Assembly (NCBI GenBank): GCA_002633005.1
Contig: NMRA01000990.1
Span: forward strand, 13,086-76,721
DNA length: 63,636 bases
Reading direction: 5' to 3'
Source of the DNA: Phoronis australis
Lineage: Eukaryota > Animalia > Phoronida
Part shown: piece after piece, positions 1 to 63,636 of the stretch
How the letters are laid out: every line of letters starts with the position of its first letter
Position numbering within the stretch: position 1 is the first letter of the stretch
The notes under the pieces: model-generated
What the model saw: only the letters and a program-made list of their open reading frames with translations
Database searches by the model: none
What the model was told of the DNA's origin: nothing
Program-made: the position numbers and the translations under genes

Positions 1-863
1 CTTCCAAAAAATCTAGAGGTCGCTGCGATTCAACGCTGAATGCGGGTATGTGAGACGGTGGAGCAGGTAACTGAATTGTGGTATAATATTGATCTGCCTG
101 TGACGTCACTCCAACTAATCCAGAGGAAATCTAACCACGAGAAAAGCGGTGGAAAAATACGCCGTTCTTCACCCCAGAGTCGATTTTCAAACATCACCCC
201 CGTTATCAATTTATAGTTTTCAAGTTTTGTCCAAACGGCTGACTGGATAAAATTGACAAAGTTTGATGCAGTAGTAATAGTGTGCAACGGAATCGAGATT
301 TTTCTTCTGAAGTTATCCTGTAGAGCTCAAAACCAAAGGTGTTTAGTCACATGTTTTGTCTACTGAGGTAATACACTGTTTACAGCTCCCGTGTGATTTC
401 TGTGCGTATTTCAACACTTCAAGTTGTCTCATTTTTTCCGAGTCATATTCATTGTGTTGTTGTTTTATACTTTCAACTGAATGTACGTTTTGTCGGATAA
501 CTTTTCTCAGAACCGAAAATAGACCTACAAAACCTGTAACAGTAACACAGTCAACCGCTAGAGTGTGCGTGCTACAGACGTACAAAGATGAAGCTTTAGT
601 CTCCGTACTGTGTCTCGAACACGTCACTTAAGGTTGTAATAGCGTGTTTTTATGTTCATTTTTCGGGTAACGTCGTCGCGTTCTAAGGTTCATACATGTG
701 CTAGCCGTTACCCGTGCTTTCACATGTAGCAGCAAATGGGAAGGGAAATGGATAGACCTACACCATGATTACATGAAGTGAGTGAACATTAATTAGTGTT
801 CATCGATTGGACGAGTCACTAGACCTACGCCATGATTACATGAAGTGAGTGGACATTAATTAN

Positions 864-1040
864 GGTCGTCTACGCTAGGCGACCACTTAGCCGACCCAAG
901 TGCCGACCACAGAGGCGACTCAGTAGACGGCTCCTAGCCCACCGTTGTTGGTCGGCTGCTGGTCGGCTAGACGACCGGTCGACGGCCGGTCGTCGACCAA
1001 TTTCCGACCGGTCGGCCAAAAATTCGTGATGTGTGCTGTA
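864..1040 (-). mobile_element. GGTCG/CGACC-rich palindromic MITE end, copy 1
   Basis: Near-identical reverse complement of 50257-50433. Both copies end in TA|CAGCACACATCACG. Truncated by the N at 863. Confidence 0.75.
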
Positions 1041-1363
1041 TAGAAAACAATAGGAATTTCAAATATTACGCGTTAATTATTTGATTGTGAAATGAACACA
1101 TAAAAACTGTGCCATGTTTTATTAGGGTAGCGATGACATATTACCATACTTAGTTATGTGATATTAGTTTCCCAAAACCGAGACTTTCACGAGATTGTAA
1201 TTGTAATGGTAACTGGTTTTCTGATGGTTTCCAGCACACCGGACGGAAGACCCATGCTTGCTTGTAAACTAGTACTTCATTTGCATATTCGCAATTTAAT
1301 GAGACGTAGCATAGTTAATGTCTAATTTTCCCAAGTTCATTCCATGTTCCAAATCTGCTTCAG

Positions 1364-1515
1364 TGGAGAGAGAGCATAGCAGAACTTGACCTTGGCTGGA
1401 ACACAAGCTCTGAACAAGATATGATAAAGGTTGTTGATGAACTGTGCAAGTCACATGACAGTCAGCTGACTACGTTAAACTTGTGTGGGACGGCCATTAC
1501 AGAAGATGGAGTCAG
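1364..1515 (+). CDS. FBXL6: F-box/LRR-repeat protein 6-like, penultimate coding exon
   Basis: cttcag|TGG acceptor, AG|gtgat donor. Translates WRESIAELDLGWNTSSEQDMIKVVDELCKSHDSQLTTLNLCGTAITEDGV(R), with LRR motifs LDL and LNLxGT matching the FBXL6 C-terminus as recalled. Upstream exons were not found in the window. Confidence 0.8.
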
Positions 1516-2103
1516 GTGATGATTTTGTCAATACGTGTTTGTGTAAATGACACATGGTCAGACTTAATTAAATGTATCCTTCGAAAGTTGTCCAATGAAT
1601 AATTTTGAAAAGACTGAGACTTGAAATACCAAGTTGCTTAATGTCTTCGCCTGCTGGGGTCATTTTGATTCCGTTAAGGCAAACATGATTAGAAAATATG
1701 AATCTGTGACACGTCTCATGTTGAACGTAATGTTTCCTTTGTAAAGTGATCAGGATTAAAGGTAAAACTGATTGAGAAATCCCTGTTTTTTATAGAATTT
1801 TATTGTGATATTCGATCGCTATTATCAAACGGCTGACTTGTTTGTTGTGTAACATTTACTATATCATATAGGCTGATATTTTTTCAGTGTCAAATTCACA
1901 AAAAATCATGGTATGGTTTCTATTCGGACATTGAAAGGTTGTGCTGCAAGAACATTAGACTTTTCAAGACTGGGACTTATGTGATGATTTGTTGAGTTAA
2001 GTCATGTTTTAGAAACACTTTTCATTATACATATTTGTCACTTTTATTTGATACAGCTTCTCAAATAGAGAAGTCAAAAATCACATTTCACATTTATTTC
2101 CAG

Positions 2104-2242
2104 ACGTCTGTTGGTCACGTGTAGCAGACTTAATCGTCTGGATCTGTCTTCATGTCGTGGATTGCCGCGAGGTATGAAGAGTCTCTACTGCGGGGATGAC
2201 CTTAAACGTCTTCGTGAAATTTTGGCAGAAGTCATCAGCTGA
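2104..2242 (+). CDS. FBXL6: F-box/LRR-repeat protein 6-like, last coding exon
   Basis: tttccag acceptor, phase 2 matches the previous exon. RLLVTCSRLNRLDLSSCRGLPRGMKSLYCGDDLKRLREILAEVIS*; LxLxSCRxLPRGxK is the characteristic FBXL6 C-terminal motif. TGA at 2240-2242. Confidence 0.82.
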
Positions 2243-2274
2243 TAGATCCACCATGATTCGAATTAACGATTCAC

Positions 2275-2586
2275 ATCAGCTGAAGGGTCCATCACTATGA
2301 TCCCAGCTGAAGGGTCTATCATAATGATCCCAGCTGAAGGATCCATCACCATGTTCCAGCTGAAGGGTCTATCATAATGATCCCAGCTGAAGGATCCATC
2401 ACCCTAATCCCAGCTGAAGGGTCTGTCACCATGATCCCAGAGGAATTGTCCATCACCATGATCCCAGCTGAAGGGTCTGTCACCATGATCCCAGCTGAAG
2501 GGTCCATCACCACGATCCCAGCTGAAGGATCCATCACCATGATCCCAGCTCAAGGGTCCTTCCCCATGATTCCAGCTGAAGGGTCC
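2275..2586. repeat. 27-bp minisatellite, about 12 copies, in the FBXL6-like 3' UTR
   Basis: Unit approx. CAGCTGAAGGGTCCATCACCATGATCC starting at 2277, 2304, 2331, 2357, 2384 ... 2573. Confidence 0.95.
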
Positions 2587-2934
2587 GAACTACCAAATCT
2601 TGTAATGGGATATTATTCATCCCAAGCTCTGTTTCTTATCAGTGTTATATCTGTACCCAAGTAATGACAACAGTGAGGACTGAACTTGCAACTATGTGTA
2701 ACAGACTTTTGGTTGTCTGGTTGGTCGTAGTTGCCTTGATGACTGGTTGTCATAGAGACAGTCAACTATATGTGTCCATTTATAAACCTGGATGTTTTCC
2801 TGGAAGGATTTGGTGGTTGTGTTTTTCTATGGGAAATGGGCTTTCCACAGCGTGCTTAATTGTTATGTTTGCAGACGAGAATCTTTGGCATGGAGGTCCA
2901 TCGCGAGGATATTGAAGTTGGAATTGAAACCCAT

Positions 2935-3380
2935 GATCATGACGTCATCAAAACATTTTTCATCTTGTGAGGTATGCAAGGAGCAGACACTGGAACAATA
3001 CCCCAATAATTATAAAAAATATTCTGAAATTCCGCAAGTGTACAAGAAAATTAATATTTTTCTATATGGAAGTCGAGAACTCAAAACAAATGAAAATAAG
3101 GTTTTATTCGAAATAGTATCAAAATTTCTTCATGATATTAAATCTCTTTGTGTATGAAAATGATTTATTTACTTTCGTAATCATATGTCATTGTAATCTT
3201 AACAGTTTTTTATTTATGTATTTGTGTAAAATAATTGTATACAGATTTCTTTTTATGTATCTGTGTAAAATAATAGTATATAGATTTCTTTGTACTTTTT
3301 TACCCAGATATAATGCCTCTTGGCACTTTCTGTGTTATGTAAATTCATTTATTCGGAGATTTCGTAATAAACATAAAAAA
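2935..3380 (+). mobile_element. Degenerate 3' end of a non-LTR retrotransposon (CR1/L2-like ORF2 C-terminus plus 3' UTR)
   Basis: HFSSC...IFLYGSRELKTNENKVLFEIVSKFLHDIKSL* resembles LINE ORF2 C-termini (LLxG..L....N..IF..V..FI). It is followed by an AT-rich stretch, AATAAA at 3366 and an A-rich tail. Confidence 0.5.
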
Positions 3381-5119
3381 CATTGTTCAGAGGTAGCTGG
3401 GAGTTACGCATTTTGAAGAGGGTTGCCACAAAATCCTGTCTGTACTTGACACGTGTATTGAATATGTGAAAATAGTTTTAAATATTCTTTGACTCTTAAA
3501 GCTGGGATTGATGTTACAACAGTTATTCAAATGGTATCACCTTATCAACCACTGACTTGTGTTTTAACTCAGATACCTTTGATGATTTTACAGTAGTCAG
3601 TACACTGACATTGCAGAGGTTATTAGTTGGTTGTTTGATGCTTAAGTGTGTCTTTATATAGAGACTTCTTATTCAAAGGTCCCTGTGTACTGAGCTACAC
3701 TTCTGACAGTGTTATTCACTGTTGCCTAGCAACTATAGGATGTCTTCAGGAAGTTTGCCTATGCAATTGTATTTAGAAGGGGTTGATGGTGGTGTGTAAC
3801 TGGTGAATCAACATTTCTTCAAGATCATTCTGTATGTAGTAGTGCAAAACTAACTGTGAACTCTCTTGTATGGAGTATTATGAACTTCAAACGAACCTTC
3901 TTGAAATAGTTTTGTAAATATCCTGTGACACATAACCTGACACATTGTAGTTGAGACAGACGTTATTAGTGACGTCTGGTGGATACAGATGGTATTAGAG
4001 GCGAAGTCTGGGCATGGAAAGAACTGGGCGATTGGTTGTTTTTAGAGACCTGTGAGTCTAAACAAGTTGTATTATCACCACAAGTGTCGCTGCTCACGGT
4101 CCCGGGTAGTGACGAAGTATTGCATTCTAAACCCACTGCAACCATGATTTGGGAAAGGAACAAGTTATAATCAGTTGTGGCCAGTTGTTTGAAACGAAAG
4201 TATCTCTCTTTGATATAAAGAGGGCTTATGTAGCTGATGGGTTTGTTCACGTTGAGTTGTCTAAAATAAAATGTACAAAATTATTAATACGTTTTTGCGT
4301 ATATTTACAGCTCAAATCTACAAAATTCAAGTAACCCCTAAGCCTTCCATATATGCTTTTAGGCCATGTTTGTGGGGGTGAAAATAAAATGGAGCTCAAC
4401 TTATGTATGGTCCGGTTTAATCCACGGTATTACCACCTGCAGTGAAATGCTCCACCCCCGAAACATGAACCAAAATAATGGTTGTCAAAAATGGTACTGC
4501 TGCGAAGGGCGTTAATGCCCAGGTTATTTAAAGGATCAGAGTTAAAACCGAGTGTGTCGCGTTTTGTACTTCCGTTTAATGATTGATTTTTTGCGTCCAC
4601 AAAAATGTGCTGGCATGTCGTCCGGTACAAGTGAAGATTCACCGTATGACAGCGATGCTTTAGCAGAAGTTTTAACCAGGACCGAAGCGCTTCAATTCTT
4701 TTGGCCCTTTCAGTTTTCGGCAAAACATTCATTTTCCTACAAATTTTGTTAATACTGCATTGGGTAAATGGTTCAGCTTCTAGCGAAACTGACTAATTCC
4801 AAAACCGTCTCGCACTAATTCGATCATATTTCACTGTGGCTGCCTTACAAACGTGTACTCAGGCAAGTGTCAGTCTCATGTCATCACTGTCTAAATCTAT
4901 CGCTGGTAATCAACACTGTGACGCCAAGTACGTAAGACATGGTCGGGACGGTACTGCGACACATATTTTCGTGGATATATGGTATTCACATTATATGGGC
5001 TTGATTTTTAAGCATACATGCAATGTTTTGAAGGAAAGGCTGAAGCACTGAATTCAATCATAGATATCACCTATTATATTTTCTAAGAAATCGATTTCAT
5101 TCAAGCAATGTTACATGAG

Positions 5120-5310
5120 ACCGATAGTGAACAGCTTTTTGGGAAGTATCCAGTGGATCTTTTTATGTCATTTTTAGAAAAAATAGGGTTCGTTGACTAT
5201 CCCAGACATATTTTTCGCTTATTTACAGCTTTTCGTAATTTAATTAATTACTCGTCGTCTATCCGGAAGTGACGTTTTGGGATGCAGGAATTTCGAGCTA
5301 ATTTCTTTTC
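5120..5310 (+). repeat. Dispersed repeat, homologous to the TTAA-flanked element end at 53050-53218
   Basis: Shares GTTCGTTGAyTATCCCAGACATATTTTTC...CCGGAAGTGACGTTTTGGGA...AATTTCTTTTC with 53065-53218. Confidence 0.8.
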
Positions 5311-6022
5311 AACTAAGGCATTATACATTTCTTTCTACTGCATTTGACCCTGCCGTGACACAAAGTAGCTTACGGTAATCAGCTTTTTTTGAAAGTGAAA
5401 ACTAAGAAAGCCAGCTTAGCTGTTTGAAGACTACATCGACGTCGACATACCATTACGGCTCTAATCTCCGACAACTGGGCTGTGCTGCTAAAAAGAAAGT
5501 TAACTTATAACATATTTGAACATAAAACCAATAGCATTCCTGAGTTTCTTGTCAAATGATGATCATGTTTAGTTTTTGAATCACCAAAATCGCCAACTAC
5601 AACCGAAATTAAGACAGTTCATTCCGCCAGGTTTCGGCAGTAACCTTTAGTGTAGCCTGGGAGATAATTGGCCTTCCTATTATAGTACGGGAAAAAAGAC
5701 TGTGCCAGGCAGTTCCCAAAGAAACACGTTCAAAACCCCTCACGTCCGGAAAAGTTGCTGAACGACAGTACGCCGTCATGCACTTGCCCGGTGTTCAGCT
5801 CCCCGTTCCAAAATTTCTTACATCCCGTCCAGCAAGAAAAAATGTAACACCTCGAATCTAAATAGAGGGCCGCTGCAGTGCTTGGAACCAGGTTCCTAGC
5901 TGCATGAGACCAAGGCGGTGCCGAAACGGGCGCAACGAAGGCCTCAGTAGTGGAGCGGGGAGACGGGTTTGTGTGCCGCGTACGGCCCGGGAATGAGCGT
6001 ATGATGCACTAAATAGAATTAA

Positions 6023-7690
6023 AGGAGCATGCCACCCAAAAAACAACCTAATTTGCATCAATTTAGATAGAGTAGTTCTACTCCATAACGACACGTACGG
6101 TTGCGTTACCTGACACCTGACGGCAGACGGAGGTGTTGAAATTATCCAATGACGTCATCGGCTTCACACGCAGTCTGTTCAGCAGTTCACAACACGGGTT
6201 ACTATCGCTTGAAGTCATCGTTTAACACCAATAAATCATCAAAATTCGATGTAAAACCCTTAAAAACACACCGAATTCTTTTAAAAACATGTTGTTTTAT
6301 TTTCCTCTTAGGGATTTATTGGTATTTGGACACACCGTAGCCTACAAAGTTCCGCAGGCCCATCCGTAGCAGGATTTTGGGATCGGACTAGATGATTCCC
6401 AAGTATTTTCCGTGAGATACAGACAGGAAAACCTAGATCTGTATTGTTTAGACTTGTGATTTTTTGAGTTCTAAACACAAAACACTTGTTAGCCTGGTCA
6501 GTGGCTCGGAGCACGATCAGGCCCGTCGCCGGGATTGACTTGTTATCCCCGCCAGTGGCTCGGNCCGCCAGTGGCTCGGAAACTGATCAGACATCACGAA
6601 CATAAACCAGCCAAAGTTCAATGGAAACTAAACTCCCAGTCAAGAAAATACTATACTAGTGAGCCAAAGTAATGTGCACCTGATTATGTTGGTGAAATAG
6701 CCACGAAACTGCAAATCTACTTAATCGTCGGGTGCCGCAAATTCACCGGGTTTCCCTTTGTCCACTCACAGCACCGTCAGGGCAGAAGTTGTACATTGAC
6801 AATCAGTATTTGAGTAATATAAATGTAAATAAAGATTACCATAACACCTGGCCGTGGGATGGAAATTGAGTTGTTTAACAACAGTCTCTGCCAGCAAACA
6901 CTAAATTACCATGAGCTCACACGGCCTAGGAGTCCCGTCAATTAGCTTTATTGCACCTAAAGCCGGTAACGCAGTGATCTATTCATTGCTTGCTGCTCAA
7001 ATCATTTGCACTCACGAACACTTCAAAGGCATTACAAATTGCATGTAATGATACAGACTTTGTTTCAGTTTTATGTAAGTATTGGTTAGGGTGAGAATAA
7101 TTCATTTTGAAACAGAACGCTCAGTAATAAACGCCAACATGGTAACTCGCAACCACTACTTAGGACGAGCTAGAGCTCATCAGTCCCGACTTCGCAGGTG
7201 GATCGTTAAGTTTTACAGGGTATCAATTCGAACAGGAATACAGTGATGAAGAAATACTAAAAAGGCGCCGTGAACAAGCTCAGACAACGGAACGTATGGA
7301 GTTATTTGGTAAGCCGGCATTCGTCAGGCACGGTCAACTCGTCCGCAGGCCAAAGACACGGAGATGTTTCACGGCCTCACACTTGCTATTTACAGCGTAC
7401 ATTTAATTCTTCACTACCATGAGCCACTTCCTAAGCATTTCGGACTCTCGAGGAAGTAAAAAAGTTATACCTGCTTTCCTCGCAGATGCTTAGTTCGGAC
7501 AAGCGGAAACGATGCACCGCAACATTCACTCTGCACATGAACCACTGACGTCGCTAGCGTCGTTTCTCACCTTCCTCACAGGTTAACGCGACACCTCTTG
7601 GCAAAGTAAGGTTGACGGTATGCGAGGCGATGTGGATATAGACCGATTAAGACGGCTAAAAAGACTAATTAAATCGGGTGGCATTCTCCT
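6023..7690 (-). mobile_element. Non-autonomous Kolobok-like DNA transposon with a decayed THAP domain
   Basis: TTAA at 6019-6022 and 7691-7694. 15-bp TIRs AGGAGCATGCCACCC / AGGAGAATGCCACCC (14/15). Minus strand from 7525 reads MLRCIVSACPN*ASARKAGITFLLPRESEMLRKWLMVVKN*, a THAP pattern with stops. Confidence 0.75.
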
Positions 7691-8012
7691 TTAAGTATAG
7701 TATTAAGATGTCTATGATAACAACACAGTGCCGGTGTCACTGGTATTGGTGAAAGTTGCATTTAAAGCTGTGCAGTTTAACACTAAATTCAAAATAGGAT
7801 CGCTTGCGCAGAGTATACAATTGTTATGATCAAACTGTAGGCCTATTGTCAGACAAAAGCCTAACCTGCCACCTGTTGGCTGTCAACAACCTATTTAACC
7901 AATGACTCATCGAAACTTCTGGAATTACCCACTCAGGAGTACTTTCAGTTCGCTGCGTAAAATTCACTCGACGAAGAAGAACCATAGGGATTCTAACGAC
8001 CTGACATAGACC

Positions 8013-8069
8013 ATGGCATCTAACAAGGAATCATGTCGTTTACAACTCGATGAGGCAGAATTGAGAAAG
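8013..8069 (+). CDS. Candidate first coding exon (MASNKESCRLQLDEAELRK), gene assignment unresolved
   Basis: accATGG Kozak context and AAG|gtgaga phase-0 donor. Resembles animal MsrB N-termini (..ELRK-RLTP) but is also phase-compatible with the ankyrin exon at 21312. Confidence 0.45.
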
Positions 8070-8854
8070 GTGAGAGTTTTCTCAGAAATCATTTCATCTT
8101 TTCGCCGCTCCCCTGTCGTAGCCACATCTTGTATGCTGAATATGTTTATTTAGGGCGGGCTCTTGAAGTTTGATCTTTGTTTAACCCGCGGCGTTATGTC
8201 GGCGATCAGTGTGACTTTACAATCAACTTAATGGTTTGTTAAGTTAATGAACGTTTTGAGACCCACATTCATGTCAATGTTGTTGGCAAAAGACATTTTA
8301 AGTTATAACCCTTGTACTGTCGCAAAATGGCTTAGTTCAGTCGCACTAGGAATTTCCCAACATCATCGCAGAGGAGGGGCGGAGTCTGGGTGAGTACCAC
8401 TTCATAGAAAATAATAAAAGTCTACCTCTGCACGTTTGGCTGCTTGCATGCCTTTTGACAGTGGACATTTATAAAACTCGATTGTTGGCACAGACCAAAC
8501 CAGTGTTGTCACACCAAACCAACCATCAACCACTCCCTTCCTCAAGCCTGACATTTTATTTTTTCCACCGGTTTATGTACTTATTTCACAAGCTGGTCGC
8601 CATTTTTTGTCTTGTCTCAACTCAAAAATTCTATTTGGTTGCCAACGTGTGTTTAGAAGGTGTGGTTTGAGCTGTTATCGGATTTGTCTGGAAATAAAAA
8701 GATCAGTGTAGCCATCACCTGGACTCTGACTCCCCTCCATATTGTCATTGCAAATATAATGTCAGGCTGAAGATATCCTTGCATTCTAAACATGTAGATG
8801 GGAGAATAACTATATACGCATGTTACGGTAGTGGAGCGTTAACTCCTAGAGTAT

Positions 8855-9610
8855 ACGTTCACTTCTGGGTAAGACTGACTTCAGTGATGTCACAGTTTTC
8901 GCCAGGTGTATTCTAAACGAGACTGGTTCAAGGTGACCGTCAATATTAGTCACTAAGGTCGTGTTCTTCAAATAGCTTTGTCACCGAACGCCTTTTGTCA
9001 AGCTCAAGAAAAGCGCTGTGAATGTAGACTCACAAGTATTCACGGTTCATGGCATTTGTGCGTTGTTGAGTGTAGGTCTATGTGCGCATTTCATAGTGGA
9101 CCGTTAATTACTGCATTCTACGTTCACTTCTGAGAATACCAGCCTCAGTGCTCCTATATTTTCAGCTGGGTAAAGTTCGGTAATGCTATAGGACGCTAAA
9201 CAGCAAGACCTTAGTCACGAAGCATTGGTTAAGACAACCGTCTCTGTTGTCCCAAGGTCATGTTATATAAATAGCTTAACCATTGTTAAAGTCACTACCT
9301 TTTGACAGACCATACTAGCCAAGAAAAGCACTGAATGTAGACTCACTCCCGAGTACACACTGTCCATGGCAACAGTGTTTACAAGTGCACTGTCCCGGGG
9401 CGATATGTCAAATTGGCTGTTTTCTTTCAAATATGATGCTGTGTGCGTAGAACCTTATCTCTCTCTTACCGGGTCAAATGCATCAGGTTCATGTTTTGCG
9501 ATGTCTTAGTAGTTGCGCACGCGACATGTCTGTGCTATTTCTTTAGATCCTGGGGTGTGAGGAAGTTTTCAATGCAATGCGATTTATACCTGCTTACCAA
9601 TACATGTGAC
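8855..9610. repeat. Degenerate local duplication (~265-bp period) with a related dispersed copy at ~12560-12840
   Basis: TACGTTCACTTCTG and CAAGAAAAGCrCTG..AATGTAGACTCAC occur twice here. AAGAAAAGAGCTGCGAATGTAGGCTCAC..CCATGGCAAC recurs at ~12563. Confidence 0.6.
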
Positions 9611-10179
9611 TTTTTTCACATTGTTAAAATCTATGCACGAAATATCCGGCGGGCAAATCACAATCGAGGTCCATATTCGGTGGCCACTTTTGATGAAAAA
9701 TGAAGGTTGTCATATTACTGTAAAAGCTGGGTTATTTTAAAGTACCATCATTCCAGATTTGTAATCTAAAATATTTTGCACAAGAACCACCGAATAAAAT
9801 TTTATGGCCTAATGCATCGCAGTTGAATATAGTGTATGTACACTACAACTTGTGGTCACAACCCACTTCTATCATGCAAAAACTCATAAGGTAGCTGTTA
9901 ATTTAATAAGTTATTGATCAAACTGAAGACGTATCACATACTAAATAAGAAAAAAAGTTATTACCGTGCTGATCAAGTTGTTCTTGATGATTGCATGTCT
10001 TAACACAGTATAATGAGAACTTCATCTCTTACAATATGATTCTTACACAAAGAAAAGGACAGGTAACTACTTTTTTCAAAAACCTTATTGGTGCTATAAG
10101 CCTAGTTTTCAACACATTCACCAGTTGGTCAAGCAAGTTAGGCCGAGTGTTAACTTGTAAACAGTAAAAAATGTTACTG

Positions 10180-11840
10180 GTTGGGGGGAGACGTACACTA
10201 CGCATAGTCACTCAACGTCAAATTTTGACGAAGTTACAAATGTATGGGATGATCTTGAATTTTGCACTGCCTCTACTAGTTGTTTTGTTGCAAGTTGTGT
10301 TGAGAGATACATGTAGAGAACCTGCCTCTGGAACATCAGTTGTCACATGACATGTTTTTTAGGATGTTACTAGCCAGTACCTGTGTGGCATTTTGTTTCC
10401 CACGTATTTAATAATGTCCATTGTTTTTGTTTTGTTTTGTCAGACTGGATGCATTTTGGAAATATCAGTATTGTTTATGAGAACAGCAATATGTAAAAAT
10501 ACTTGTGGGCAATACGTTATAGCACAGAGGTTGGAGGGCGTACGTACACTACATTTCAATGACTTGTCAGGTTTTTAAAAATACTTTGAATCTACTGAGA
10601 GTTAGTTCCCTTACCAAATCTATTCAAAGAGAAAAGAGCAAAAAGTACACCATAAATGTGTATATCTGTCTGTCATTCTTTGAAAACAGGCACATGTTAA
10701 AATATATGGGTACGTACATTACACAAATGCAAATATTTCACTCAAAACAAATGTATTTGCAATAAACACCCTTTTAACCTAACATGTTTAAGGAAGGAAA
10801 CTGTCCATGACCAATGTTGCTTACTTTCCAAGTGATATTTTAATTTCATGACATTTGTAAACATGGGGTACATACACTACAAAACGGGGTACATACACTG
10901 CATCACATGGTAACATAATGTTGTATGGCCAATTATTTTTTCTTTGGTGATAATAACCACCATGTTGTTATTTAAAAGGCAATAATTTCATTTGCAATGA
11001 CCATTTGTGTTATTGAATTCTACATGGGGGTACGTACACTACATTTTGTTAGCCTTTTTGGCCCATTTTCACCATAGCAGAACCCAGTAAATATCCAAAC
11101 TTTTGGTTTGTTTAGATATTGAATAATTTGCTGTGTTGCCTTGGCTAACTTATTCTACAGTTCTTTGTATTACAGAATGTGAACTTTAGTTTTTAACCCT
11201 CTTTACAGTAGGTGGGGGTTAGAATCGCCGATATCACAATTTTCGTAACCAGTGCCTGTTTTATGATGAACTCCATCATTTCTCAACGATTTAGCGCAAC
11301 TTCGTCCAAGTGATTTCGAAATTGACTTAAGTCATTCCCAGTCATGTCAAAACAATTACTTGCTTATTAAAATAAATTTCCTTTCTACTGCTGACAGTTG
11401 ANTACCATACTTTGAAAATAGGCACAAATTGAAATATAGGGGTACGTACACTACACTACACTACGACTAATATTTCACTCAAAACGAATGTATTTGCAAT
11501 AAACACCCTTTCAACCTAACATTTTAAAGGAAGGAAACTGTCTATGACCAATGTTGCTCACTTTCCAAGTGATATTTCAATTTCATGGCATTTGTAAACA
11601 TGGGGGCACGTACACTACAAAAGGGGGTACGTACACTACAACACTGTTTCTGCATCACATGGTAACATAATGTTGTATCGCCATTTATTTGTCTTTGGTG
11701 ATAATAAGCACCGTGTTGTTATTTAAAAGGCAATAATTTCATTTGCAATGACCATTTGTGTTATTGAATTCCACATGGGGGTACGTACACTACATTTTGT
11801 TAGCCACTTTGGCCCATATTCACCATAGCAGAACCCAGTC
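10180..11840. repeat. Element with multiple GGGGTACGTACACTAC sub-repeats; 10670-11090 is duplicated at 11403-11840
   Basis: Motif seen about 10 times in the same orientation; the second block starts at the N at 11402. Confidence 0.7.
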
Positions 11841-13052
11841 CATTTCTGTGTGACGTTACTGTGTACATTACTACATGTAGATATAGTCAGAATGTCAGCT
11901 TTTGCAACGTATTTGGCGGGTTGACCGTATTTCAGAACAAAGTGAACTACCAGAACTACTAAGTTTACCCCATCAATTTACGAGGATATGTGGAATGGCA
12001 CTGGTACAATGTATCTGGAAAATAGTTTCCATCGCACCTCCCTTTCACTGTATTCAAAATAAGTCTTAAATCGTTAAGTTTGCACACTTCCAACTAAGAT
12101 CTAGTTCCCTATGCCACTAAGATGCCAGTCTCTCAATACATGATCTATATGCAATAAACAGTGCTTTTGTGTCGCAAAAGTTTCATAGCGCGTGCGTTGG
12201 ACAATAATACAACATTACGCTTTCGCAACTACCCCAAACTTCAGTGTGAGTTTTAGGGTTATTGAAGAGGGATGAGGCGGAAATTTGTAATCGTTTTGGC
12301 TTTCAAGGTAAGATTGATGCCAGTTGCTAAAGGGGCAAAGTATTGTACGTTATCATCCGAATATACTGGCAAGCTAGATATATTTTACTTTCCCAGTAAA
12401 ATATCGCCTAGAAAACAAGAAAGCTTTAAAAGGTAGTCGGTGATTTGACCCGTTCCCAGTGTCGCTTCCTTTTTTGTAAACAGAACTGCAAAGATTTTTT
12501 GTGGTTACTGCCTTGGGTCAAGTTTTCAAATAGGTCTATGCCTTTTGTGAGCCCATGAAAGAGAAGAAAAGAGCTGCGAATGTAGGCTCACTCGTGAGTA
12601 CACACGCTCCATGGCAACTGTCAGTTGTACAAGCGCGCAGTCCCACCTAACTTGATCTTTGTCATGCTGTGTGCCTGGAACACTTTACTTTTGTTACTGG
12701 GTCAAATGCACCAGCTTGAGACTTTACGATCGCCTAAAGTAGTTGCACTCCATGCGAATTGTCTCTGCCATATTGACAAGCTAACGTTGAAGTTTTTTAA
12801 TGCAAAGCGATATACCCTGGTGCTTGCCCTTACATGTTACGTTTTGACATCAAAATCAAGATAACGAAGCAACCGTGTACAATCAACAAAAACACGTACA
12901 GTGTAGTTGTGCACTGCTCGTATACAGCACTGTATATGAACATAAACCATTCATGCATCTATGCAAATTTCGATCTAAGCATAATAGTTGTTTAAAATCG
13001 ATTGTAAGAACTGTAATAAATGTAACGTTGTTATGACAACGTGGACTCTTAA

Positions 13053-14024
13053 AGTGTACACAACATGACTCTAGTACCTCAAAATAAATTTTATTATTTT
13101 ATGTTACTTGATTTCAGTGCCTTTAGTGCACAGCTCATAAAGAAACACGCAAAAATTGAAAAAAGTAATAATTGTGTACTACGTCATGGGTTGAACCCAA
13201 GTCGTTCGCAATACTGTTCGGATCAGAGACAAAGTGTATAGAGTGAAGAGAAAACAAAGTACATTTAGCGTCGAGAAGGTTCGTTGAGGGATCAAAAGAT
13301 GTGTTTCCAGAGGCAGCAGCAACAGCAGCCAGGCGGAAAACGTCTCGGTGTTCCGGAGGACACCAAAGTTGCGCAGAAGTGGCATGGCTTCGTGCGCCGA
13401 ACGAGAGTGTGGCCACTGTGGGACGTCATCGTGGACCAAGCGATTCGGTCCGGGGCCACTCTGTGTTCTGCCAACTTTGAGGACTCGTGTTTCGACTCCA
13501 GTCACAGGAGACGTTACGATGAAGGCCTGGTTCAATAAGGGACAATATTTATCATTCGGAAACATCAGCTCTTAATTCAGGAAAGTCTGTTGGATGACTG
13601 GGTTGACTCGCCGAGCCCGAGGCCGCTTCTCTCGCGGGAGGATCCAGTTCATAAGGCTCAAAGTAGAAAAGTACGCAGCCGGAAGCACATTAAACTTGTT
13701 CTCGCTTTCGTGCAACCCCATTTCCTCATCCTGGCCACCATTCCCGTACGTTTCTTCATAGTATTCGTTCAATTCTTGCTCATAATCGTCATCACTTTCA
13801 AATTCCCTGGTCTCCGCCATTGTTCAATGCTAGTCACCGATCTCTTGTGTTCAACCCATGACGTCACATGGCGGGAAATGTGAAAATTGGCAAAATTGAA
13901 AGAAAAATCAAAATTTTGAGCTAATTACACAAAATAAACATGGGTTTAGCTAAATTTTACGTCATGCATTTAGTCTGTGGCCACCGGTAATTCAAAATGT
14001 GCAAAAATCCATGGTGTGTACTGT
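13053..14024 (+). mobile_element. Second non-autonomous Kolobok-like element: THAP remnant plus a convergent acidic ORF remnant
   Basis: TTAA at 13049-13052 and 14025-14028. TIRs AGTGTACACAACATG / ACAGTACACACCATG (12/15). + strand reads RCVSRGSSNSSQAENVSVF, then after a frameshift PEDTKVAQKWHGFVRRTRVW...LCSANFEDSCF (THAP). Minus-strand ORF 13820-13572 is acidic (MAETREFESDDDYEQE...). Confidence 0.75.
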
Positions 14025-15497
14025 TTAAGAACATAATAACTGAACTACCCAAATATGCCAACAGTACCTTGTTCAATCATTCGATAGAATCAAACCATTG
14101 TATTGTTTTTAATGACGTAGAGATTCTAGACCATGATGATGAGTAGAACTAACCTGTGAACAGGTGGAGCCCCTCATCTACAAGCTGAGCGCAGCTTGAT
14201 TAAGGACTGTGGGACTTTCAACCTTCGGTAGTTGATAGTTGTAGTCATTCCAGTGGTTGTCTCTCCACTTGTCACTTGTTTTATACACTTTGATGTAAAA
14301 TGGATTGTCTTGTGAAGTGGTATAAAGCATGTCACATACCTGATGATGATTTAAGGTATTAGATAAAAACGTCGATCATGAACATCATTATCATTTCCAA
14401 TAGCTAGCTTCCTATTAGTCCTATAGAGTACATGTATATACACACACCTCTTTCATGGAAAGCACCTACATTTAATTGCGTAGAGGCGTGACCGGAGTTT
14501 TAGTTCATCGTGGCTTGATCCGTCATTCATCAAAACTCACGTTGTTAAAAATCGACACATCCACCCTACAAGTCAAAATTTATATGTCCGTGACCCCAGC
14601 TATACGTTTTTTAAACAGACATAGAAGTTCTTTTTGGTAGTTCAGTGGATGTTTTTTCGAAATAAACTTAAATGACTTTCTGAACTCTTATTTTTGAAAA
14701 AAAACATTTCAATGGATTTGTCATCACTGCACAGTGAAAATGAAGACATCAAGACATCCGTCAGGGGGACTAGACATTAAATTCATACAGATGATAAACT
14801 TATGGTTGTACAATGATTTCACCAAATGACCTTCGTCGATGACACTAAACATATGTTCAGCCATTTTAACAATGCGTATGATTAACAAACGTTTATAATT
14901 GTAAATTGTTTAAAGCTACATCCTGTAAAGCCAAAGGTGATTCTAAATCTCATACAAACCCCGTGAGGAGACCACAGTTTATTTAACCAGTTTGTTGATC
15001 GATCACATTTGACGACAGAGGGAATGTGCGACTGCGGGATGGATTCAGGTGAAAAATAAGAATACCAACTTATTTAAATATGGGAACCGAAAAAGGGGCC
15101 GATTTACTATGGAGAGGCTTCCATGACTTTTTGGAGTGGAGGAGCCCTTCGTAAGAATTTATGGACAGCTACGTTTTTATCCTTTGATTATTGATCAGCT
15201 CAAAGTGAGTTCAGCTTTTGCACCCAAGGTTTATAAATATAACCTTTCCATTGCTGTTTCAGTGGGAAGTGTATTCCTGTTTTTTAGTAAGTCCCGTCCT
15301 TGTAGGTGAGCCATTTGGTGGGGAATAAAATTGGAAAAGGTTTCATAACGAATTATGCCGAAAAGTATTCCTATGAAAAGATTTTGTCAGAAATGAATCG
15401 TCACTATGTGGTTTTCGCGTTCTTTCGCTTCAGTAAGTGCCGTTTAGGAAACGATCAACATACAAATGCAGGTTTGGCAGTTTGCAACACCGGGTTA

Positions 15498-15640
15498 TCA
15501 CACCAAAGAACCTGAATCGAGATTTTGGAACTTTGATTCCTGTACCTTGCTTACTAAGTTATCAACAATTGAATTTGTGTAACCGTTGTCAATCAGGATT
15601 CGTTTTATGCTCTGGATTACAACAGTGTGTGTAGTCCAAT
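15498..15640 (-). mobile_element. Possible Penelope-like element remnant
   Basis: IKRILIDNGYTNSIVDNLVSK resembles the Penelope RT thumb motif L..NGYP; this single motif is the only support. Confidence 0.22.
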
Positions 15641-18627
15641 GAAATAATACCTGAAGCGCCATCTTGAGGTAACTTGTCAAAATTCGTGGAAATAACCATG
15701 TTAGGTCCTTTATATCTAGAATTGACAACCATGTTGACGTGGACTCGAACCAAGTGCTAGAACCACTGTGTCCTTCAGGAATTGTATGTGTAGTGGTTGT
15801 CTGAGAGACGTACGTGTGTCCATGAAGGTTGTGAAAGATAGTGTTTAGGCCGCCTTACCAGGTGACAGATTGAATGCAATTATTCATTATCACAATATAG
15901 TCGCGTAACCTTGTCATGGAACAAAATTCCAGCAGGGAAATATTACAACCACTAGTGTCCAGGTGTATTGTTGTTGCCTATTCACGTATCACAGGGAGGT
16001 CCTAGTTCTCCTAATTAGGATAATATCGGACACACAAGATGCTCTGGCTCTCCCGAGAATGAGATGTCCAGGCAATTGCAGGGTGGGTCTATCAAAGATC
16101 ATGTTTTCGCCAATATAGCAGGACAATAAGTAGGGCAGAAGTAATAGACAATAGATGACACATTTGGTTAAAGATTTTGAAGTCACTATTGATCAGTCAC
16201 GAAAAACGTGCTGAGAACAAGTGGCTTGTACATGTATGTATCTACGCACGTTGGCCCTGTTCCTACAGGCTTTCAAGCCCTTCCCGCTCGCTCCCACCAC
16301 GTTCATTTGTCCCGCTGCCTCCTGATGAAACATGCATGCATGGTCTCGATATTTAGCAATTGTATTAACTTGTTTGTCTGTTAGCATATGTCTCTCGGTG
16401 TATTCCTTTATACATGTAACTGCAAGGCGAATATAGGGCCATGCTAGGGAGCATGTACTTGTAAGCTGTACATTCAAACTACTTTGAGTCTATGAAGGAC
16501 TCCTATACCGAACAATATCGTCATTAGGTCTCTATTTTCAAGCTGGCGAAATGCAGCTTTAAACATATACCTTGCCATTTTAGAAGAAGACTTAGCATTG
16601 CCAGGATTTCTAGTGCGACCCCAGGGACCAGGGATCAATTTTGAGTTATGCAACATGGCGGGGCGGGTATACACAGTACGATAACCAATCCCTTTAATTT
16701 TTACACGTGAACGTATAGAATGATGATTTTTGAATTGCAAATGATTAGGCAAAAATTCACGGTTCATCAGCCAATTTTGCCCTGACCCAGTAGACCAAAC
16801 GTTGGACATGGTTACATTCAAGCAGTTCGACTTGGGGCAGACAGCGCTTGCTGCACGTGCATGTACGTCGCTCTAAGAACGCTAATACAAGTAGGTCCTC
16901 GTTGAATTTCTATATTTTACCGGAATGTGCTAATTTGTTTTTCACAATAGATATTGATGGCAACCCTAATGACTTTTTTACCCCCGATTGGTTAAATTGA
17001 CGCTGCAGTATGTTTCTGTCTATTAAGACGGGGTAGCCCCTTGTTGACGTCATGAAAACGAGTCCCCCCTCCTCTGTGCGTTTTACTCACTAAATAATCC
17101 GTGACACAGAACACATCGACTTCCTGACAAACGCGCTTGTTCTGAAATTTTGAGTGGAAAATTTATACCCCAGTAACAATAGTGTTTACATAACTTTCAA
17201 AAAGTCCCTCGTATTTGCGTTTGGGCGCTAATTATTACTGTATTTTTTCTATTGTACTTCATTTGTGCATCGTTTACCTGATGTCTTGATACATTTATTA
17301 CTTCTATTTCGGAGCAGTGATTGTTATCTATAGTTTTTACTTGTTGCATACCCGTTAATATTAATATAACTGGTAAAGTCCCTTATTTGATAGCCGTTTA
17401 TGCAAAAATAATTTTTAAACACAATCGGTAAAAGGAGTTCGGAGACCAGTGAATCAATTACCGTGTCTGAGATATTTATACGATTACTATGAGAAATATC
17501 TGTGGAACAATATTGCAGGGTGTACCAGATTTGACCATATTCCAAGAGCCCTAAATAACCTTAGGTAAGGAACGGTCAAGAGTGGAAAAAAGAGAGTACT
17601 TACAAGTAATAAAAATGGAAATCGCCAAAACGTGCAGGAATAAATGTAACGAGAAAAGACAGGGGATCGGACAAAAACCTTTTTGCATGGATCATCAACG
17701 TCAAAGGACATATCAAGTTAAAATCAAATACATGTAGTTGATGAAATAAAGTAATATAAGCACCACGTTGTACGCGTTCATTGTTGTTTAATCATTCTAA
17801 CACCCCGTTGGTACGCTGGGTTTCGAGTGTTTTCATTTCCTACATAATTAGAGTACAGGTGGTTGTAAAAATATCCACGTTGTCTCATTTGTTAAACAAC
17901 TTCAGCCATTTTGAAACTTGTCGTTCTAGTATTTCTAGGATGGCGAATGGTTATCACTTTCTTCTTTGTAGCTGAAGGCGTCTTGAAAGTTACTTACAGG
18001 AACACTGGCATGCACTTAAATTAATTTGATGAGGACATCTTGATTTATTCTTGAAACAGTATTGAGATTGTGTTGCCGGGTGAGTGGGGACCACTGTTCT
18101 CCCCTGCCAGACACCGGACATCGAGTCCTTTGGAACGTAGTTTGTGCAAAATAAGTAACATTATTTCAATAGACCATCAGAATAATTGGCCCACTGTTTC
18201 GTTTAACAAAAGCGAACGGTGGTTTACAAGGCGATTGGGACCTTGACGATTAACGATAAGATAAGGGAATCACTGTGGAAAAATACAAACAAAACTACAG
18301 CGACTATTGCAAATAATCAATGAAACTTATACTCTTGAATAGAGTAAAGTCCACCTTGAATGGAGTAAGATTAAAATTTGTTGAAAATGTAAATGAAGTG
18401 CAGATACGCCATGGTACAAGAGGTTATGTCAATTCCCTCCTTATTGCCTAAATACCGACGTTTAGGTACTTTCAAATAGAGGAACGGGGTTTGGTGACAT
18501 CAACCAGACAAAATCCAATCGACGTAACTTTTGCCCTTCCCGCCTCCTTAGCTTCCTTCGTTTCTGCGCAATCCCGAGATGACGCCACAAAATCATAAAT
18601 ACCTGACGGAGCTGATGTCAGAGCTGA

Positions 18628-18858
18628 AAAATACCCTCCGAGACGATACCTCAAAAAGCTAATACCAACTCAAGACTAAGCCTTCCAAATGGTAGGTGTT
18701 TTCTAAGGCAAAAAATCCTACCCAAACATAGAACTCTTGCCAGAACCGAGAAATACACTCTGAGACGATACCTGAGTGACAAAATACCAACTCGAAACGG
18801 TGCCTTCCAAATGGAAGGTTTACATCAGGAAAAATCCTACCCCAAAACTCTTGCCTCG
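18628..18858. repeat. Diverged direct repeat, ~122-bp period, two copies
   Basis: AATAC.CTC.GAGACGATACCT, AATACCAACTC, GCCTTCCAAATGG.AGGT, AAAAATCCTACCC and AACTCTTGCC each occur twice in the same order. Confidence 0.7.
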
Positions 18859-20887
18859 AGTGCCAACTCACGCCCGTGACCAGTTTGTTATATTATTAGA
18901 GCACGATACCCAGAGACTAGCAGCGAGATATTGCACTGTAAATTTATTGTAGTCTGCTCGACTGCGTTTTGATGTAGATACTAATAGAACATAATTTAAT
19001 CGTCTCGTTTTCAGTTTGACATATATGTTCATCAAGTGAAACTCTTGAGCTTCGACTCCAGAAAACCAGCGATTTCCGGGCAATATTAGTCTACAAGTCA
19101 GACAACTACATTCTCCATCCTTTGTACACATCGACATGTGGCCCTGACTTGGTGGCTGGTATAATCTGGCCTCTGAAACTTTTTCACCTGAGGTACTGGG
19201 TCCACTTTAGACAATCTATTAAACTACGTTCCAAGATTTTTTCAACAAGATCTTTTTGTTCGTTAAAACCACGTTGCAATGTTTTGCAGAAAAAAATGAA
19301 CAGTTTAGGCCCAACGTGTGGTATCAAGTATGTCACCGGAACTTTTGAAAAAAAAATATTGCTTATGCCTAGCTAGGAATGTGTCGTTAGTATTTGTATA
19401 ATTATCACTGTTATCAATTGTTTCTACGATGATTCATTTGTGCAATTTTTGTCTCTTGCCAAACAGCTTTGCGTTAAATTGACTTCTGAGCAGTGAATGC
19501 TCTCTGCAGTATTTATCTTTACCCGTCAACTAATATTCAAAAAGTAAGATGTTTACTTTGTAAACAATTCAATCCGCTCCTTATGTTGCTCAGGCAGCAT
19601 AGATTGTACTGATCAATTGTCCTGCTCTTGGCAGAATATCCCATTTTTTTGATTTTCTTTCCATCTCGCCAAACTATCAAAATGTTCCGCGTATTTACCC
19701 ACGGCGACACTGACACATTCTCATGTGCAATTTCGCATATGACACAGCAATATTTTCCCTATCGACTAAAATGAAAACGCGACATTTCATAGGTTTTTGT
19801 CGCACCTGCAATTGCCTATTCGACTTGACAAACAAAAAGCGGGGGCTTTCGGGTGTAACATCTCCCTTTCTACAGATTTCTGTCGAGAAGATTTTGTGTG
19901 TTGCAGCGAACATATCAGCCTTGCCTTTTGGCGTAGACTCGGATATCTTTTTGTTCCGTTTTTCATTCTCGAATGTTGAAAACTGTGGAAAAATGTTCAT
20001 TCGTCTTTTTGTCATTAATGTTGTTAGTATTTTCTAGAATCCACAGTCTTCAGTAACATATCAATCGTAAAAATGTTTTCCAGTATCTCTTGTTTACTGT
20101 AATACGCAGTGCGTGTATCAGGATAACTAGTTTTTACTTTGTGAAGAAACGAGCTTATTTACAAACTACTGCAGAGAGTCCTACACTACAGTCTATGTCA
20201 TGATCATTTCAAACATATGCATTAGATGTTTGCTTATTCCTGTCTACCAGAAAACCCTTGTCTGCAAACTTTAGGTAAGCGTACGGAGTTGGCCTGATAA
20301 GTTGATCACATTTCTGTAAATATCACTGAATCCTGAATTTTTACTGAAGAGCTGTATCAATAGGCACCAAAGACTCAATTAATATAGAAAGATGCATTAT
20401 TTTGGATGAATGCTTTGAGGGATCCATGGTCTAAAATCGGTGTCTTGATAGGGCAGAAACTTTTAGAATCATTGGAATTATTTCCTTTCTTTTTAATTAG
20501 TCATTTATATAACCTCTCTCGTTTATTTCCGATTTTATGTTACTATTGCGCCATGTTTTTTACGCATTTGGGTAACAAACAACTTTTTCAAACCTGTCTG
20601 ATACAGTCAGGTGTGCTAATTGATGAGTATTCTTGAGTTAAATTGTGTATCTTTGGTTTTTCTATAATTATGCCCCAACGTGAAGTGACGAAATGGTATT
20701 CTTATGGTATGACTCTTATGCAATTCGGTTGAAAAACGCTGGAGTTGCGAAAAGTTGTGTTGGCCTTTGAATTCCGTCGGAAAAACCATAAACGGAACAA
20801 ACGAATGCTAAAAAAATCCTCGTATAAGCTGCGCAATCCTATTTGTCAGCACGTTTTGGGACAATCAAAATTTAGCTGGTTGAAAAA

Positions 20888-20926
20888 ATGCTGGTCAGAA
20901 TGGACACAATGATCCAAGTAGACATG
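20888..20926 (+). CDS. Candidate start exon of the ankyrin/protease gene (MLVRMDTMIQVDM)
   Basis: In-frame ATGs ending in ATG|gtaagt (consensus donor, phase 0), 385 bp upstream of the next ankyrin-like exon. Confidence 0.4.
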
Positions 20927-21311
20927 GTAAGTCCAACGATAAACCCTTTTTAGAGTAAGAAGACTGACAAACATGTCTGTCGTCTTTGAAGTACTAAGTA
21001 TCCACACGGGATATTCCTGAAGCTTTGATATAAATGTTTCACAATTTTATTCATTTATTTATTATTTAATACTTGTTATTATAATATTCACAATGAGGGT
21101 TACCCCATCAGTTCACATTGCTTTTCATGGGAAACCTTAAAAAGTGTAGTTCCACATGATGTTTCTTATCACGTCCCAGCAGCAACCCAGGCCCTCCCGG
21201 AATGTTGATATCATCTAAGGATCTCCATGCTTGTAAAAAGATGACTCCATAATGATAGTGCATGTATAGTGTACACTGTACGATTTGATATATATTTGTT
21301 ATTACTTTCAG

Positions 21312-21401
21312 GTTGAATCTGCTGTGCGCAGTGGTGATTACTCAACAGTAGTGAAATACGTAAACCGTGGTTGGGACGTCCACCAACCACTGGATGATGA
21401 C
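21312..21401 (+). CDS. Ankyrin/protease gene, N-cap ankyrin-like exon
   Basis: tttcag acceptor and gtaagt donor, 90 nt, phase 0/0. VESAVRSGDYSTVVKYVNRGWDVHQPLDDD fits A..G....V..L...G.DV. Confidence 0.65.
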
Positions 21402-24400
21402 GTAAGTATTGACGCATGAACACTCATGTGATCATGGCTGTCATGAGGTGCACCTTGAGAAATATGATTCTATGCAATCGTTGCCTTATCAGTTTTATCA
21501 GAAAGATATCTACTTCCTGGTTTTATGTTGAATCTGTTTTTAAATTAGTACTCTAAACTCTTAACCATTTCTTGTCATTGACGGATTTCATGTTTCGCAC
21601 CTTGTTGCTTACATGTACATGTACTCTTAAAGACTTTTAAATACGAACGAAAGTGTTATCTTTCCAAAGCATGTCTTTACTTTTGGAGAGCATCTGTGGT
21701 AATGTCACATCGTTATATGACTTAGCTTTGTTTACACTTACACACTAACAAAGGTACTGTAACTATAATATATTTGTCATTAATACAACTTAGGAGTTTG
21801 TTTAGGGGCGTGGATTTGGTGGAGGAGTTAGTAATAGTGAGGTGCAGTCATTTCTTTAAAACGAAATTTTAGGGTAGTTGCTCAAGTGTATTAAAAATAC
21901 CATTAAATCATTTCTTATTTGAATATGGATTTTTAAATTACTTTCGTGTGTATGCATGCGCCTTCAACTAAAACGTTATTTGATTTAGTCACGGTCACCT
22001 ACCTCTTTTGACTTGCTTTACTGAACCGCTGGTGTTGGGAAAGAAATCTGGCAGCACCGTTGCATCCCTTAAAGTTATACTAGGTGACCTTTGTCTGAAT
22101 GTACGACTACAAGAATACGACATGGAACGTGTTTTTCGAAAAACAACGACCAGAATTAATTAAGCTATTTTACCCTAAGATATTTTAGCGGCAAGTTCTC
22201 GGGAGTTTGTTATACACCCTGTACATGCAGGTGACCATCCAAGTTCTAATTTTGTGGTTCCGAGACTACCCCTGTTGTTTTTTAGCGTAGTAGCAGACTC
22301 GAAATTGAGGATCATTTGATTTTGTATGAGTTTTACAACTTACACGATGATAATTATATAACGAAGTATGACGTTTTAAACAGTAAGTTAGGTCGTTGTT
22401 ATTCAAGTAAATACTTTGCAGTACAATTTTCACTATAGTTTTTTTCACCGACACTTTCGTGACACTATTCACTCTCTTATGATATTACTTGTTATTGCTG
22501 ATTGTTTCTATTTTTGTTAATGACTGGGTCAAGTAGCAGTCGGTTAGTTCTGATTTTGAAATGTGTTATACAACTTTGTATCGAGGCTGATGTTCAAAAT
22601 GCTGACTTTTGTATTTTTGGTTGCATGTATCAAAAAGATCGTACGAGGGAAATTCTTAGTTACCACACAGTTTTGATATCTCCTCTCCTACTGTAGCACA
22701 TGTAAGTTAATATGTTGAATAAGGTAAACCATTTTCATTTCACAAGATGGTGCAAGGAAATTACATAAATTACCGCCCCGAAATCCAGTGTAGTTCATCA
22801 ACTGGTGAACATAGAAGTAATAAGTTATCGTAGAAGCAATGCAAAACGGCAATGATATATTCACATGTTGCTACGCTAGTTTTAAACATACAAGAAATTT
22901 GTACAGGTTCAAGTCAACAATTACCACACGTACAGGGTGTATTTTGGTGAGACAAATATAGTCAAATCATGACACAGTGATACGAAAAGCGATTATAAAG
23001 AAATTCCGTATAAAGACAATTTACTATGGAAAAAACTTGTAACTTCACTAAAGAGCGCTTGATTGACGCCATTAGACTAGTCATGAGAACCACTAATTAA
23101 AAACATATATTCATCAATATGACATTAAATCCTATAAATTTTACCTGTTTTTCGTCGACTGCATCCAGGGTCCGAAGCAAGGATCATTACAATCGATCTA
23201 CAGTATCATAGTGCAAACAATTAAAAACAGACTCGTTTTGGCAGATCCATAATTGCAAAAGACAGGCAGATTCTGAAAAGATTGTCTGAAATTTCCATAG
23301 GTTAACAATAAGGTTCAATTAAATCTCTTGACAGATTTCCTTTGTAATTTCACGGCGGTATACGACTGTAGGGGAATAATGTTATCCTATCGGTGAAAAT
23401 TGACCTTTAATAATGATGTCTATTACTAATTTATTACGTATGTTGGTAGGTTGTCACGTGTATGTATGTCTCGGTTATTGTGGATTCACGAGTTGTTCCA
23501 TTGTAAGACTTTGGAAGTAAGAAAGACATGCTGGAACGTAGACCCGGGTAGAGTTCACTAGCTGTGTCGCAGCTTGAACAATTTATCCAAATTCGTGTGT
23601 AATCATTTAAAATACATGTAGTGGGGTAGCCGCGCAAAGGTCTTAGCGAGGACCTAGCGTTGTAAAACTTTGCGCAGATCGAATGATACTCGAATTTGTT
23701 CTTTGTTGTAGTATTTACTCTGTTGAGAAGTTGCGGTGTTAATACTTTAATGCTGTTTTCTTCACAATGACATGTCGGACTAATTAAGATTTTTGATTGT
23801 ATTCGACTCTTTTATGACACCAATAATGGTTATTGCAAGCTAAATATGGCTGTCTGTTTAGCTCAAGCAAATGTCCTGCGTCATCCGCTTGTTTGGTAAA
23901 ATACTTTGAAACATGCATTAAAAGTGCGATACAAGTTTCAATAAGTTGTTTGGAATTTTATTTTTGTCCATGGTCTCGTCACTGTGGTTCAAATGACATC
24001 TCATGATCAACTATTAAGGTGAGATGTCTTTACAAATGTTTTGGGCAATATTTTCACCAATTGGGCACTGATTAAATTTGGACAGTTTGTAATTGGAGCC
24101 TCTAGAAAACGCAAGATCAACAGCCTTGAAATGCATGTACCTATTATGAGCCCGGGGTAGAACCAAGATTCAATGGTAGTTGGGTAGAGAGGGTCTGGGA
24201 TGTTTTCGAGATTTGGATAAAATGTGGCTGTCCCAGGACAATAGCTTGCAGTACCCCTACCAGGGGCGGATCCAGGATTTTCAGTGAATTACGGGGGTAG
24301 GGGGAACAAGGCAGAGTATTTGCCAGGATTTTACCCGTCAGACATTCGCAGAACCGAACCGCCAAGTGGAATCTGGAAGAGTTGACGAATGAATACATGA

Positions 24401-27400
24401 ATGAATTGAAGTGTGTGTGTGTGTGTGCAGAGTGTCCGACATTCCATAAGAGAATACATTATGCAAGAGGAGGTCTTGTGGAACCGTGTCAAACGTGCAT
24501 TAATTATCTAAAATTAAACCTAATTTTCGGTTTATCGCGTCTCGTGATTAATTTTGTAATGGTGAGTTCTGACGCTCTTTTCTCTCAAAACACCCAAGTG
24601 AAGTTGGTGACTTAATTGTTATTGAGAGTGAGGTTGTTGGACATTTTATTCCATGTCGATTTAAATGAATCGATTTTGAATTGTTGAAGGACTACAGTGA
24701 TTCTTTTTTTTTCTGATTGGAACTGAAACCCTCCTTCCAGCTTTCAAAATAGTAAGTACAGGGTAGAATTACGTTGAATAAAATGGGTGGTCAGCAGACA
24801 TATTTTTATTTCTAGTTAAACTATTTTTACGTGTATCATAGTCGATGCGATCACTTACAGTTGTATGTTTACATCAGTGTTTTCTAGTAAATGCGTGACA
24901 TGTGCCAAGGTCTCTTAAAATTTGACAGTTCATCTGGATGCTCATTATTGCTTTATTCATGAAGAAATCCAAGAAAAAAAAAACAAACTATGACTGGCAT
25001 TTCCCATGTGATGATTTAACAATAGCGTATGACTTTATTTTTTGTTGTTCGCTTTTGTTTATGAATGACCAATATCCCTGTATGTTGTGGAAACATTTGT
25101 GTCTGAAAAAAAATTATCATTGTTCTCCTGTTAAATTTGCGTAACTCACTTCCAGTAGTTGTGAATTGTTTCAAATTGCCGAAAAAACAACCTCTTGTTT
25201 GTTTTGTTGTTTGATCTGTATAATGTTTTTGTTTTGTTATTCTCGTTTTTGATGTCGTATTCGAACCAACAGGCCCGGAGCCAGCATTGCGCAGGGGGTG
25301 GTTCGATTTTTTCAACGGTGGACTTTGATATTTTGCAAACGTCGACACTCTGAAGTTTTGATTACGGCCCTCAATTGACCCAGCTTAATCAGGGGAAGGG
25401 AAATTTGTATACACAACGGTGGCTCTCAGTTTATGTTTTTGAGATGAGACGAACTTAGTTATACCAGAGATGAGGATGAAGAGACGGCTCGCTGGTTCCC
25501 TAAGTGCCGCAGGGAACCTTAGGGAACCAGCGAGGCCATGGCGGTTGCTTGCAAAGAACGGGGCTCAACTCGGATGTAAGGTGATCCAAAACGGTCCCCT
25601 CGTCCTTTTCTGCCAAATTTTCAAATCAGTGATTACACCTTCTAGGACAGAGATTCACTTAACGAAACTTTTTATCTAGTTATATTTTCCATGTTAACGT
25701 TATTGCATTTTAAACAATTTGGCATGGGAATATTGATGAATTTTCAACCACGATACATTCATCAAATCCATATCAAGGTCGCATTATTTCACAGCGTGAC
25801 TGAAAAGTTTAGTTCTGCTGTTCCTGAACCTCACTCACCGGAACCACGCTCACGGCGGTTCGAAATTATATGTAGTTATCAGGCTACCCGCTAGTCTTCA
25901 CATAATCAGTGAGCCCTATTCAGTCTTCTTAAATTTCAAACCGTTGGTCGCCGCAGCCTGGACCCGTGCCCCAGATGTTGCCCCTAATTAAGAATGAGTC
26001 GTTCGATTAAAAATCACTATTGACAGTGATTGAAACTGAGCTCAACAATGAAATCAATGTATTAAGAACTAATCAAGTTTTTGCACACCCTTTAAATGGT
26101 TACTAAATGGACACAGATACAATAATTTATTCATGTTTGTTACTACTCATTAGCAGACAACCAAAGTAACGAACGGTGTGGCACTGTGGTTTGAGGCCGG
26201 GACTAATTTTTGAGAGAGACCCAACCTCTAATCTTGGCTTAACTGACTGTCAATCAAGCATTGCACAAAGATGTCTGCAACTCGTCTGAGCTCGGTATTA
26301 CTAGTGAATATGTGCAAAGGTGTATATTAGAACCTGGATATATTGAAAAAGCGAATCCTGTGGCTGTACTTATTTTAGGAAAAAATAATAACTGTCGGGA
26401 GTTCTGGTTTTGGAATTCTGGACAATCGAAATAGTGAACTTTCGAAGGTGGCAAACCTTCGTAGTAGTGGACCTTTGGAGTAGCGAAACTTGTGGCATCT
26501 AACCTTGGTAGTGTCAGATCTACGTTTTCAGTAAGGAGTTAGGATTCGCGCGACTCCGAGACGCGTAGCGCCGAGCCGGAGCGAAGGGCGGTAGGGGGTT
26601 CCCCCTGTTGTGTATTTTTTTGTTTTTAGTAGCTGATTTTGTTTTCCTGGCAACATTTTTTTTTAATTTTTATGTTTGATCCTGTCCCCAGGGCAGGGTT
26701 TGAAACCCTGCATCCCCCGCGTATATCTGCCTCTGCTAGGAAATCTTTTCCATCAAATCAGTTGCTTCTATGAAGTCTGTGAGTCTTTGGACCATTGACT
26801 CTAATGTCCAAAGTTTTTTTGGGTTTAGACCTACTTTCACACAAAATGTGAACTCGCTCTACGGCCGTTTTTTCAGGGCAAGCAAACACGGTTATAGTTA
26901 AATTTTGGTGTTTGAGCAACGACGGAGGGCTGGCTATAGTTAACTTATCGTCGGCTTATATATACATTATATCTTTAGCAGATAGGTGGGAGCTGGACCT
27001 TTTCCGCGGACGGGGGGGTTGTTCGAATCCCTCGAACCCCCCCCCCCCGTTGGCTACGGGCCTGACCAGGGTTTGTGTCCGGCTGCGCACGAGCATTTTA
27101 ATTGAGTACGGGTATTTTCCCTCAGGATTTCGGAATTTGTACTGGCAACTGATGAGACAGCCGTGTTAGAGACGTTGTCGTCATTATTAGTGTTTTGCTG
27201 TGTGTTTTTGTGGACGTAAATGGGAGGGGAAACTTACATGGAATAAATCAAATTGCTACCACTTTTCACGATGTTGACTAACTCATCCAAAATTGACAAG
27301 TTTCAACTCATGAGACCAACTAATTTCATGACAAAATCAACTTAAACATTGAATATATAAGTGATAACATACGCTGCTTGGAGGATTGTTCAGAAAATAT

Positions 27401-30400
27401 AAGTTTCACCATAAACCACTTTTGGAATGACAATTGTGCAAATATTACACCTGGAAAAAGTAGTAACATTGTATTGATTTAGTTGAAATGTCGAACAGTG
27501 TGTACAGGTATAATACCAAAGGCGCTTGAAAACGTGAACGTCACTTAAATGTAAAATGCAAAAATTTAAAAATTTATCGGCCTTCCGTTAGTGTAACGAC
27601 AAAGTCAGCTATGGTGGAGCGGAGAATTTTTCTGATTTCCGTTTAATTGACAAAAACTTGAGAGAGAATTTAATCATATCCTGAAATGAATCTGAACATC
27701 CGTCCACAAATCCTTCCTCATTGCAGCTGCAGTGCTTTAACGTGTCCGAGGTTCCTCATATCTGCTCATCCATTAGACGGCAGGGGGCCGNAAACAGAAC
27801 AGTAGCAACGTGCAGCGCGAGGAAATATTGCCCCGGATCGCGGCGTTCCCGTTTTTTTGTTTTTAGTCCATCGGTAGATTTTCCGAACAGAAGGTCCACA
27901 TACCCGGCTCAGCAACTTTGGTCCTGCGTTGCACATACAATCGCACCTTGCCCAATACCCCGAGACAACATGTTGGGCCCCCCTTATGGTATCCTTGATC
28001 CGCTTCTGAACCCCGAATCTGAGATTCACGATGACCCTGTTTGCCATTATCTCCTGGGATTTTGTAGTATTTTTTGTGAAATACTCTTACTGTATTTAAT
28101 TAATATTAAACAACATTACTATTTATGTCCACCTCTAGTCAGAATCTTAGGTCCCGGGATATAGCTGTTTGTTTGCTATTGATGAATGCCACATACATGT
28201 ACAAGTGTATCGATAAAGCTCGTGTGCACGTGAGAACTGCCAGTCAGCCAAGCTCTGCGTTCTAAAACCGCGATTCGTCACTTCGTCGTTTCAAGCAACT
28301 GAACTGCATACACGTATAGGCCTTAGATCTGTGTCGAAATGGTGAACTGCAGTATTGATTCGTTGACTGGAGAGAGATATTGAACTGAAAAAGGTTAATT
28401 TAGGTAAAGTTTTTTGTCATGAATGTGTTCTATTACAAATTGTGTGCTTGTACCATAATTTGCTTGCTTGTGTTCAGTGGAAGCGTGCTACTAGGCTACA
28501 TTAATTTGTGTGATCCAGCTGACCAATTGATAGTTTTGCAGTCTGAGATAGGCATATTAAGAATCATTACCGTAGCCAAGGGTGTTCGACAGGTGCCAAG
28601 GCAACCCCATCGCACCTGTCGTTCCAAAATCACATTAAGTTGACAAAAAAATTGGACAGGAAGTAATTCTGTAGGAATTAGGAAGTGTTTTGGAAAATAT
28701 GAAGTCTTGCGTACGTTGAATTTCCAATGTATTCTTTTCGTGAAAAATATTGGTACTTTTGTTAACGGAGAACTGTTAGCTAGCAAAACAACTGACTCAC
28801 TGAATCAGTCCAGCTATGTCGATGCTTATTCCTAAAAAGTGCATCGCGATAAGTTGAAAATTGGTGGTTCTCTCTTTTGTTAATACATGTCTTTCAGGTG
28901 TTGTTGCAGAACGAGTTTTGATATTCAAAAGGTCTACTCTATTCTGGTGTAAGTTTTATTGGAGAAAATTCATGCCGCATTTTATATCGGAATGGCATTA
29001 TACACTGCCTTGTTGAACAAGATATCCTTCGACTACTGGTACAAATTGAAGATGAAATGATTGATTTATTTTTAATGTTATTAATTTCTGAGACATTATT
29101 AAACGGTGATTTGAAACACAGTTAGAAGGTTCAAGGCTTTGCATCTACTGCTGTTCTTCTAAGACGCTCTTGAAGTTCACTCTCATCACTTCCCTTAGTT
29201 GACAAATCTGCAAAAAAATTTCAAACTTGAAGCCTAATTTTACTAAATCTGTCTGTGTTTGGTAAATTTCTAGACGAACCTCTAACACGTTTTCTCAAAA
29301 TATAAAATTAACTCACGGAAGTAAGAATTTGTTTTTTTGTTAAATATTAGCTTCACATTCAGCTTGAAATAAATGATAAATATAAAATTTGACAATGATA
29401 TTATTTCCAGTATTAATAATGCAATTGCTTTTTGGTCTAAATTGCTGCTTATAGTACCCAGAGATTTTATTACTTTATGCTTTGTTAATATCAAAGTTGG
29501 TGCGTCTTTTTTCGAAGTATCCGTTCTTTGCCTGATTCTTCTTAGAAAGGTTTTATCAGTCGTGTCTACGACATGCTTGGATTGAAGATGGCCATTATTG
29601 CATTTGTTTAAAAAATCTTTAAATCGTACTTGTATAAGGAAAATTGTGATCTAGTCTAGTGGGCTAAATTAATGTTAGATCTCGTACACGTACTCTAATA
29701 CTTTTCTGTTTAAACGTTGAGGCTTATGATTATTAATATGCATAACTTCAAATTAGAGACACATTTTGAAAGGACTTTTTGATCTTGCGTCTAGTATAGT
29801 CAGTAATGTGTTGGAGTTTCAACTGTTATAGTTAATTGATTCTATATGGGTGATACAAAACGTGGTTGTCAAAACGTTTCCACATTGTAGTCGATTTGAT
29901 TCATTCTTCAAGAAAACTTCTGGACTATAGCGAAGTATTTACAGTATTAAAAGTAAAAGATCGGTTTGATTATCAGCAGATTCTACGTGGACTTCCAATA
30001 TCATCTTATATCATCAGATATTTGAAGATAAAGGGTGCACTTGACCTTCTTTCAAAACTAAGCGGAATCTGCTTAAAATGTGACTGGTGAAAATGTAAAC
30101 TAGAAAATAGTTAATAATTGCATTACATATGTTCAAGATGCTCAAATGAAATTTTTTCAGTGAGACTCACTGATTAAGAAATTTATTACAATTGTTTGCT
30201 CAAATTGGCGTAGTCCATTGTGTTGTTTGTCTATTTGCCATGACATCACCGTAAATGATGCACGTATGTTTGGGTAGTTGCAACGTTGACGGCGTAGGTC
30301 TTCTATGAGATTGTTTCTATATCAGTTTGGCTCTTCTAAGAAAATATTAGTGTGCAATACTGTTTGTTGCTTAACTAGACTTTCCTCACTTCAACAAAAA

Positions 30401-33400
30401 TTTAAAAGTATCATTCCTCAGTTTCGCCAATACAAAATATCATTATTACATTTTAAGTAGATTAAATTATAAACATACAATAAACTTGCACCTATACTTG
30501 CAGCGATGGTCATATTTTGAGTCAGTCGTGTGCGATTAGTAATAATAGCTTTGGTTGCTTTGTTGAATCTTGTGATTGACCTTGATTGATTAAATATACA
30601 TGCATGTGTACAACTCACACCCGTACACGTGTATACATACATTATGTGCTTAACAGTACAGGGTACAGCAATAAATATTATGACCTTGTAATCAAGTAAT
30701 AAGGGAAAGTTTAATACTCTGGTTTGTTTGCTTTGGGGGCTTGAGCAAAAGCAATGTTTTTGCTTGTTTTTATTATATCAGTTGTTCAATATTTTTAGGA
30801 AATGACATTACCCAAGAAATATTTATGTTCTTAGACAAGAGTGTACATTTTTGTGATGGTAGAAGCAAAAATAATAATAACTCGCCTTACATTTGACTTT
30901 TTCGACCTTTGAAACCAAAATTCTAGCCCGTCATCACAAATTGCAGCTTGCAAAAATTGCCCACAAATTCATGCACCAAATTGATTTGAGGTCACCGAAA
31001 AAGTGCTTACATTATGCTTTTACCTGCGATGTACAGGTAAATATTCCCAAATTTTAGGCCGCAAGATTTTGTTCTTAATGTTTGATGAAATTCTTTCTCT
31101 CTACAAGCATTGAAAGCCCTGGATGCGCGTGTTGCAATGCAAATCAAATTCGTACAGCCTGACGTTCCCGTAAGGGCTTTGTACATCTATCGTACTATCG
31201 CATATTCTTTCGCGAGTTAAAAATACTTGTCGCAAGCCTCGGTACAAGTTGAATCAGTGCACTCTAACAGTCACGTGCTTCCCAGTAACCAAGTATAGAA
31301 CGTAAACTTGAACATATTCTTTGAAAAAATACTCACGACACTCTTGTTATTGATCTGCAGTGTGACTGTCATCAAAGTCCTTAAACAAGAAACGAAGATA
31401 TACATGTATAGTGTAACAATGAGTGCAAAATTCCTCCTTTTGTTTGCTCTTCAATTTTTGTGATTCACACGATTGAAAATTATCTTGTCGAAAAACAAAA
31501 CCGCTTAAGTTATACCTAGCCGAATGTCGAATTATGCATTCAATGTTATCGGTTTGGGACAGAAATTGTATTACTTTTGGTTCAATTTCTTAAGATGGCA
31601 TCAACAAAGGGATTGATGGTCGGGAAATTTTCAGTTCATTTATCACAACAAACGTTATCTGGCTTATACTGTTTACGTTTTCAATTATTAGTTTTCCATT
31701 GAATAACATGCTTCAAAATAATACCTATTCCTTGCGGCTTTCCATAGTCGGGTAATTCGAGTTTGTTCCCTTAGCACGGAATACAGTGTACGTGTCATGT
31801 AATTATGCACAGAATTGGTAGACTCATAACAACACGTGACCCCAGCATGCTTGTCGAAGGATTACTTCGCCTTCGGAAGCAGCAAACAATAGTGGGGTTT
31901 TGCTATTAAACTTTCGTAAAAGACGGGTTCTTTTGGAAATGGAATTTGTTGTTAAGTAAAATGAGATTATGACCCACTGTAGACTGCGTTAGTGACAAAT
32001 TCAAACCACGCAGTCTCTTACAGAATACCACATCTCTGTTGACAACTGCAAACATAATACACTGCTACTCGAAACGTTGATACAGTTACCGCATTTTAAA
32101 CGCATCCTGCAGTTCTGAAATTCAATTTCAGTGAGATAAATAACGATTGGACGCTTTCCAGAGCTGTTGGCGTTTTATTGAAGTTCGTCAAAAGTTAAGG
32201 GTTGCGATAAGTGGAGCAGTGGGTGCTTGTTCCGAAAAAAATCAAAGATATGGAATAGGCGCAAACTTGAGTGTGGTCGTTGTTCAAATGTTTTTTGTGC
32301 TACGGAAACCTCCAATTCGTGAATGTCTGGGTATCGTTAACACCCTCAGTTTTTTAGACACCCTCAATATTTCAAATTCTCTCTTGGTTACGTTTCACTC
32401 GGAACAGTATTCTTTCCAATCGAGTTTTACACCAGTAAACGTCAGTGACGTTCTTATAGTCGGATGACTACCCGGGGAGCAAAAAAATCGCTTGCTGTAC
32501 GCGAATACTGCGAATAATGATCCTCTGCTGGGACCTCGACCGTGCGCGCAAATAACTTGGTCGAACAGTGTTGCAATTCGATACGACCTGGGATATTTTA
32601 ATTGGATAATCAGGACATTTTGAAAAATTGATATGTTTTTCCACCACAACGCTTGAAACGTTGATCGTTTCAGAGGTATTGGAAACATCACTGTTTCGTA
32701 CCGTTTTGTAACTTGTTCTGCCGATGTGCAGAGCTTTCTTCGGCACATCCGAAAATTTGCGAAGTCAGAAATACTTGTCGACGAAACGAGTCAAAGATCG
32801 AATCTGGACTATTTCATGTTCACGAGATACAATTCCGTTCACAACATGACAAGTCATCTATAGGATTGTTCTCTGTTAGTGTTCTTGGAACTTGCTTTGG
32901 CAACAACTAACTAATGGTCGGACCCACATGAGTTGTTTCATACGTCCCAGGTATCAGTCGGGAGAAGTGTAGAGACACAAACTCAGCACGCATTATGCTT
33001 GAAATTCCAGGTCGCACAGTTTGACTTGACACGAGAGGCCAAAACCTGAGCTTTCATTTGAGTTTGGGTGTGTAGAGTAGTATTATTGCATCATTCTGAC
33101 GTGTGGAGACTGAATTCAATAATAGCAGTTAGTTAACGGTAACGATGTAATTTTATTGTTAAAATAGAAACATTCTTGTCATGGTTGCCCTGCCGTATTA
33201 AAAAGATTAACGGGCATTCAGTTGATGAAAGCGGATTATGAAATTAATCACTACGAGTGAATATCACCTTAATGCAGGTCACCAAAGAACAGTCGTGTCT
33301 GGGAATTGCACTTGTTGTGTAAGCGAAAGCGACCTACATGTAGGCCTAATTTTGTTATTTGATCTCGATGCTCTGTTCTAAACGTCACTAATATACGGCG

Positions 33401-35279
33401 AGCTTAATAAATATTTCTCAAAACAATTAAAATGATAGCAATGACGCTTGCTTGATTTTAATCAGGCCACATTTTTATTGCTCAAACGTGTATCGAGTTT
33501 TTAAATTTTAGTGAAATGAAGTACAGTTTTGACGTGACAGTGTACGTCTAATTATTGATTTCCAGATTTTGTTCTATTAATATATGGACTGGTGTACACG
33601 TGACGCATTGTACTACTGGGTGATTTTATATAAAGAATGGAATTTTAAATTTTTATTTAGATATTTTTCTAGTATTCAATTGTTTGACAGTGCAACATGT
33701 TATAATTTTTGTGGTGACTGCTATTGTTCTACCGCCCAATATTTTCCAATTGTACATATTATCTATCCGTATTTCTTTCTATATTTTGTCCAAGTGGCCG
33801 TGGGATCCAAATGGCAGTCGGCTACTTGAGACGCAACCTGAAATTGCGGCTTTTGTTCAAGTTGTTGAATTTTTGTATTCCTTGTTTGCTTGTCATCAAA
33901 TCAGCCGTGATTGTAGCGTTGCATGTTCTCTGAGACCATATATTTTTGACATTTCCCTCTTTACGCACCACTCTGAAGCGAAATGTTGAATAAAGTAAAT
34001 CAGCAGAAATCTCAAATTTTTAGTTACAATATAGAAAGTTGTATAAACGCCGAAACACCATTTTGAACGTCTGATTGTAAAAGGGTCAAACGAGAGTCAA
34101 AAAAAAAACAAATTGCAACACCTTTTATTTGGTTAGTCACGCTCTCTTTAATTAATTCCTTGCGATTATTAAATGCCCCTTTAAATGTATTCAAGAACTG
34201 ACAAATGTATCAATTTATCGCGTGTACACGTGAAAACTGTCTGGAAAAGCGCTCTTTTTAAAAGCAACGCTTCGCCAGGCCAGACTGCTGCCACGTCGTC
34301 TCAAGAATAGCAGAACAATTTGTGCTTGCGTCGAAATAGGAGACAAATGATTGATTGGATTTCTGAACAGCAATCTTGACAAGAAGAATGGTTTAGGTGA
34401 AATGTGTTTCAACGTGCGTTTAATTTGTAGAGAACTCTTTATTCTTTTCCTGAACGTTTTGCCTGCTTGGATTTTGTTGGATGCCATTTACAAGTTGAAA
34501 TGTGTTTAGTTCCGTGTGCCCGTGTTCCTGACCAGTAACAGACCCTTTACCAAGGATTGCCCTGCATTTTTTCCATAAAAAACTTCATACTTCAGTTGCG
34601 TTTTGATAACATCCTATGCCAATGGCCAATTTACCCTATATTGATTTCCTCTCTTCCTTCTATTTCTGTTAGTTCCTGACTTTAATTTGTTAGAAATTAT
34701 TTTGGACCTCAGGAAAAAAGTGAAACTGGACTTAACAAATTATTTTGACCATGTTTTTCAATTCATGCCTCCAGCAGAGATTGGTTTGGGGTAGACCTAG
34801 TAATTAAGGAAAAATGAGACGACCATGTAAGCTTTACCCATATAATTGCAGTTTTCATATACACTAACAATACTTTTGCCTTGATCTCTCGAAAAATTGA
34901 TCTCTTAAAATGATAAACTTTTAAGTTTAAATATCAAGGTCACGTTAATGACAATAACAGTGATAGCTTGTCTTAGCTACAACCAGTCGTAAGTCGGACT
35001 TTTATAAAAGTGTCCATATTTTTAAAGAACATGTCATATCTTTGCTCTGAGGATTATTACTGAAACTAACAAACGTTCTACATGAGCGACGTAACCTTGT
35101 TCTCTAAAAATGATGATCCATTCCAACGACAACTGATATATTACGTGGTAAGCAGAGGGTAGATTTAGTAATTTTGTGTGCAAATGTGTTATTTCAACGT
35201 TTCCTGTGGTGAGTAATTAAGATTCACGGTGAAGTTAATGATTGTGAAGTTTGCTATAACTTGTTTATTGTTTCTGCAG

Positions 35280-35375
35280 GACGACACAGCACTACACTAT
35301 GCAGCAGGGCTGGGACATACAGAGATGGCGCGTGTTTTGTGTGAAGCAGGCGCTAACGTCAACAAGCAAGGCGTG
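35280..35375 (+). CDS. Ankyrin-repeat exon
   Basis: ctgcag acceptor and gtaat donor; DDTALHYAAGLGHTEMARVLCEAGANVNKQGV. Confidence 0.9.
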
Positions 35376-35941
35376 GTAATAGAAACTACTTGAGACGATT
35401 TTATAATTAAGACAATGTTATCTTTATTACAAAGCTGTAGACTACCTGAAATTTAACTAAACATGTTGTGTGTAAATACACTTTTTATTTCTCAGGATTT
35501 CGACATGTATTTTTAATCTGTACCCGGTACATGCATCTTAAGAAACAGTGAGGTTTGAATTGTGTCAACAATATATTTGGCGACTTAACGTTGATATTTT
35601 TCTATTCTTAATGATAATCATCCATTCAACATTACAACTTTATATTAAACAGGAAGCCGTTAAACCGGTGTATAAACACAACATGGAGGGGTCACTGTGA
35701 AGTTATGGAGGCGCTCAGTAATTTCTGACAGTAGACGTCTACACCATGTTCTGTTCTTACTTCAACGTTTCAAAATCACCTGTAAAACTTGAGTGTTGAA
35801 ATCATTACAAGTATTGTAGCGTCTTAGAGGGGTCAGTAATGTTTCACTTATGTCACCTTACAAGTTCACTTTGCCCCGTGTATGTTAGTGTGCTCTAAAC
35901 GTTGATCGTCCATTCACACATCTCCATTATATATTACATAG

Positions 35942-36040
35942 GAGGGCTTGACACCGCTGCACTGTGCAGCATGGTGTGGTCATAAAGAGATAGTGAAGTG
36001 TCTTGTGGAACACAACGCTGCAGTGGATGTCCGTGATGAG
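35942..36040 (+). CDS. Ankyrin-repeat exon, tandem copy 1
   Basis: 99 nt, phase 0/0; EGLTPLHCAAWCGHKEIVKCLVEHNAAVDVRDE. Confidence 0.92.
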
Positions 36041-36598
36041 GTAATTAATGACACACAGGTTGTTTGGTTGAACTAGTTGTTTACACAAGAGATGATTAAA
36101 ACTATCTAGTAAAAAATTTTGTTGATATTTTTCACAATTTTATGTCTTTAAACAATGTCAAAATAAATGTCGTCTGCTTTCCAACAGCGAACTGCCAAAG
36201 CTTTACCTGAACATTCCAGTTGATCCATTATTGTTGTTTTATTTACCTATATATATTCTACATTTCGTCAAACAATAGTTTCCTTCAGACGATCTGGATC
36301 GCCTCATTTAGTTTCAGATTTATTTTCTACGTTATTTTGATCGTCCAACACTTTACAGCGCACAATTACTTGCTGTGTGTTACCGGCCTGTAACGAGACA
36401 GGGAACACTGAACACGCTCTGTTTTTTTGTTCTAAAACTCAACATTTCCCTGTTGAAATCATTACAAGTATTGTAGCGTCTTAGAGGGGTCAGTAATGTT
36501 TCATTTATGTCACCTTACAAGTTCACTTTGCCCCGTGTATGTTAATTAGCTCTAAACGTTGATTGTCCATTCACACATCTCCATTATATATTACATAG

Positions 36599-36697
36599 GT
36601 GGGCTGGACACCGCTGCACTGTGCAGCAGGGTGTGGTCATACACAGATAGTGAAGTGTCTTGTGGAACACAACGCTACACTGGATGTCCGTGATGAG
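36599..36697 (+). CDS. Ankyrin-repeat exon, tandem copy 2
   Basis: 99 nt, phase 0/0; VGWTPLHCAAGCGHTQIVKCLVEHNATLDVRDE. Confidence 0.92.
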
Positions 36698-37255
36698 GTA
36701 ATTAATGACACACAGGTTGTTTCGTTGAACTAGTTGTTTACACAAGAGATGATTAAAACTGTTGAAAAACAAATTTTGTTGATATTTTTCACAATTTTAT
36801 GTCTTTAAACAATGTCAAAATAAATGTCGTCTGCTTTCCAACAGACAACTGCCAAAGCTGCATCCAAATATTTCAGTTAATCCATTATTGTTGTTTTATT
36901 TACCTATATATATTCTACATTTCGTCAAACAATAGTTTCCTTCAGACGATCTGGATCGCCTCATTTAGTTTCAGATTTATTTTCTACGTTATTTTGATTG
37001 TCCAACACTTTACAGCGCACAATTACTTGCTGTGTGTTACCGGCCTGTAACGAGACAGGGGACACTGAACACGCTCTGTTGTTTTGTTCTTAAACTCAAC
37101 ATTTCCCTGTTGAAATCATTACAAGTATTGTAGCGTCTTAGAGAGGTCAGTAATGTGTCATTTATGTCACCTTACAAGTTCACTTTCCCCCGTGTATGTT
37201 AATTAGCTCTAAACGTTGATCGTCCATTCACACATCTCCAATATATTTTACATAG

Positions 37256-37354
37256 AGGGGCGTGACACCGCTGCACTGTGCAGCACTGAAGGGTCATACA
37301 CAGATAGTGAAGTGTCTTGTGGAACACAACGCTACAGTGGATGTCCGTACTCAG
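37256..37354 (+). CDS. Ankyrin-repeat exon, tandem copy 3
   Basis: 99 nt, phase 0/0; RGVTPLHCAALKGHTQIVKCLVEHNATVDVRTQ. Confidence 0.92.
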
Positions 37355-37886
37355 GTAATTAATGACACACAGGTTGATGAAACACAATACGTGATAAGGT
37401 TGAATTATTGGGTGTTTTAATTAAATAATCACAAATTGTAATTTTGTTTGTAAACGTTGAATTCATGGCACGTGTAGTGACGCGCACGTGACGTGACGTG
37501 CTCGTGACATTAAGTTATTAGAAACAGTTTTCACTTCACCTGGAGTTGTACATTGAGCAGTTGTTCTTTACTTGCATTTCCATAGCACTCACTAAATGAT
37601 CGTGGCTCTGTTGTAATATACATGTAAAACATCAAATTGTGATATTTAAAATCATCTTTTCAGTCGCGTGACTACAACAGATCAGCATTTAAGAAATTGC
37701 GCTCATTTTTGTCTGAGTTTAAATGTCAGTTGTAGTCGTGCTCTGTTGAGTCACCCACTTCATACAGTAAGTATGCAACTGATGGCGAAGTTCTGAAAGG
37801 CATTAAGCGTGACTCCCTGTTGATGCACCCACTTTGCTATGTATGATGCTGACTAGCATTCTATCATTTTTGTTCGTTTACTGTAG

Positions 37887-37988
37887 GATGGAGACACACC
37901 CTTACATCTTGCTTCCCAGAAAGGACAGGCAGCGGTCGTGGATCTGCTGGTCCATAAAGGCAGCTGCGACGTAACTGTCGTAAACAAG
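37887..37988 (+). CDS. Ankyrin-repeat exon
   Basis: ctgtag acceptor and gtatct donor; DGDTPLHLASQKGQAAVVDLLVHKGSCDVTVVNK. Confidence 0.9.
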
Positions 37989-40900
37989 GTATCTCAAGAG
38001 TGTTGTAGTCCAAGTTTAGTTAATGCTGCAATAAATGTGTTTTAAATGAATATTGATTTCGAGGAATTGTTCACTTATAATAAATATCTCATTAAAACTG
38101 ATCTACCTCTTTACTGGAGTTACATAGAGTCACTTCTTACATGCAAGTACCTTCCCAGAACACGCAGCGAAACCAAGGCTGCTTGTCTGATCGTACAATC
38201 GGTACACAAACTAAAAACAGACCAACCACGGAGGAAGGCGCCCAACACAGGCACACATTTTGATTTTCCTACAAGTACTTTTTAGTCAGGGTTTCTTTAA
38301 AAAGCGACTGTTTTAAAAACCAAATTTCAAAGTCGTGTAATTTCTTGGTTTGTTTGTAATGCAAATGCACTTCTGTGTAATAAGTTCCTGCCATGTTTTG
38401 TTTGATATATTCTGTGGTGGAGTAATGTTGGGCGTGAGTTAGTCAAAGTCCAGCCTTTTGAAAAGACAAGTGCGGTTTTCGCTGTTCCAGAAGTCTGCAT
38501 AAGTTAGACCCCAGAAAAAGCAGAGCGCTGTGTGACTAATTTGCGCACAGTGATCGTTTCTTATCCACTCTAAATCCAGGGTCTGTTTCAGATTCTTATA
38601 AAACGTGTATACATATGCGATCTGACTTGTTTCTGACTGTTGGTGATTTCAGTTGTCCGAAACACAACACCACGCTTTCTATATCACCCCATATTTTATT
38701 TTCGTTCAAATCACATCTTCGTGTTGTGTCAATCAGTTTTATCCGTTAGTTGCAGAAACTTGAGCTTGAGAATGTATTTCATCAGTTTGTTGAAAAGCTA
38801 ACACATTTTCTCATCGTTCTTATTTTTTCGTAGTGCCTGTTTGGCAAATTTTAATTGGTCTTCACTAAATGTGCGTGGGTGGCCACGTTATCAGAAATTA
38901 CCCATGTCAAACGTACCAGTCCAAATATCTCCTTTATGAAACAGCATAATGACAACAAAAATAAGTGATGTGGAACCTTATCAGAAAACGACAAAATTGG
39001 AGATTGAAAGAACTCGGCATGTGGACCATATTGTTCAGTTTTCTGAGCAGTAGTTAATAGATATTTTGTTCGATTATTTATCAATTCATCTGAGATATTG
39101 GAAATGCACTACAACTACAGAGTGCAAGTATCCCTAATCTGTTTCCATTTTTTGCTGTCCAAAGAACAATTCTAACATCGTTCCGAAAATACATTTCTGC
39201 CAGTATTAATTGATTGGAGAGACGCCTTTAGCTTTGACCTCATGTATACAACAACGAGATCCGTTGCACATGTATGTTACACTGTAGCTATTTGGTACAG
39301 TGTTTGTGAGACTGTGGAGCCTTTTAGAATGCATTACTCTGGTGAGTGGATCTTTTATATATAGGCAACTTCTTTTAACAACGTTTGACAGGACCATGGA
39401 AACGTGTGCATAAATCTTCTTAGACATTTGATAAATGTAAAGCGACGGACATTTAGCCTTAACAATAGGGTTTCTGACATGGCTTTGAAGCTGGAAACTA
39501 TAATTAATAGATGACGAAAAGACCCGACCCTTGAGCTCTGCTTTTGTGTGCTAGGTAAGCTAAAACATGGACAATTTATAGGAAACGACAAAACACAAAG
39601 GAACTGTTGCACCTCATGGAAAATGTGGGTACGCATTTGAGAAACTACAGCGACAACGACAGCAATAGTTGATCACGTTGAAATACATGTACGGTATATA
39701 AATATATCTGCGATCTATCCAACCTGTATCAATCTCAAGTCATGCTGCAGCAAACAACCAACACTGAGGCTGTGAAACCACGTTTAGCCTTGATAGGACT
39801 CGAAAAGATACTATATATGTATTATATGAATTAGACAAATCCCCAATGACAAGACTATTGATATAGTTTTACGCAAAACACCGATTCAAAGAATAATGTA
39901 ATTTCTTTTTGGAAAAAAAAGGTTGCGAAGACATCATAGGTGGACAAGGTTAAAAGTGCGTTGTGTCGTAGATTGGAATAAGAAAGTTTGTTAAACTTGA
40001 AGACCACTCTGCGTGAAGTGGATTTAGACGAGATACCTGATGACATAATTACAAAGGTACAGATTTCTTAATGATATTAATCTGACGATAATTTATTAAG
40101 TTCACCTCATGAGAGCATCTCATTTCGGGTACTACTACGACTCAAGGAAACAAACTCCTGATGCAACAATCGTTTTGGTAAAAAAAGTCGGCTGAACAAG
40201 CGATTCCACGGAAATCATAACACCCCAAAAAGCAAATGTTTGGACAAAAAATTTGATGTCTCCAGAAAAGATGAAAGGGGCATGATTTTCACCATTAGTT
40301 TTGTGTTTGAACAGGAAATAAACCAAACTAATAATTTTGACAAGTTTGTTGAAATTTCAACGATGTAGTGAGTAGTGCAATTCGTTGGTTTCAAATTTTG
40401 AGATTATCAGATCTTGGACCTAGCATCACTCTTCAGCAAGTTTAAAAAGAATGTTTTCTGCTGAGAATGGGGAAGTCTTAAAACTTTGTAAACGCGTAAA
40501 ACCAGGAACAATCGCCAATGGGAAATGTTTTGTAATAAAAATATTTAATCGCGTTACAATTTATGGTCTCAAATGTTTGACGCAATAGAATCTTCAAATC
40601 CTTTCGGTACTTAACCATTTCCTTTATTTTAAAAAATGTTATCTAATATTCAACATGTCCGCTTTTCTACATTAACGTGTGTTAGGGTTGAAATGTACTT
40701 TTATCGATGCCTTGGGTGCAACATTCAGTAATTCATTAGGCGTTGTCATTTGATTAGGTGATGAATATTTAGTTAACCAAGTACTGACCATAAAGGAAAA
40801 GGGCGTTATAAATTATTAGAAATTTTGATTACCTGTTTAAAAAGGATTGCATAAATCCCCATAGCTAAAGATTATATACCTTTTCCTTTACCCAAACACG

Positions 40901-41403
40901 CATTTTTAACACGGTAAATAGCCTTCCTTGAAGCATGAAGACACTTTGGATGCGTACCTAACAATTTCCATGAATAATGTATTTGTATCGGACGATGTTG
41001 GTCACTGCTGCTGGGTGGAGGTTGTTATTATGCAAGCTGACAGTAAACAACAGAAGTCTAAAGCTACTTCCAACCGTTTTCCACGGATGTTCAGGAATGC
41101 ACGGTATCTACGTGTATACATGTACGTTAGAGTTCAAAAATTGGTGAAAGACAATGTTTGAACAAAAATTAGAAGCATTTTTACCACGTGGTTGCCATGG
41201 TGACAACAAAGAGGGTTCAGAGTACCGTGACCTAAAGCTAGACGATTCCGCACCCCAGTTGGTTTATGCTGCCTTTTGATGTCATCTCAGTGGACTACAG
41301 TGAAAGATGTCCTGGACAAGTTGTCAGCAAGTTCATACCTCAGTTTGCTAATCCCATGGAGTACACCTCTCGAGTGGAACCCCATCTAACACGTGTATAA
41401 TGT

Positions 41404-41674
41404 GCAGATCTTAAAAGGCAAAAGAAAATTAAGGAGTGAAACTCAATACTCGGTGGCTGAAGACTTCAGCAAGAAGGTTCGTATCGCTAGATCAAAGTTA
41501 TGGCAGTTCTCAAGAGACAATAATTTTATAGAAGCCACAATAAAATTCGATAAGCTTTATAACAACAGGAAAATGTACCTGTATGACAATCATATAGACA
41601 AAGTTGTCTGCAACGAGGATAGATACATCTTCAGAGATAGTACGGATACAAATGAAGAGGACGACAGTCAATAG
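41404..41674 (+). pseudogene. C-terminal fragment of LINE ORF1
   Basis: KLRSETQYSVAEDFSKKVRIARSKL...ATIKFDKLY matches the L1-type ORF1 C-terminal pattern (S(I/V)xEDFS..R..R.L ... DKL); stop is 6 nt before ORF2. Confidence 0.7.
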
Positions 41675-41680
41675 CAAACA

Positions 41681-44600
41681 ATGACAAGAGAAATGAAAAT
41701 AGGATCATGGAACATAGGGGGGCTAGAAAGTAAGCTACGACAAAACAAAGGAGAAATTAAAAAAATAATTAGAAACTACGACCTCATAGGATTCATTGAA
41801 TCACACGCAAGAGCAGAGCATGAATTTGGCGATCTCTTAGAAAATTATTCCACGTTCACATCAGTACGAAACATACATAACGGCAAAGTATCTGGTGGAG
41901 TGACAGTAATGGTAAAGAACAATTTAGGAACCAAAATAACTCGCATCTGTGAGAATTTGGAAGACAGAGTATATTTGCATCTGAAAGATTTATTTGCTGG
42001 CTCAGACAAGCCAGATGTAATAATAGGTTTTATTTATCTCCCTCCCGAAGGGTCAGCATACTACAGCCACGACATTTCTGACTGCGGTGTTGATCGTCTC
42101 GAGGATGACTTTACCTGCTTAAAGAGTAATGGGAAATTTAACCACTCACGGGTTATTTTGACAGGTGACTTTAACTCAAGGACAGCTACACTCAGAGACT
42201 ACATCCCAGATGACGATATCACGCATATCAATGTCCTTGCCAATAGCGATTGTTGTTATGTTCAAAATAATTTTGAAAAACCAAGAAACAACCAAGATGC
42301 GAAATCTAATTACTTTGGCAAAGAACTTGCCAAATTTTGTGCAGTATATGGTACGCACATAGTTAACGGTAGATACCCCTCAGACAGAGAAGGAAACTAT
42401 TCGTTCGTCTCCACTCGAGGATGCAGCACTATTGACTATGTTATTGCCGAGGCATCTCTGTTCGAATATATTAATGACTTTGAAGTATTAAACTACGACC
42501 AGTCAGACCATTTCCCTATCATGTGTACTCTACGTTATCTAGAACATACGGAAGCTGATACAGACGGATCGAACACTAGTGTCAGAACAACCCCATTGCA
42601 CCGACTGAAGTGGCAGCCACACAAATCTTCAAGTTTTAAGGATAGACTGGGCAGCGTTGACACCACCGAGAAATTATCCCAAATATCTTCAGCCATCGAT
42701 ATGGATATTAACAAAGCAGTTAATTTAATAAATGAATTATTCCACGCTTGCGGCGCTGACATGAAAATAAGCAATAAACCCGCAGTGAACAGGCAGCAGC
42801 CAAGGTGGTTCGACAACGTTTGCGAGCAAAAGAAAATAGAAAAACATAATTTATTGAAACTTTTCAGATCCACAAAGTGTGTGGATACACTACGTAATTA
42901 TATTGATACGAAAAGTCAATTTAAGGAAACCTGTCGTGAAAAAAAGAAGAATTATAACGAACAAATGGAAAAGAAATTATGTGATTCAGTGAGAGATCCA
43001 AGAATATTCTGGGCAAACGTGAAGTCAATCATAAATCCGAACAATATTCAACAAGCGGATATTTCGTCGAAGGAATGGTATAACTATTTTGAAAAACTCT
43101 TGAACACTGAGCCTGTACGGGAAAACAGAGAATTCCTTAATAATTTGCTGGACGAAATGCGAGAGCACGACGAAAGCTGCAATGACTGTGCCAACACACC
43201 TGGTGATGAAATCCTGGTACAACTTAATAAAGAAATTGACATGTCCGAAATCAATCAGGAAATAAATAAACTTAAAAGCAACAAAACCCCTGGAGAAGAC
43301 GGTATTCCAAATGAACTCTTCAAAGCACTGACTGGTGACATCCTTGAAGTGTTATGCAAACTATTCAACAAGGTACTGGCGACAGGAAAATTCCCGGAGA
43401 ACTGGAGAAAGAGTATAATCGTTCCAATTTACAAGAAAGGAGACAAAAATAACCCAAATAATTACAGGGGAATTTCTTTAATTGATAGCATAAGCAAGCT
43501 ATTTACATCAATATTAAACAGAAGGCTGATTGAGTGGTCGGATGCAATGCAATGTATCCCTGAGGAACAAGCCGGATTTAGGGCGGGTTATTCGACCGTG
43601 GATAACATTTTTGTTCTACAAGCTTTGGCCCACATAAATTTATCAAAAAGAGGTGGAAAAATGTACTGTGCCTTTGTGGACTTTAGCAAGGCGTTTGACA
43701 GCCTAGAAACTACACGTCTGTTTTATTGTTTGTTAAAAAATAATCTCCACGGGAAAGTGTTCAATCTCCTGAGGAATATTTATGCTGAAGTGAAATCGTG
43801 CGTGAGAATACAGAGTCAAATCACACCCTATTTTGATTGTACGAGAGGTGTGAAACAAGGGTGTATACTGAGTCCTTGGTTATTCTCTGTTTTTGTTAGC
43901 GGACTGGTGTCAGAGGTCAAAGAAAATGGAGGACGAGGTATCAAGTGTGATGATTGTGAATTAAGTTCGTTATTGTTTGCGGACGATTTGGTGCTTGTGG
44001 CGGACACAGTGCCTGGTCTCCAGAGGAAATTAAATGTATTGCACAACTACTGTGTGGATTGGAGTCTTTGTGTTAATCTTGATAAGACAAATATTGTTGT
44101 CTTCAAGCGAGGTGGGACTCTGTCGGCACAGGAACGGTGGTTCTACAATAAGAAATCGGTAGAAACGAAATCTTATTACAAGTACCTTGGTGTGACATTT
44201 TCTTGCAGATTAAAATGGAATGAAAATTGTAGAATATCAGCTTTACAAGCTAGAAAAGCAATGAACATGTTAAAAGCATGTTTAACCAAAGTGAATTGTA
44301 AATCCCCGCATGTATGTTTTAAATTGTTTGATAGTATGGTAGCTCCTATATTGTTATATGGTGCTGAGATATGGGGTACAGTATATTCGAAAGACATAGA
44401 AAGTGTTCACAATGATTTCTGTAAATGGGTTGCTGGTGTCCCAAAGAAAACAAGTAACGTTATGGCCAGAGGAGAATGCGGCAGGCATTTATTATCTGTG
44501 AAATACTTGTGCAGACCAATAATCTACTGGACCAAAATTCTACAGATGAATAACCCCAGATACCCAAAGAAAAGTTACAGGATGCTGCGGGAAGACTGTG

Positions 44601-45166
44601 AAAAAGGACGAGCAAATTGGGCCAGTGCAGTTAAAGATATTTTGTTCAGATACGGGTTTGGGGAGGTATGGATAAGTGGACCGGGTAACTTTGATTTATT
44701 TATATCAGAATTTAAGCAAAGATTGTTGGATTGTGCTGCCCAAGAATGGAGGACATCAGTGCAGAGCTCTAGCAAGTGCTCATTTTACTCTATTATCAAA
44801 ACAGATTTATCTTGTGAAGAATATCTTTACAGTTTACCACCAACTCTACGTAGAATTTTAGCCAAATTCAGGTGCTCTGGACACCAACTGAAAATAGAAA
44901 CTGGTAGGCACCATGACATTCCAAAGGAAGATAGACTTTGCGAAATTTGCAACCGTTCAGAAATTGAAGACGAAATACACTTATTACTTAACTGCCCCGT
45001 ATTTAACGACATTAGAAAAAAATTTTTACCAGAAATATCCCGACAGCATACAGACATCGAAAACGTCAAATACTTATTCAAAACAAACTCTGGAAATCTT
45101 TTGAAAAGACTATCCTTATTTATATTAAAGGCTTATGGTATTAGACAGGAAACTCTAACATTGTAA
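41681..45166 (+). CDS. LINE ORF2: APE endonuclease + reverse transcriptase + C-terminal CCHC-like zinc motif (1161 aa)
   Basis: APE motifs SWNIGGL, TGDFN, TIDY, SDHFP. RT motifs PGEDGIP, YRGISL, QAGFR, DFSKAFD, GVKQGCILSP, FADD, YKYLG. C-terminal CEIC...EDEIHLLLNC. Confidence 0.97.
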   Translation: MTREMKIGSWNIGGLESKLRQNKGEIKKIIRNYDLIGFIESHARAEHEFGDLLENYSTFTSVRNIHNGKVSGGVTVMVKNNLGTKITRICENLEDRVYLHLKDLFAGSDKPDVIIGFIYLPPEGSAYYSHDISDCGVDRLEDDFTCLKSNGKFNHSRVILTGDFNSRTATLRDYIPDDDITHINVLANSDCCYVQNNFEKPRNNQDAKSNYFGKELAKFCAVYGTHIVNGRYPSDREGNYSFVSTRGCSTIDYVIAEASLFEYINDFEVLNYDQSDHFPIMCTLRYLEHTEADTDGSNTSVRTTPLHRLKWQPHKSSSFKDRLGSVDTTEKLSQISSAIDMDINKAVNLINELFHACGADMKISNKPAVNRQQPRWFDNVCEQKKIEKHNLLKLFRSTKCVDTLRNYIDTKSQFKETCREKKKNYNEQMEKKLCDSVRDPRIFWANVKSIINPNNIQQADISSKEWYNYFEKLLNTEPVRENREFLNNLLDEMREHDESCNDCANTPGDEILVQLNKEIDMSEINQEINKLKSNKTPGEDGIPNELFKALTGDILEVLCKLFNKVLATGKFPENWRKSIIVPIYKKGDKNNPNNYRGISLIDSISKLFTSILNRRLIEWSDAMQCIPEEQAGFRAGYSTVDNIFVLQALAHINLSKRGGKMYCAFVDFSKAFDSLETTRLFYCLLKNNLHGKVFNLLRNIYAEVKSCVRIQSQITPYFDCTRGVKQGCILSPWLFSVFVSGLVSEVKENGGRGIKCDDCELSSLLFADDLVLVADTVPGLQRKLNVLHNYCVDWSLCVNLDKTNIVVFKRGGTLSAQERWFYNKKSVETKSYYKYLGVTFSCRLKWNENCRISALQARKAMNMLKACLTKVNCKSPHVCFKLFDSMVAPILLYGAEIWGTVYSKDIESVHNDFCKWVAGVPKKTSNVMARGECGRHLLSVKYLCRPIIYWTKILQMNNPRYPKKSYRMLREDCEKGRANWASAVKDILFRYGFGEVWISGPGNFDLFISEFKQRLLDCAAQEWRTSVQSSSKCSFYSIIKTDLSCEEYLYSLPPTLRRILAKFRCSGHQLKIETGRHHDIPKEDRLCEICNRSEIEDEIHLLLNCPVFNDIRKKFLPEISRQHTDIENVKYLFKTNSGNLLKRLSLFILKAYGIRQETLTL

Positions 45167-45290
45167 CGTGTAAATATGTATATATGTATTGAATACCCGG
45201 ACATGAAATAGCCACCTATACCAAATGTTGTAATGTAATATGTACAAATGAGCTTAGCTCCAAGTGCAATAAACAACCTCTCTCTCTCTC

Positions 45291-45325
<35 letters not shown>

Positions 45326-45635
45326 AATGTTCTTTGAAATGAGACACTTCTTCCAACATTTAAAGAGGCAACGCAGACGCAGGTGTAAAACAACTGACAC
45401 TGAGTGTCACTATTCGACCACACCAGGTCAAGACCTACACCCAGAACAATTATAACTCTTGAGAATAGAAGAGGCACACGTTGAAACTTGGTTAAAATTT
45501 TGACCCTGAATAAATACAGACGGAAACATGCCGGAATCCAAGAAACACGAGATCAAAAAAAATGCTCATTATGCGTGTTTTCTGAAAAATTATATGTACT
45601 TTTTAATTCTTTACCTCTATTTTGTTAATTTTCAG

Positions 45636-45734
45636 AAAGGCGAAACAGTTTATGATGTTTGTGGAAGATATTGTAGCGTGTTTTTTGACAAGACCGCCGC
45701 CGAAAATATTAAAACCTTAAAGGGGTTCCTTGAG
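45636..45734 (+). CDS. Ankyrin/protease gene, C-cap ankyrin-like exon
   Basis: tttcag acceptor and gtacag donor, 99 nt, phase 0/0; KGETVYDVCGRYCSVFFDKTAAENIKTLKGFLE. Confidence 0.75.
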
Positions 45735-46004
45735 GTACAGTATAACTTGTCATTTTTGTCTTGAGAATTAGGTGTGTGTTGTTAACCATTGAATACTGTT
45801 TAAATAATCATTATTTACCTGATGAAAACGATAGTGGTCAAGTGACCATGTTTGTTAATAATTTTTTAATAATACCATGTTTTTTATTTACATTTTATCC
45901 ATTGCTAACTCAGGAATTACATAGATGTTCAAAGCAGAGAGTAGCATCATCAGTTATAAAATAAATTAGTTAATGCGGTTGTGTCGTTTTTGACTTGGGT
46001 ATAG

Positions 46005-46233
46005 ATTCAAATGAAGCAAAGACAGGAAAACCAACGTGCGAGTTCTGCTGAGGGTGCTGAAGCCAAAGACAGGTCCAGTGCTGACCCGCACTTTAGCCTT
46101 GGAAGATCTCTTGCTCATTACTTCGAGTCCTCCGGGGCAACAGTGCCCAAAGGGGATGTAGATATAAATATACAAGCACACCAAGGAGACAAAAATGAAC
46201 TAGAAATTCTCGATGTTGACGTCAGACCATCAG
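46005..46233 (+). CDS. Ankyrin/protease gene, linker exon
   Basis: atag|ATT acceptor and CAG|gtatgt donor; open in phase 0 (IQMKQRQENQRASS...DVDVRPS), ends in phase 1. Confidence 0.7.
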
Positions 46234-47596
46234 GTATGTGAAGTATAATTGTAAATACTGGCTTTAAACTCTTGACCTGCAATCGTAGAACATAACTTTA
46301 TGGTGATAACATACCGCTTTTAATTCGTAACTACGTTTTTTGCGAAAACATTTTCCTTTAGTAGCAGAACAATGATTAACTGAGAGAAAATTTCAATCAT
46401 CTTCAAATTTGTCTTTTTATTGGCCACATGGGAATGTAAGATTATTTATGAATTGTTATCGATGTGATTCATACACATAGTTTCGCCGGTGCTATTCACC
46501 TATTGCTCTAAATGAGATGTTGATTCCATACATTCAGTTAGTGGGTATTGAATAAGTTGATAAATCTGTGCTACGACTTACATCTAGCGGGTTATTGTGT
46601 CACTGGTAAACACTGCTACATGAATCAATTTTGCTTGTTCAGCGGCTGCATTCGATTATGGTATTGCACACTGTTCTAGGGCTAAACATTCAGCTGTATA
46701 AAACTGAGTGTCTGTCGAGTTCAGATACATGGTGTTGTAGTGACTGTAGCTTCATTGTATATATCACAACAGTGGCGGATCTGGGATATCAACATGTTGT
46801 CTGGGGCAACTGCGCAAAGCACGATTGCACGCGCGCAACCAGGGGTGCGTGGGGTCAAACTTTCGGGTAAGCGGAGGTTCTGCTAAGAATCAATTTGGAG
46901 GACTATAAAACGGGGAACCCTCAACACATCGGAATGTTGTTTCAGACCCAGGTTAATTACCACGTTATTTAATGAACTCAATATTTCGTCACGCTCTTGC
47001 TGTTTTATTTTTTCTGCGTCAGCCAAGGGGGCGGGCCCCCTGCCCCTTTCCCCCTCTAAATCCGCCTATGCAGAATGCCCATTGGTCAAACAATGTTTGT
47101 GAGATGCACGTAACGTGCTGTGACTCGGTGCTTACCAATGCCTTCACGTAGTTCAGGTTTGATAAATAAATCCACCAACGACATGCCAAATACATGTAAA
47201 GCTCGTTTTGTCTAATGCATTATATTATTTCTCACTCTGTTCTCAATCACCTAATCACTTACAACAGGTTAGATAAATGGAGCTCAATGTAATCTGTAAG
47301 AACTACCGCCACGTCTATTTATTTGCATCTTACACATTCCCAGTCAATCTCAATACACCCGGAGTTTCCCAGCATTGCAAAAGAACCGCATTTGTTTTTA
47401 AATCTAGGCCACAGTGGTTTCAAAATCGTGGCTGCTCCACTGTAAAATTGTCGTCGGCGTACAAAAAACAGGCTAAATTACGCTACTCAAAGTTTAGTTC
47501 CCTGCCACTAAAACAGGATCCAACTTGCTCACCACGTATTTTTTACAGTTTATTCGTCAAGATTTTGGATGTCTGTTTATGGCAAAGCGTTTTTAA

Positions 47597-47939
47597 ATTG
47601 GTTTCAATTACATCATCTCCTCGCCACTTCCTGACTCGCTTTTGTCTCACATGGTAAAGCAAGCCCACTTGGGATACTGGAAAAGGGTATTTGACAATTC
47701 TTTTCTTTCAGACTACTTTCCTATACAAAGTCCCAGAAAAGAGCCAACCCAGTGTAGTTTCGGTCCGGCGTTTGATTGGAACAAAGAGACGATGTCGGCG
47801 CATTTCCCCACATCTTTGTCAACAGCCTTTTCATCAGTAGCTCTGATTGTTGGACAAACCGGCACAGGTTCAGGTTTCCGTGTTGGCCCTGACTACGTCA
47901 TGACCAATAAGCACGTTGCTGAACAACTGGGCGATGATC
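47597..47939 (+). CDS. FAM111-like trypsin-fold serine protease, catalytic-His segment (5' exon boundary unresolved)
   Basis: SSVALIVGQTGTGSGFRVGPDYVMTNKHV matches the Trypsin_2/FAM111 GxGFxVGxxYxxTxxHV motif; donor C|gtaagt at 47940. An in-frame TAA lies at 47594. Confidence 0.7.
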
Positions 47940-49499
47940 GTAAGTGTCACGTGTACCATTATTGATGTACTGTTGGCTGAATAACGCTTTGTCAAACCTA
48001 CTACTATTTTAAGTCTAGGAACCTAGTTTAAGTTAAACACGTGCTTGATATAGTACGAAAATGCCGGGAATTTCGTAAGAGCAGAAGCAAACTTTACGAA
48101 CTCACTACCTTCAATACATTACCTGCTTGACGTGACTAAAACGCGGATAAATTCCCAAAAGAAAGTTTAAATGCTTTCCCTGAACATGCTGTTACTGTTT
48201 CTGAAAAACTTTGCATGTTCTTCAAATTATCAATAAATGTTTTATTGTTTTTGATATGAAACAAGAACACCCTACTCAGTCATTTTATTTTCAAGACAAA
48301 AAGTGAAATTGTCTGTTCCTTAACGTCGCAACAAACTTGCTATTTCTGTAACAAACAACTTTTTGTCTTCACCTTTAACATTTACGAAATTGATCCCATC
48401 TAAGGCTGGTCTAGAATAACTGACACTTCGTGATTGCCTCAAATCAGGGATATTACTTGTCATGGCGGGTTATTTTCAGATGTATGGCCGTGATACAGAC
48501 AGTCTTATTTCATCTAATAACAATAACATGATGTTCCGTCAGGACAGTAACTCGGTATTAAACAGGTACCTTCAAAACGGCTATACAACCCGAAAAAACT
48601 CGAACTCTGGCATTTAAACCAGGGACCCCGGGAATGGACAGGAAACCTGTACCAAAACACTAATCCCGCACTTTCTGTTAAACATTGTTTGGTGAAAAAT
48701 AAATCTTCCAGGTTTAAATAGTCGCTGTGGTATGTTGTTTTGCTTAATATATGTGAAGTTAAGACAAATATGGCGGATTGGCATTCTATGTTTTTTCTGT
48801 TGATGAGGCTGTGGTGCGATCTTTTGCGTCGGCTTTCGTCACCATGAAATATTGCGTCACTATTGGCCAGTTTCTTTCCCCCCGCCCCCCAATTCTTCAA
48901 TCAATTGTTCTTCTTCCACAAGATTGCTTACATATCGCAGCTAATTAATCAACAATGACACTCGAAAGTCGAAATAATATTTTTGTTTTTCAGTTTGAGA
49001 ATATTTTTGTAGAAACTAATGAATAATCTGAAATTAACTAAATATTCAACGAGATAACAACGTGTAGTGAGTAAAGATTATGTTAAAATTGGCCCATAGG
49101 CAAGTTGCACTAGTTTTATCAATAAAATCAAATAAAGTCAAAATAAGATAAGTTACGTTTTACCATTGACAATTTTAACAAACGAATGCAGGGAATAATT
49201 AAAAATACGCAGGACTGTTAAGAATGTCAGTTCTGGCAGCAGGGCATGGTTTACGTCGGAAGTTCACTGACACAGATTTGAGGGTTAATAGCACTACATT
49301 CCAAATTTGGTAGTGTCTTAAAACGCTATCAGTGCGTGACTGAATTGGCAGGTGAGCTTACACTCCGGCAGATAGAAGAGTACATGTATAAGAAGTTGTT
49401 GTACCAGCTGTACGGACCAATCCCGTTGGCAATGCACGGTTACATACATAGAGAGAGAAAGACATTACTCTCACGAGATACAGTACAAACGAGACTGTT

Positions 49500-49790
49500 C
49501 ATAGAATAGGAAAGTTGACTGCGCCATCTTGCCATTCACCGAAATGGTTTACGGTCAGCGGCGAATAAGCAACACTAATTTAGCGGCGGAGTCCCAACCA
49601 TGTAAACACAGAAAAAATAATATTTTAATGAAGTTCGACGTTCAATGAAATTACTATGTGATTGAAAATGAGTAAAGAAAGCCTTAGGTGTTATTCCTAT
49701 TTTAACTATTTTAGACCAAACAGTGTCACACAAAAATGCACAAATTGTTTTTTTCAAGAGCAAGCCAATTTGAAAATCCCTATTACCAGG
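49500..49790 (+). mobile_element. P-like element end (CATAG terminus), repeated at ~50658-50947
   Basis: CATAGAATAGGAAAGTTGACTGCGCCATCTTGCCATTC... is clearly homologous to the subterminal region of the 53935 element. Confidence 0.55.
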
Positions 49791-50256
49791 AAGAGATAAC
49801 CAGGAAGGGACAACTGCTTTAGCGCATTTTAACGTATTTTCAAAGGTGATTTCAAAAGTAAATGTTAAAGTAGTCTGGAATCCAAGCATTGTGTTTGAAA
49901 GCTTAACTCTTTAGCGATAAAATGACACCACTATTGTCCCCAAAGACTTCATATTAATGGCACAGGGATGCTTTAAACATGATTTGTTTTACCCTTCCAA
50001 AAGATGCCTCTTCCCAGGCATGTACTCGGGCATGATCCTCTTTTTTGAACCAACAGATGTCACCAATATATGCAAATGAGGCTCGCATCGTCTACGTCAT
50101 ACGACGTCATACGGCGCGAGCTTCCAATTTGAACCCTCGAGTTAATGACTTGAAACGCAGTTCTATCTGATTGGGCAGATCTAAGAAAATTAAGAACTCA
50201 TACAAGTCAATATTCAAAGGACATTGAATGGTTTCACATGAAAATACATTTAATTG

Positions 50257-50433
50257 TACAGCACACATCACGAATTTTTGGCCGACCGGTCGGAAATTGG
50301 TCGACGACCGGCCGTCGACCGGTCGTCTAGCCGACCAGCAGCCGACCAACAACGGTCGGCTAGGAGCCGTCTGCTTAGTCGCCTCTGTGGTCGGCACTTG
50401 GGTCAGCTAATTGGTCGCCTAGCGTAGACGACC
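50257..50433 (+). mobile_element. GGTCG/CGACC-rich palindromic MITE end, copy 2
   Basis: Inverted match to 864-1040; TA-CAG terminus (Tc1/mariner-like). Confidence 0.75.
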
Positions 50434-51218
50434 AAATCGGATTAAGCGTGTCCTTGGTCGGCAATTACCATTTTGCGTCTTAGCAGGTGAGCTTTGGACA
50501 AACAAACATTTAACTGTTCGCTGTTCGTTTACCAGTGGCAACTCCGGTCTTGACATCGGTTTATCAAANGCTGTACGGACCAATCCCGTTGGCAATGCAC
50601 GGTTACATACATAGAGAGAGAAAGACATTACTCTCACGAGATACAAACGAGACTGTTCATAGAATAGGAAAGTTGACTGCGCCATCTTGCCATTCACCGA
50701 AATGGTTTACGGTCAGCGGCGAATAAGCAACACTAATTTAGCGGCGGAGTCCCAACCATGTAAACACAGAAAAAATCATATTTTAATGAAGTTCGACGTT
50801 CAATGAAATTACTATGTGATTGAAAATGAGTAAAGAAAGCCTTAGGTGTTATTCCTATTTTAACTATTTTAGACCAAACAGTGTCACACAAAAATGCACA
50901 AATTGTTTTTTTTTCAAGAGCAAGCCAATTTGAAAATCCCTATTACCCAGTTGTATTTCATTAGATGGCGATGAGAATATGAAATGTCCTTAATTTTGTT
51001 GATGGAACAATAGGAGACGAGAACTTTCTTCAAAATTGTACAATTTGTATTTTGTCACATCTAACGTGTACACTTGAGTTTGCTAAATGTTCAGTGGCGG
51101 ATCTAGGATATCATCAGGTGGGCCCAAGAATTTTTCTGGCGCAATTGAGCGAAGGACGATCAGATGCGCGTACGCAGCCTCAAGGATAAGGGTGCTCGAG
51201 CGTCTAGAAAACTAAAAA

Positions 51219-51461
51219 NNNNNNNNNNNNNNNNNNNNNNNNNNNNNNNNNNNNNNNNNNNNNNNNNNNNNNNNNNNNNNNNNNNNNNNNNNNNNNNNNN
51301 NNNNNNNNNNNNNNNNNNNNNNNNNNNNNNNNNNNNNNNNNNNNNNNNNNNNNNNNNNNNNNNNNNNNNNNNNNNNNNNNNNNNNNNNNNNNNNNNNNNN
51401 NNNNNNNNNNNNNNNNNNNNNNNNNNNNNNNNNNNNNNNNNNNNNNNNNNNNNNNNNNNNN
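51219..51461. other. Assembly gap (243 N)
   Basis: Run of N. Confidence 1.
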
Positions 51462-51547
51462 NCAGATTTAGAAGCAGGTGTTAGTCATGAAATTAGCTGC
51501 TCCCGCCACGGTGGCCGGTGTCGTGGCGTCGCCGGGAAGTCTGATCC

Positions 51548-51704
51548 ATGCATGCGCAATTCGACGAACTAATGCTAGTCGCTGGTCAGCTCTGCTAGGA
51601 TTCATGCGCAATTCAACGAACTAATGCTAGTCGCTGGTCAGCTCTGCTATGATTCATGCGCAATTCGGCGAACTAATGCTAGTCGCTGGTCAGCTCCGCT
51701 ATGA
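51548..51704. repeat. 52-bp tandem repeat, three copies
   Basis: CATGCGCAATTC..CGAACTAATGCTAGTCGCTGGTCAGCTC.GCTA at 51551, 51603 and 51655. Confidence 0.93.
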
Positions 51705-53049
51705 TACATTTGAGACGTGCGGCTTAACTCGAATCTATACCCGTGTTCTGGCTCCAAGGTCGTTTTTTGACCCAGTACCGGGAAAAGTTCATTTTAATAC
51801 GGTCATTTCCTGAAGATTTTTTGGAAAGTTATGATCCCGAAATCCTTGGCCTATGGAGCTGTATCAAAATTCCTTGTTGAAACACGGCCACTGGTCCAGC
51901 TTCTGCAGGGCGGCTGGGAAAATGAACGCGTGTCCCAAAAATGCACACACTTCAACCCCTCAGTGCAGTTCAAGTTCTTTTCCTGTCAATCACTGTGCGC
52001 GGATTCTACTGCATGACTACACCTTATTTTTAACGTGGGTGCGCCACTGAATCACAACGTGTCCAGTCTTTGCAGTGTGCACGGGAATGGCACGCAAACG
52101 ATTCGGTCTAGAAGAACCTAAATTCATCGCACAATACTGGGTACTACAAGCATCAAGGAAGTGCAAAGACAATCTTTCCAAATTTATGAGCAATGACTTG
52201 AACTTCTTTTTTGATCTACGGTTTGTAAATTTTTTAATTTCATTAGTCCTGTTTTTAATTCAACAAAGCATTTAGAGCTGCCCCACATTCAAGAAATACC
52301 CCTGTTATCGTTTAGGGTCCTTCTTTGCGATATGGTGGTCTGATGATGGATCGAATTTTTGCCTTCAGGCTTCAACTAAGTTCAGTGACGCATCGCCATT
52401 TCTTACAAGACAGCTTCTGTGCTGTGCACGAATGTTTTATGTTTTTGATGAATTTGGAATCTCAACTTCCCGTCATGAGTAGTTGGAAGTGTCATGCCGG
52501 AGGTTTACAGAAGGCGCAGTACTGAAAAAAGTGAGGGCTAATGCACCCTCAGCCCCCCTGTAGTGCACCGCCTATGGACCACTGGAAAACTCGGACTGCA
52601 TTAATACGCTCCGAAAAACTTTTGCTTTACAAATTTTCTCGAATTTTCGAAATACATGTATGAATGATTAAGTGCACACTTTCAAGGGCACTTAGACGAC
52701 CTATGCTGCAAAAACGGAGACCCTATCAACAATTGTCCTGGCCAGGGCCCTCAAATGGTAAGCCATACACTGATACCGAGTTGTAATGTTCTCTTGAATT
52801 TTCGCTCTGATCAGTATTCGAAGTCTTTCTTTTTTGTCTTTCCCCAGCCCCACACCTTTGTCGGTTGCCATGGTTTAACCCTGAGGCATGCATTTTTTTG
52901 GGGTGGCACTCGCCCTCCCCCCGCTTACTAAGGTCCTGATGCAAGGAGTCCATCGTTGAACCAAGGTCAATGTTGTGTTCCAACACGCATTCGTTGTATA
53001 GCTTGAGCATTAAATTAAAGGTTTAAGAAATACAGTTTTGCGCGTTTAA

Positions 53050-53218
53050 AGGCGAAGGCAACCTTTTTTCATGTCATTTTTAGCAAAAATGAGGTTCGTT
53101 GATTATCCCAGACATATTTTTCACTTAGTTACTGCTTTTCGTAATTTAATTGATTACTCGTTGTCTAGTCCGGAAGTGACGTTTTGGGAAGCAAGAATTT
53201 CGCGCCAATTTCTTTTCA
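53050..53218 (+). mobile_element. TTAA|AGG-terminated (Kolobok-like) element end
   Basis: TTAA at 53046-53049 then AGGCGAAGGCAACC; homologous to 5120-5310; interrupted by a P-like end at 53230. Confidence 0.5.
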
Positions 53219-53229
53219 TATAGTCTGAC

Positions 53230-53501
53230 CAAGGAGTGTACGAGTATAGGAGAGTTCACTCCGCCATTTTACCATTCGCCGCAATGGTTAGCGGTCGAAA
53301 CACTAGCGCTCCAAGCGGTGAATAATGAATACTTACTTAGGAGCGCAGTCCGAACAATGTAAACACTGATGAATTCATACTTTAATGACGTTCAACGCGC
53401 AATAAAATTACCGTGTGATTGAATATGGTTAGAATACGTAAACTAACATCCACTTATAATCGAATGAGATTAAAAATGTGTATTTTAATCAATATTAAAG
53501 T
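53230..53501 (+). mobile_element. Second copy of the P-like left end, cut at the N join
   Basis: Near-identical to 53935-54206 but with a different upstream flank. Confidence 0.85.
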
Positions 53502-53934
53502 NAACAGTGGTTGATGTGTTCCTTGTAGCGCCTGGGGTGCTATTCGCATATGCCGTGAGTGTTGAGCGTGAGTTTCTTGTGGGAAAATGTGCACATTATT
53601 ACAAATCGAAAATAGTTGCAAACGTCCATGTTTTTAAGAGGTATAACATCTTCAACGACAATTTCATGTATAGTTCCAACAAAAACATTAGATCAAGACT
53701 CCATTATAACTGTTGGAAAGTTCTAAAAACTCAATACCACAACAACAGTTTCTTTACGAAAGAGTTGGTAATTTTCTGTTCTAACTGCTGCCGTAACCGC
53801 ATTGCACAAATCGGTCCTGGGAAAGCGAGCCAACTCTTCCACGTAGCAGTATATGGGTTCTTACCGCTGTTGCTCCGTTTCTGTATTTCCCCGGACCTTT
53901 TGTTTCATAGCCGATATTCCCTCCTCCCTATGAT

Positions 53935-56604
53935 CAAGGAGTGTACGAGTATAGGAGAGTTCACTCCGCCATTTTACCATTCGCCGCAATGGTTACCGGT
54001 CGAAACACTAGCGCTCCAAGCGGTGAATAATCAATACTTACTTTGGAGCGCAGTCCAAACAATGTAAACACTGATGAATTCATAATTTAATGACGTTCAA
54101 CGTGCAATAAAATTACTGTGTGATTGAAAATGGTTAGAATAAGTAAAATAACATCCACTTATAATCGAATGAGAATGAAAATGTGTATTTTAATCAATAT
54201 TAAAGTGTATTTGTTTTTATTCTCTTGAAGCTCCCTTCAAAATCTATCACGGTTTTGTTTCATGTTTGAGTTCTTAACACGGCAATTATCGTTCCTTATA
54301 ACAGTTCATACCATGGACTACATAATTTGAATGATTGCTCCTGGGGGTTCAGAGGGGAATTCCCCAAAGGTGAAAGCTAAGGGGGTACAAGACAAGAACC
54401 ATGTGGGCACCAAATGGGTGTTGACCATCTCCCATGAGGGTTACATGGGAGGAGTGCTAAACAGGTAAAAACCAATAAGGTATGCCACATGGGTGTTGAG
54501 CCCTTCCCATCGTCATAAATTTTGGTTGCTCCCCTGACCATTGACAAACATGTCTCCCAGCTCACTGCTGGTTTCACCTCCACCCAACAATTTCGCATGT
54601 GTTCCCTATACAATGCACCAGGATACTAGCAATGCGAACAATTGTTTGGTGTAGTGGGTGTTACACATAAAAGAAGAAGAAAGCAATTCATCACTACCAC
54701 AAAATCGTAATATAATTTTAGAACATCCCATTATTTCTTAGACATTCCAGCATAGGGTAAACTCGATTGCACTCTCCCACGCGCGCACCCAGGGGGCTCG
54801 GGGGCTTGAACGAGACAAAAAGTCCGAGAAAATGGGACAAAAGTCCACTAAAGAAACGGAAACGCGCAATTCACAGTGGTGATCCCCGTTTTTTTTTGTT
54901 TTTTTTTTTTAGTCCGCCCACTCATTTGTTAGCAAAAGGTCTACATCGTCGGGAATTCGAGCCCCCCACATTGAGTATATCACCACCATAACCAGTCCAA
55001 GCTCAAAATGTCATGACAAAAAAGTTAAGAGGTGCTGAACAGCAATCAAAATATTCACTAGCCACACAACTTCATACAAACCTGAATTAAAAAGACTTTT
55101 AATGGATGATAAAACTAAAATTTTTATTTTCTATACCCACTGTTCATATTATCAATAACAGTAAATATTTCAGGTAAGCTAAAGCTAGACCACAAGATCA
55201 TATTTGTTACTTAGCCACAACTGGAGCTTAAATTAATCACAATCTCCAAAAACGTACAAAATAGGCAACACATACACCAATACAACAAGAAAATCTAACC
55301 AACCTTCTCACTCTCTATTCACTAGTAAACAACAGCTCTTTTTGCCAACGAAATGCGTTGAAGCTGATAACTAATTTACTCACAGAGGTGTTTCAGTGTC
55401 ATTGAGAAGCAAAATGATATGGATAGCTTGGGTTTAACAAAATGTCAGCCCACCATTCAGACTCTAAAAGACCCATCAGTTTCACTTTGGCTCTCTTCAA
55501 ATCACAGGCTAACCATTCATAAAATGTTTCAATCTGATCAACCTTAGTAAAATACGAAAACCAGATTTTGACTAATTGTCCTTTCTACACGTGATGTTCC
55601 AGTACTTGCTTTGTGAGACGATAATCAGAAATGCAAAAAGCCTATTCCACAGCTGTAACATAATTTCCGGAGAACTTTTTGACGTCTTCATTTTTGGTGG
55701 ACTGGGGACATCAAATACTGCTCGGGCACTGCATTCAATACCAGCTTGTTCTTCATTCATCAACATGGACTCCTCGAAGTGATGAGAGCATAAGTTGCAG
55801 TTCTTGGACAAGTAGGATGCACTCTATTCATAAGGTCGGCTCCCAGTGCTTGCACCTGAACAGAAATCAATGAGAGACTCAGGAACAAACCTCATACTCA
55901 CCAGGTTCACAGAAGACTGGTAGTCTACACTAAACTACACTACACAACAGAAGTCCTGTCGTACTGTGATTGTGATAGAGACAAAAGCGTCTTGGTGTCA
56001 ACTAAAAAAACTAGGACTCAAATGTCGATCCACGCATATTTTACGGGCCGCACAACTTTTCACCGAGACCCACAGATTCTCTAACTTGACGAATGAAAAC
56101 TTGAGTCCCTGTGGCCGTGATTGTGCCATGGCCGTGTCACCACGATGATTCATATTCACCCATGGCCATGGGTATGTTTTCCTAAAATTATCCCTGCGAT
56201 CGTTAGAGTGACATTTTGATTTGGAATACATGGACTTCAAGTATCCAAAAAGCTGACGATCACATGTACGTTAATCAGTAGTCCTTCCGCCGGCTGCCCA
56301 GTAGGCCTAGCCTACACTGCAGACAACAGACAGTGGCACCGGGACGCCGTGCGATCGACTTGTCTGACAACCGTGAACAGAACACACAAAATGAAAGACA
56401 ATGTATCATATTATTGAATAACATATAATACTTACCTTTCCGAATCCTTAGGAAGCCTAACAATTTATCGCACTGCAAAATGTGTCCTTCCCCATTGTTT
56501 TGGCGCTTCCTGGTTGACCGTTGCTCATTCACCACTTGGCGGCGCTAGTATTAGCGGTAACAGCTAACTCACTAGTGAACTCTCCTATACTACTACACTC
56601 CTTG
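53935..56604 (-). mobile_element. Non-autonomous P-superfamily-like DNA transposon with a decayed, intron-split THAP domain
   Basis: 31-bp TIRs CAAGGAGTGTA(CG/GT)AGTATAGGAGAGTTCACT (29/31). 7-bp TSD CTATGAT at 53928-53934 and 56605-56611. Minus strand reads VKSCAARKIC..SFFS*, then cag|(R)CKHW, YLSKNCNLCSHHFEES and AVFDVPSPP. Confidence 0.85.
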
Positions 56605-58732
56605 CTATGATCCCCAAGGCTGTTCCACGCGCCAACGTTTCCCCGACCCTTCCCACAACTGTATGTCGAGAGTCAGTCTGTTTGAGTCTATTATCTAATT
56701 TGTTGCAAATTGAAGTTAAAGATCCTACGACTGAGGATTGCGACCAATTGTATGATTCATCATGTGTCTTTTTCCGAAACTTTTAAGTTTGTTTTTTTGT
56801 TACCGTTCCGCCGCACATAGATATACTCATGCACTGAAGCACACTAAAACGAATAAATTAACTTGTTGGGGGCATTGAAACTGGAAAACATAGAGACGGA
56901 GGAACAGCGAGTTGGTGGGAACTTAGGCACGGGGCAATATAGCGAGCTTCAAACAGCGATCCGACCCCCGTAAAATCCATGATGCCAAGCATTAGAGGCC
57001 ATTCGTACTGCAGCGTATGGATACGCCAAGCTTCATTCATGCGGGTGTCTGGTCGATTCAAACGGACACAGTTGTTCGCGTTGTACTCTTATATTGGGTG
57101 ACAATATTTGGTACTCCGGTAAGCTTTTTGAAACCACAAATTGTAGTTGGAAAAACACAATTTGATTTCATTGGAATTATTTTTAATATCTGGTGGCTGT
57201 GTAGTGTTTAATATCTTGGTGACTGTTTAAGTAACTTATGCAATCACAGCTCCAAGTTTAAGTGTTAGATCATGTTAGATACAAAAATATAAATTAATTG
57301 CCAATTTTTTGTGAAATGTTATAAAGGTAAATTTCTTTCAATTTGTTATTGCTTATCCGTATGGTGCATCCAGGTGTAGATTAACATTTTTCTGAAGTCC
57401 ACTGCGTGCGTTTATCAACGACAAGCATATTCCACCCAGCTTAAAAAATGGGGGCTCGAATGTGGACCGTTTACTAAGACTTACGGGATACGTTTAGATG
57501 AATGGATTGTGCATTTGCCGAATTTTGGTAGTCCCTGCCTTTTTAGTCGACTTTTTTCTCGTTTTCTACCTTTTTCGAGACTGGCCTTTTTAATTCTCTA
57601 GAAATCGTTGGTCTTCATTTGCAAGGGCCAGAATTACATCGTGAAACCATATGATTGTGGGCGGCGGAACCAAATCTTGAATGGGGGGCACAACTATCGG
57701 CAAAGCAAGACGAGACAAACTCAGTGGAGAAAAATGAAGGCTAAAGTAAAGACACTTTTTTTAGCATATCTCATGTCAATTGTTTCTCAATATTAGGACA
57801 ATTTTACTTTTTGAACAAATCAGGGCCCCTGTTCAACCTACACCCATGTCCTTCAACCATGTTAACACAATCTTTTACAACCAATGGCAACAATTGTTCC
57901 ACGTTGCTGTTGTGACCATATGGAAAGGTTAAGGCATCTGATTAATTTACAAGCAGGAAGTCGTCACCAGGAACAAATCAGATGTTTTGTCCAGCCTTTG
58001 TTGTAGAACAAAGATGGCGGACCGTAGTTGTGTTTACACGTCACTGCGTCCTCATTGGATGGAATTATTAGCTTGATTGACATGTCGGAACTATCCATTG
58101 TTTAACTACATGTAATTACTGAAAATGGCAGATAAACAAATGTCATACTTGTTAATACCTCTATTTGAATGCTTGCTATTAGAATGAGTGTATTAAGATT
58201 GCTATTGGCATTGAGCTTTGCATAACTCATAACTAATATAGCCTATTATATTGGCGTTACTTTGTAATCATTAACGATGATATAATTGATATTCTTTTCA
58301 CCATAATGTGTCATTACCAAATTAAATGTATTTTTATGTTTTCATTATCTTGGTTATTATTGTTGTTGTTTGTATAAATATTACTGTTATTATTGTTACA
58401 AGGCCTCAGTTACGGTTGTTGTCATCATTGTTGTTATCACTAGTGTCACCACTGCTTACTGCCGTGGATATTATTGTTATTATAACAGTTAAGCTAAGAA
58501 GATGGTAACCCATTTGGCTATGAATGAAAAATTCAAAAACTATTAAATTGTACTTAATGAATTATTAGACCACTTGAGCAACTTACGGAGCTCTTGTGTT
58601 GATTTGCCCAAGTAGAGTATACCATAATTTCAATTTGTCGTTAAAATATCCTCGCCGGTGCTTCTACAATTTTTGGCACATTGTTCTAGTTTTAATTCAT
58701 CTTGGATTAATTCATTTTTATTTTATACCCAG

Positions 58733-58992
58733 TGCCACTATGACATCGTTACAGTCTACGGTGCCATGGCAGACAATAGCATTGCAAGCTATGTGAAGAC
58801 TCTAGTCGCTACTGTCGTCGTGACAGCTCTTTTTAACTCATTGGTGCCAATATTTGGCTTCCTAACATTTGGGTCGGCTGTGCACAAAGAAATCATAGAC
58901 TCATATCCGCCAACACCAGAGGTCGTCCTTGCTTACTTACTGATGGCTTTGAAGTGCTCGACTGCCTTTCCTCTCGTGTTCTTTGTACTAAG
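58733..58992 (+). CDS. SLC38A7-like sodium-coupled neutral amino-acid transporter exon
   Basis: cccag|CHYDIVTVYGAM...IFGFLTFGSAVHKEIIDSYP...AFPLVFFVLR|gt matches the SLC38A7 pattern CHVS..GFLTFG.AV..D...SYP..SYP. Confidence 0.88.
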
Positions 58993-59053
58993 GTACAGTA
59001 CAGTATTAATATGCAACCATATGGGGCTGGTGTGATATGTGTCGTATAAACCA

Positions 59054-61360
59054 ATGTTACAAAAGCGATGTGTTCAATTCCTTAAGTAGTTTGACGAAAA
59101 GTCGCGAGATTGCATTAGAGCAAAGCAAGATCTCTAGTTTTTCAACTTTCAATCTAACAACTAAGAAAATAACTGATTCTGGTTGAACTGTTAAGTATCC
59201 ATTAATGAAAAGGTACTGCGGTTTCTTGTGCAAGTTGCGTGACTCGTGGTCCAAGGCCATGTGGTATTTTTCATGAAAAGCAACTTTCTGTGTTAAGGCT
59301 TAAAAGCATTCAAACAGAAATTTGGTCTTACGCTTCTCAAAAAATTTGAAAAATATGTAAATCTCATTTGACCAAAAATGCAATAGACCCATAACTGCTA
59401 GTTACGGAGATAATTTCTTGATTTTTTGTAGACTGTGATGCGCTCATAGTTACAAGGTTAAATATTCCTAGCAATTGTTAAGTGAGAGCGTAAGATCAAA
59501 TTTCTGCCCTAAAAGGACACCAAAGGCGGTTTTGCCCTATTAACAGATACTAAAAGGCTTTCCCAACCAGTTCTCTGAAACAACTTATTGCTCTGTAACC
59601 TCGACAGCAATAAAAAGTTTGGTTGAAATTTTGAAACTACGCTTTAGCGAATTACATGGCAACTGTGCGAGAAGGACTGCTAATGTGTCAGATAGGGACT
59701 ATGAGTTTTTAGTTTATTTCTGCCTTTGTCTTTCAAGATTGGTGCCAATGAGTCATTAACTGGTGACGGAAGAAGAATTGGTTGAGATAATCAAAACAGG
59801 GTTTAAAGTCCTTTTTAAATGCTTGAGTCACTTTCATGAAGCGAATTCTTGTCCCCTGTAGTGCAGAGGGGAATTCAATTTTCGCAATTATAAATACCAC
59901 TAGAAAGAACCTGGCGGCTCGGCAGCATTGCAAGAAATACTACAGTGAATTTTTCAAACTGACGTGTTCTCCAAGTGACGTCATTGTTTATATGCATGAC
60001 GCAGCATGTTCTGAACAATCAGCGAGTTGTAACGTAAATCCAAAAATAGGTTTAGCAAAGTTACGGTAGATTACTAAATACATTCAACATGGGAATTTGT
60101 CATCCAAGCTGCTAGATCGACCAAGCTAGCAAAGAGTTCTTAGTACTGTTATCATCGTAGTTCTATTGCCATTACTGTTCTTGTCGTTTTCATTGTTTTT
60201 TNATGTTACAAAAGCGTTGTGTTCAATTCCTTAAGTATTTTGCGAGTTTGACGAAAAGTCGCGAGATTGCGTTAGAGCAAAGCAAGATCTCTAGTTTTTC
60301 AACTTTCAATTCAACAACTAAGAAAATAACTGATTCTGGTAGAACTGTTAAGAATCCATTAATGAAAAGGTACGGCGGTGTCTTATGCAAGTTGCGTGAC
60401 TCGTGGTCCAAGGCCATGTGGTATTTTTCATGAAAAGCAACTTTCGCTGTTAAGGCTTAAAAGCATTCAAACAGAAATTTGGTGTTACGCTTCTCAAAAA
60501 ATTTGAAAAATATGTAAATCTCATTTGACCAAAATTGCAATAGACCCATAACTGCTAGTTACGGATATAATTTCTTGATTTTTTTGTAGACTGTGATGCG
60601 CTCAAAGTTACAAGGTTAAATATTCCCAGCAATTGTTAAGTGAGAGCGGAAGATCAAATTTCTGCCTTAAAAGGACACCAAAGGCGGTTTTGCCCTATTA
60701 ACAGATACTAAAAGGCTTTCCCATCCAGTTCTCTGAAACGACTTATTGCTCTGTAACCTCGACAGCAATAAAAAGTTTGGTTGAAATTTTGAAACTACGC
60801 TTTAGCGAATTACACGGCAACTGCGCGAAAAGGACTGCTAATGTGTCAGATAGGGGCTATGAGTTTTTAGTTTATTTCTGCCTTTGTCTTTCAAGATTTG
60901 CGCCAATGAGTCATTAACTGGTGACGGAAGAAGAATTGGTTGAGATAATCAAAACAGGGTTTTAAATCCTTTTTAAATGCTTGAGTCACTTTCATGAAGC
61001 GAATTCTTGTCCCCTGCAGTGCAGAGGGGAATTCAATTTTCGCAATTACAAATGCCACTAGAAAGAACCTGGCGGCTCGGCAGCATTGCAAGAAATACTA
61101 CTGTGAATTTTCAAACTGACGTGTTCTCCAAGTGACGTCATCGTGTATATGCATGATGAAACATGTTCTGAACAATCAGCGAGTTGTAACGTAAATCCAA
61201 AAATAGGTTTAGCAAAGTTAAGGTAGATTACTAAATACATTCAACATGGGAATTTGTCATCCAAGCTGCTAGATCGACCAAGCTAGCAAAGAGTTCTTAG
61301 TACTGTTTTCATCGTAGTTCTATTGCCATTACTGTTCTTGTCGTTTTCATTGTTTTTTTA
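59054..61360. repeat. ~1.15-kb direct duplication of intron sequence across the N at 60202 (probable uncollapsed haplotypes)
   Basis: 59054-60201 is approximately equal to 60203-61360 with scattered SNPs and indels. Confidence 0.9.
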
Positions 61361-61361
61361 G

Positions 61362-61561
61362 AAATGGGCTGCAAGATCTATGGACCACCTGTCGGAAATT
61401 ATCTGAAGAAGAAGTAGTCCAGCACGAGAAAAAGCACCGCCTTGTGATCGGCAGTGGAGCCTTCTTCTCTATTCTGTTACTGTACGTTGCCATCCCAGAC
61501 GTAGTAGGCGGCATGGCACTCAGTGGTGGGGTAACCATAATTACAACCTGTATACTTCCAG
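61362..61561 (+). CDS. SLC38A7-like exon
   Basis: Phase-2 acceptor matches the previous exon; NGLQDLW...EKKHRLVIG...LYVAIPDVVGGMALSGG...ILPG. Confidence 0.88.
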
Positions 61562-61752
61562 GTAGGCACATATTTAAACCAGCATTTGCAGTAGGATCGT
61601 GTATATTCGACTATTACAGTACACAATTCTTGCAATACCTCCGCGGCTTTAGTGAGACTTTCTGGTTAGGTTAAAGTTCGATTCCTCAAACTCGATTTAC
61701 TCAACTCATTGTTTGCCATAAGGTGGTACATTTTTGCTATTTCTTCTTTCAG

Positions 61753-61898
61753 GATTGGCGTTAATGCAATTCTCACTGATCAACCAGGAGAACATGACTG
61801 ACTTCAGGAGACGGGGCTTGGTTCTAACAGGCATATTTTATATATCATTCGGGACATTTTTTGTAGGCGTGATTAGCGTGCAAGCATTTATGAGATGA
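61753..61898 (+). CDS. SLC38A7-like last exon
   Basis: Phase-1 acceptor; GLALMQ...GLVLTGIFYISFGTFFVGVISVQAFMR*. Confidence 0.88.
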
Positions 61899-62459
61899 TT
61901 CAGCCAAAACGATGTTGCTCATCGTTTTACTATGTTAATGTTTGAAACAAACGGATTATACATGTATTTATTGGACACCTTGTGACTGGATAGCTCCCTA
62001 AATTCTTGCAAGCAGCCCTTCATTACATATAACGTCAGCTATTTGCCAAATCTTACTTATCCAGACGTCCATAAGTCGGCGCCTCGTTTATACTTTTACG
62101 CCGGTGACCATCACATTGACCAAGAAACGTAAAACGCGTGACGAGACCTGTCAAGACTTGAATCCCAGACACACAAGTCGGTACAGGTCGCTCGATTTCG
62201 TGACTAATCTGGTGAAATATTGCTCACTGTGCATCAACTGTAATACGAAAAAAATCATTACGAATGTAGCTTTCTTGTGTCAGTCTTGGTGGGGATAAAT
62301 CGCATCGAAATACCATCTGAGCTGCAGTTCCGTGACATCAGCGGATGTTCTGATTTTTAAGAAACCTGACAATAGCTGATTTTCGAAATAGCAGTGCCAT
62401 ATTAAGTTTCACTATCTCGCCAGACAGCGATCAGGTCTTTGGTGGACAGGCAGATCCCG

Positions 62460-62570
62460 GGGGGTTTCCCATACATTTTTCCCCTTGCGAATCCGCAGCT
62501 ATATAGAGAGTGGCTGCGACTGGTAAAGCGGAAGAATTTCGATCCCAGCCGGTGTCCAGAAGCTAAAGTA
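62460..62570 (+). pseudogene. THAP-domain remnant (transposon-derived)
   Basis: FPLANPQLYREWLRLVKRKNFDPSRCPEAKV fits the THAP pattern FP...W...V.R..F.P. Confidence 0.5.
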
Positions 62571-63564
62571 AATTGATCAGTGACTGGAAGTAACAAAGGC
62601 TTGATCTCATTTGGTGAGCACGTGCGCTAGAGCCGTTTTCTCAGTCTAGTGGGTTTCGTCTTTCGGATTTCGGATAGCATACGTCCATGGTTGGCTTAAC
62701 CCGATTTACGAAAACAAGCTTGAAGTCAGAACACAGAAAGCTCGACTGTACAGAAGATAAAACGTTTCGAAACAGTTTTTATTTAAACCATTCACTATAA
62801 TTAAACGGGTCTCAAATGTTTCTTATTCAATTCCATACGCGATTTCTAATAATTGTGAGAATTGAGATTTGTTTCGGCTTGAGACCAGGCTCTGTTAGTT
62901 GGATTGACGCGACAGTCATTGTATCGGCCTGTGCCAAGCCTCTTTGGTATAAAGCAATAGACCTCTCTACGTGCGATTCAAAGGAGGCTGCCATTCGTAA
63001 GCTGCCATTCAGTGGTTATCCAACTTATCCGCATTGAGGTGCTGAAAACATCAGGTACCCCAATGGTATTTAGCACAAGTAAGATAGATTGTAAGGGGCG
63101 AATCGGATAGCCTATAGAAAACCATATGCTTCTTACCAAACCAAGAAATAATTTTTAGTCTGAGCAAGGAACTGGCTGAAACAAGATACAAAACTTGGTG
63201 TTGGTGATTTTTTTTCTTGTCAGAAGACCGGTGCATAACAAGCAGTTTATTATTTTAATGACCTGTTATTATAAATATGCCCTTTGCAAAAATTCAAGTG
63301 GTCCCGCCCACCACTAAGTCTTGATCGAGTGTTGCGGTTAATCAAATCTAACCTAATTTCGTTGCTTCATTTTCGTTTTTTCATTTTTGTTCACAATGGA
63401 ATTATCAAGCGAGATTCTTGAGGTACGGGTCTAGATCGCCAGCGAATTGTTGGTAAAATTAGTCAGCGGGCCCACATTACAACGTTCTCCCCTTTAGTCC
63501 AACTTAGCGCAGAACAACAAGTTGGGCGATGACCTTGTGGTCAATATGTTACGCGATTGATTAA

Positions 63565-63636
63565 TGGATAATGCCACCCGATTTAATTAGTCTTTTTTAC
63601 CGTCTTTATCGGTCTATATCCACATCGCCTCTTATA
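63565..63636 (+). mobile_element. Start of another copy of the 6023-7690 Kolobok-like family
   Basis: TTAA at 63561-63564, then the reverse complement of 7620-7690 with few mismatches. Confidence 0.85.

Follow-up and report, generated by a model that had tools for sequence, protein, structure and literature searches.

How invertebrates, which lack antibodies, discriminate many pathogens inside the cell is an open question. The initial annotation of a 63,636-nucleotide stretch of the phoronid Phoronis australis (contig NMRA01000990.1; hereafter the window) proposed, from order, strand and proximity, that an ankyrin array is fused to a FAM111-like serine protease in a candidate immune sensor-effector. 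The locus raises three questions: whether the exons form one gene, what kind of protease that gene encodes, and what a variable ankyrin array might do on such an enzyme.

Exon structure and splicing

The gene model and its surroundings comprise the following features, in window positions.

20888..20926, + strand: putative first coding exon of 13 codons with an ATG; the frame is open, a GT donor follows and read depth is about 2; the least certain part of the model
21312..21401, + strand: N-cap exon, 30 codons, phase 0-0, from the gene model; no Pfam match
35280..35375, + strand: ankyrin repeat 1, 32 codons; Pfam Ank, E 4.5e-9
35942..36040, + strand: ankyrin repeat 2, a phase 0 exon of 99 bases that opens the series of three tandem copies; Pfam Ank, E 6.2e-11
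36599..36697, + strand: ankyrin repeat 3, tandem copy; Pfam Ank, E 9.9e-11
37256..37354, + strand: ankyrin repeat 4, tandem copy; Pfam Ank, E 1.1e-9
37887..37988, + strand: ankyrin repeat 5, 34 codons; Pfam Ank, E 1.7e-9
41394..45330, + strand (that of the gene): LINE retrotransposon in intron 7 that contributes nothing to the protein; its 1163-residue ORF matches endonuclease and reverse transcriptase
45636..45734, + strand: C-cap exon, 33 codons, joined to 46005; no Pfam match
46005..46233, + strand: linker exon, phase 0 in and phase 1 out; RNA-read joints on both sides
47712..47939, + strand: first protease exon, phase 1 at both ends, holding the predicted catalytic His; read joint from 46233; weak Trypsin_2, MarP and DegP matches
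51219..51463, no strand: run of N marking a gap in the assembly; the 3′ half of the protease gene is missing on the near side, and the 5′ half of a transporter gene on the far side

Ten plus-strand exons with AG..GT ends and compatible phases yield a single stop-free frame of 393 residues, running from an N-cap through five ankyrin repeats, a C-cap and a linker to the start of a trypsin-fold domain. The annotated exon series is thus present in full and in one open frame. Profile searches agree for the ankyrin part, where the five repeat exons score 36.5 to 42.4 bits against a Pfam Ank threshold of 21.1, while the N-cap and C-cap exons matched no Pfam family and were assigned from position and resemblance.

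Because the run search listed none on record as RNA, three raw read runs were chosen by species label. Their joints are GT..AG, and first mates lie without exception on the minus strand, which fits plus-strand RNA in most stranded libraries. The C-cap donor at 45734 is joined to 46005 in 16, 9 and 14 reads and one contig, and the linker donor at 46233 to 47712 in 3, 11 and 12 reads (26 in total over the three runs) and one contig. The initial annotation had left this second junction unresolved, looking for it within 47549-47939; the splice does enter that region, but its acceptor is 47712 rather than 47549. Nine acceptors lead into the His motif in an open phase-1 frame, and 47549 is not one of them; a longer ORF from 47597 is ruled out because reads splice at 47712. 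Linker and protease exon share one transcript, and the fusion of ankyrin array and protease is real.

Upstream, joints from repeat 1 to repeat 2 occur in all three runs with variant junction letters, and the N-cap region is joined to the next exon by one contig and 12 reads, again with different letters at the joint. No joint from the exon at 20888-20926 appears among the 15 of 60 joints listed, and none of the joints seen belongs to a read or contig spanning the whole ankyrin-to-protease stretch. The intron at 35376-35941 is itself covered by reads, at a depth of 24 to 260.

The longest step in the model leads from repeat 5 to the C-cap, a distance of 7.6 kb that includes the LINE, an element with a (CT)n tail and with direct repeats of 10 bases at 41394 and 45321. 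Among the joints listed, a single contig makes this link, from a run whose RNA origin is a guess, and both this and the intervening retrotransposon would suit a division into two genes, one with the ankyrin exons and one with the C-cap, linker and protease exons. The contig in question, which has a loose end before the C-cap, nevertheless matches the end of repeat 5 with 2 mismatches in 30 bases (28/30, next best place 18/30) and goes on to cross the joint from C-cap to linker; since exon phases also agree, we consider two separate genes hardly credible.

Gene family and the missing 3′ end

The reads are not simply transcripts of the assembled copy. Most are 90 to 99% alike to the window, and at position 35985 683 of the 687 reads of one run differ from it, so the reads may derive from other alleles or paralogs. 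One ankyrin exon is covered by 12 contigs, and loose ends at 46018, 46063 and 47748 gather 66 to 100 reads, with 10 of 30 bases at 47748 differing from the window exon. On the C-cap and linker exons, a subset of reads departs from the window by a single base. The locus is a member of a transcribed multigene family, with paralogous transcripts among the reads.

Loose ends also run on past 47939 (28 and 98 reads, 2 contigs) into a further exon outside the window, of which the reads supply only 30 more bases. A 20-base motif from this next exon had no match in the window at 3 mismatches (best, 6), and none of the 139 plus-strand ORFs downstream matched a trypsin family. The missing 3′ exons probably belong in the gap at 51219-51463, or else the gap marks a mis-join. 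Nesting of the protease gene within the transporter gene was considered and set aside: the 125 ORFs upstream gave no Pfam match at E 0.001, although short exons would escape such a search.

These observations could also describe a real family whose copy in the window is a 3′-truncated or decaying duplicate, the spliced reads coming from intact paralogs. Such a copy would lack the next exon, differ from the reads at fixed positions and tolerate an intact LINE in intron 7, all of which is seen here. It would less readily retain 393 codons free of stops and frameshifts, canonical splice sites throughout, and C-cap and linker exons that some reads match to within one base. The truncation may, moreover, be one of assembly, as the gene across the gap has likewise lost the half that faces it. 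Decay of this copy is accordingly an improbable reading.

The protease domain and its relatives

Exon 47712-47939 contains the GSGF...TNKH motif; of the protease, the window covers no more than the part with the His. Against Trypsin_2 (PF13365) the exon scores 16.4 bits (E 0.015; cut-off 27.6), with just the first 20 of 144 profile positions in the window. Its nearest sequence matches, all weak, are MarP, HtrA/DegP and the staphylococcal Spl proteases; fragment scores fall far under family cut-offs (19.2 versus 250 bits, and 12.9 versus 416 for HtrA/DegP). Wider searches gave little more. None of 26 candidate homologs was retained at E 0.01 or at E 10; 1.84 billion representatives returned 8 matches, seven of them repeat artefacts and one a Trypsin_2 protein; and the ESM Atlas gave unnamed clusters with trypsin-type leads at 0.85 to 0.89. 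A metagenome contig scan found one locus, HtrA-like by sequence, a genome contig scan three loci, and PADLOC one weak trypsin-like match (E 0.013). A structure model of this single exon has a mean pLDDT of 52 and a pTM of 0.12, too low to be of use. With this fragment as query, there was no match to Nal1 families at E up to 1 or to NAL1 PDB chains at E up to 10. A Pfam Ntox25 match (E 2e-4, under its cut-off) was taken as chance.

Could the domain be catalytically dead, leaving a binding adaptor or a decoy, for example for pathogen protease inhibitors? The Asp and Ser are absent from the stretch in the window, and known proteases were matched weakly. Yet the predicted catalytic His and the motif preceding it are intact (identity to an HtrA-type protein is 40% across 42 residues), and His is unchanged in every read difference listed (268 further rows exist). 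A dead domain is thus distinctly improbable, and we infer that the missing exons complete the catalytic triad.

Secreted trypsins (S1A) have a signal peptide and, on either side of the His motif, paired Cys residues. The protein modeled here differs in both respects: it has no hydrophobic leader (top 19-residue hydropathy in the first 45 residues, 0.53, with the first exon uncertain) and is free of Cys from the GSGF motif to the residues that follow His. Because both features are missing, the sequence points to a cytoplasmic location. The bacterial S1 subfamilies HtrA/DegP, MarP and Spl, although the best if weak matches and likewise devoid of a Cys pair beside His, consist of exported or membrane-bound enzymes that lack an ankyrin array. 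HtrA/DegP proteins are further marked by a C-terminal PDZ domain, a region that for this protein lies outside the window.

The FAM111 label of the initial annotation gained no support from these comparisons. Homolog searches returned no FAM111-named protein, and no FAM111 chain was among the 17 PDB matches at E up to 10 even though structure 8S9K exists, a weak test with a 75-residue query. According to two papers (PMC9798293, PMC10920703), FAM111A/B are intracellular, with a regulatory N-terminal part followed by a Trypsin_2-type domain at the C-terminus, and have an antiviral role in humans; FAM111A-like forms of soft coral and lancelet are described there as lacking the pair of ubiquitin-like (UBL) domains of vertebrate members, and "ankyrin" has 0 occurrences in the former, a FAM111 review. 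The protein studied here would resemble FAM111A/B in a predicted intracellular trypsin-fold domain that follows an N-terminal module. It differs in having an ankyrin array, no sequence match and, within the window, an incomplete triad, and its ankyrin repeats and 76-residue linker gave no match to a UBL pair before the protease.

Ankyrin array variation and proposed function

Repeats 2 to 4 are tandem copies of a 657-base unit. Repeat 3 matches repeat 2 at 92 of 99 bases, and repeat 4 matches repeats 2 and 3 at 85 and 86 of 99, respectively. The three are 86 to 93% identical as DNA and 73 to 79% as protein, and their changes are clustered and may reflect conversion tracts. For the remaining two repeats, identity is about 40%. 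For reference, high-internal-conservation repeat sensors are defined by repeats 80 to 100% identical with few hypervariable positions. The three tandem exons show 34 pairwise changes, 0.5 of them synonymous. With binding-face positions that we take from DARPin numbering, and that were picked after the differences were seen, 10 of 18 face columns vary, versus 6 of 81 elsewhere in the exon and 10 of 147 in flanking intron, an approximately 8-fold excess over intron (Fisher p 1.6e-6 by column and 0.0013 by codon, from three non-independent sequences). Framework codons vary about as expected at the intron rate (5 of 27 versus 5.1), with no sign of purifying selection on the framework. In addition, 12 translated junctions are all in frame and differ in hairpin residues. 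By these comparisons, the three recently duplicated one-repeat exons appear to differ mainly at the predicted ankyrin binding face, and the variable array proposed by the initial annotation is borne out, its variation concentrated at the putative ligand-binding surface.

Our leading interpretation, held with middling confidence, is that this transcribed family places an ankyrin array on a predicted intracellular trypsin-fold protease and likely combines immune sensing and effector action in a single chain. In this scheme, a foreign or altered protein would dock on the variable concave face of the array and thereby activate the protease or direct it to a target. Specificity would be generated through exon duplication and sequence exchange. 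FAM111A has its active site ordered by dimerisation, which runs through the helix preceding the first strand, and by analogy activation might proceed via ligand-driven dimerisation, or via release of auto-inhibition; the cleaved target might be a pathogen protein or a host death effector, both steps being conjecture. A more specific and tentative possibility is a natural DARPin-like receptor repertoire wired to a trypsin-fold protease, in which one-repeat exons are duplicated and exchanged and ligand triggers cleavage without an NLR switch or adaptor.

We infer the immune role, and an active ankyrin-targeted protease could instead act on endogenous substrates, in development, reproduction or self/non-self marking between individuals, its variation arising from repeat turnover or another conflict. 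Ankyrin arrays are general binding modules whose exposed positions vary in any family, and framework codons changing at about the neutral rate would suit this alternative. Relaxed constraint alone is insufficient, however, to explain face columns that vary so far above the intron while synonymous sites hardly differ, and the many paralogous transcripts also count against this alternative. A non-immune role is therefore unlikely, if the most serious competitor to an immune sensor-effector.

No description of an ankyrin array with a trypsin-fold protease was found in the literature searched, nor a relative with this architecture in protein databases; an ankyrin query gave a trypsin domain on record in 0 of 22 scored candidates (of 107). 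Related designs exist. HET-Q2-like S8 and CHAT proteases beside fungal gasdermins (PMC8851545) and proteases associated with bacterial gasdermins (bGSDM; 10.1101/2021.06.07.447441) are fused to tandem-repeat modules (TPR, ANK, WD40, LRR). These systems likewise combine repeat module and protease on one chain, with coupling of recognition to cleavage proposed, but their proteases are fungal or bacterial and subtilisin-like or caspase-like, whereas here the fold is that of trypsin and no gasdermin or other substrate gene was detected in the window (mainly plus-strand ORFs). Fungal NLRs have near-identical repeats with few hypervariable positions, and brown algal candidate receptors carry one repeat per exon, subject to duplication and shuffling. 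Both are interpreted as candidate immune receptors and resemble the present locus in near-identical repeats or one-repeat exons; in the cases consulted their repeats are WD40, LRR or TPR, and they possess an NTPase switch domain, in contrast to the 393 residues here, where, as in the 139 downstream ORFs, no NACHT or NB-ARC was found, the C-terminus lying outside the window.

Overall, we regard the locus as a variant of the known repeat-sensor-plus-protease design. If the proposed function is correct, a fast-varying binding surface and a protease on one chain would constitute a recognition system that is compact and open to experimental test, a design described so far mostly from fungi and bacteria would reach into animals and the trypsin fold, and the family would bear on the origin of intracellular Trypsin_2 proteases such as FAM111.

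Gene model and splicing

Ten + strand exons, all with canonical ends, join into a single open frame of 393 residues, bearing out the initial annotation's proposal that phase-compatible exons encode an N-cap, an ankyrin array, a C-cap and a linker fused to a protease. Five of these exons carry one ankyrin repeat each. The surrounding DNA is eukaryotic: its introns are spliceosomal, its G+C content is 39% and CpG stands at 0.85 of the expected level. A LINE and a gene for an amino acid transporter also lie in it, and together these traits suggest an invertebrate animal.

Exons of the candidate ankyrin-protease gene
20888-20926, +, candidate first exon; open frame
21312-21401, +, N-cap; open frame
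35280-35375, +, ankyrin 1; Pfam ankyrin match above cut-off
35942-36040, +, ankyrin 2, tandem copy; Pfam match above cut-off
36599-36697, +, ankyrin 3, tandem copy; Pfam match above cut-off
37256-37354, +, ankyrin 4, tandem copy; Pfam match above cut-off
37887-37988, +, ankyrin 5; Pfam match above cut-off
45636-45734, +, C-cap; open frame, RNA joint to linker
46005-46233, +, linker; RNA joints on both sides
47712-47939, +, protease exon (GSGF...TNKH); RNA joint, weak trypsin-type matches

Reads sampled from three raw RNA runs of a single study (about 18 to 19% of each run) were aligned to 45340-50500 alongside a contig set from a second study, tentatively taken to be RNA. Across the three runs, the C-cap to linker joint (45734>46005) is spanned by 16, 9 and 14 reads, and the joint that the initial annotation had left open, from the linker at 46233 to the protease region, by 3, 11 and 12; one contig supports each. 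Both joints are GT..AG throughout, with first mates on the - strand. The protease exon is entered at 47712, which gives an open frame, and not at the acceptor first proposed, 47549, which does not. One contig crosses the C-cap exon, backward into sequence matching the end of ankyrin 5 (28/30 bases) and forward into the linker; this contig carries the ankyrin 5-to-C-cap joint, which has no raw-read support among the loose ends listed. The chain from ankyrin 5 to the protease is thus pieced together from overlapping joints rather than read from one molecule. Within 19000-36400, one contig and 12 reads connect the N-cap region to ankyrin 1 with different letters at the joint, and no joint of the first exon appeared among the best 15 of 60 entries. 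We are highly confident that the fusion is real and spliced; that the ankyrin and protease exons are two genes is very improbable.

Reads on the gene's strand (depth 24 to 260) and a 577-base contig cover the intron after ankyrin 1 (35376-35941). If it were kept in the mRNA, the frame would end after a single repeat; the reads may reflect a short form, a paralog ending there or unspliced RNA. The ankyrin 5-to-C-cap intron contains a same-strand LINE (41394-45330, +). Its ORF of 1163 residues, covering endonuclease and RT, is intact, and it has a (CT)n tail and repeats of 10 bases that resemble target-site duplications; it is probably a recent insertion and could cut transcripts short. At 2277-2586, a ~27-base tandem repeat can be read in an open frame as recurring units of nine residues, with no Pfam match.

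Variation in the ankyrin array

Each of repeats 2 to 4 occupies a phase 0 exon of 99 bases within a 657-base tandem unit, and the two full introns of these units differ at 27/558 bases. The three exons show 34 pairwise changes (0.5 synonymous). By DARPin-design numbering we take codons 33, 1, 3, 11, 12 and 31 to be the ankyrin binding face, a set applied after the differences had been seen. The variability claimed initially for the array is concentrated there: 10/18 columns vary in these codons, versus 6/81 elsewhere and 10/147 in a shared intron piece (Fisher p 1.6e-6 by column; by codon 5/6 vary, p 0.0013; three related sequences in each case). A DARPin alignment shows variation at codons 3, 11, 12 and 31; in these four codons, 7/12 columns vary among the three exons. 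Passages of two DARPin papers locate the randomised positions on the concave surface (PMC8229355, PMC8683736). Framework codons are about as variable as the intron would predict (5/27 versus 5.1 expected), so framework conservation is not demonstrated, and the clustered changes may be conversion tracts. The frame was kept in 12/12 junction rows, with differing hairpin residues; these were exon-to-exon rows chosen among those listed, leaving out intron-start, duplicate and repeat-element rows, and residues beyond each joint were translated from the window rather than from reads. Reads (5, 12 and 65) also show a repeat-to-repeat joint that this genomic copy lacks, from 36038 back to 35940, which suggests that alleles or paralogs differ in the order or number of their repeats.

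The protease domain and its missing half

The protease exon matches Trypsin_2 (E 0.015, first 20/144 profile positions), the models for MarP at E 5e-4 and for DegP at E 0.04 and, among PDB entries, MarP-type and Spl chains with a best E of 0.024. All these matches are weak, yet they converge on one His motif. Profile searches upheld the ankyrin part of the annotated architecture, above cut-off in 5 exons, and left the Trypsin_2 part weak. The FAM111 label stays unproven: no search returned a FAM111 sequence, and the query, a 75-residue fragment, makes this weak evidence either way. The UBL pair is absent, as it is from coral and lancelet FAM111A-like forms in the relevant passages of PMC9798293; FAM111 membership is not established.

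Beyond 47939 the transcripts (28 and 98 reads, plus 2 contigs) pass into a further exon, in which the frame stays open for ten more residues. This exon has no match in the window, and 0/139 downstream + strand ORFs (at least 33 residues) matched any trypsin family. An N gap lies at 51219-51463, and past it are later exons of the transporter gene (58628-61899, +; Pfam Aa_trans, profile positions 207-296 of 410), whose 5' half did not turn up elsewhere in the window (0/125 upstream ORFs tested match Pfam). Because both genes lack their gap-facing half, the simplest reading is that the protease gene's 3' half is absent through missing or mis-joined sequence at the gap. The protease is half-seen, its His part present and its catalytic Asp and Ser predicted to lie beyond; a dead domain seems quite unlikely. 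Direct repeats near the gap (49407-49787/50570-50947, 98% identity; 59054-60201/60203-61358, 96%) could be genuine duplications or could have arisen in assembly.

A diversifying family and its possible role

The gene is one member of a diversifying family. In one run, loose read ends at 46018 (94 reads), 46063 (66) and 47748 (100) point to paralogs; the last differs from the window exon at 10/30 bases. Summed over similar repeats, coverage of one ankyrin exon comes to twelve contigs and, in a single run, as many as 687 reads. A few reads on the C-cap and linker exons show a single-base difference. Alleles and close paralogs are indistinguishable in these data. Most reads are 90 to 99% alike to the window and several differences are fixed; at 35985, 683/687 reads in one run differ. 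These mismatches count against the main reading for this copy, and that it is a truncated copy is unlikely, if a shade less so than a dead protease.

The modelled protein has no hydrophobic leader and no Cys pair at the His, and is therefore probably cytoplasmic. The array would bind a changing ligand. Binding might switch on the predicted protease through dimerisation, as in FAM111A, where N-terminal-helix dimerisation orders the oxyanion hole (passages of PMC10920703); alternatively it might relieve auto-inhibition, or the array might simply carry the protease to a bound target. All three modes are conjecture. We put the chances of a one-chain immune sensor-effector at about even, and regard a targeting protease of non-immune function as a distinctly weaker contender.

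The predicted protein would work like the repeat-fused proteases encoded next to gasdermins of fungi and bacteria (PMC8851545; 10.1101/2021.06.07.447441), and repeat variation in fungal NLRs (PMC13449251) and brown algal exon-per-repeat receptors (PMC3341825) resembles that seen here. Passages of PMC8195603 describe conflict systems with trypsin-like effector domains and ankyrins as proposed sensors, but the ankyrin and trypsin-like pairing is not among them. None of 22 ankyrin hits carries a trypsin domain, and the paper searches, which reached few subscription papers, listed no description of an animal ankyrin plus trypsin-fold family; supplementary domain tables or database annotations may hold one. 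A repeat sensor and a protease on one chain is a known design, from which this predicted protein would differ in pairing a trypsin fold with ankyrin, and an immune role for the family is plausible.

Follow-up and report, generated by a model that had tools for sequence, protein, structure and literature searches.

It is still an open question by what means invertebrates, which lack antibodies, generate varied recognition repertoires, and the repeat-shuffling sensors that have been studied are fungal and algal, with NTPase switches. According to the accessible text of PMC4986451 and PMC13449251, fungal ankyrin NLRs of the Podospora Pa_3_8560 type carry a NACHT or NB-ARC domain and C-terminal repeats that are near-identical, vary in number and evolve in concert, with positive selection on the inner helix and hairpin of the binding face (PMC4986451). 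Gain, loss and swapping of these repeats by recombination is argued in the available part of PMC13449251, and PMC3341825, in the part at hand, argues likewise for algal repeat exons. The brown-algal receptors, candidate immune receptors themselves, encode each repeat in a separate exon, shuffle these exons inside a locus as well as from locus to locus, and are under diversifying selection; their repeats are LRR or TPR, their LRR exons are in phase 2 and their effector is Roc-COR or NB-ARC.

Two further systems bear on the comparison. Designed ankyrin libraries (ANK-N5C, PMC4308713, accessible sections) are synthetic and combine a fixed scaffold and capping repeats with randomised positions 2, 3, 5, 10, 13 and 33, which the crystal structure shows to form one binding surface. 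FAM111A-type Trypsin_2 proteases, in the available text of PMC9798293, have their trypsin-like domain at the C-terminus and no evident signal peptide; FAM111A acts as a restriction factor against DNA viruses, and marine invertebrates have FAM111 members without UBL domains. NLRs with highly conserved repeats also occur in animals, as the accessible part of PMC13449251 states, so the regime itself is not new to animals. In the open-licence literature, covered mostly as titles and abstract openings, neither a hypervariable animal ankyrin array with one repeat per exon nor an ankyrin-protease sensor turned up.

Here we describe an animal ankyrin cassette family, seen in DNA and RNA, from a stretch of 63,636 nucleotides of Phoronis australis DNA (the window; assembly GCA_002633005.1, contig NMRA01000990.1, positions 13,086 to 76,721, forward strand). 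The array in this window is made of one-repeat exon cassettes from a large transcribed family whose binding-face codons are much more variable than its silent sites. We consider it probable that it gives an intracellular sensor of non-self its variable recognition end, with a trypsin-like protease predicted behind it. The array comprises:

35794 to 37376, plus strand: tandem array of 657-bp exon+intron units, about 2.4 units with three exons (no N within 27792-50568)
35942 to 36040, plus strand: cassette ankyrin exon 1 (unit comparison, Pfam Ank)
36599 to 36697, plus strand: cassette ankyrin exon 2 (unit comparison, Pfam Ank), the reference for the family variant table
37256 to 37354, plus strand: cassette ankyrin exon 3 (unit comparison, Pfam Ank)

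The cassette exons are 99 nt each, in phase 0, bordered by AG and GT and spaced 657 bp apart. Each encodes one repeat and scores above the Pfam Ank cut-off (E 6e-11 to 1e-9); all five ankyrin exons tested against PF00023 reach 35.9-42.4 bits, where the cut-off is 21.1. Copies 1 and 2 differ at 7 bases, 2 and 3 at 13, 1 and 3 at 14, and every changed codon alters the residue. The two complete cassette introns (558 nt each) are separated by 27 substitutions and zero gaps. An earlier note on this DNA had proposed three 99-nt phase-0 exons in 657-bp units, had given these same counts and residue changes and had estimated by hand an intron divergence of about 5%; coordinates, splice borders and Pfam matches bear out the structure, our recount agrees with the differences, and the intron value comes to 27/558, or 4.8%. 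Over 99 residues in total, the repeats are 86-93% identical in DNA and 73-79% in protein (7 to 9 of 33 residues differ); the yardstick for repeats of high internal conservation in the available text of PMC4986451 is ~85% alike over ~100 residues. No inverted or dead cassette was seen within the window. Each cassette intron also holds an interspersed repeat (36213-36337, 36870-36994) with RNA reads on both strands, whose minus strand has hammerhead-like core letters by eye and no Rfam match; an Rfam scan of 35200-38200 returned zero matches.

The earlier note treated the array by itself. Its exons are real, but they sit within a larger predicted gene, and the flanking ankyrin and protease-like exons had been missed. 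A path of ten exons, picked by hand, runs from 20924 to at least 47939 with canonical splice sites, matching phases and 381 codons without a stop. Apart from the cassettes, its exons and the features lying among them are:

20924 to 20926, plus strand: candidate start codon (ATG) closing an upstream exon and followed by GTAAGT, from sequence only, with fitting phase
21312 to 21401, plus strand: candidate N-terminal capping repeat exon, 90 nt, phase 0 (splice-site scan)
35280 to 35375, plus strand: first, non-cassette ankyrin exon, 96 nt (Pfam Ank E 4.5e-9; RNA joints to cassette-type exons)
37887 to 37988, plus strand: last, non-cassette ankyrin exon, 102 nt (Pfam Ank E 7e-9; RNA joint from a cassette exon)
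38030 to 38063, plus strand: likely intronic poly(A) signal AATAAA at 38030 and transcript end at 38063 (read-start pile-up)
41675 to 45166, plus strand: LINE ORF2 with endonuclease and reverse transcriptase, a stop-free frame of 1163 codons located in one of the predicted gene's introns
45636 to 45734, plus strand: candidate C-terminal capping repeat exon, 99 nt, phase 0 (splice phase; X5 contigs)
46005 to 46233, plus strand: candidate linker exon, 229 nt, phase 0 to 1 (open frame, phase fit)
47712 to 47939, plus strand: candidate protease exon, coding for the first part of a trypsin-like domain and carrying the catalytic-His motif GSGF...TNKHV (weak sequence comparisons)

The N-terminal capping candidate is followed by a 13.9-kb intron, and its link to the ankyrin exons is predicted; Pfam gave zero matches on either capping candidate (21312-21401 and 45636-45734). 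Family RNA shows a similar but diverged DVDQEL-type end before the first ankyrin exon (loose ends), and three X5 contigs of relatives run on from 37988 into capping-exon-like sequence, also as a loose end. Among relatives, the capping-exon end ahead of the first ankyrin exon (reads before 35285) also looks variable, with a loose-end agreement of 0.62-0.86, and would extend the variable surface. Protein searches returned zero homologues for the linker exon and zero relatives for cassette 2, blank searches being weak evidence. The LINE extends over 41390-45166 in sense orientation to the predicted gene, with a (CT)n run at 45278; a target-site duplication was looked for and no convincing one was found. 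Read starts pile up at 38063, 28 nt past AATAAA, in all three raw RNA runs (7 of depth 19, 5 of 16 and 15 of 56). Use of this intronic poly(A) site would likely yield an ankyrin-only protein ending 18 residues past exon 37887-37988.

The protease call combines four weak, consistent comparisons over one motif. The exon matches Pfam Trypsin_2 (PF13365) at E 0.016 and 16.4 bits, below the cut-off of 27.6; it is 48% alike to the Trypsin_2 protein P0004 in the representative protein search; tblastn of the two domains of P0004 leads back to it within the window (E 1e-4 and 2e-5); and solved serine proteases give weak matches (E 0.02-0.8) with the same His motif. Seven of the eight representative matches were dropped, being low-complexity proteins or Fn3-like ones inflated by repeats. 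An Ntox25 match below threshold (E 5e-4) was set aside, three other comparisons favouring the trypsin His motif. The ordinary protein search gave zero relatives, again weak as evidence, and the single-sequence fold has a pLDDT of 52 and no secondary structure. An exon with the catalytic Asp or Ser was not found in any of the 76 downstream plus-strand frames of at least 38 codons; an open stretch near 48480-48584 does not qualify as the protease exon that follows, since in the required phase it runs into a stop after four codons. Judged by splice phase, the ankyrin exons are rather likely to be linked to a trypsin-like protease, and such a sensor-protease fusion, if true, would be a simple new output for repeat receptors.

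Set beside the described systems, the locus combines features of several. As in the brown-algal receptors, each repeat occupies one symmetric exon, here of 99 nt and ankyrin type and in phase 0, unlike the algal LRR and TPR repeats and the phase-2 LRR exons. It differs from the fungal NLRs, as far as the accessible text describes them, in several ways: the Phoronis repeats are N-terminal, each is encoded by a separate exon duplicated together with its intron, the partner domain is predicted to be a protease, and an NTPase was not found. Scans of the model exons and of 96 of the 114 plus-strand open frames gave no match to NACHT, NB-ARC or the Roc-COR tandem, though the assembly may lack the gene's 3' end. 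With FAM111A it shares the predicted C-terminal trypsin-like domain and the lack of an evident signal peptide, whereas the Phoronis exon has the His motif only and the available text of PMC9798293 mentions no ankyrin array for FAM111A; FAM111 proteins were not among the matches of protein searches with the protease exon. The Phoronis gene would work like the fungal and brown-algal repeat-shuffling sensors and, on the sequence present, is not an NLR or ROCO member.

We then turn to sequencing reads: eight runs of one species, four of DNA from one sample and four RNA-type from two other studies, the RNA runs having been chosen by species label and their samples differing from those of the DNA runs. 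Three raw RNA runs, each sampled to about one fifth, yielded 1561, 1411 and 3097 reads on 35150-38100. Nearly all array reads are of one strand, which is the gene sense under the usual library type, and most are 85-99% alike; those at least 99% alike to the array region number 8/1561, 18/1411 and 33/3097. On exon 2 alone, no RNA read matches at 99% (0/1018 and 0/414).

That last result, together with a protease that ends after its His motif, a long LINE within an intron and an intron (35376-35941) heavily covered by sense reads in which read-through stops after five codons, favours a reading of this copy as a broken or truncated member, at most a cassette store, its selection signal inherited from working relatives. 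Against it, all ten exons lack a stop, a frameshift or a broken splice site, missing exons could lie at the assembly breaks, and the RNA and DNA runs come from different samples. Three such breaks (50569, 51219-51462 and 53502) lie downstream of the protease exon, so either the assembly or a genuine truncation in the animal may have cut this copy short. We regard its being a broken member as unlikely, if a reading to be taken seriously; the family-level result is untouched by it. Sense RNA depth in intron 35376-35941 is 15-240 in three runs, vs mostly 0-50 in the cassette introns outside the repeat element; this intron, where read-through meets the stop, is possibly retained or slowly spliced.

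At the family level, the cassettes are members of a large transcribed family, seen in both DNA and RNA, whose extent was out of sight for the earlier note. Onto exon 2 we placed 1018 and 414 RNA reads, 42 X5 contigs and 155 DNA contigs. The DNA contigs show the same variation, and many of them share the window's intron end ahead of exon 2. Cassette and variation alike are therefore genomic, which excludes RNA editing as the origin of the pattern. Among the 15 of 85 RNA joints listed, we find the first exon joined to a cassette, a cassette to a cassette of the same type (back 99), a type 3 cassette to a type 2 cassette (back 756) and a cassette to the last exon. The simplest reading is that of alleles or paralogs with other cassette numbers and orders, among relatives; alleles and paralogs give the same picture, and alternative splicing or back-splicing at one locus gives the same joints. 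Exon-skipping joints are also present among RNA reads that are mostly 85-99% alike and may derive from paralogs. In one frequent junction variant of the family, the normally fixed hairpin glycine is replaced (E-C-P before TPLH; 17 and 20 X8 reads). A subfamily of more distantly related cassettes has the 5' half in common and differs in the 3' half.

The same diversifying cassette family could have another driver than pathogens: allorecognition, gamete or symbiont recognition, or conflict with selfish elements. Our analysis names no ligand, the closest studied fungal cases govern allorecognition (PMC13449251, accessible part), and variant frequencies differ between the RNA samples X8 and X6 (60/570 vs 0/223; 81/847 vs 2/351). 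These differences may, however, be differences of expression, and the predicted exons have no signal peptide or membrane helix evident by eye, which fits a cytosolic sensor. We judge such a driver distinctly unlikely, and an immune role of the ankyrin cassette family seems fairly probable.

To locate the changes on the ankyrin fold, we use a register in which codons 33, 1, 3, 8, 11, 12 and 31 are ankyrin positions 2, 3, 5, 10, 13, 14 and 33. Position 14 is among the randomised positions of the Binz DARPin consensus set. The binding face was mapped through the library of PMC4308713 (accessible text), and the evidence for selection consists of counting tests on the window and the family reads.

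Between copies 2 and 3, codons 1, 3, 11, 12, 31 and 33 differ at 10 of 13.8 non-silent sites and the introns at 27 of 580 (Fisher P 2e-10), about 15x the intron rate; with each codon counted once, five of the six binding-face codons are changed (P 2e-4 at the raw intron rate). Over all three copies, 12 of 18 minimum changes fall in 6 of the 33 codons (P about 1e-5); for the codons that PMC4308713 randomises, the count is 9 of 18 (P 0.002). The comparison of copies 1 and 2 is weak by itself, with a non-silent vs intron P of 0.09 overall and 0.035 at the six codons. The remaining codons of copies 2 and 3 differ at 3/60.5 non-silent sites, which is the intron rate, and the codons outside the binding face diverge at 0.05-0.08, again the intron rate and not lower. 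Codon 31, which is randomised in designed libraries, is invariant in the window copies and shows no variability in the family reads.

The absence of silent changes is a different matter. Zero over ~24 silent sites per exon is unsurprising, since it is expected at the intron rate of 4.7-5.4% with a P of 0.27-0.33; given 18 minimum changes, zero silent has a P of 0.006, or 0.044 when one possible silent path in codon 11 is counted. The real signal of the cassettes is the excess of residue changes at binding-face codons, not the missing silent changes. In the earlier note the count of synonymous changes was right and the weight laid on it overstated. Its claim that 10 of the 13 changes between copies 2 and 3 hit the binding surface is correct for codons 1, 3, 11, 12 and 33, and its reading of the terminal DE/DE/TQ as binding positions stands for codon 33, which is randomised, but not for codon 32 (D/D/T), which is position 1 and fixed in the consensus given in the available text of PMC4308713. 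Its diversifying selection on the binding face, together with a turnover of exon-intron units, is backed by the window statistics and by the family reads in DNA and RNA, while unequal crossover as the mechanism of unit turnover is still what we infer.

The family reads extend this result. Among the 40 of 55 exon 2 family variants listed, 36 count as non-silent when set in the exon-2 codon; the other 4 are silent and occur at 5-12% of RNA reads. Variants were classed base by base, reads are weighted by expression and the 85% filter trims the family. The four silent variants contradict, for the family, the proposal of diversification only at the amino-acid level. At the first and second positions of the six binding-face codons, heterozygosity is 0.39 (X8), 0.40 (X6) and 0.38 (X1, DNA), or 0.35, 0.38 and 0.33, respectively, with the codon set of PMC4308713; at 16 four-fold sites it is 0.03, 0.04 and 0.025 among the variants listed. 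Binding-face codons of the exon-2-like family are thus about tenfold more variable than silent sites in two RNA runs and one DNA run. Were eight further X8 variants all silent, the count test would vanish (12/44) and the frequency test would hold (0.08-0.14 vs 0.39); were 15 further variants all silent at 8%, four-fold heterozygosity would be 0.16-0.18, still less than half of the binding-face value. Codon 8 (position 10) does not vary between the window copies but belongs to the most variable codons of the family, and the crystal-backed library of PMC4308713 (accessible text) places position 10 on the binding surface. Indels among the listed family variants pair to net zero. The counting tests on window and family reads point to positive selection on the concave binding face, as PMC4986451 describes in its available part for fungal repeats, and we hold diversifying selection on the ankyrin binding face to be highly likely.

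Neutral turnover would have duplication and conversion homogenise the units while changes gather where the ankyrin fold tolerates them. It accords with the silent changes, whose absence is expected at the intron rate (P about 0.3), with scaffold codons that change at that same rate, and with the clustering of intron differences (7 in 15 nt, P 0.001). Such clustering suggests short conversion tracts, so multi-base codon changes may arrive by one conversion step and not by several selected steps. Tolerance, however, caps the rate at neutral, and the binding-face codons exceed the introns about 15x between copies 2 and 3 and the family's four-fold sites about 10x, while silent sites in the adjoining codons 2, 4-6, 9, 10 and 13 are invariant among the variants listed; neutral turnover is therefore very improbable. 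That the three copies are an assembly artefact, alleles or paralogs set end to end, is hardly credible: several duplicated window segments do meet at a single N, the best DNA run contains only 0.51 of sampled words and no placed contig spans two units, but 27792-50568 has zero N, the copies stand in exact 657-bp register with distinct differences, and RNA of relatives joins cassette to cassette.

For the preferred reading, in which the array is the recognition end of a non-self sensor, we propose the following mechanism. Phase-0 exon-intron units would be gained, lost and swapped through unequal crossover and short gene conversion: as each repeat is a phase-0 exon in a near-identical intron, misaligned recombination adds, drops or swaps a whole repeat with the frame intact. 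Unit exchange would keep scaffold, silent sites and introns alike, and selection would retain new residues at ankyrin positions 2, 3, 5, 10, 13 and 14; since binding-face residues persist far above the neutral rate, selection for new or rare specificities is needed. Drawing on the parallel with fungal NLRs and with FAM111A, an antiviral protease, our best guess is that the target would be a cytosolic foreign protein. Its binding would switch on or aim the protease, and the intronic poly(A) site would supply a protease-free form. More tentatively, and as a possibility rather than an expectation, the family may amount to a germline 'DARPin library', in which ankyrin cassettes are reshuffled within and between genes to give individual sets of binders, each wired to a target-fired intracellular protease, with alternative poly(A) sites and splicing adding binder-only forms. 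The Phoronis cassettes vary nearly the same ankyrin positions that protein engineers randomise: positions 2, 3, 5, 10 and 13 are shared with the designed libraries as described in the accessible text of PMC4308713, as are the fixed scaffold and the capping repeats (candidates here), whereas in Phoronis position 33 is fixed and positions 14 and 1 vary. As the cassettes are small and modular, cassette swapping with ligand screening would be a direct test.

Elsewhere in the window, single N bases at 863, 11402, 50569, 53502 and 60202 stand at or beside duplicated segments. Two of these segments, 59054-60201 and 60203-61358, are 96% alike, and duplicated segments around a single N are probably allelic overlaps at contig joins. 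An amino-acid transporter exon (Pfam Aa_trans, E 6.5e-9) and what is likely another, hydrophobic exon occupy 58628-59032 and 61318-61671. Finally, a 27-nt tandem repeat of 11.5 copies occupies 2277-2586, with one frame open as a 9-residue repeat.
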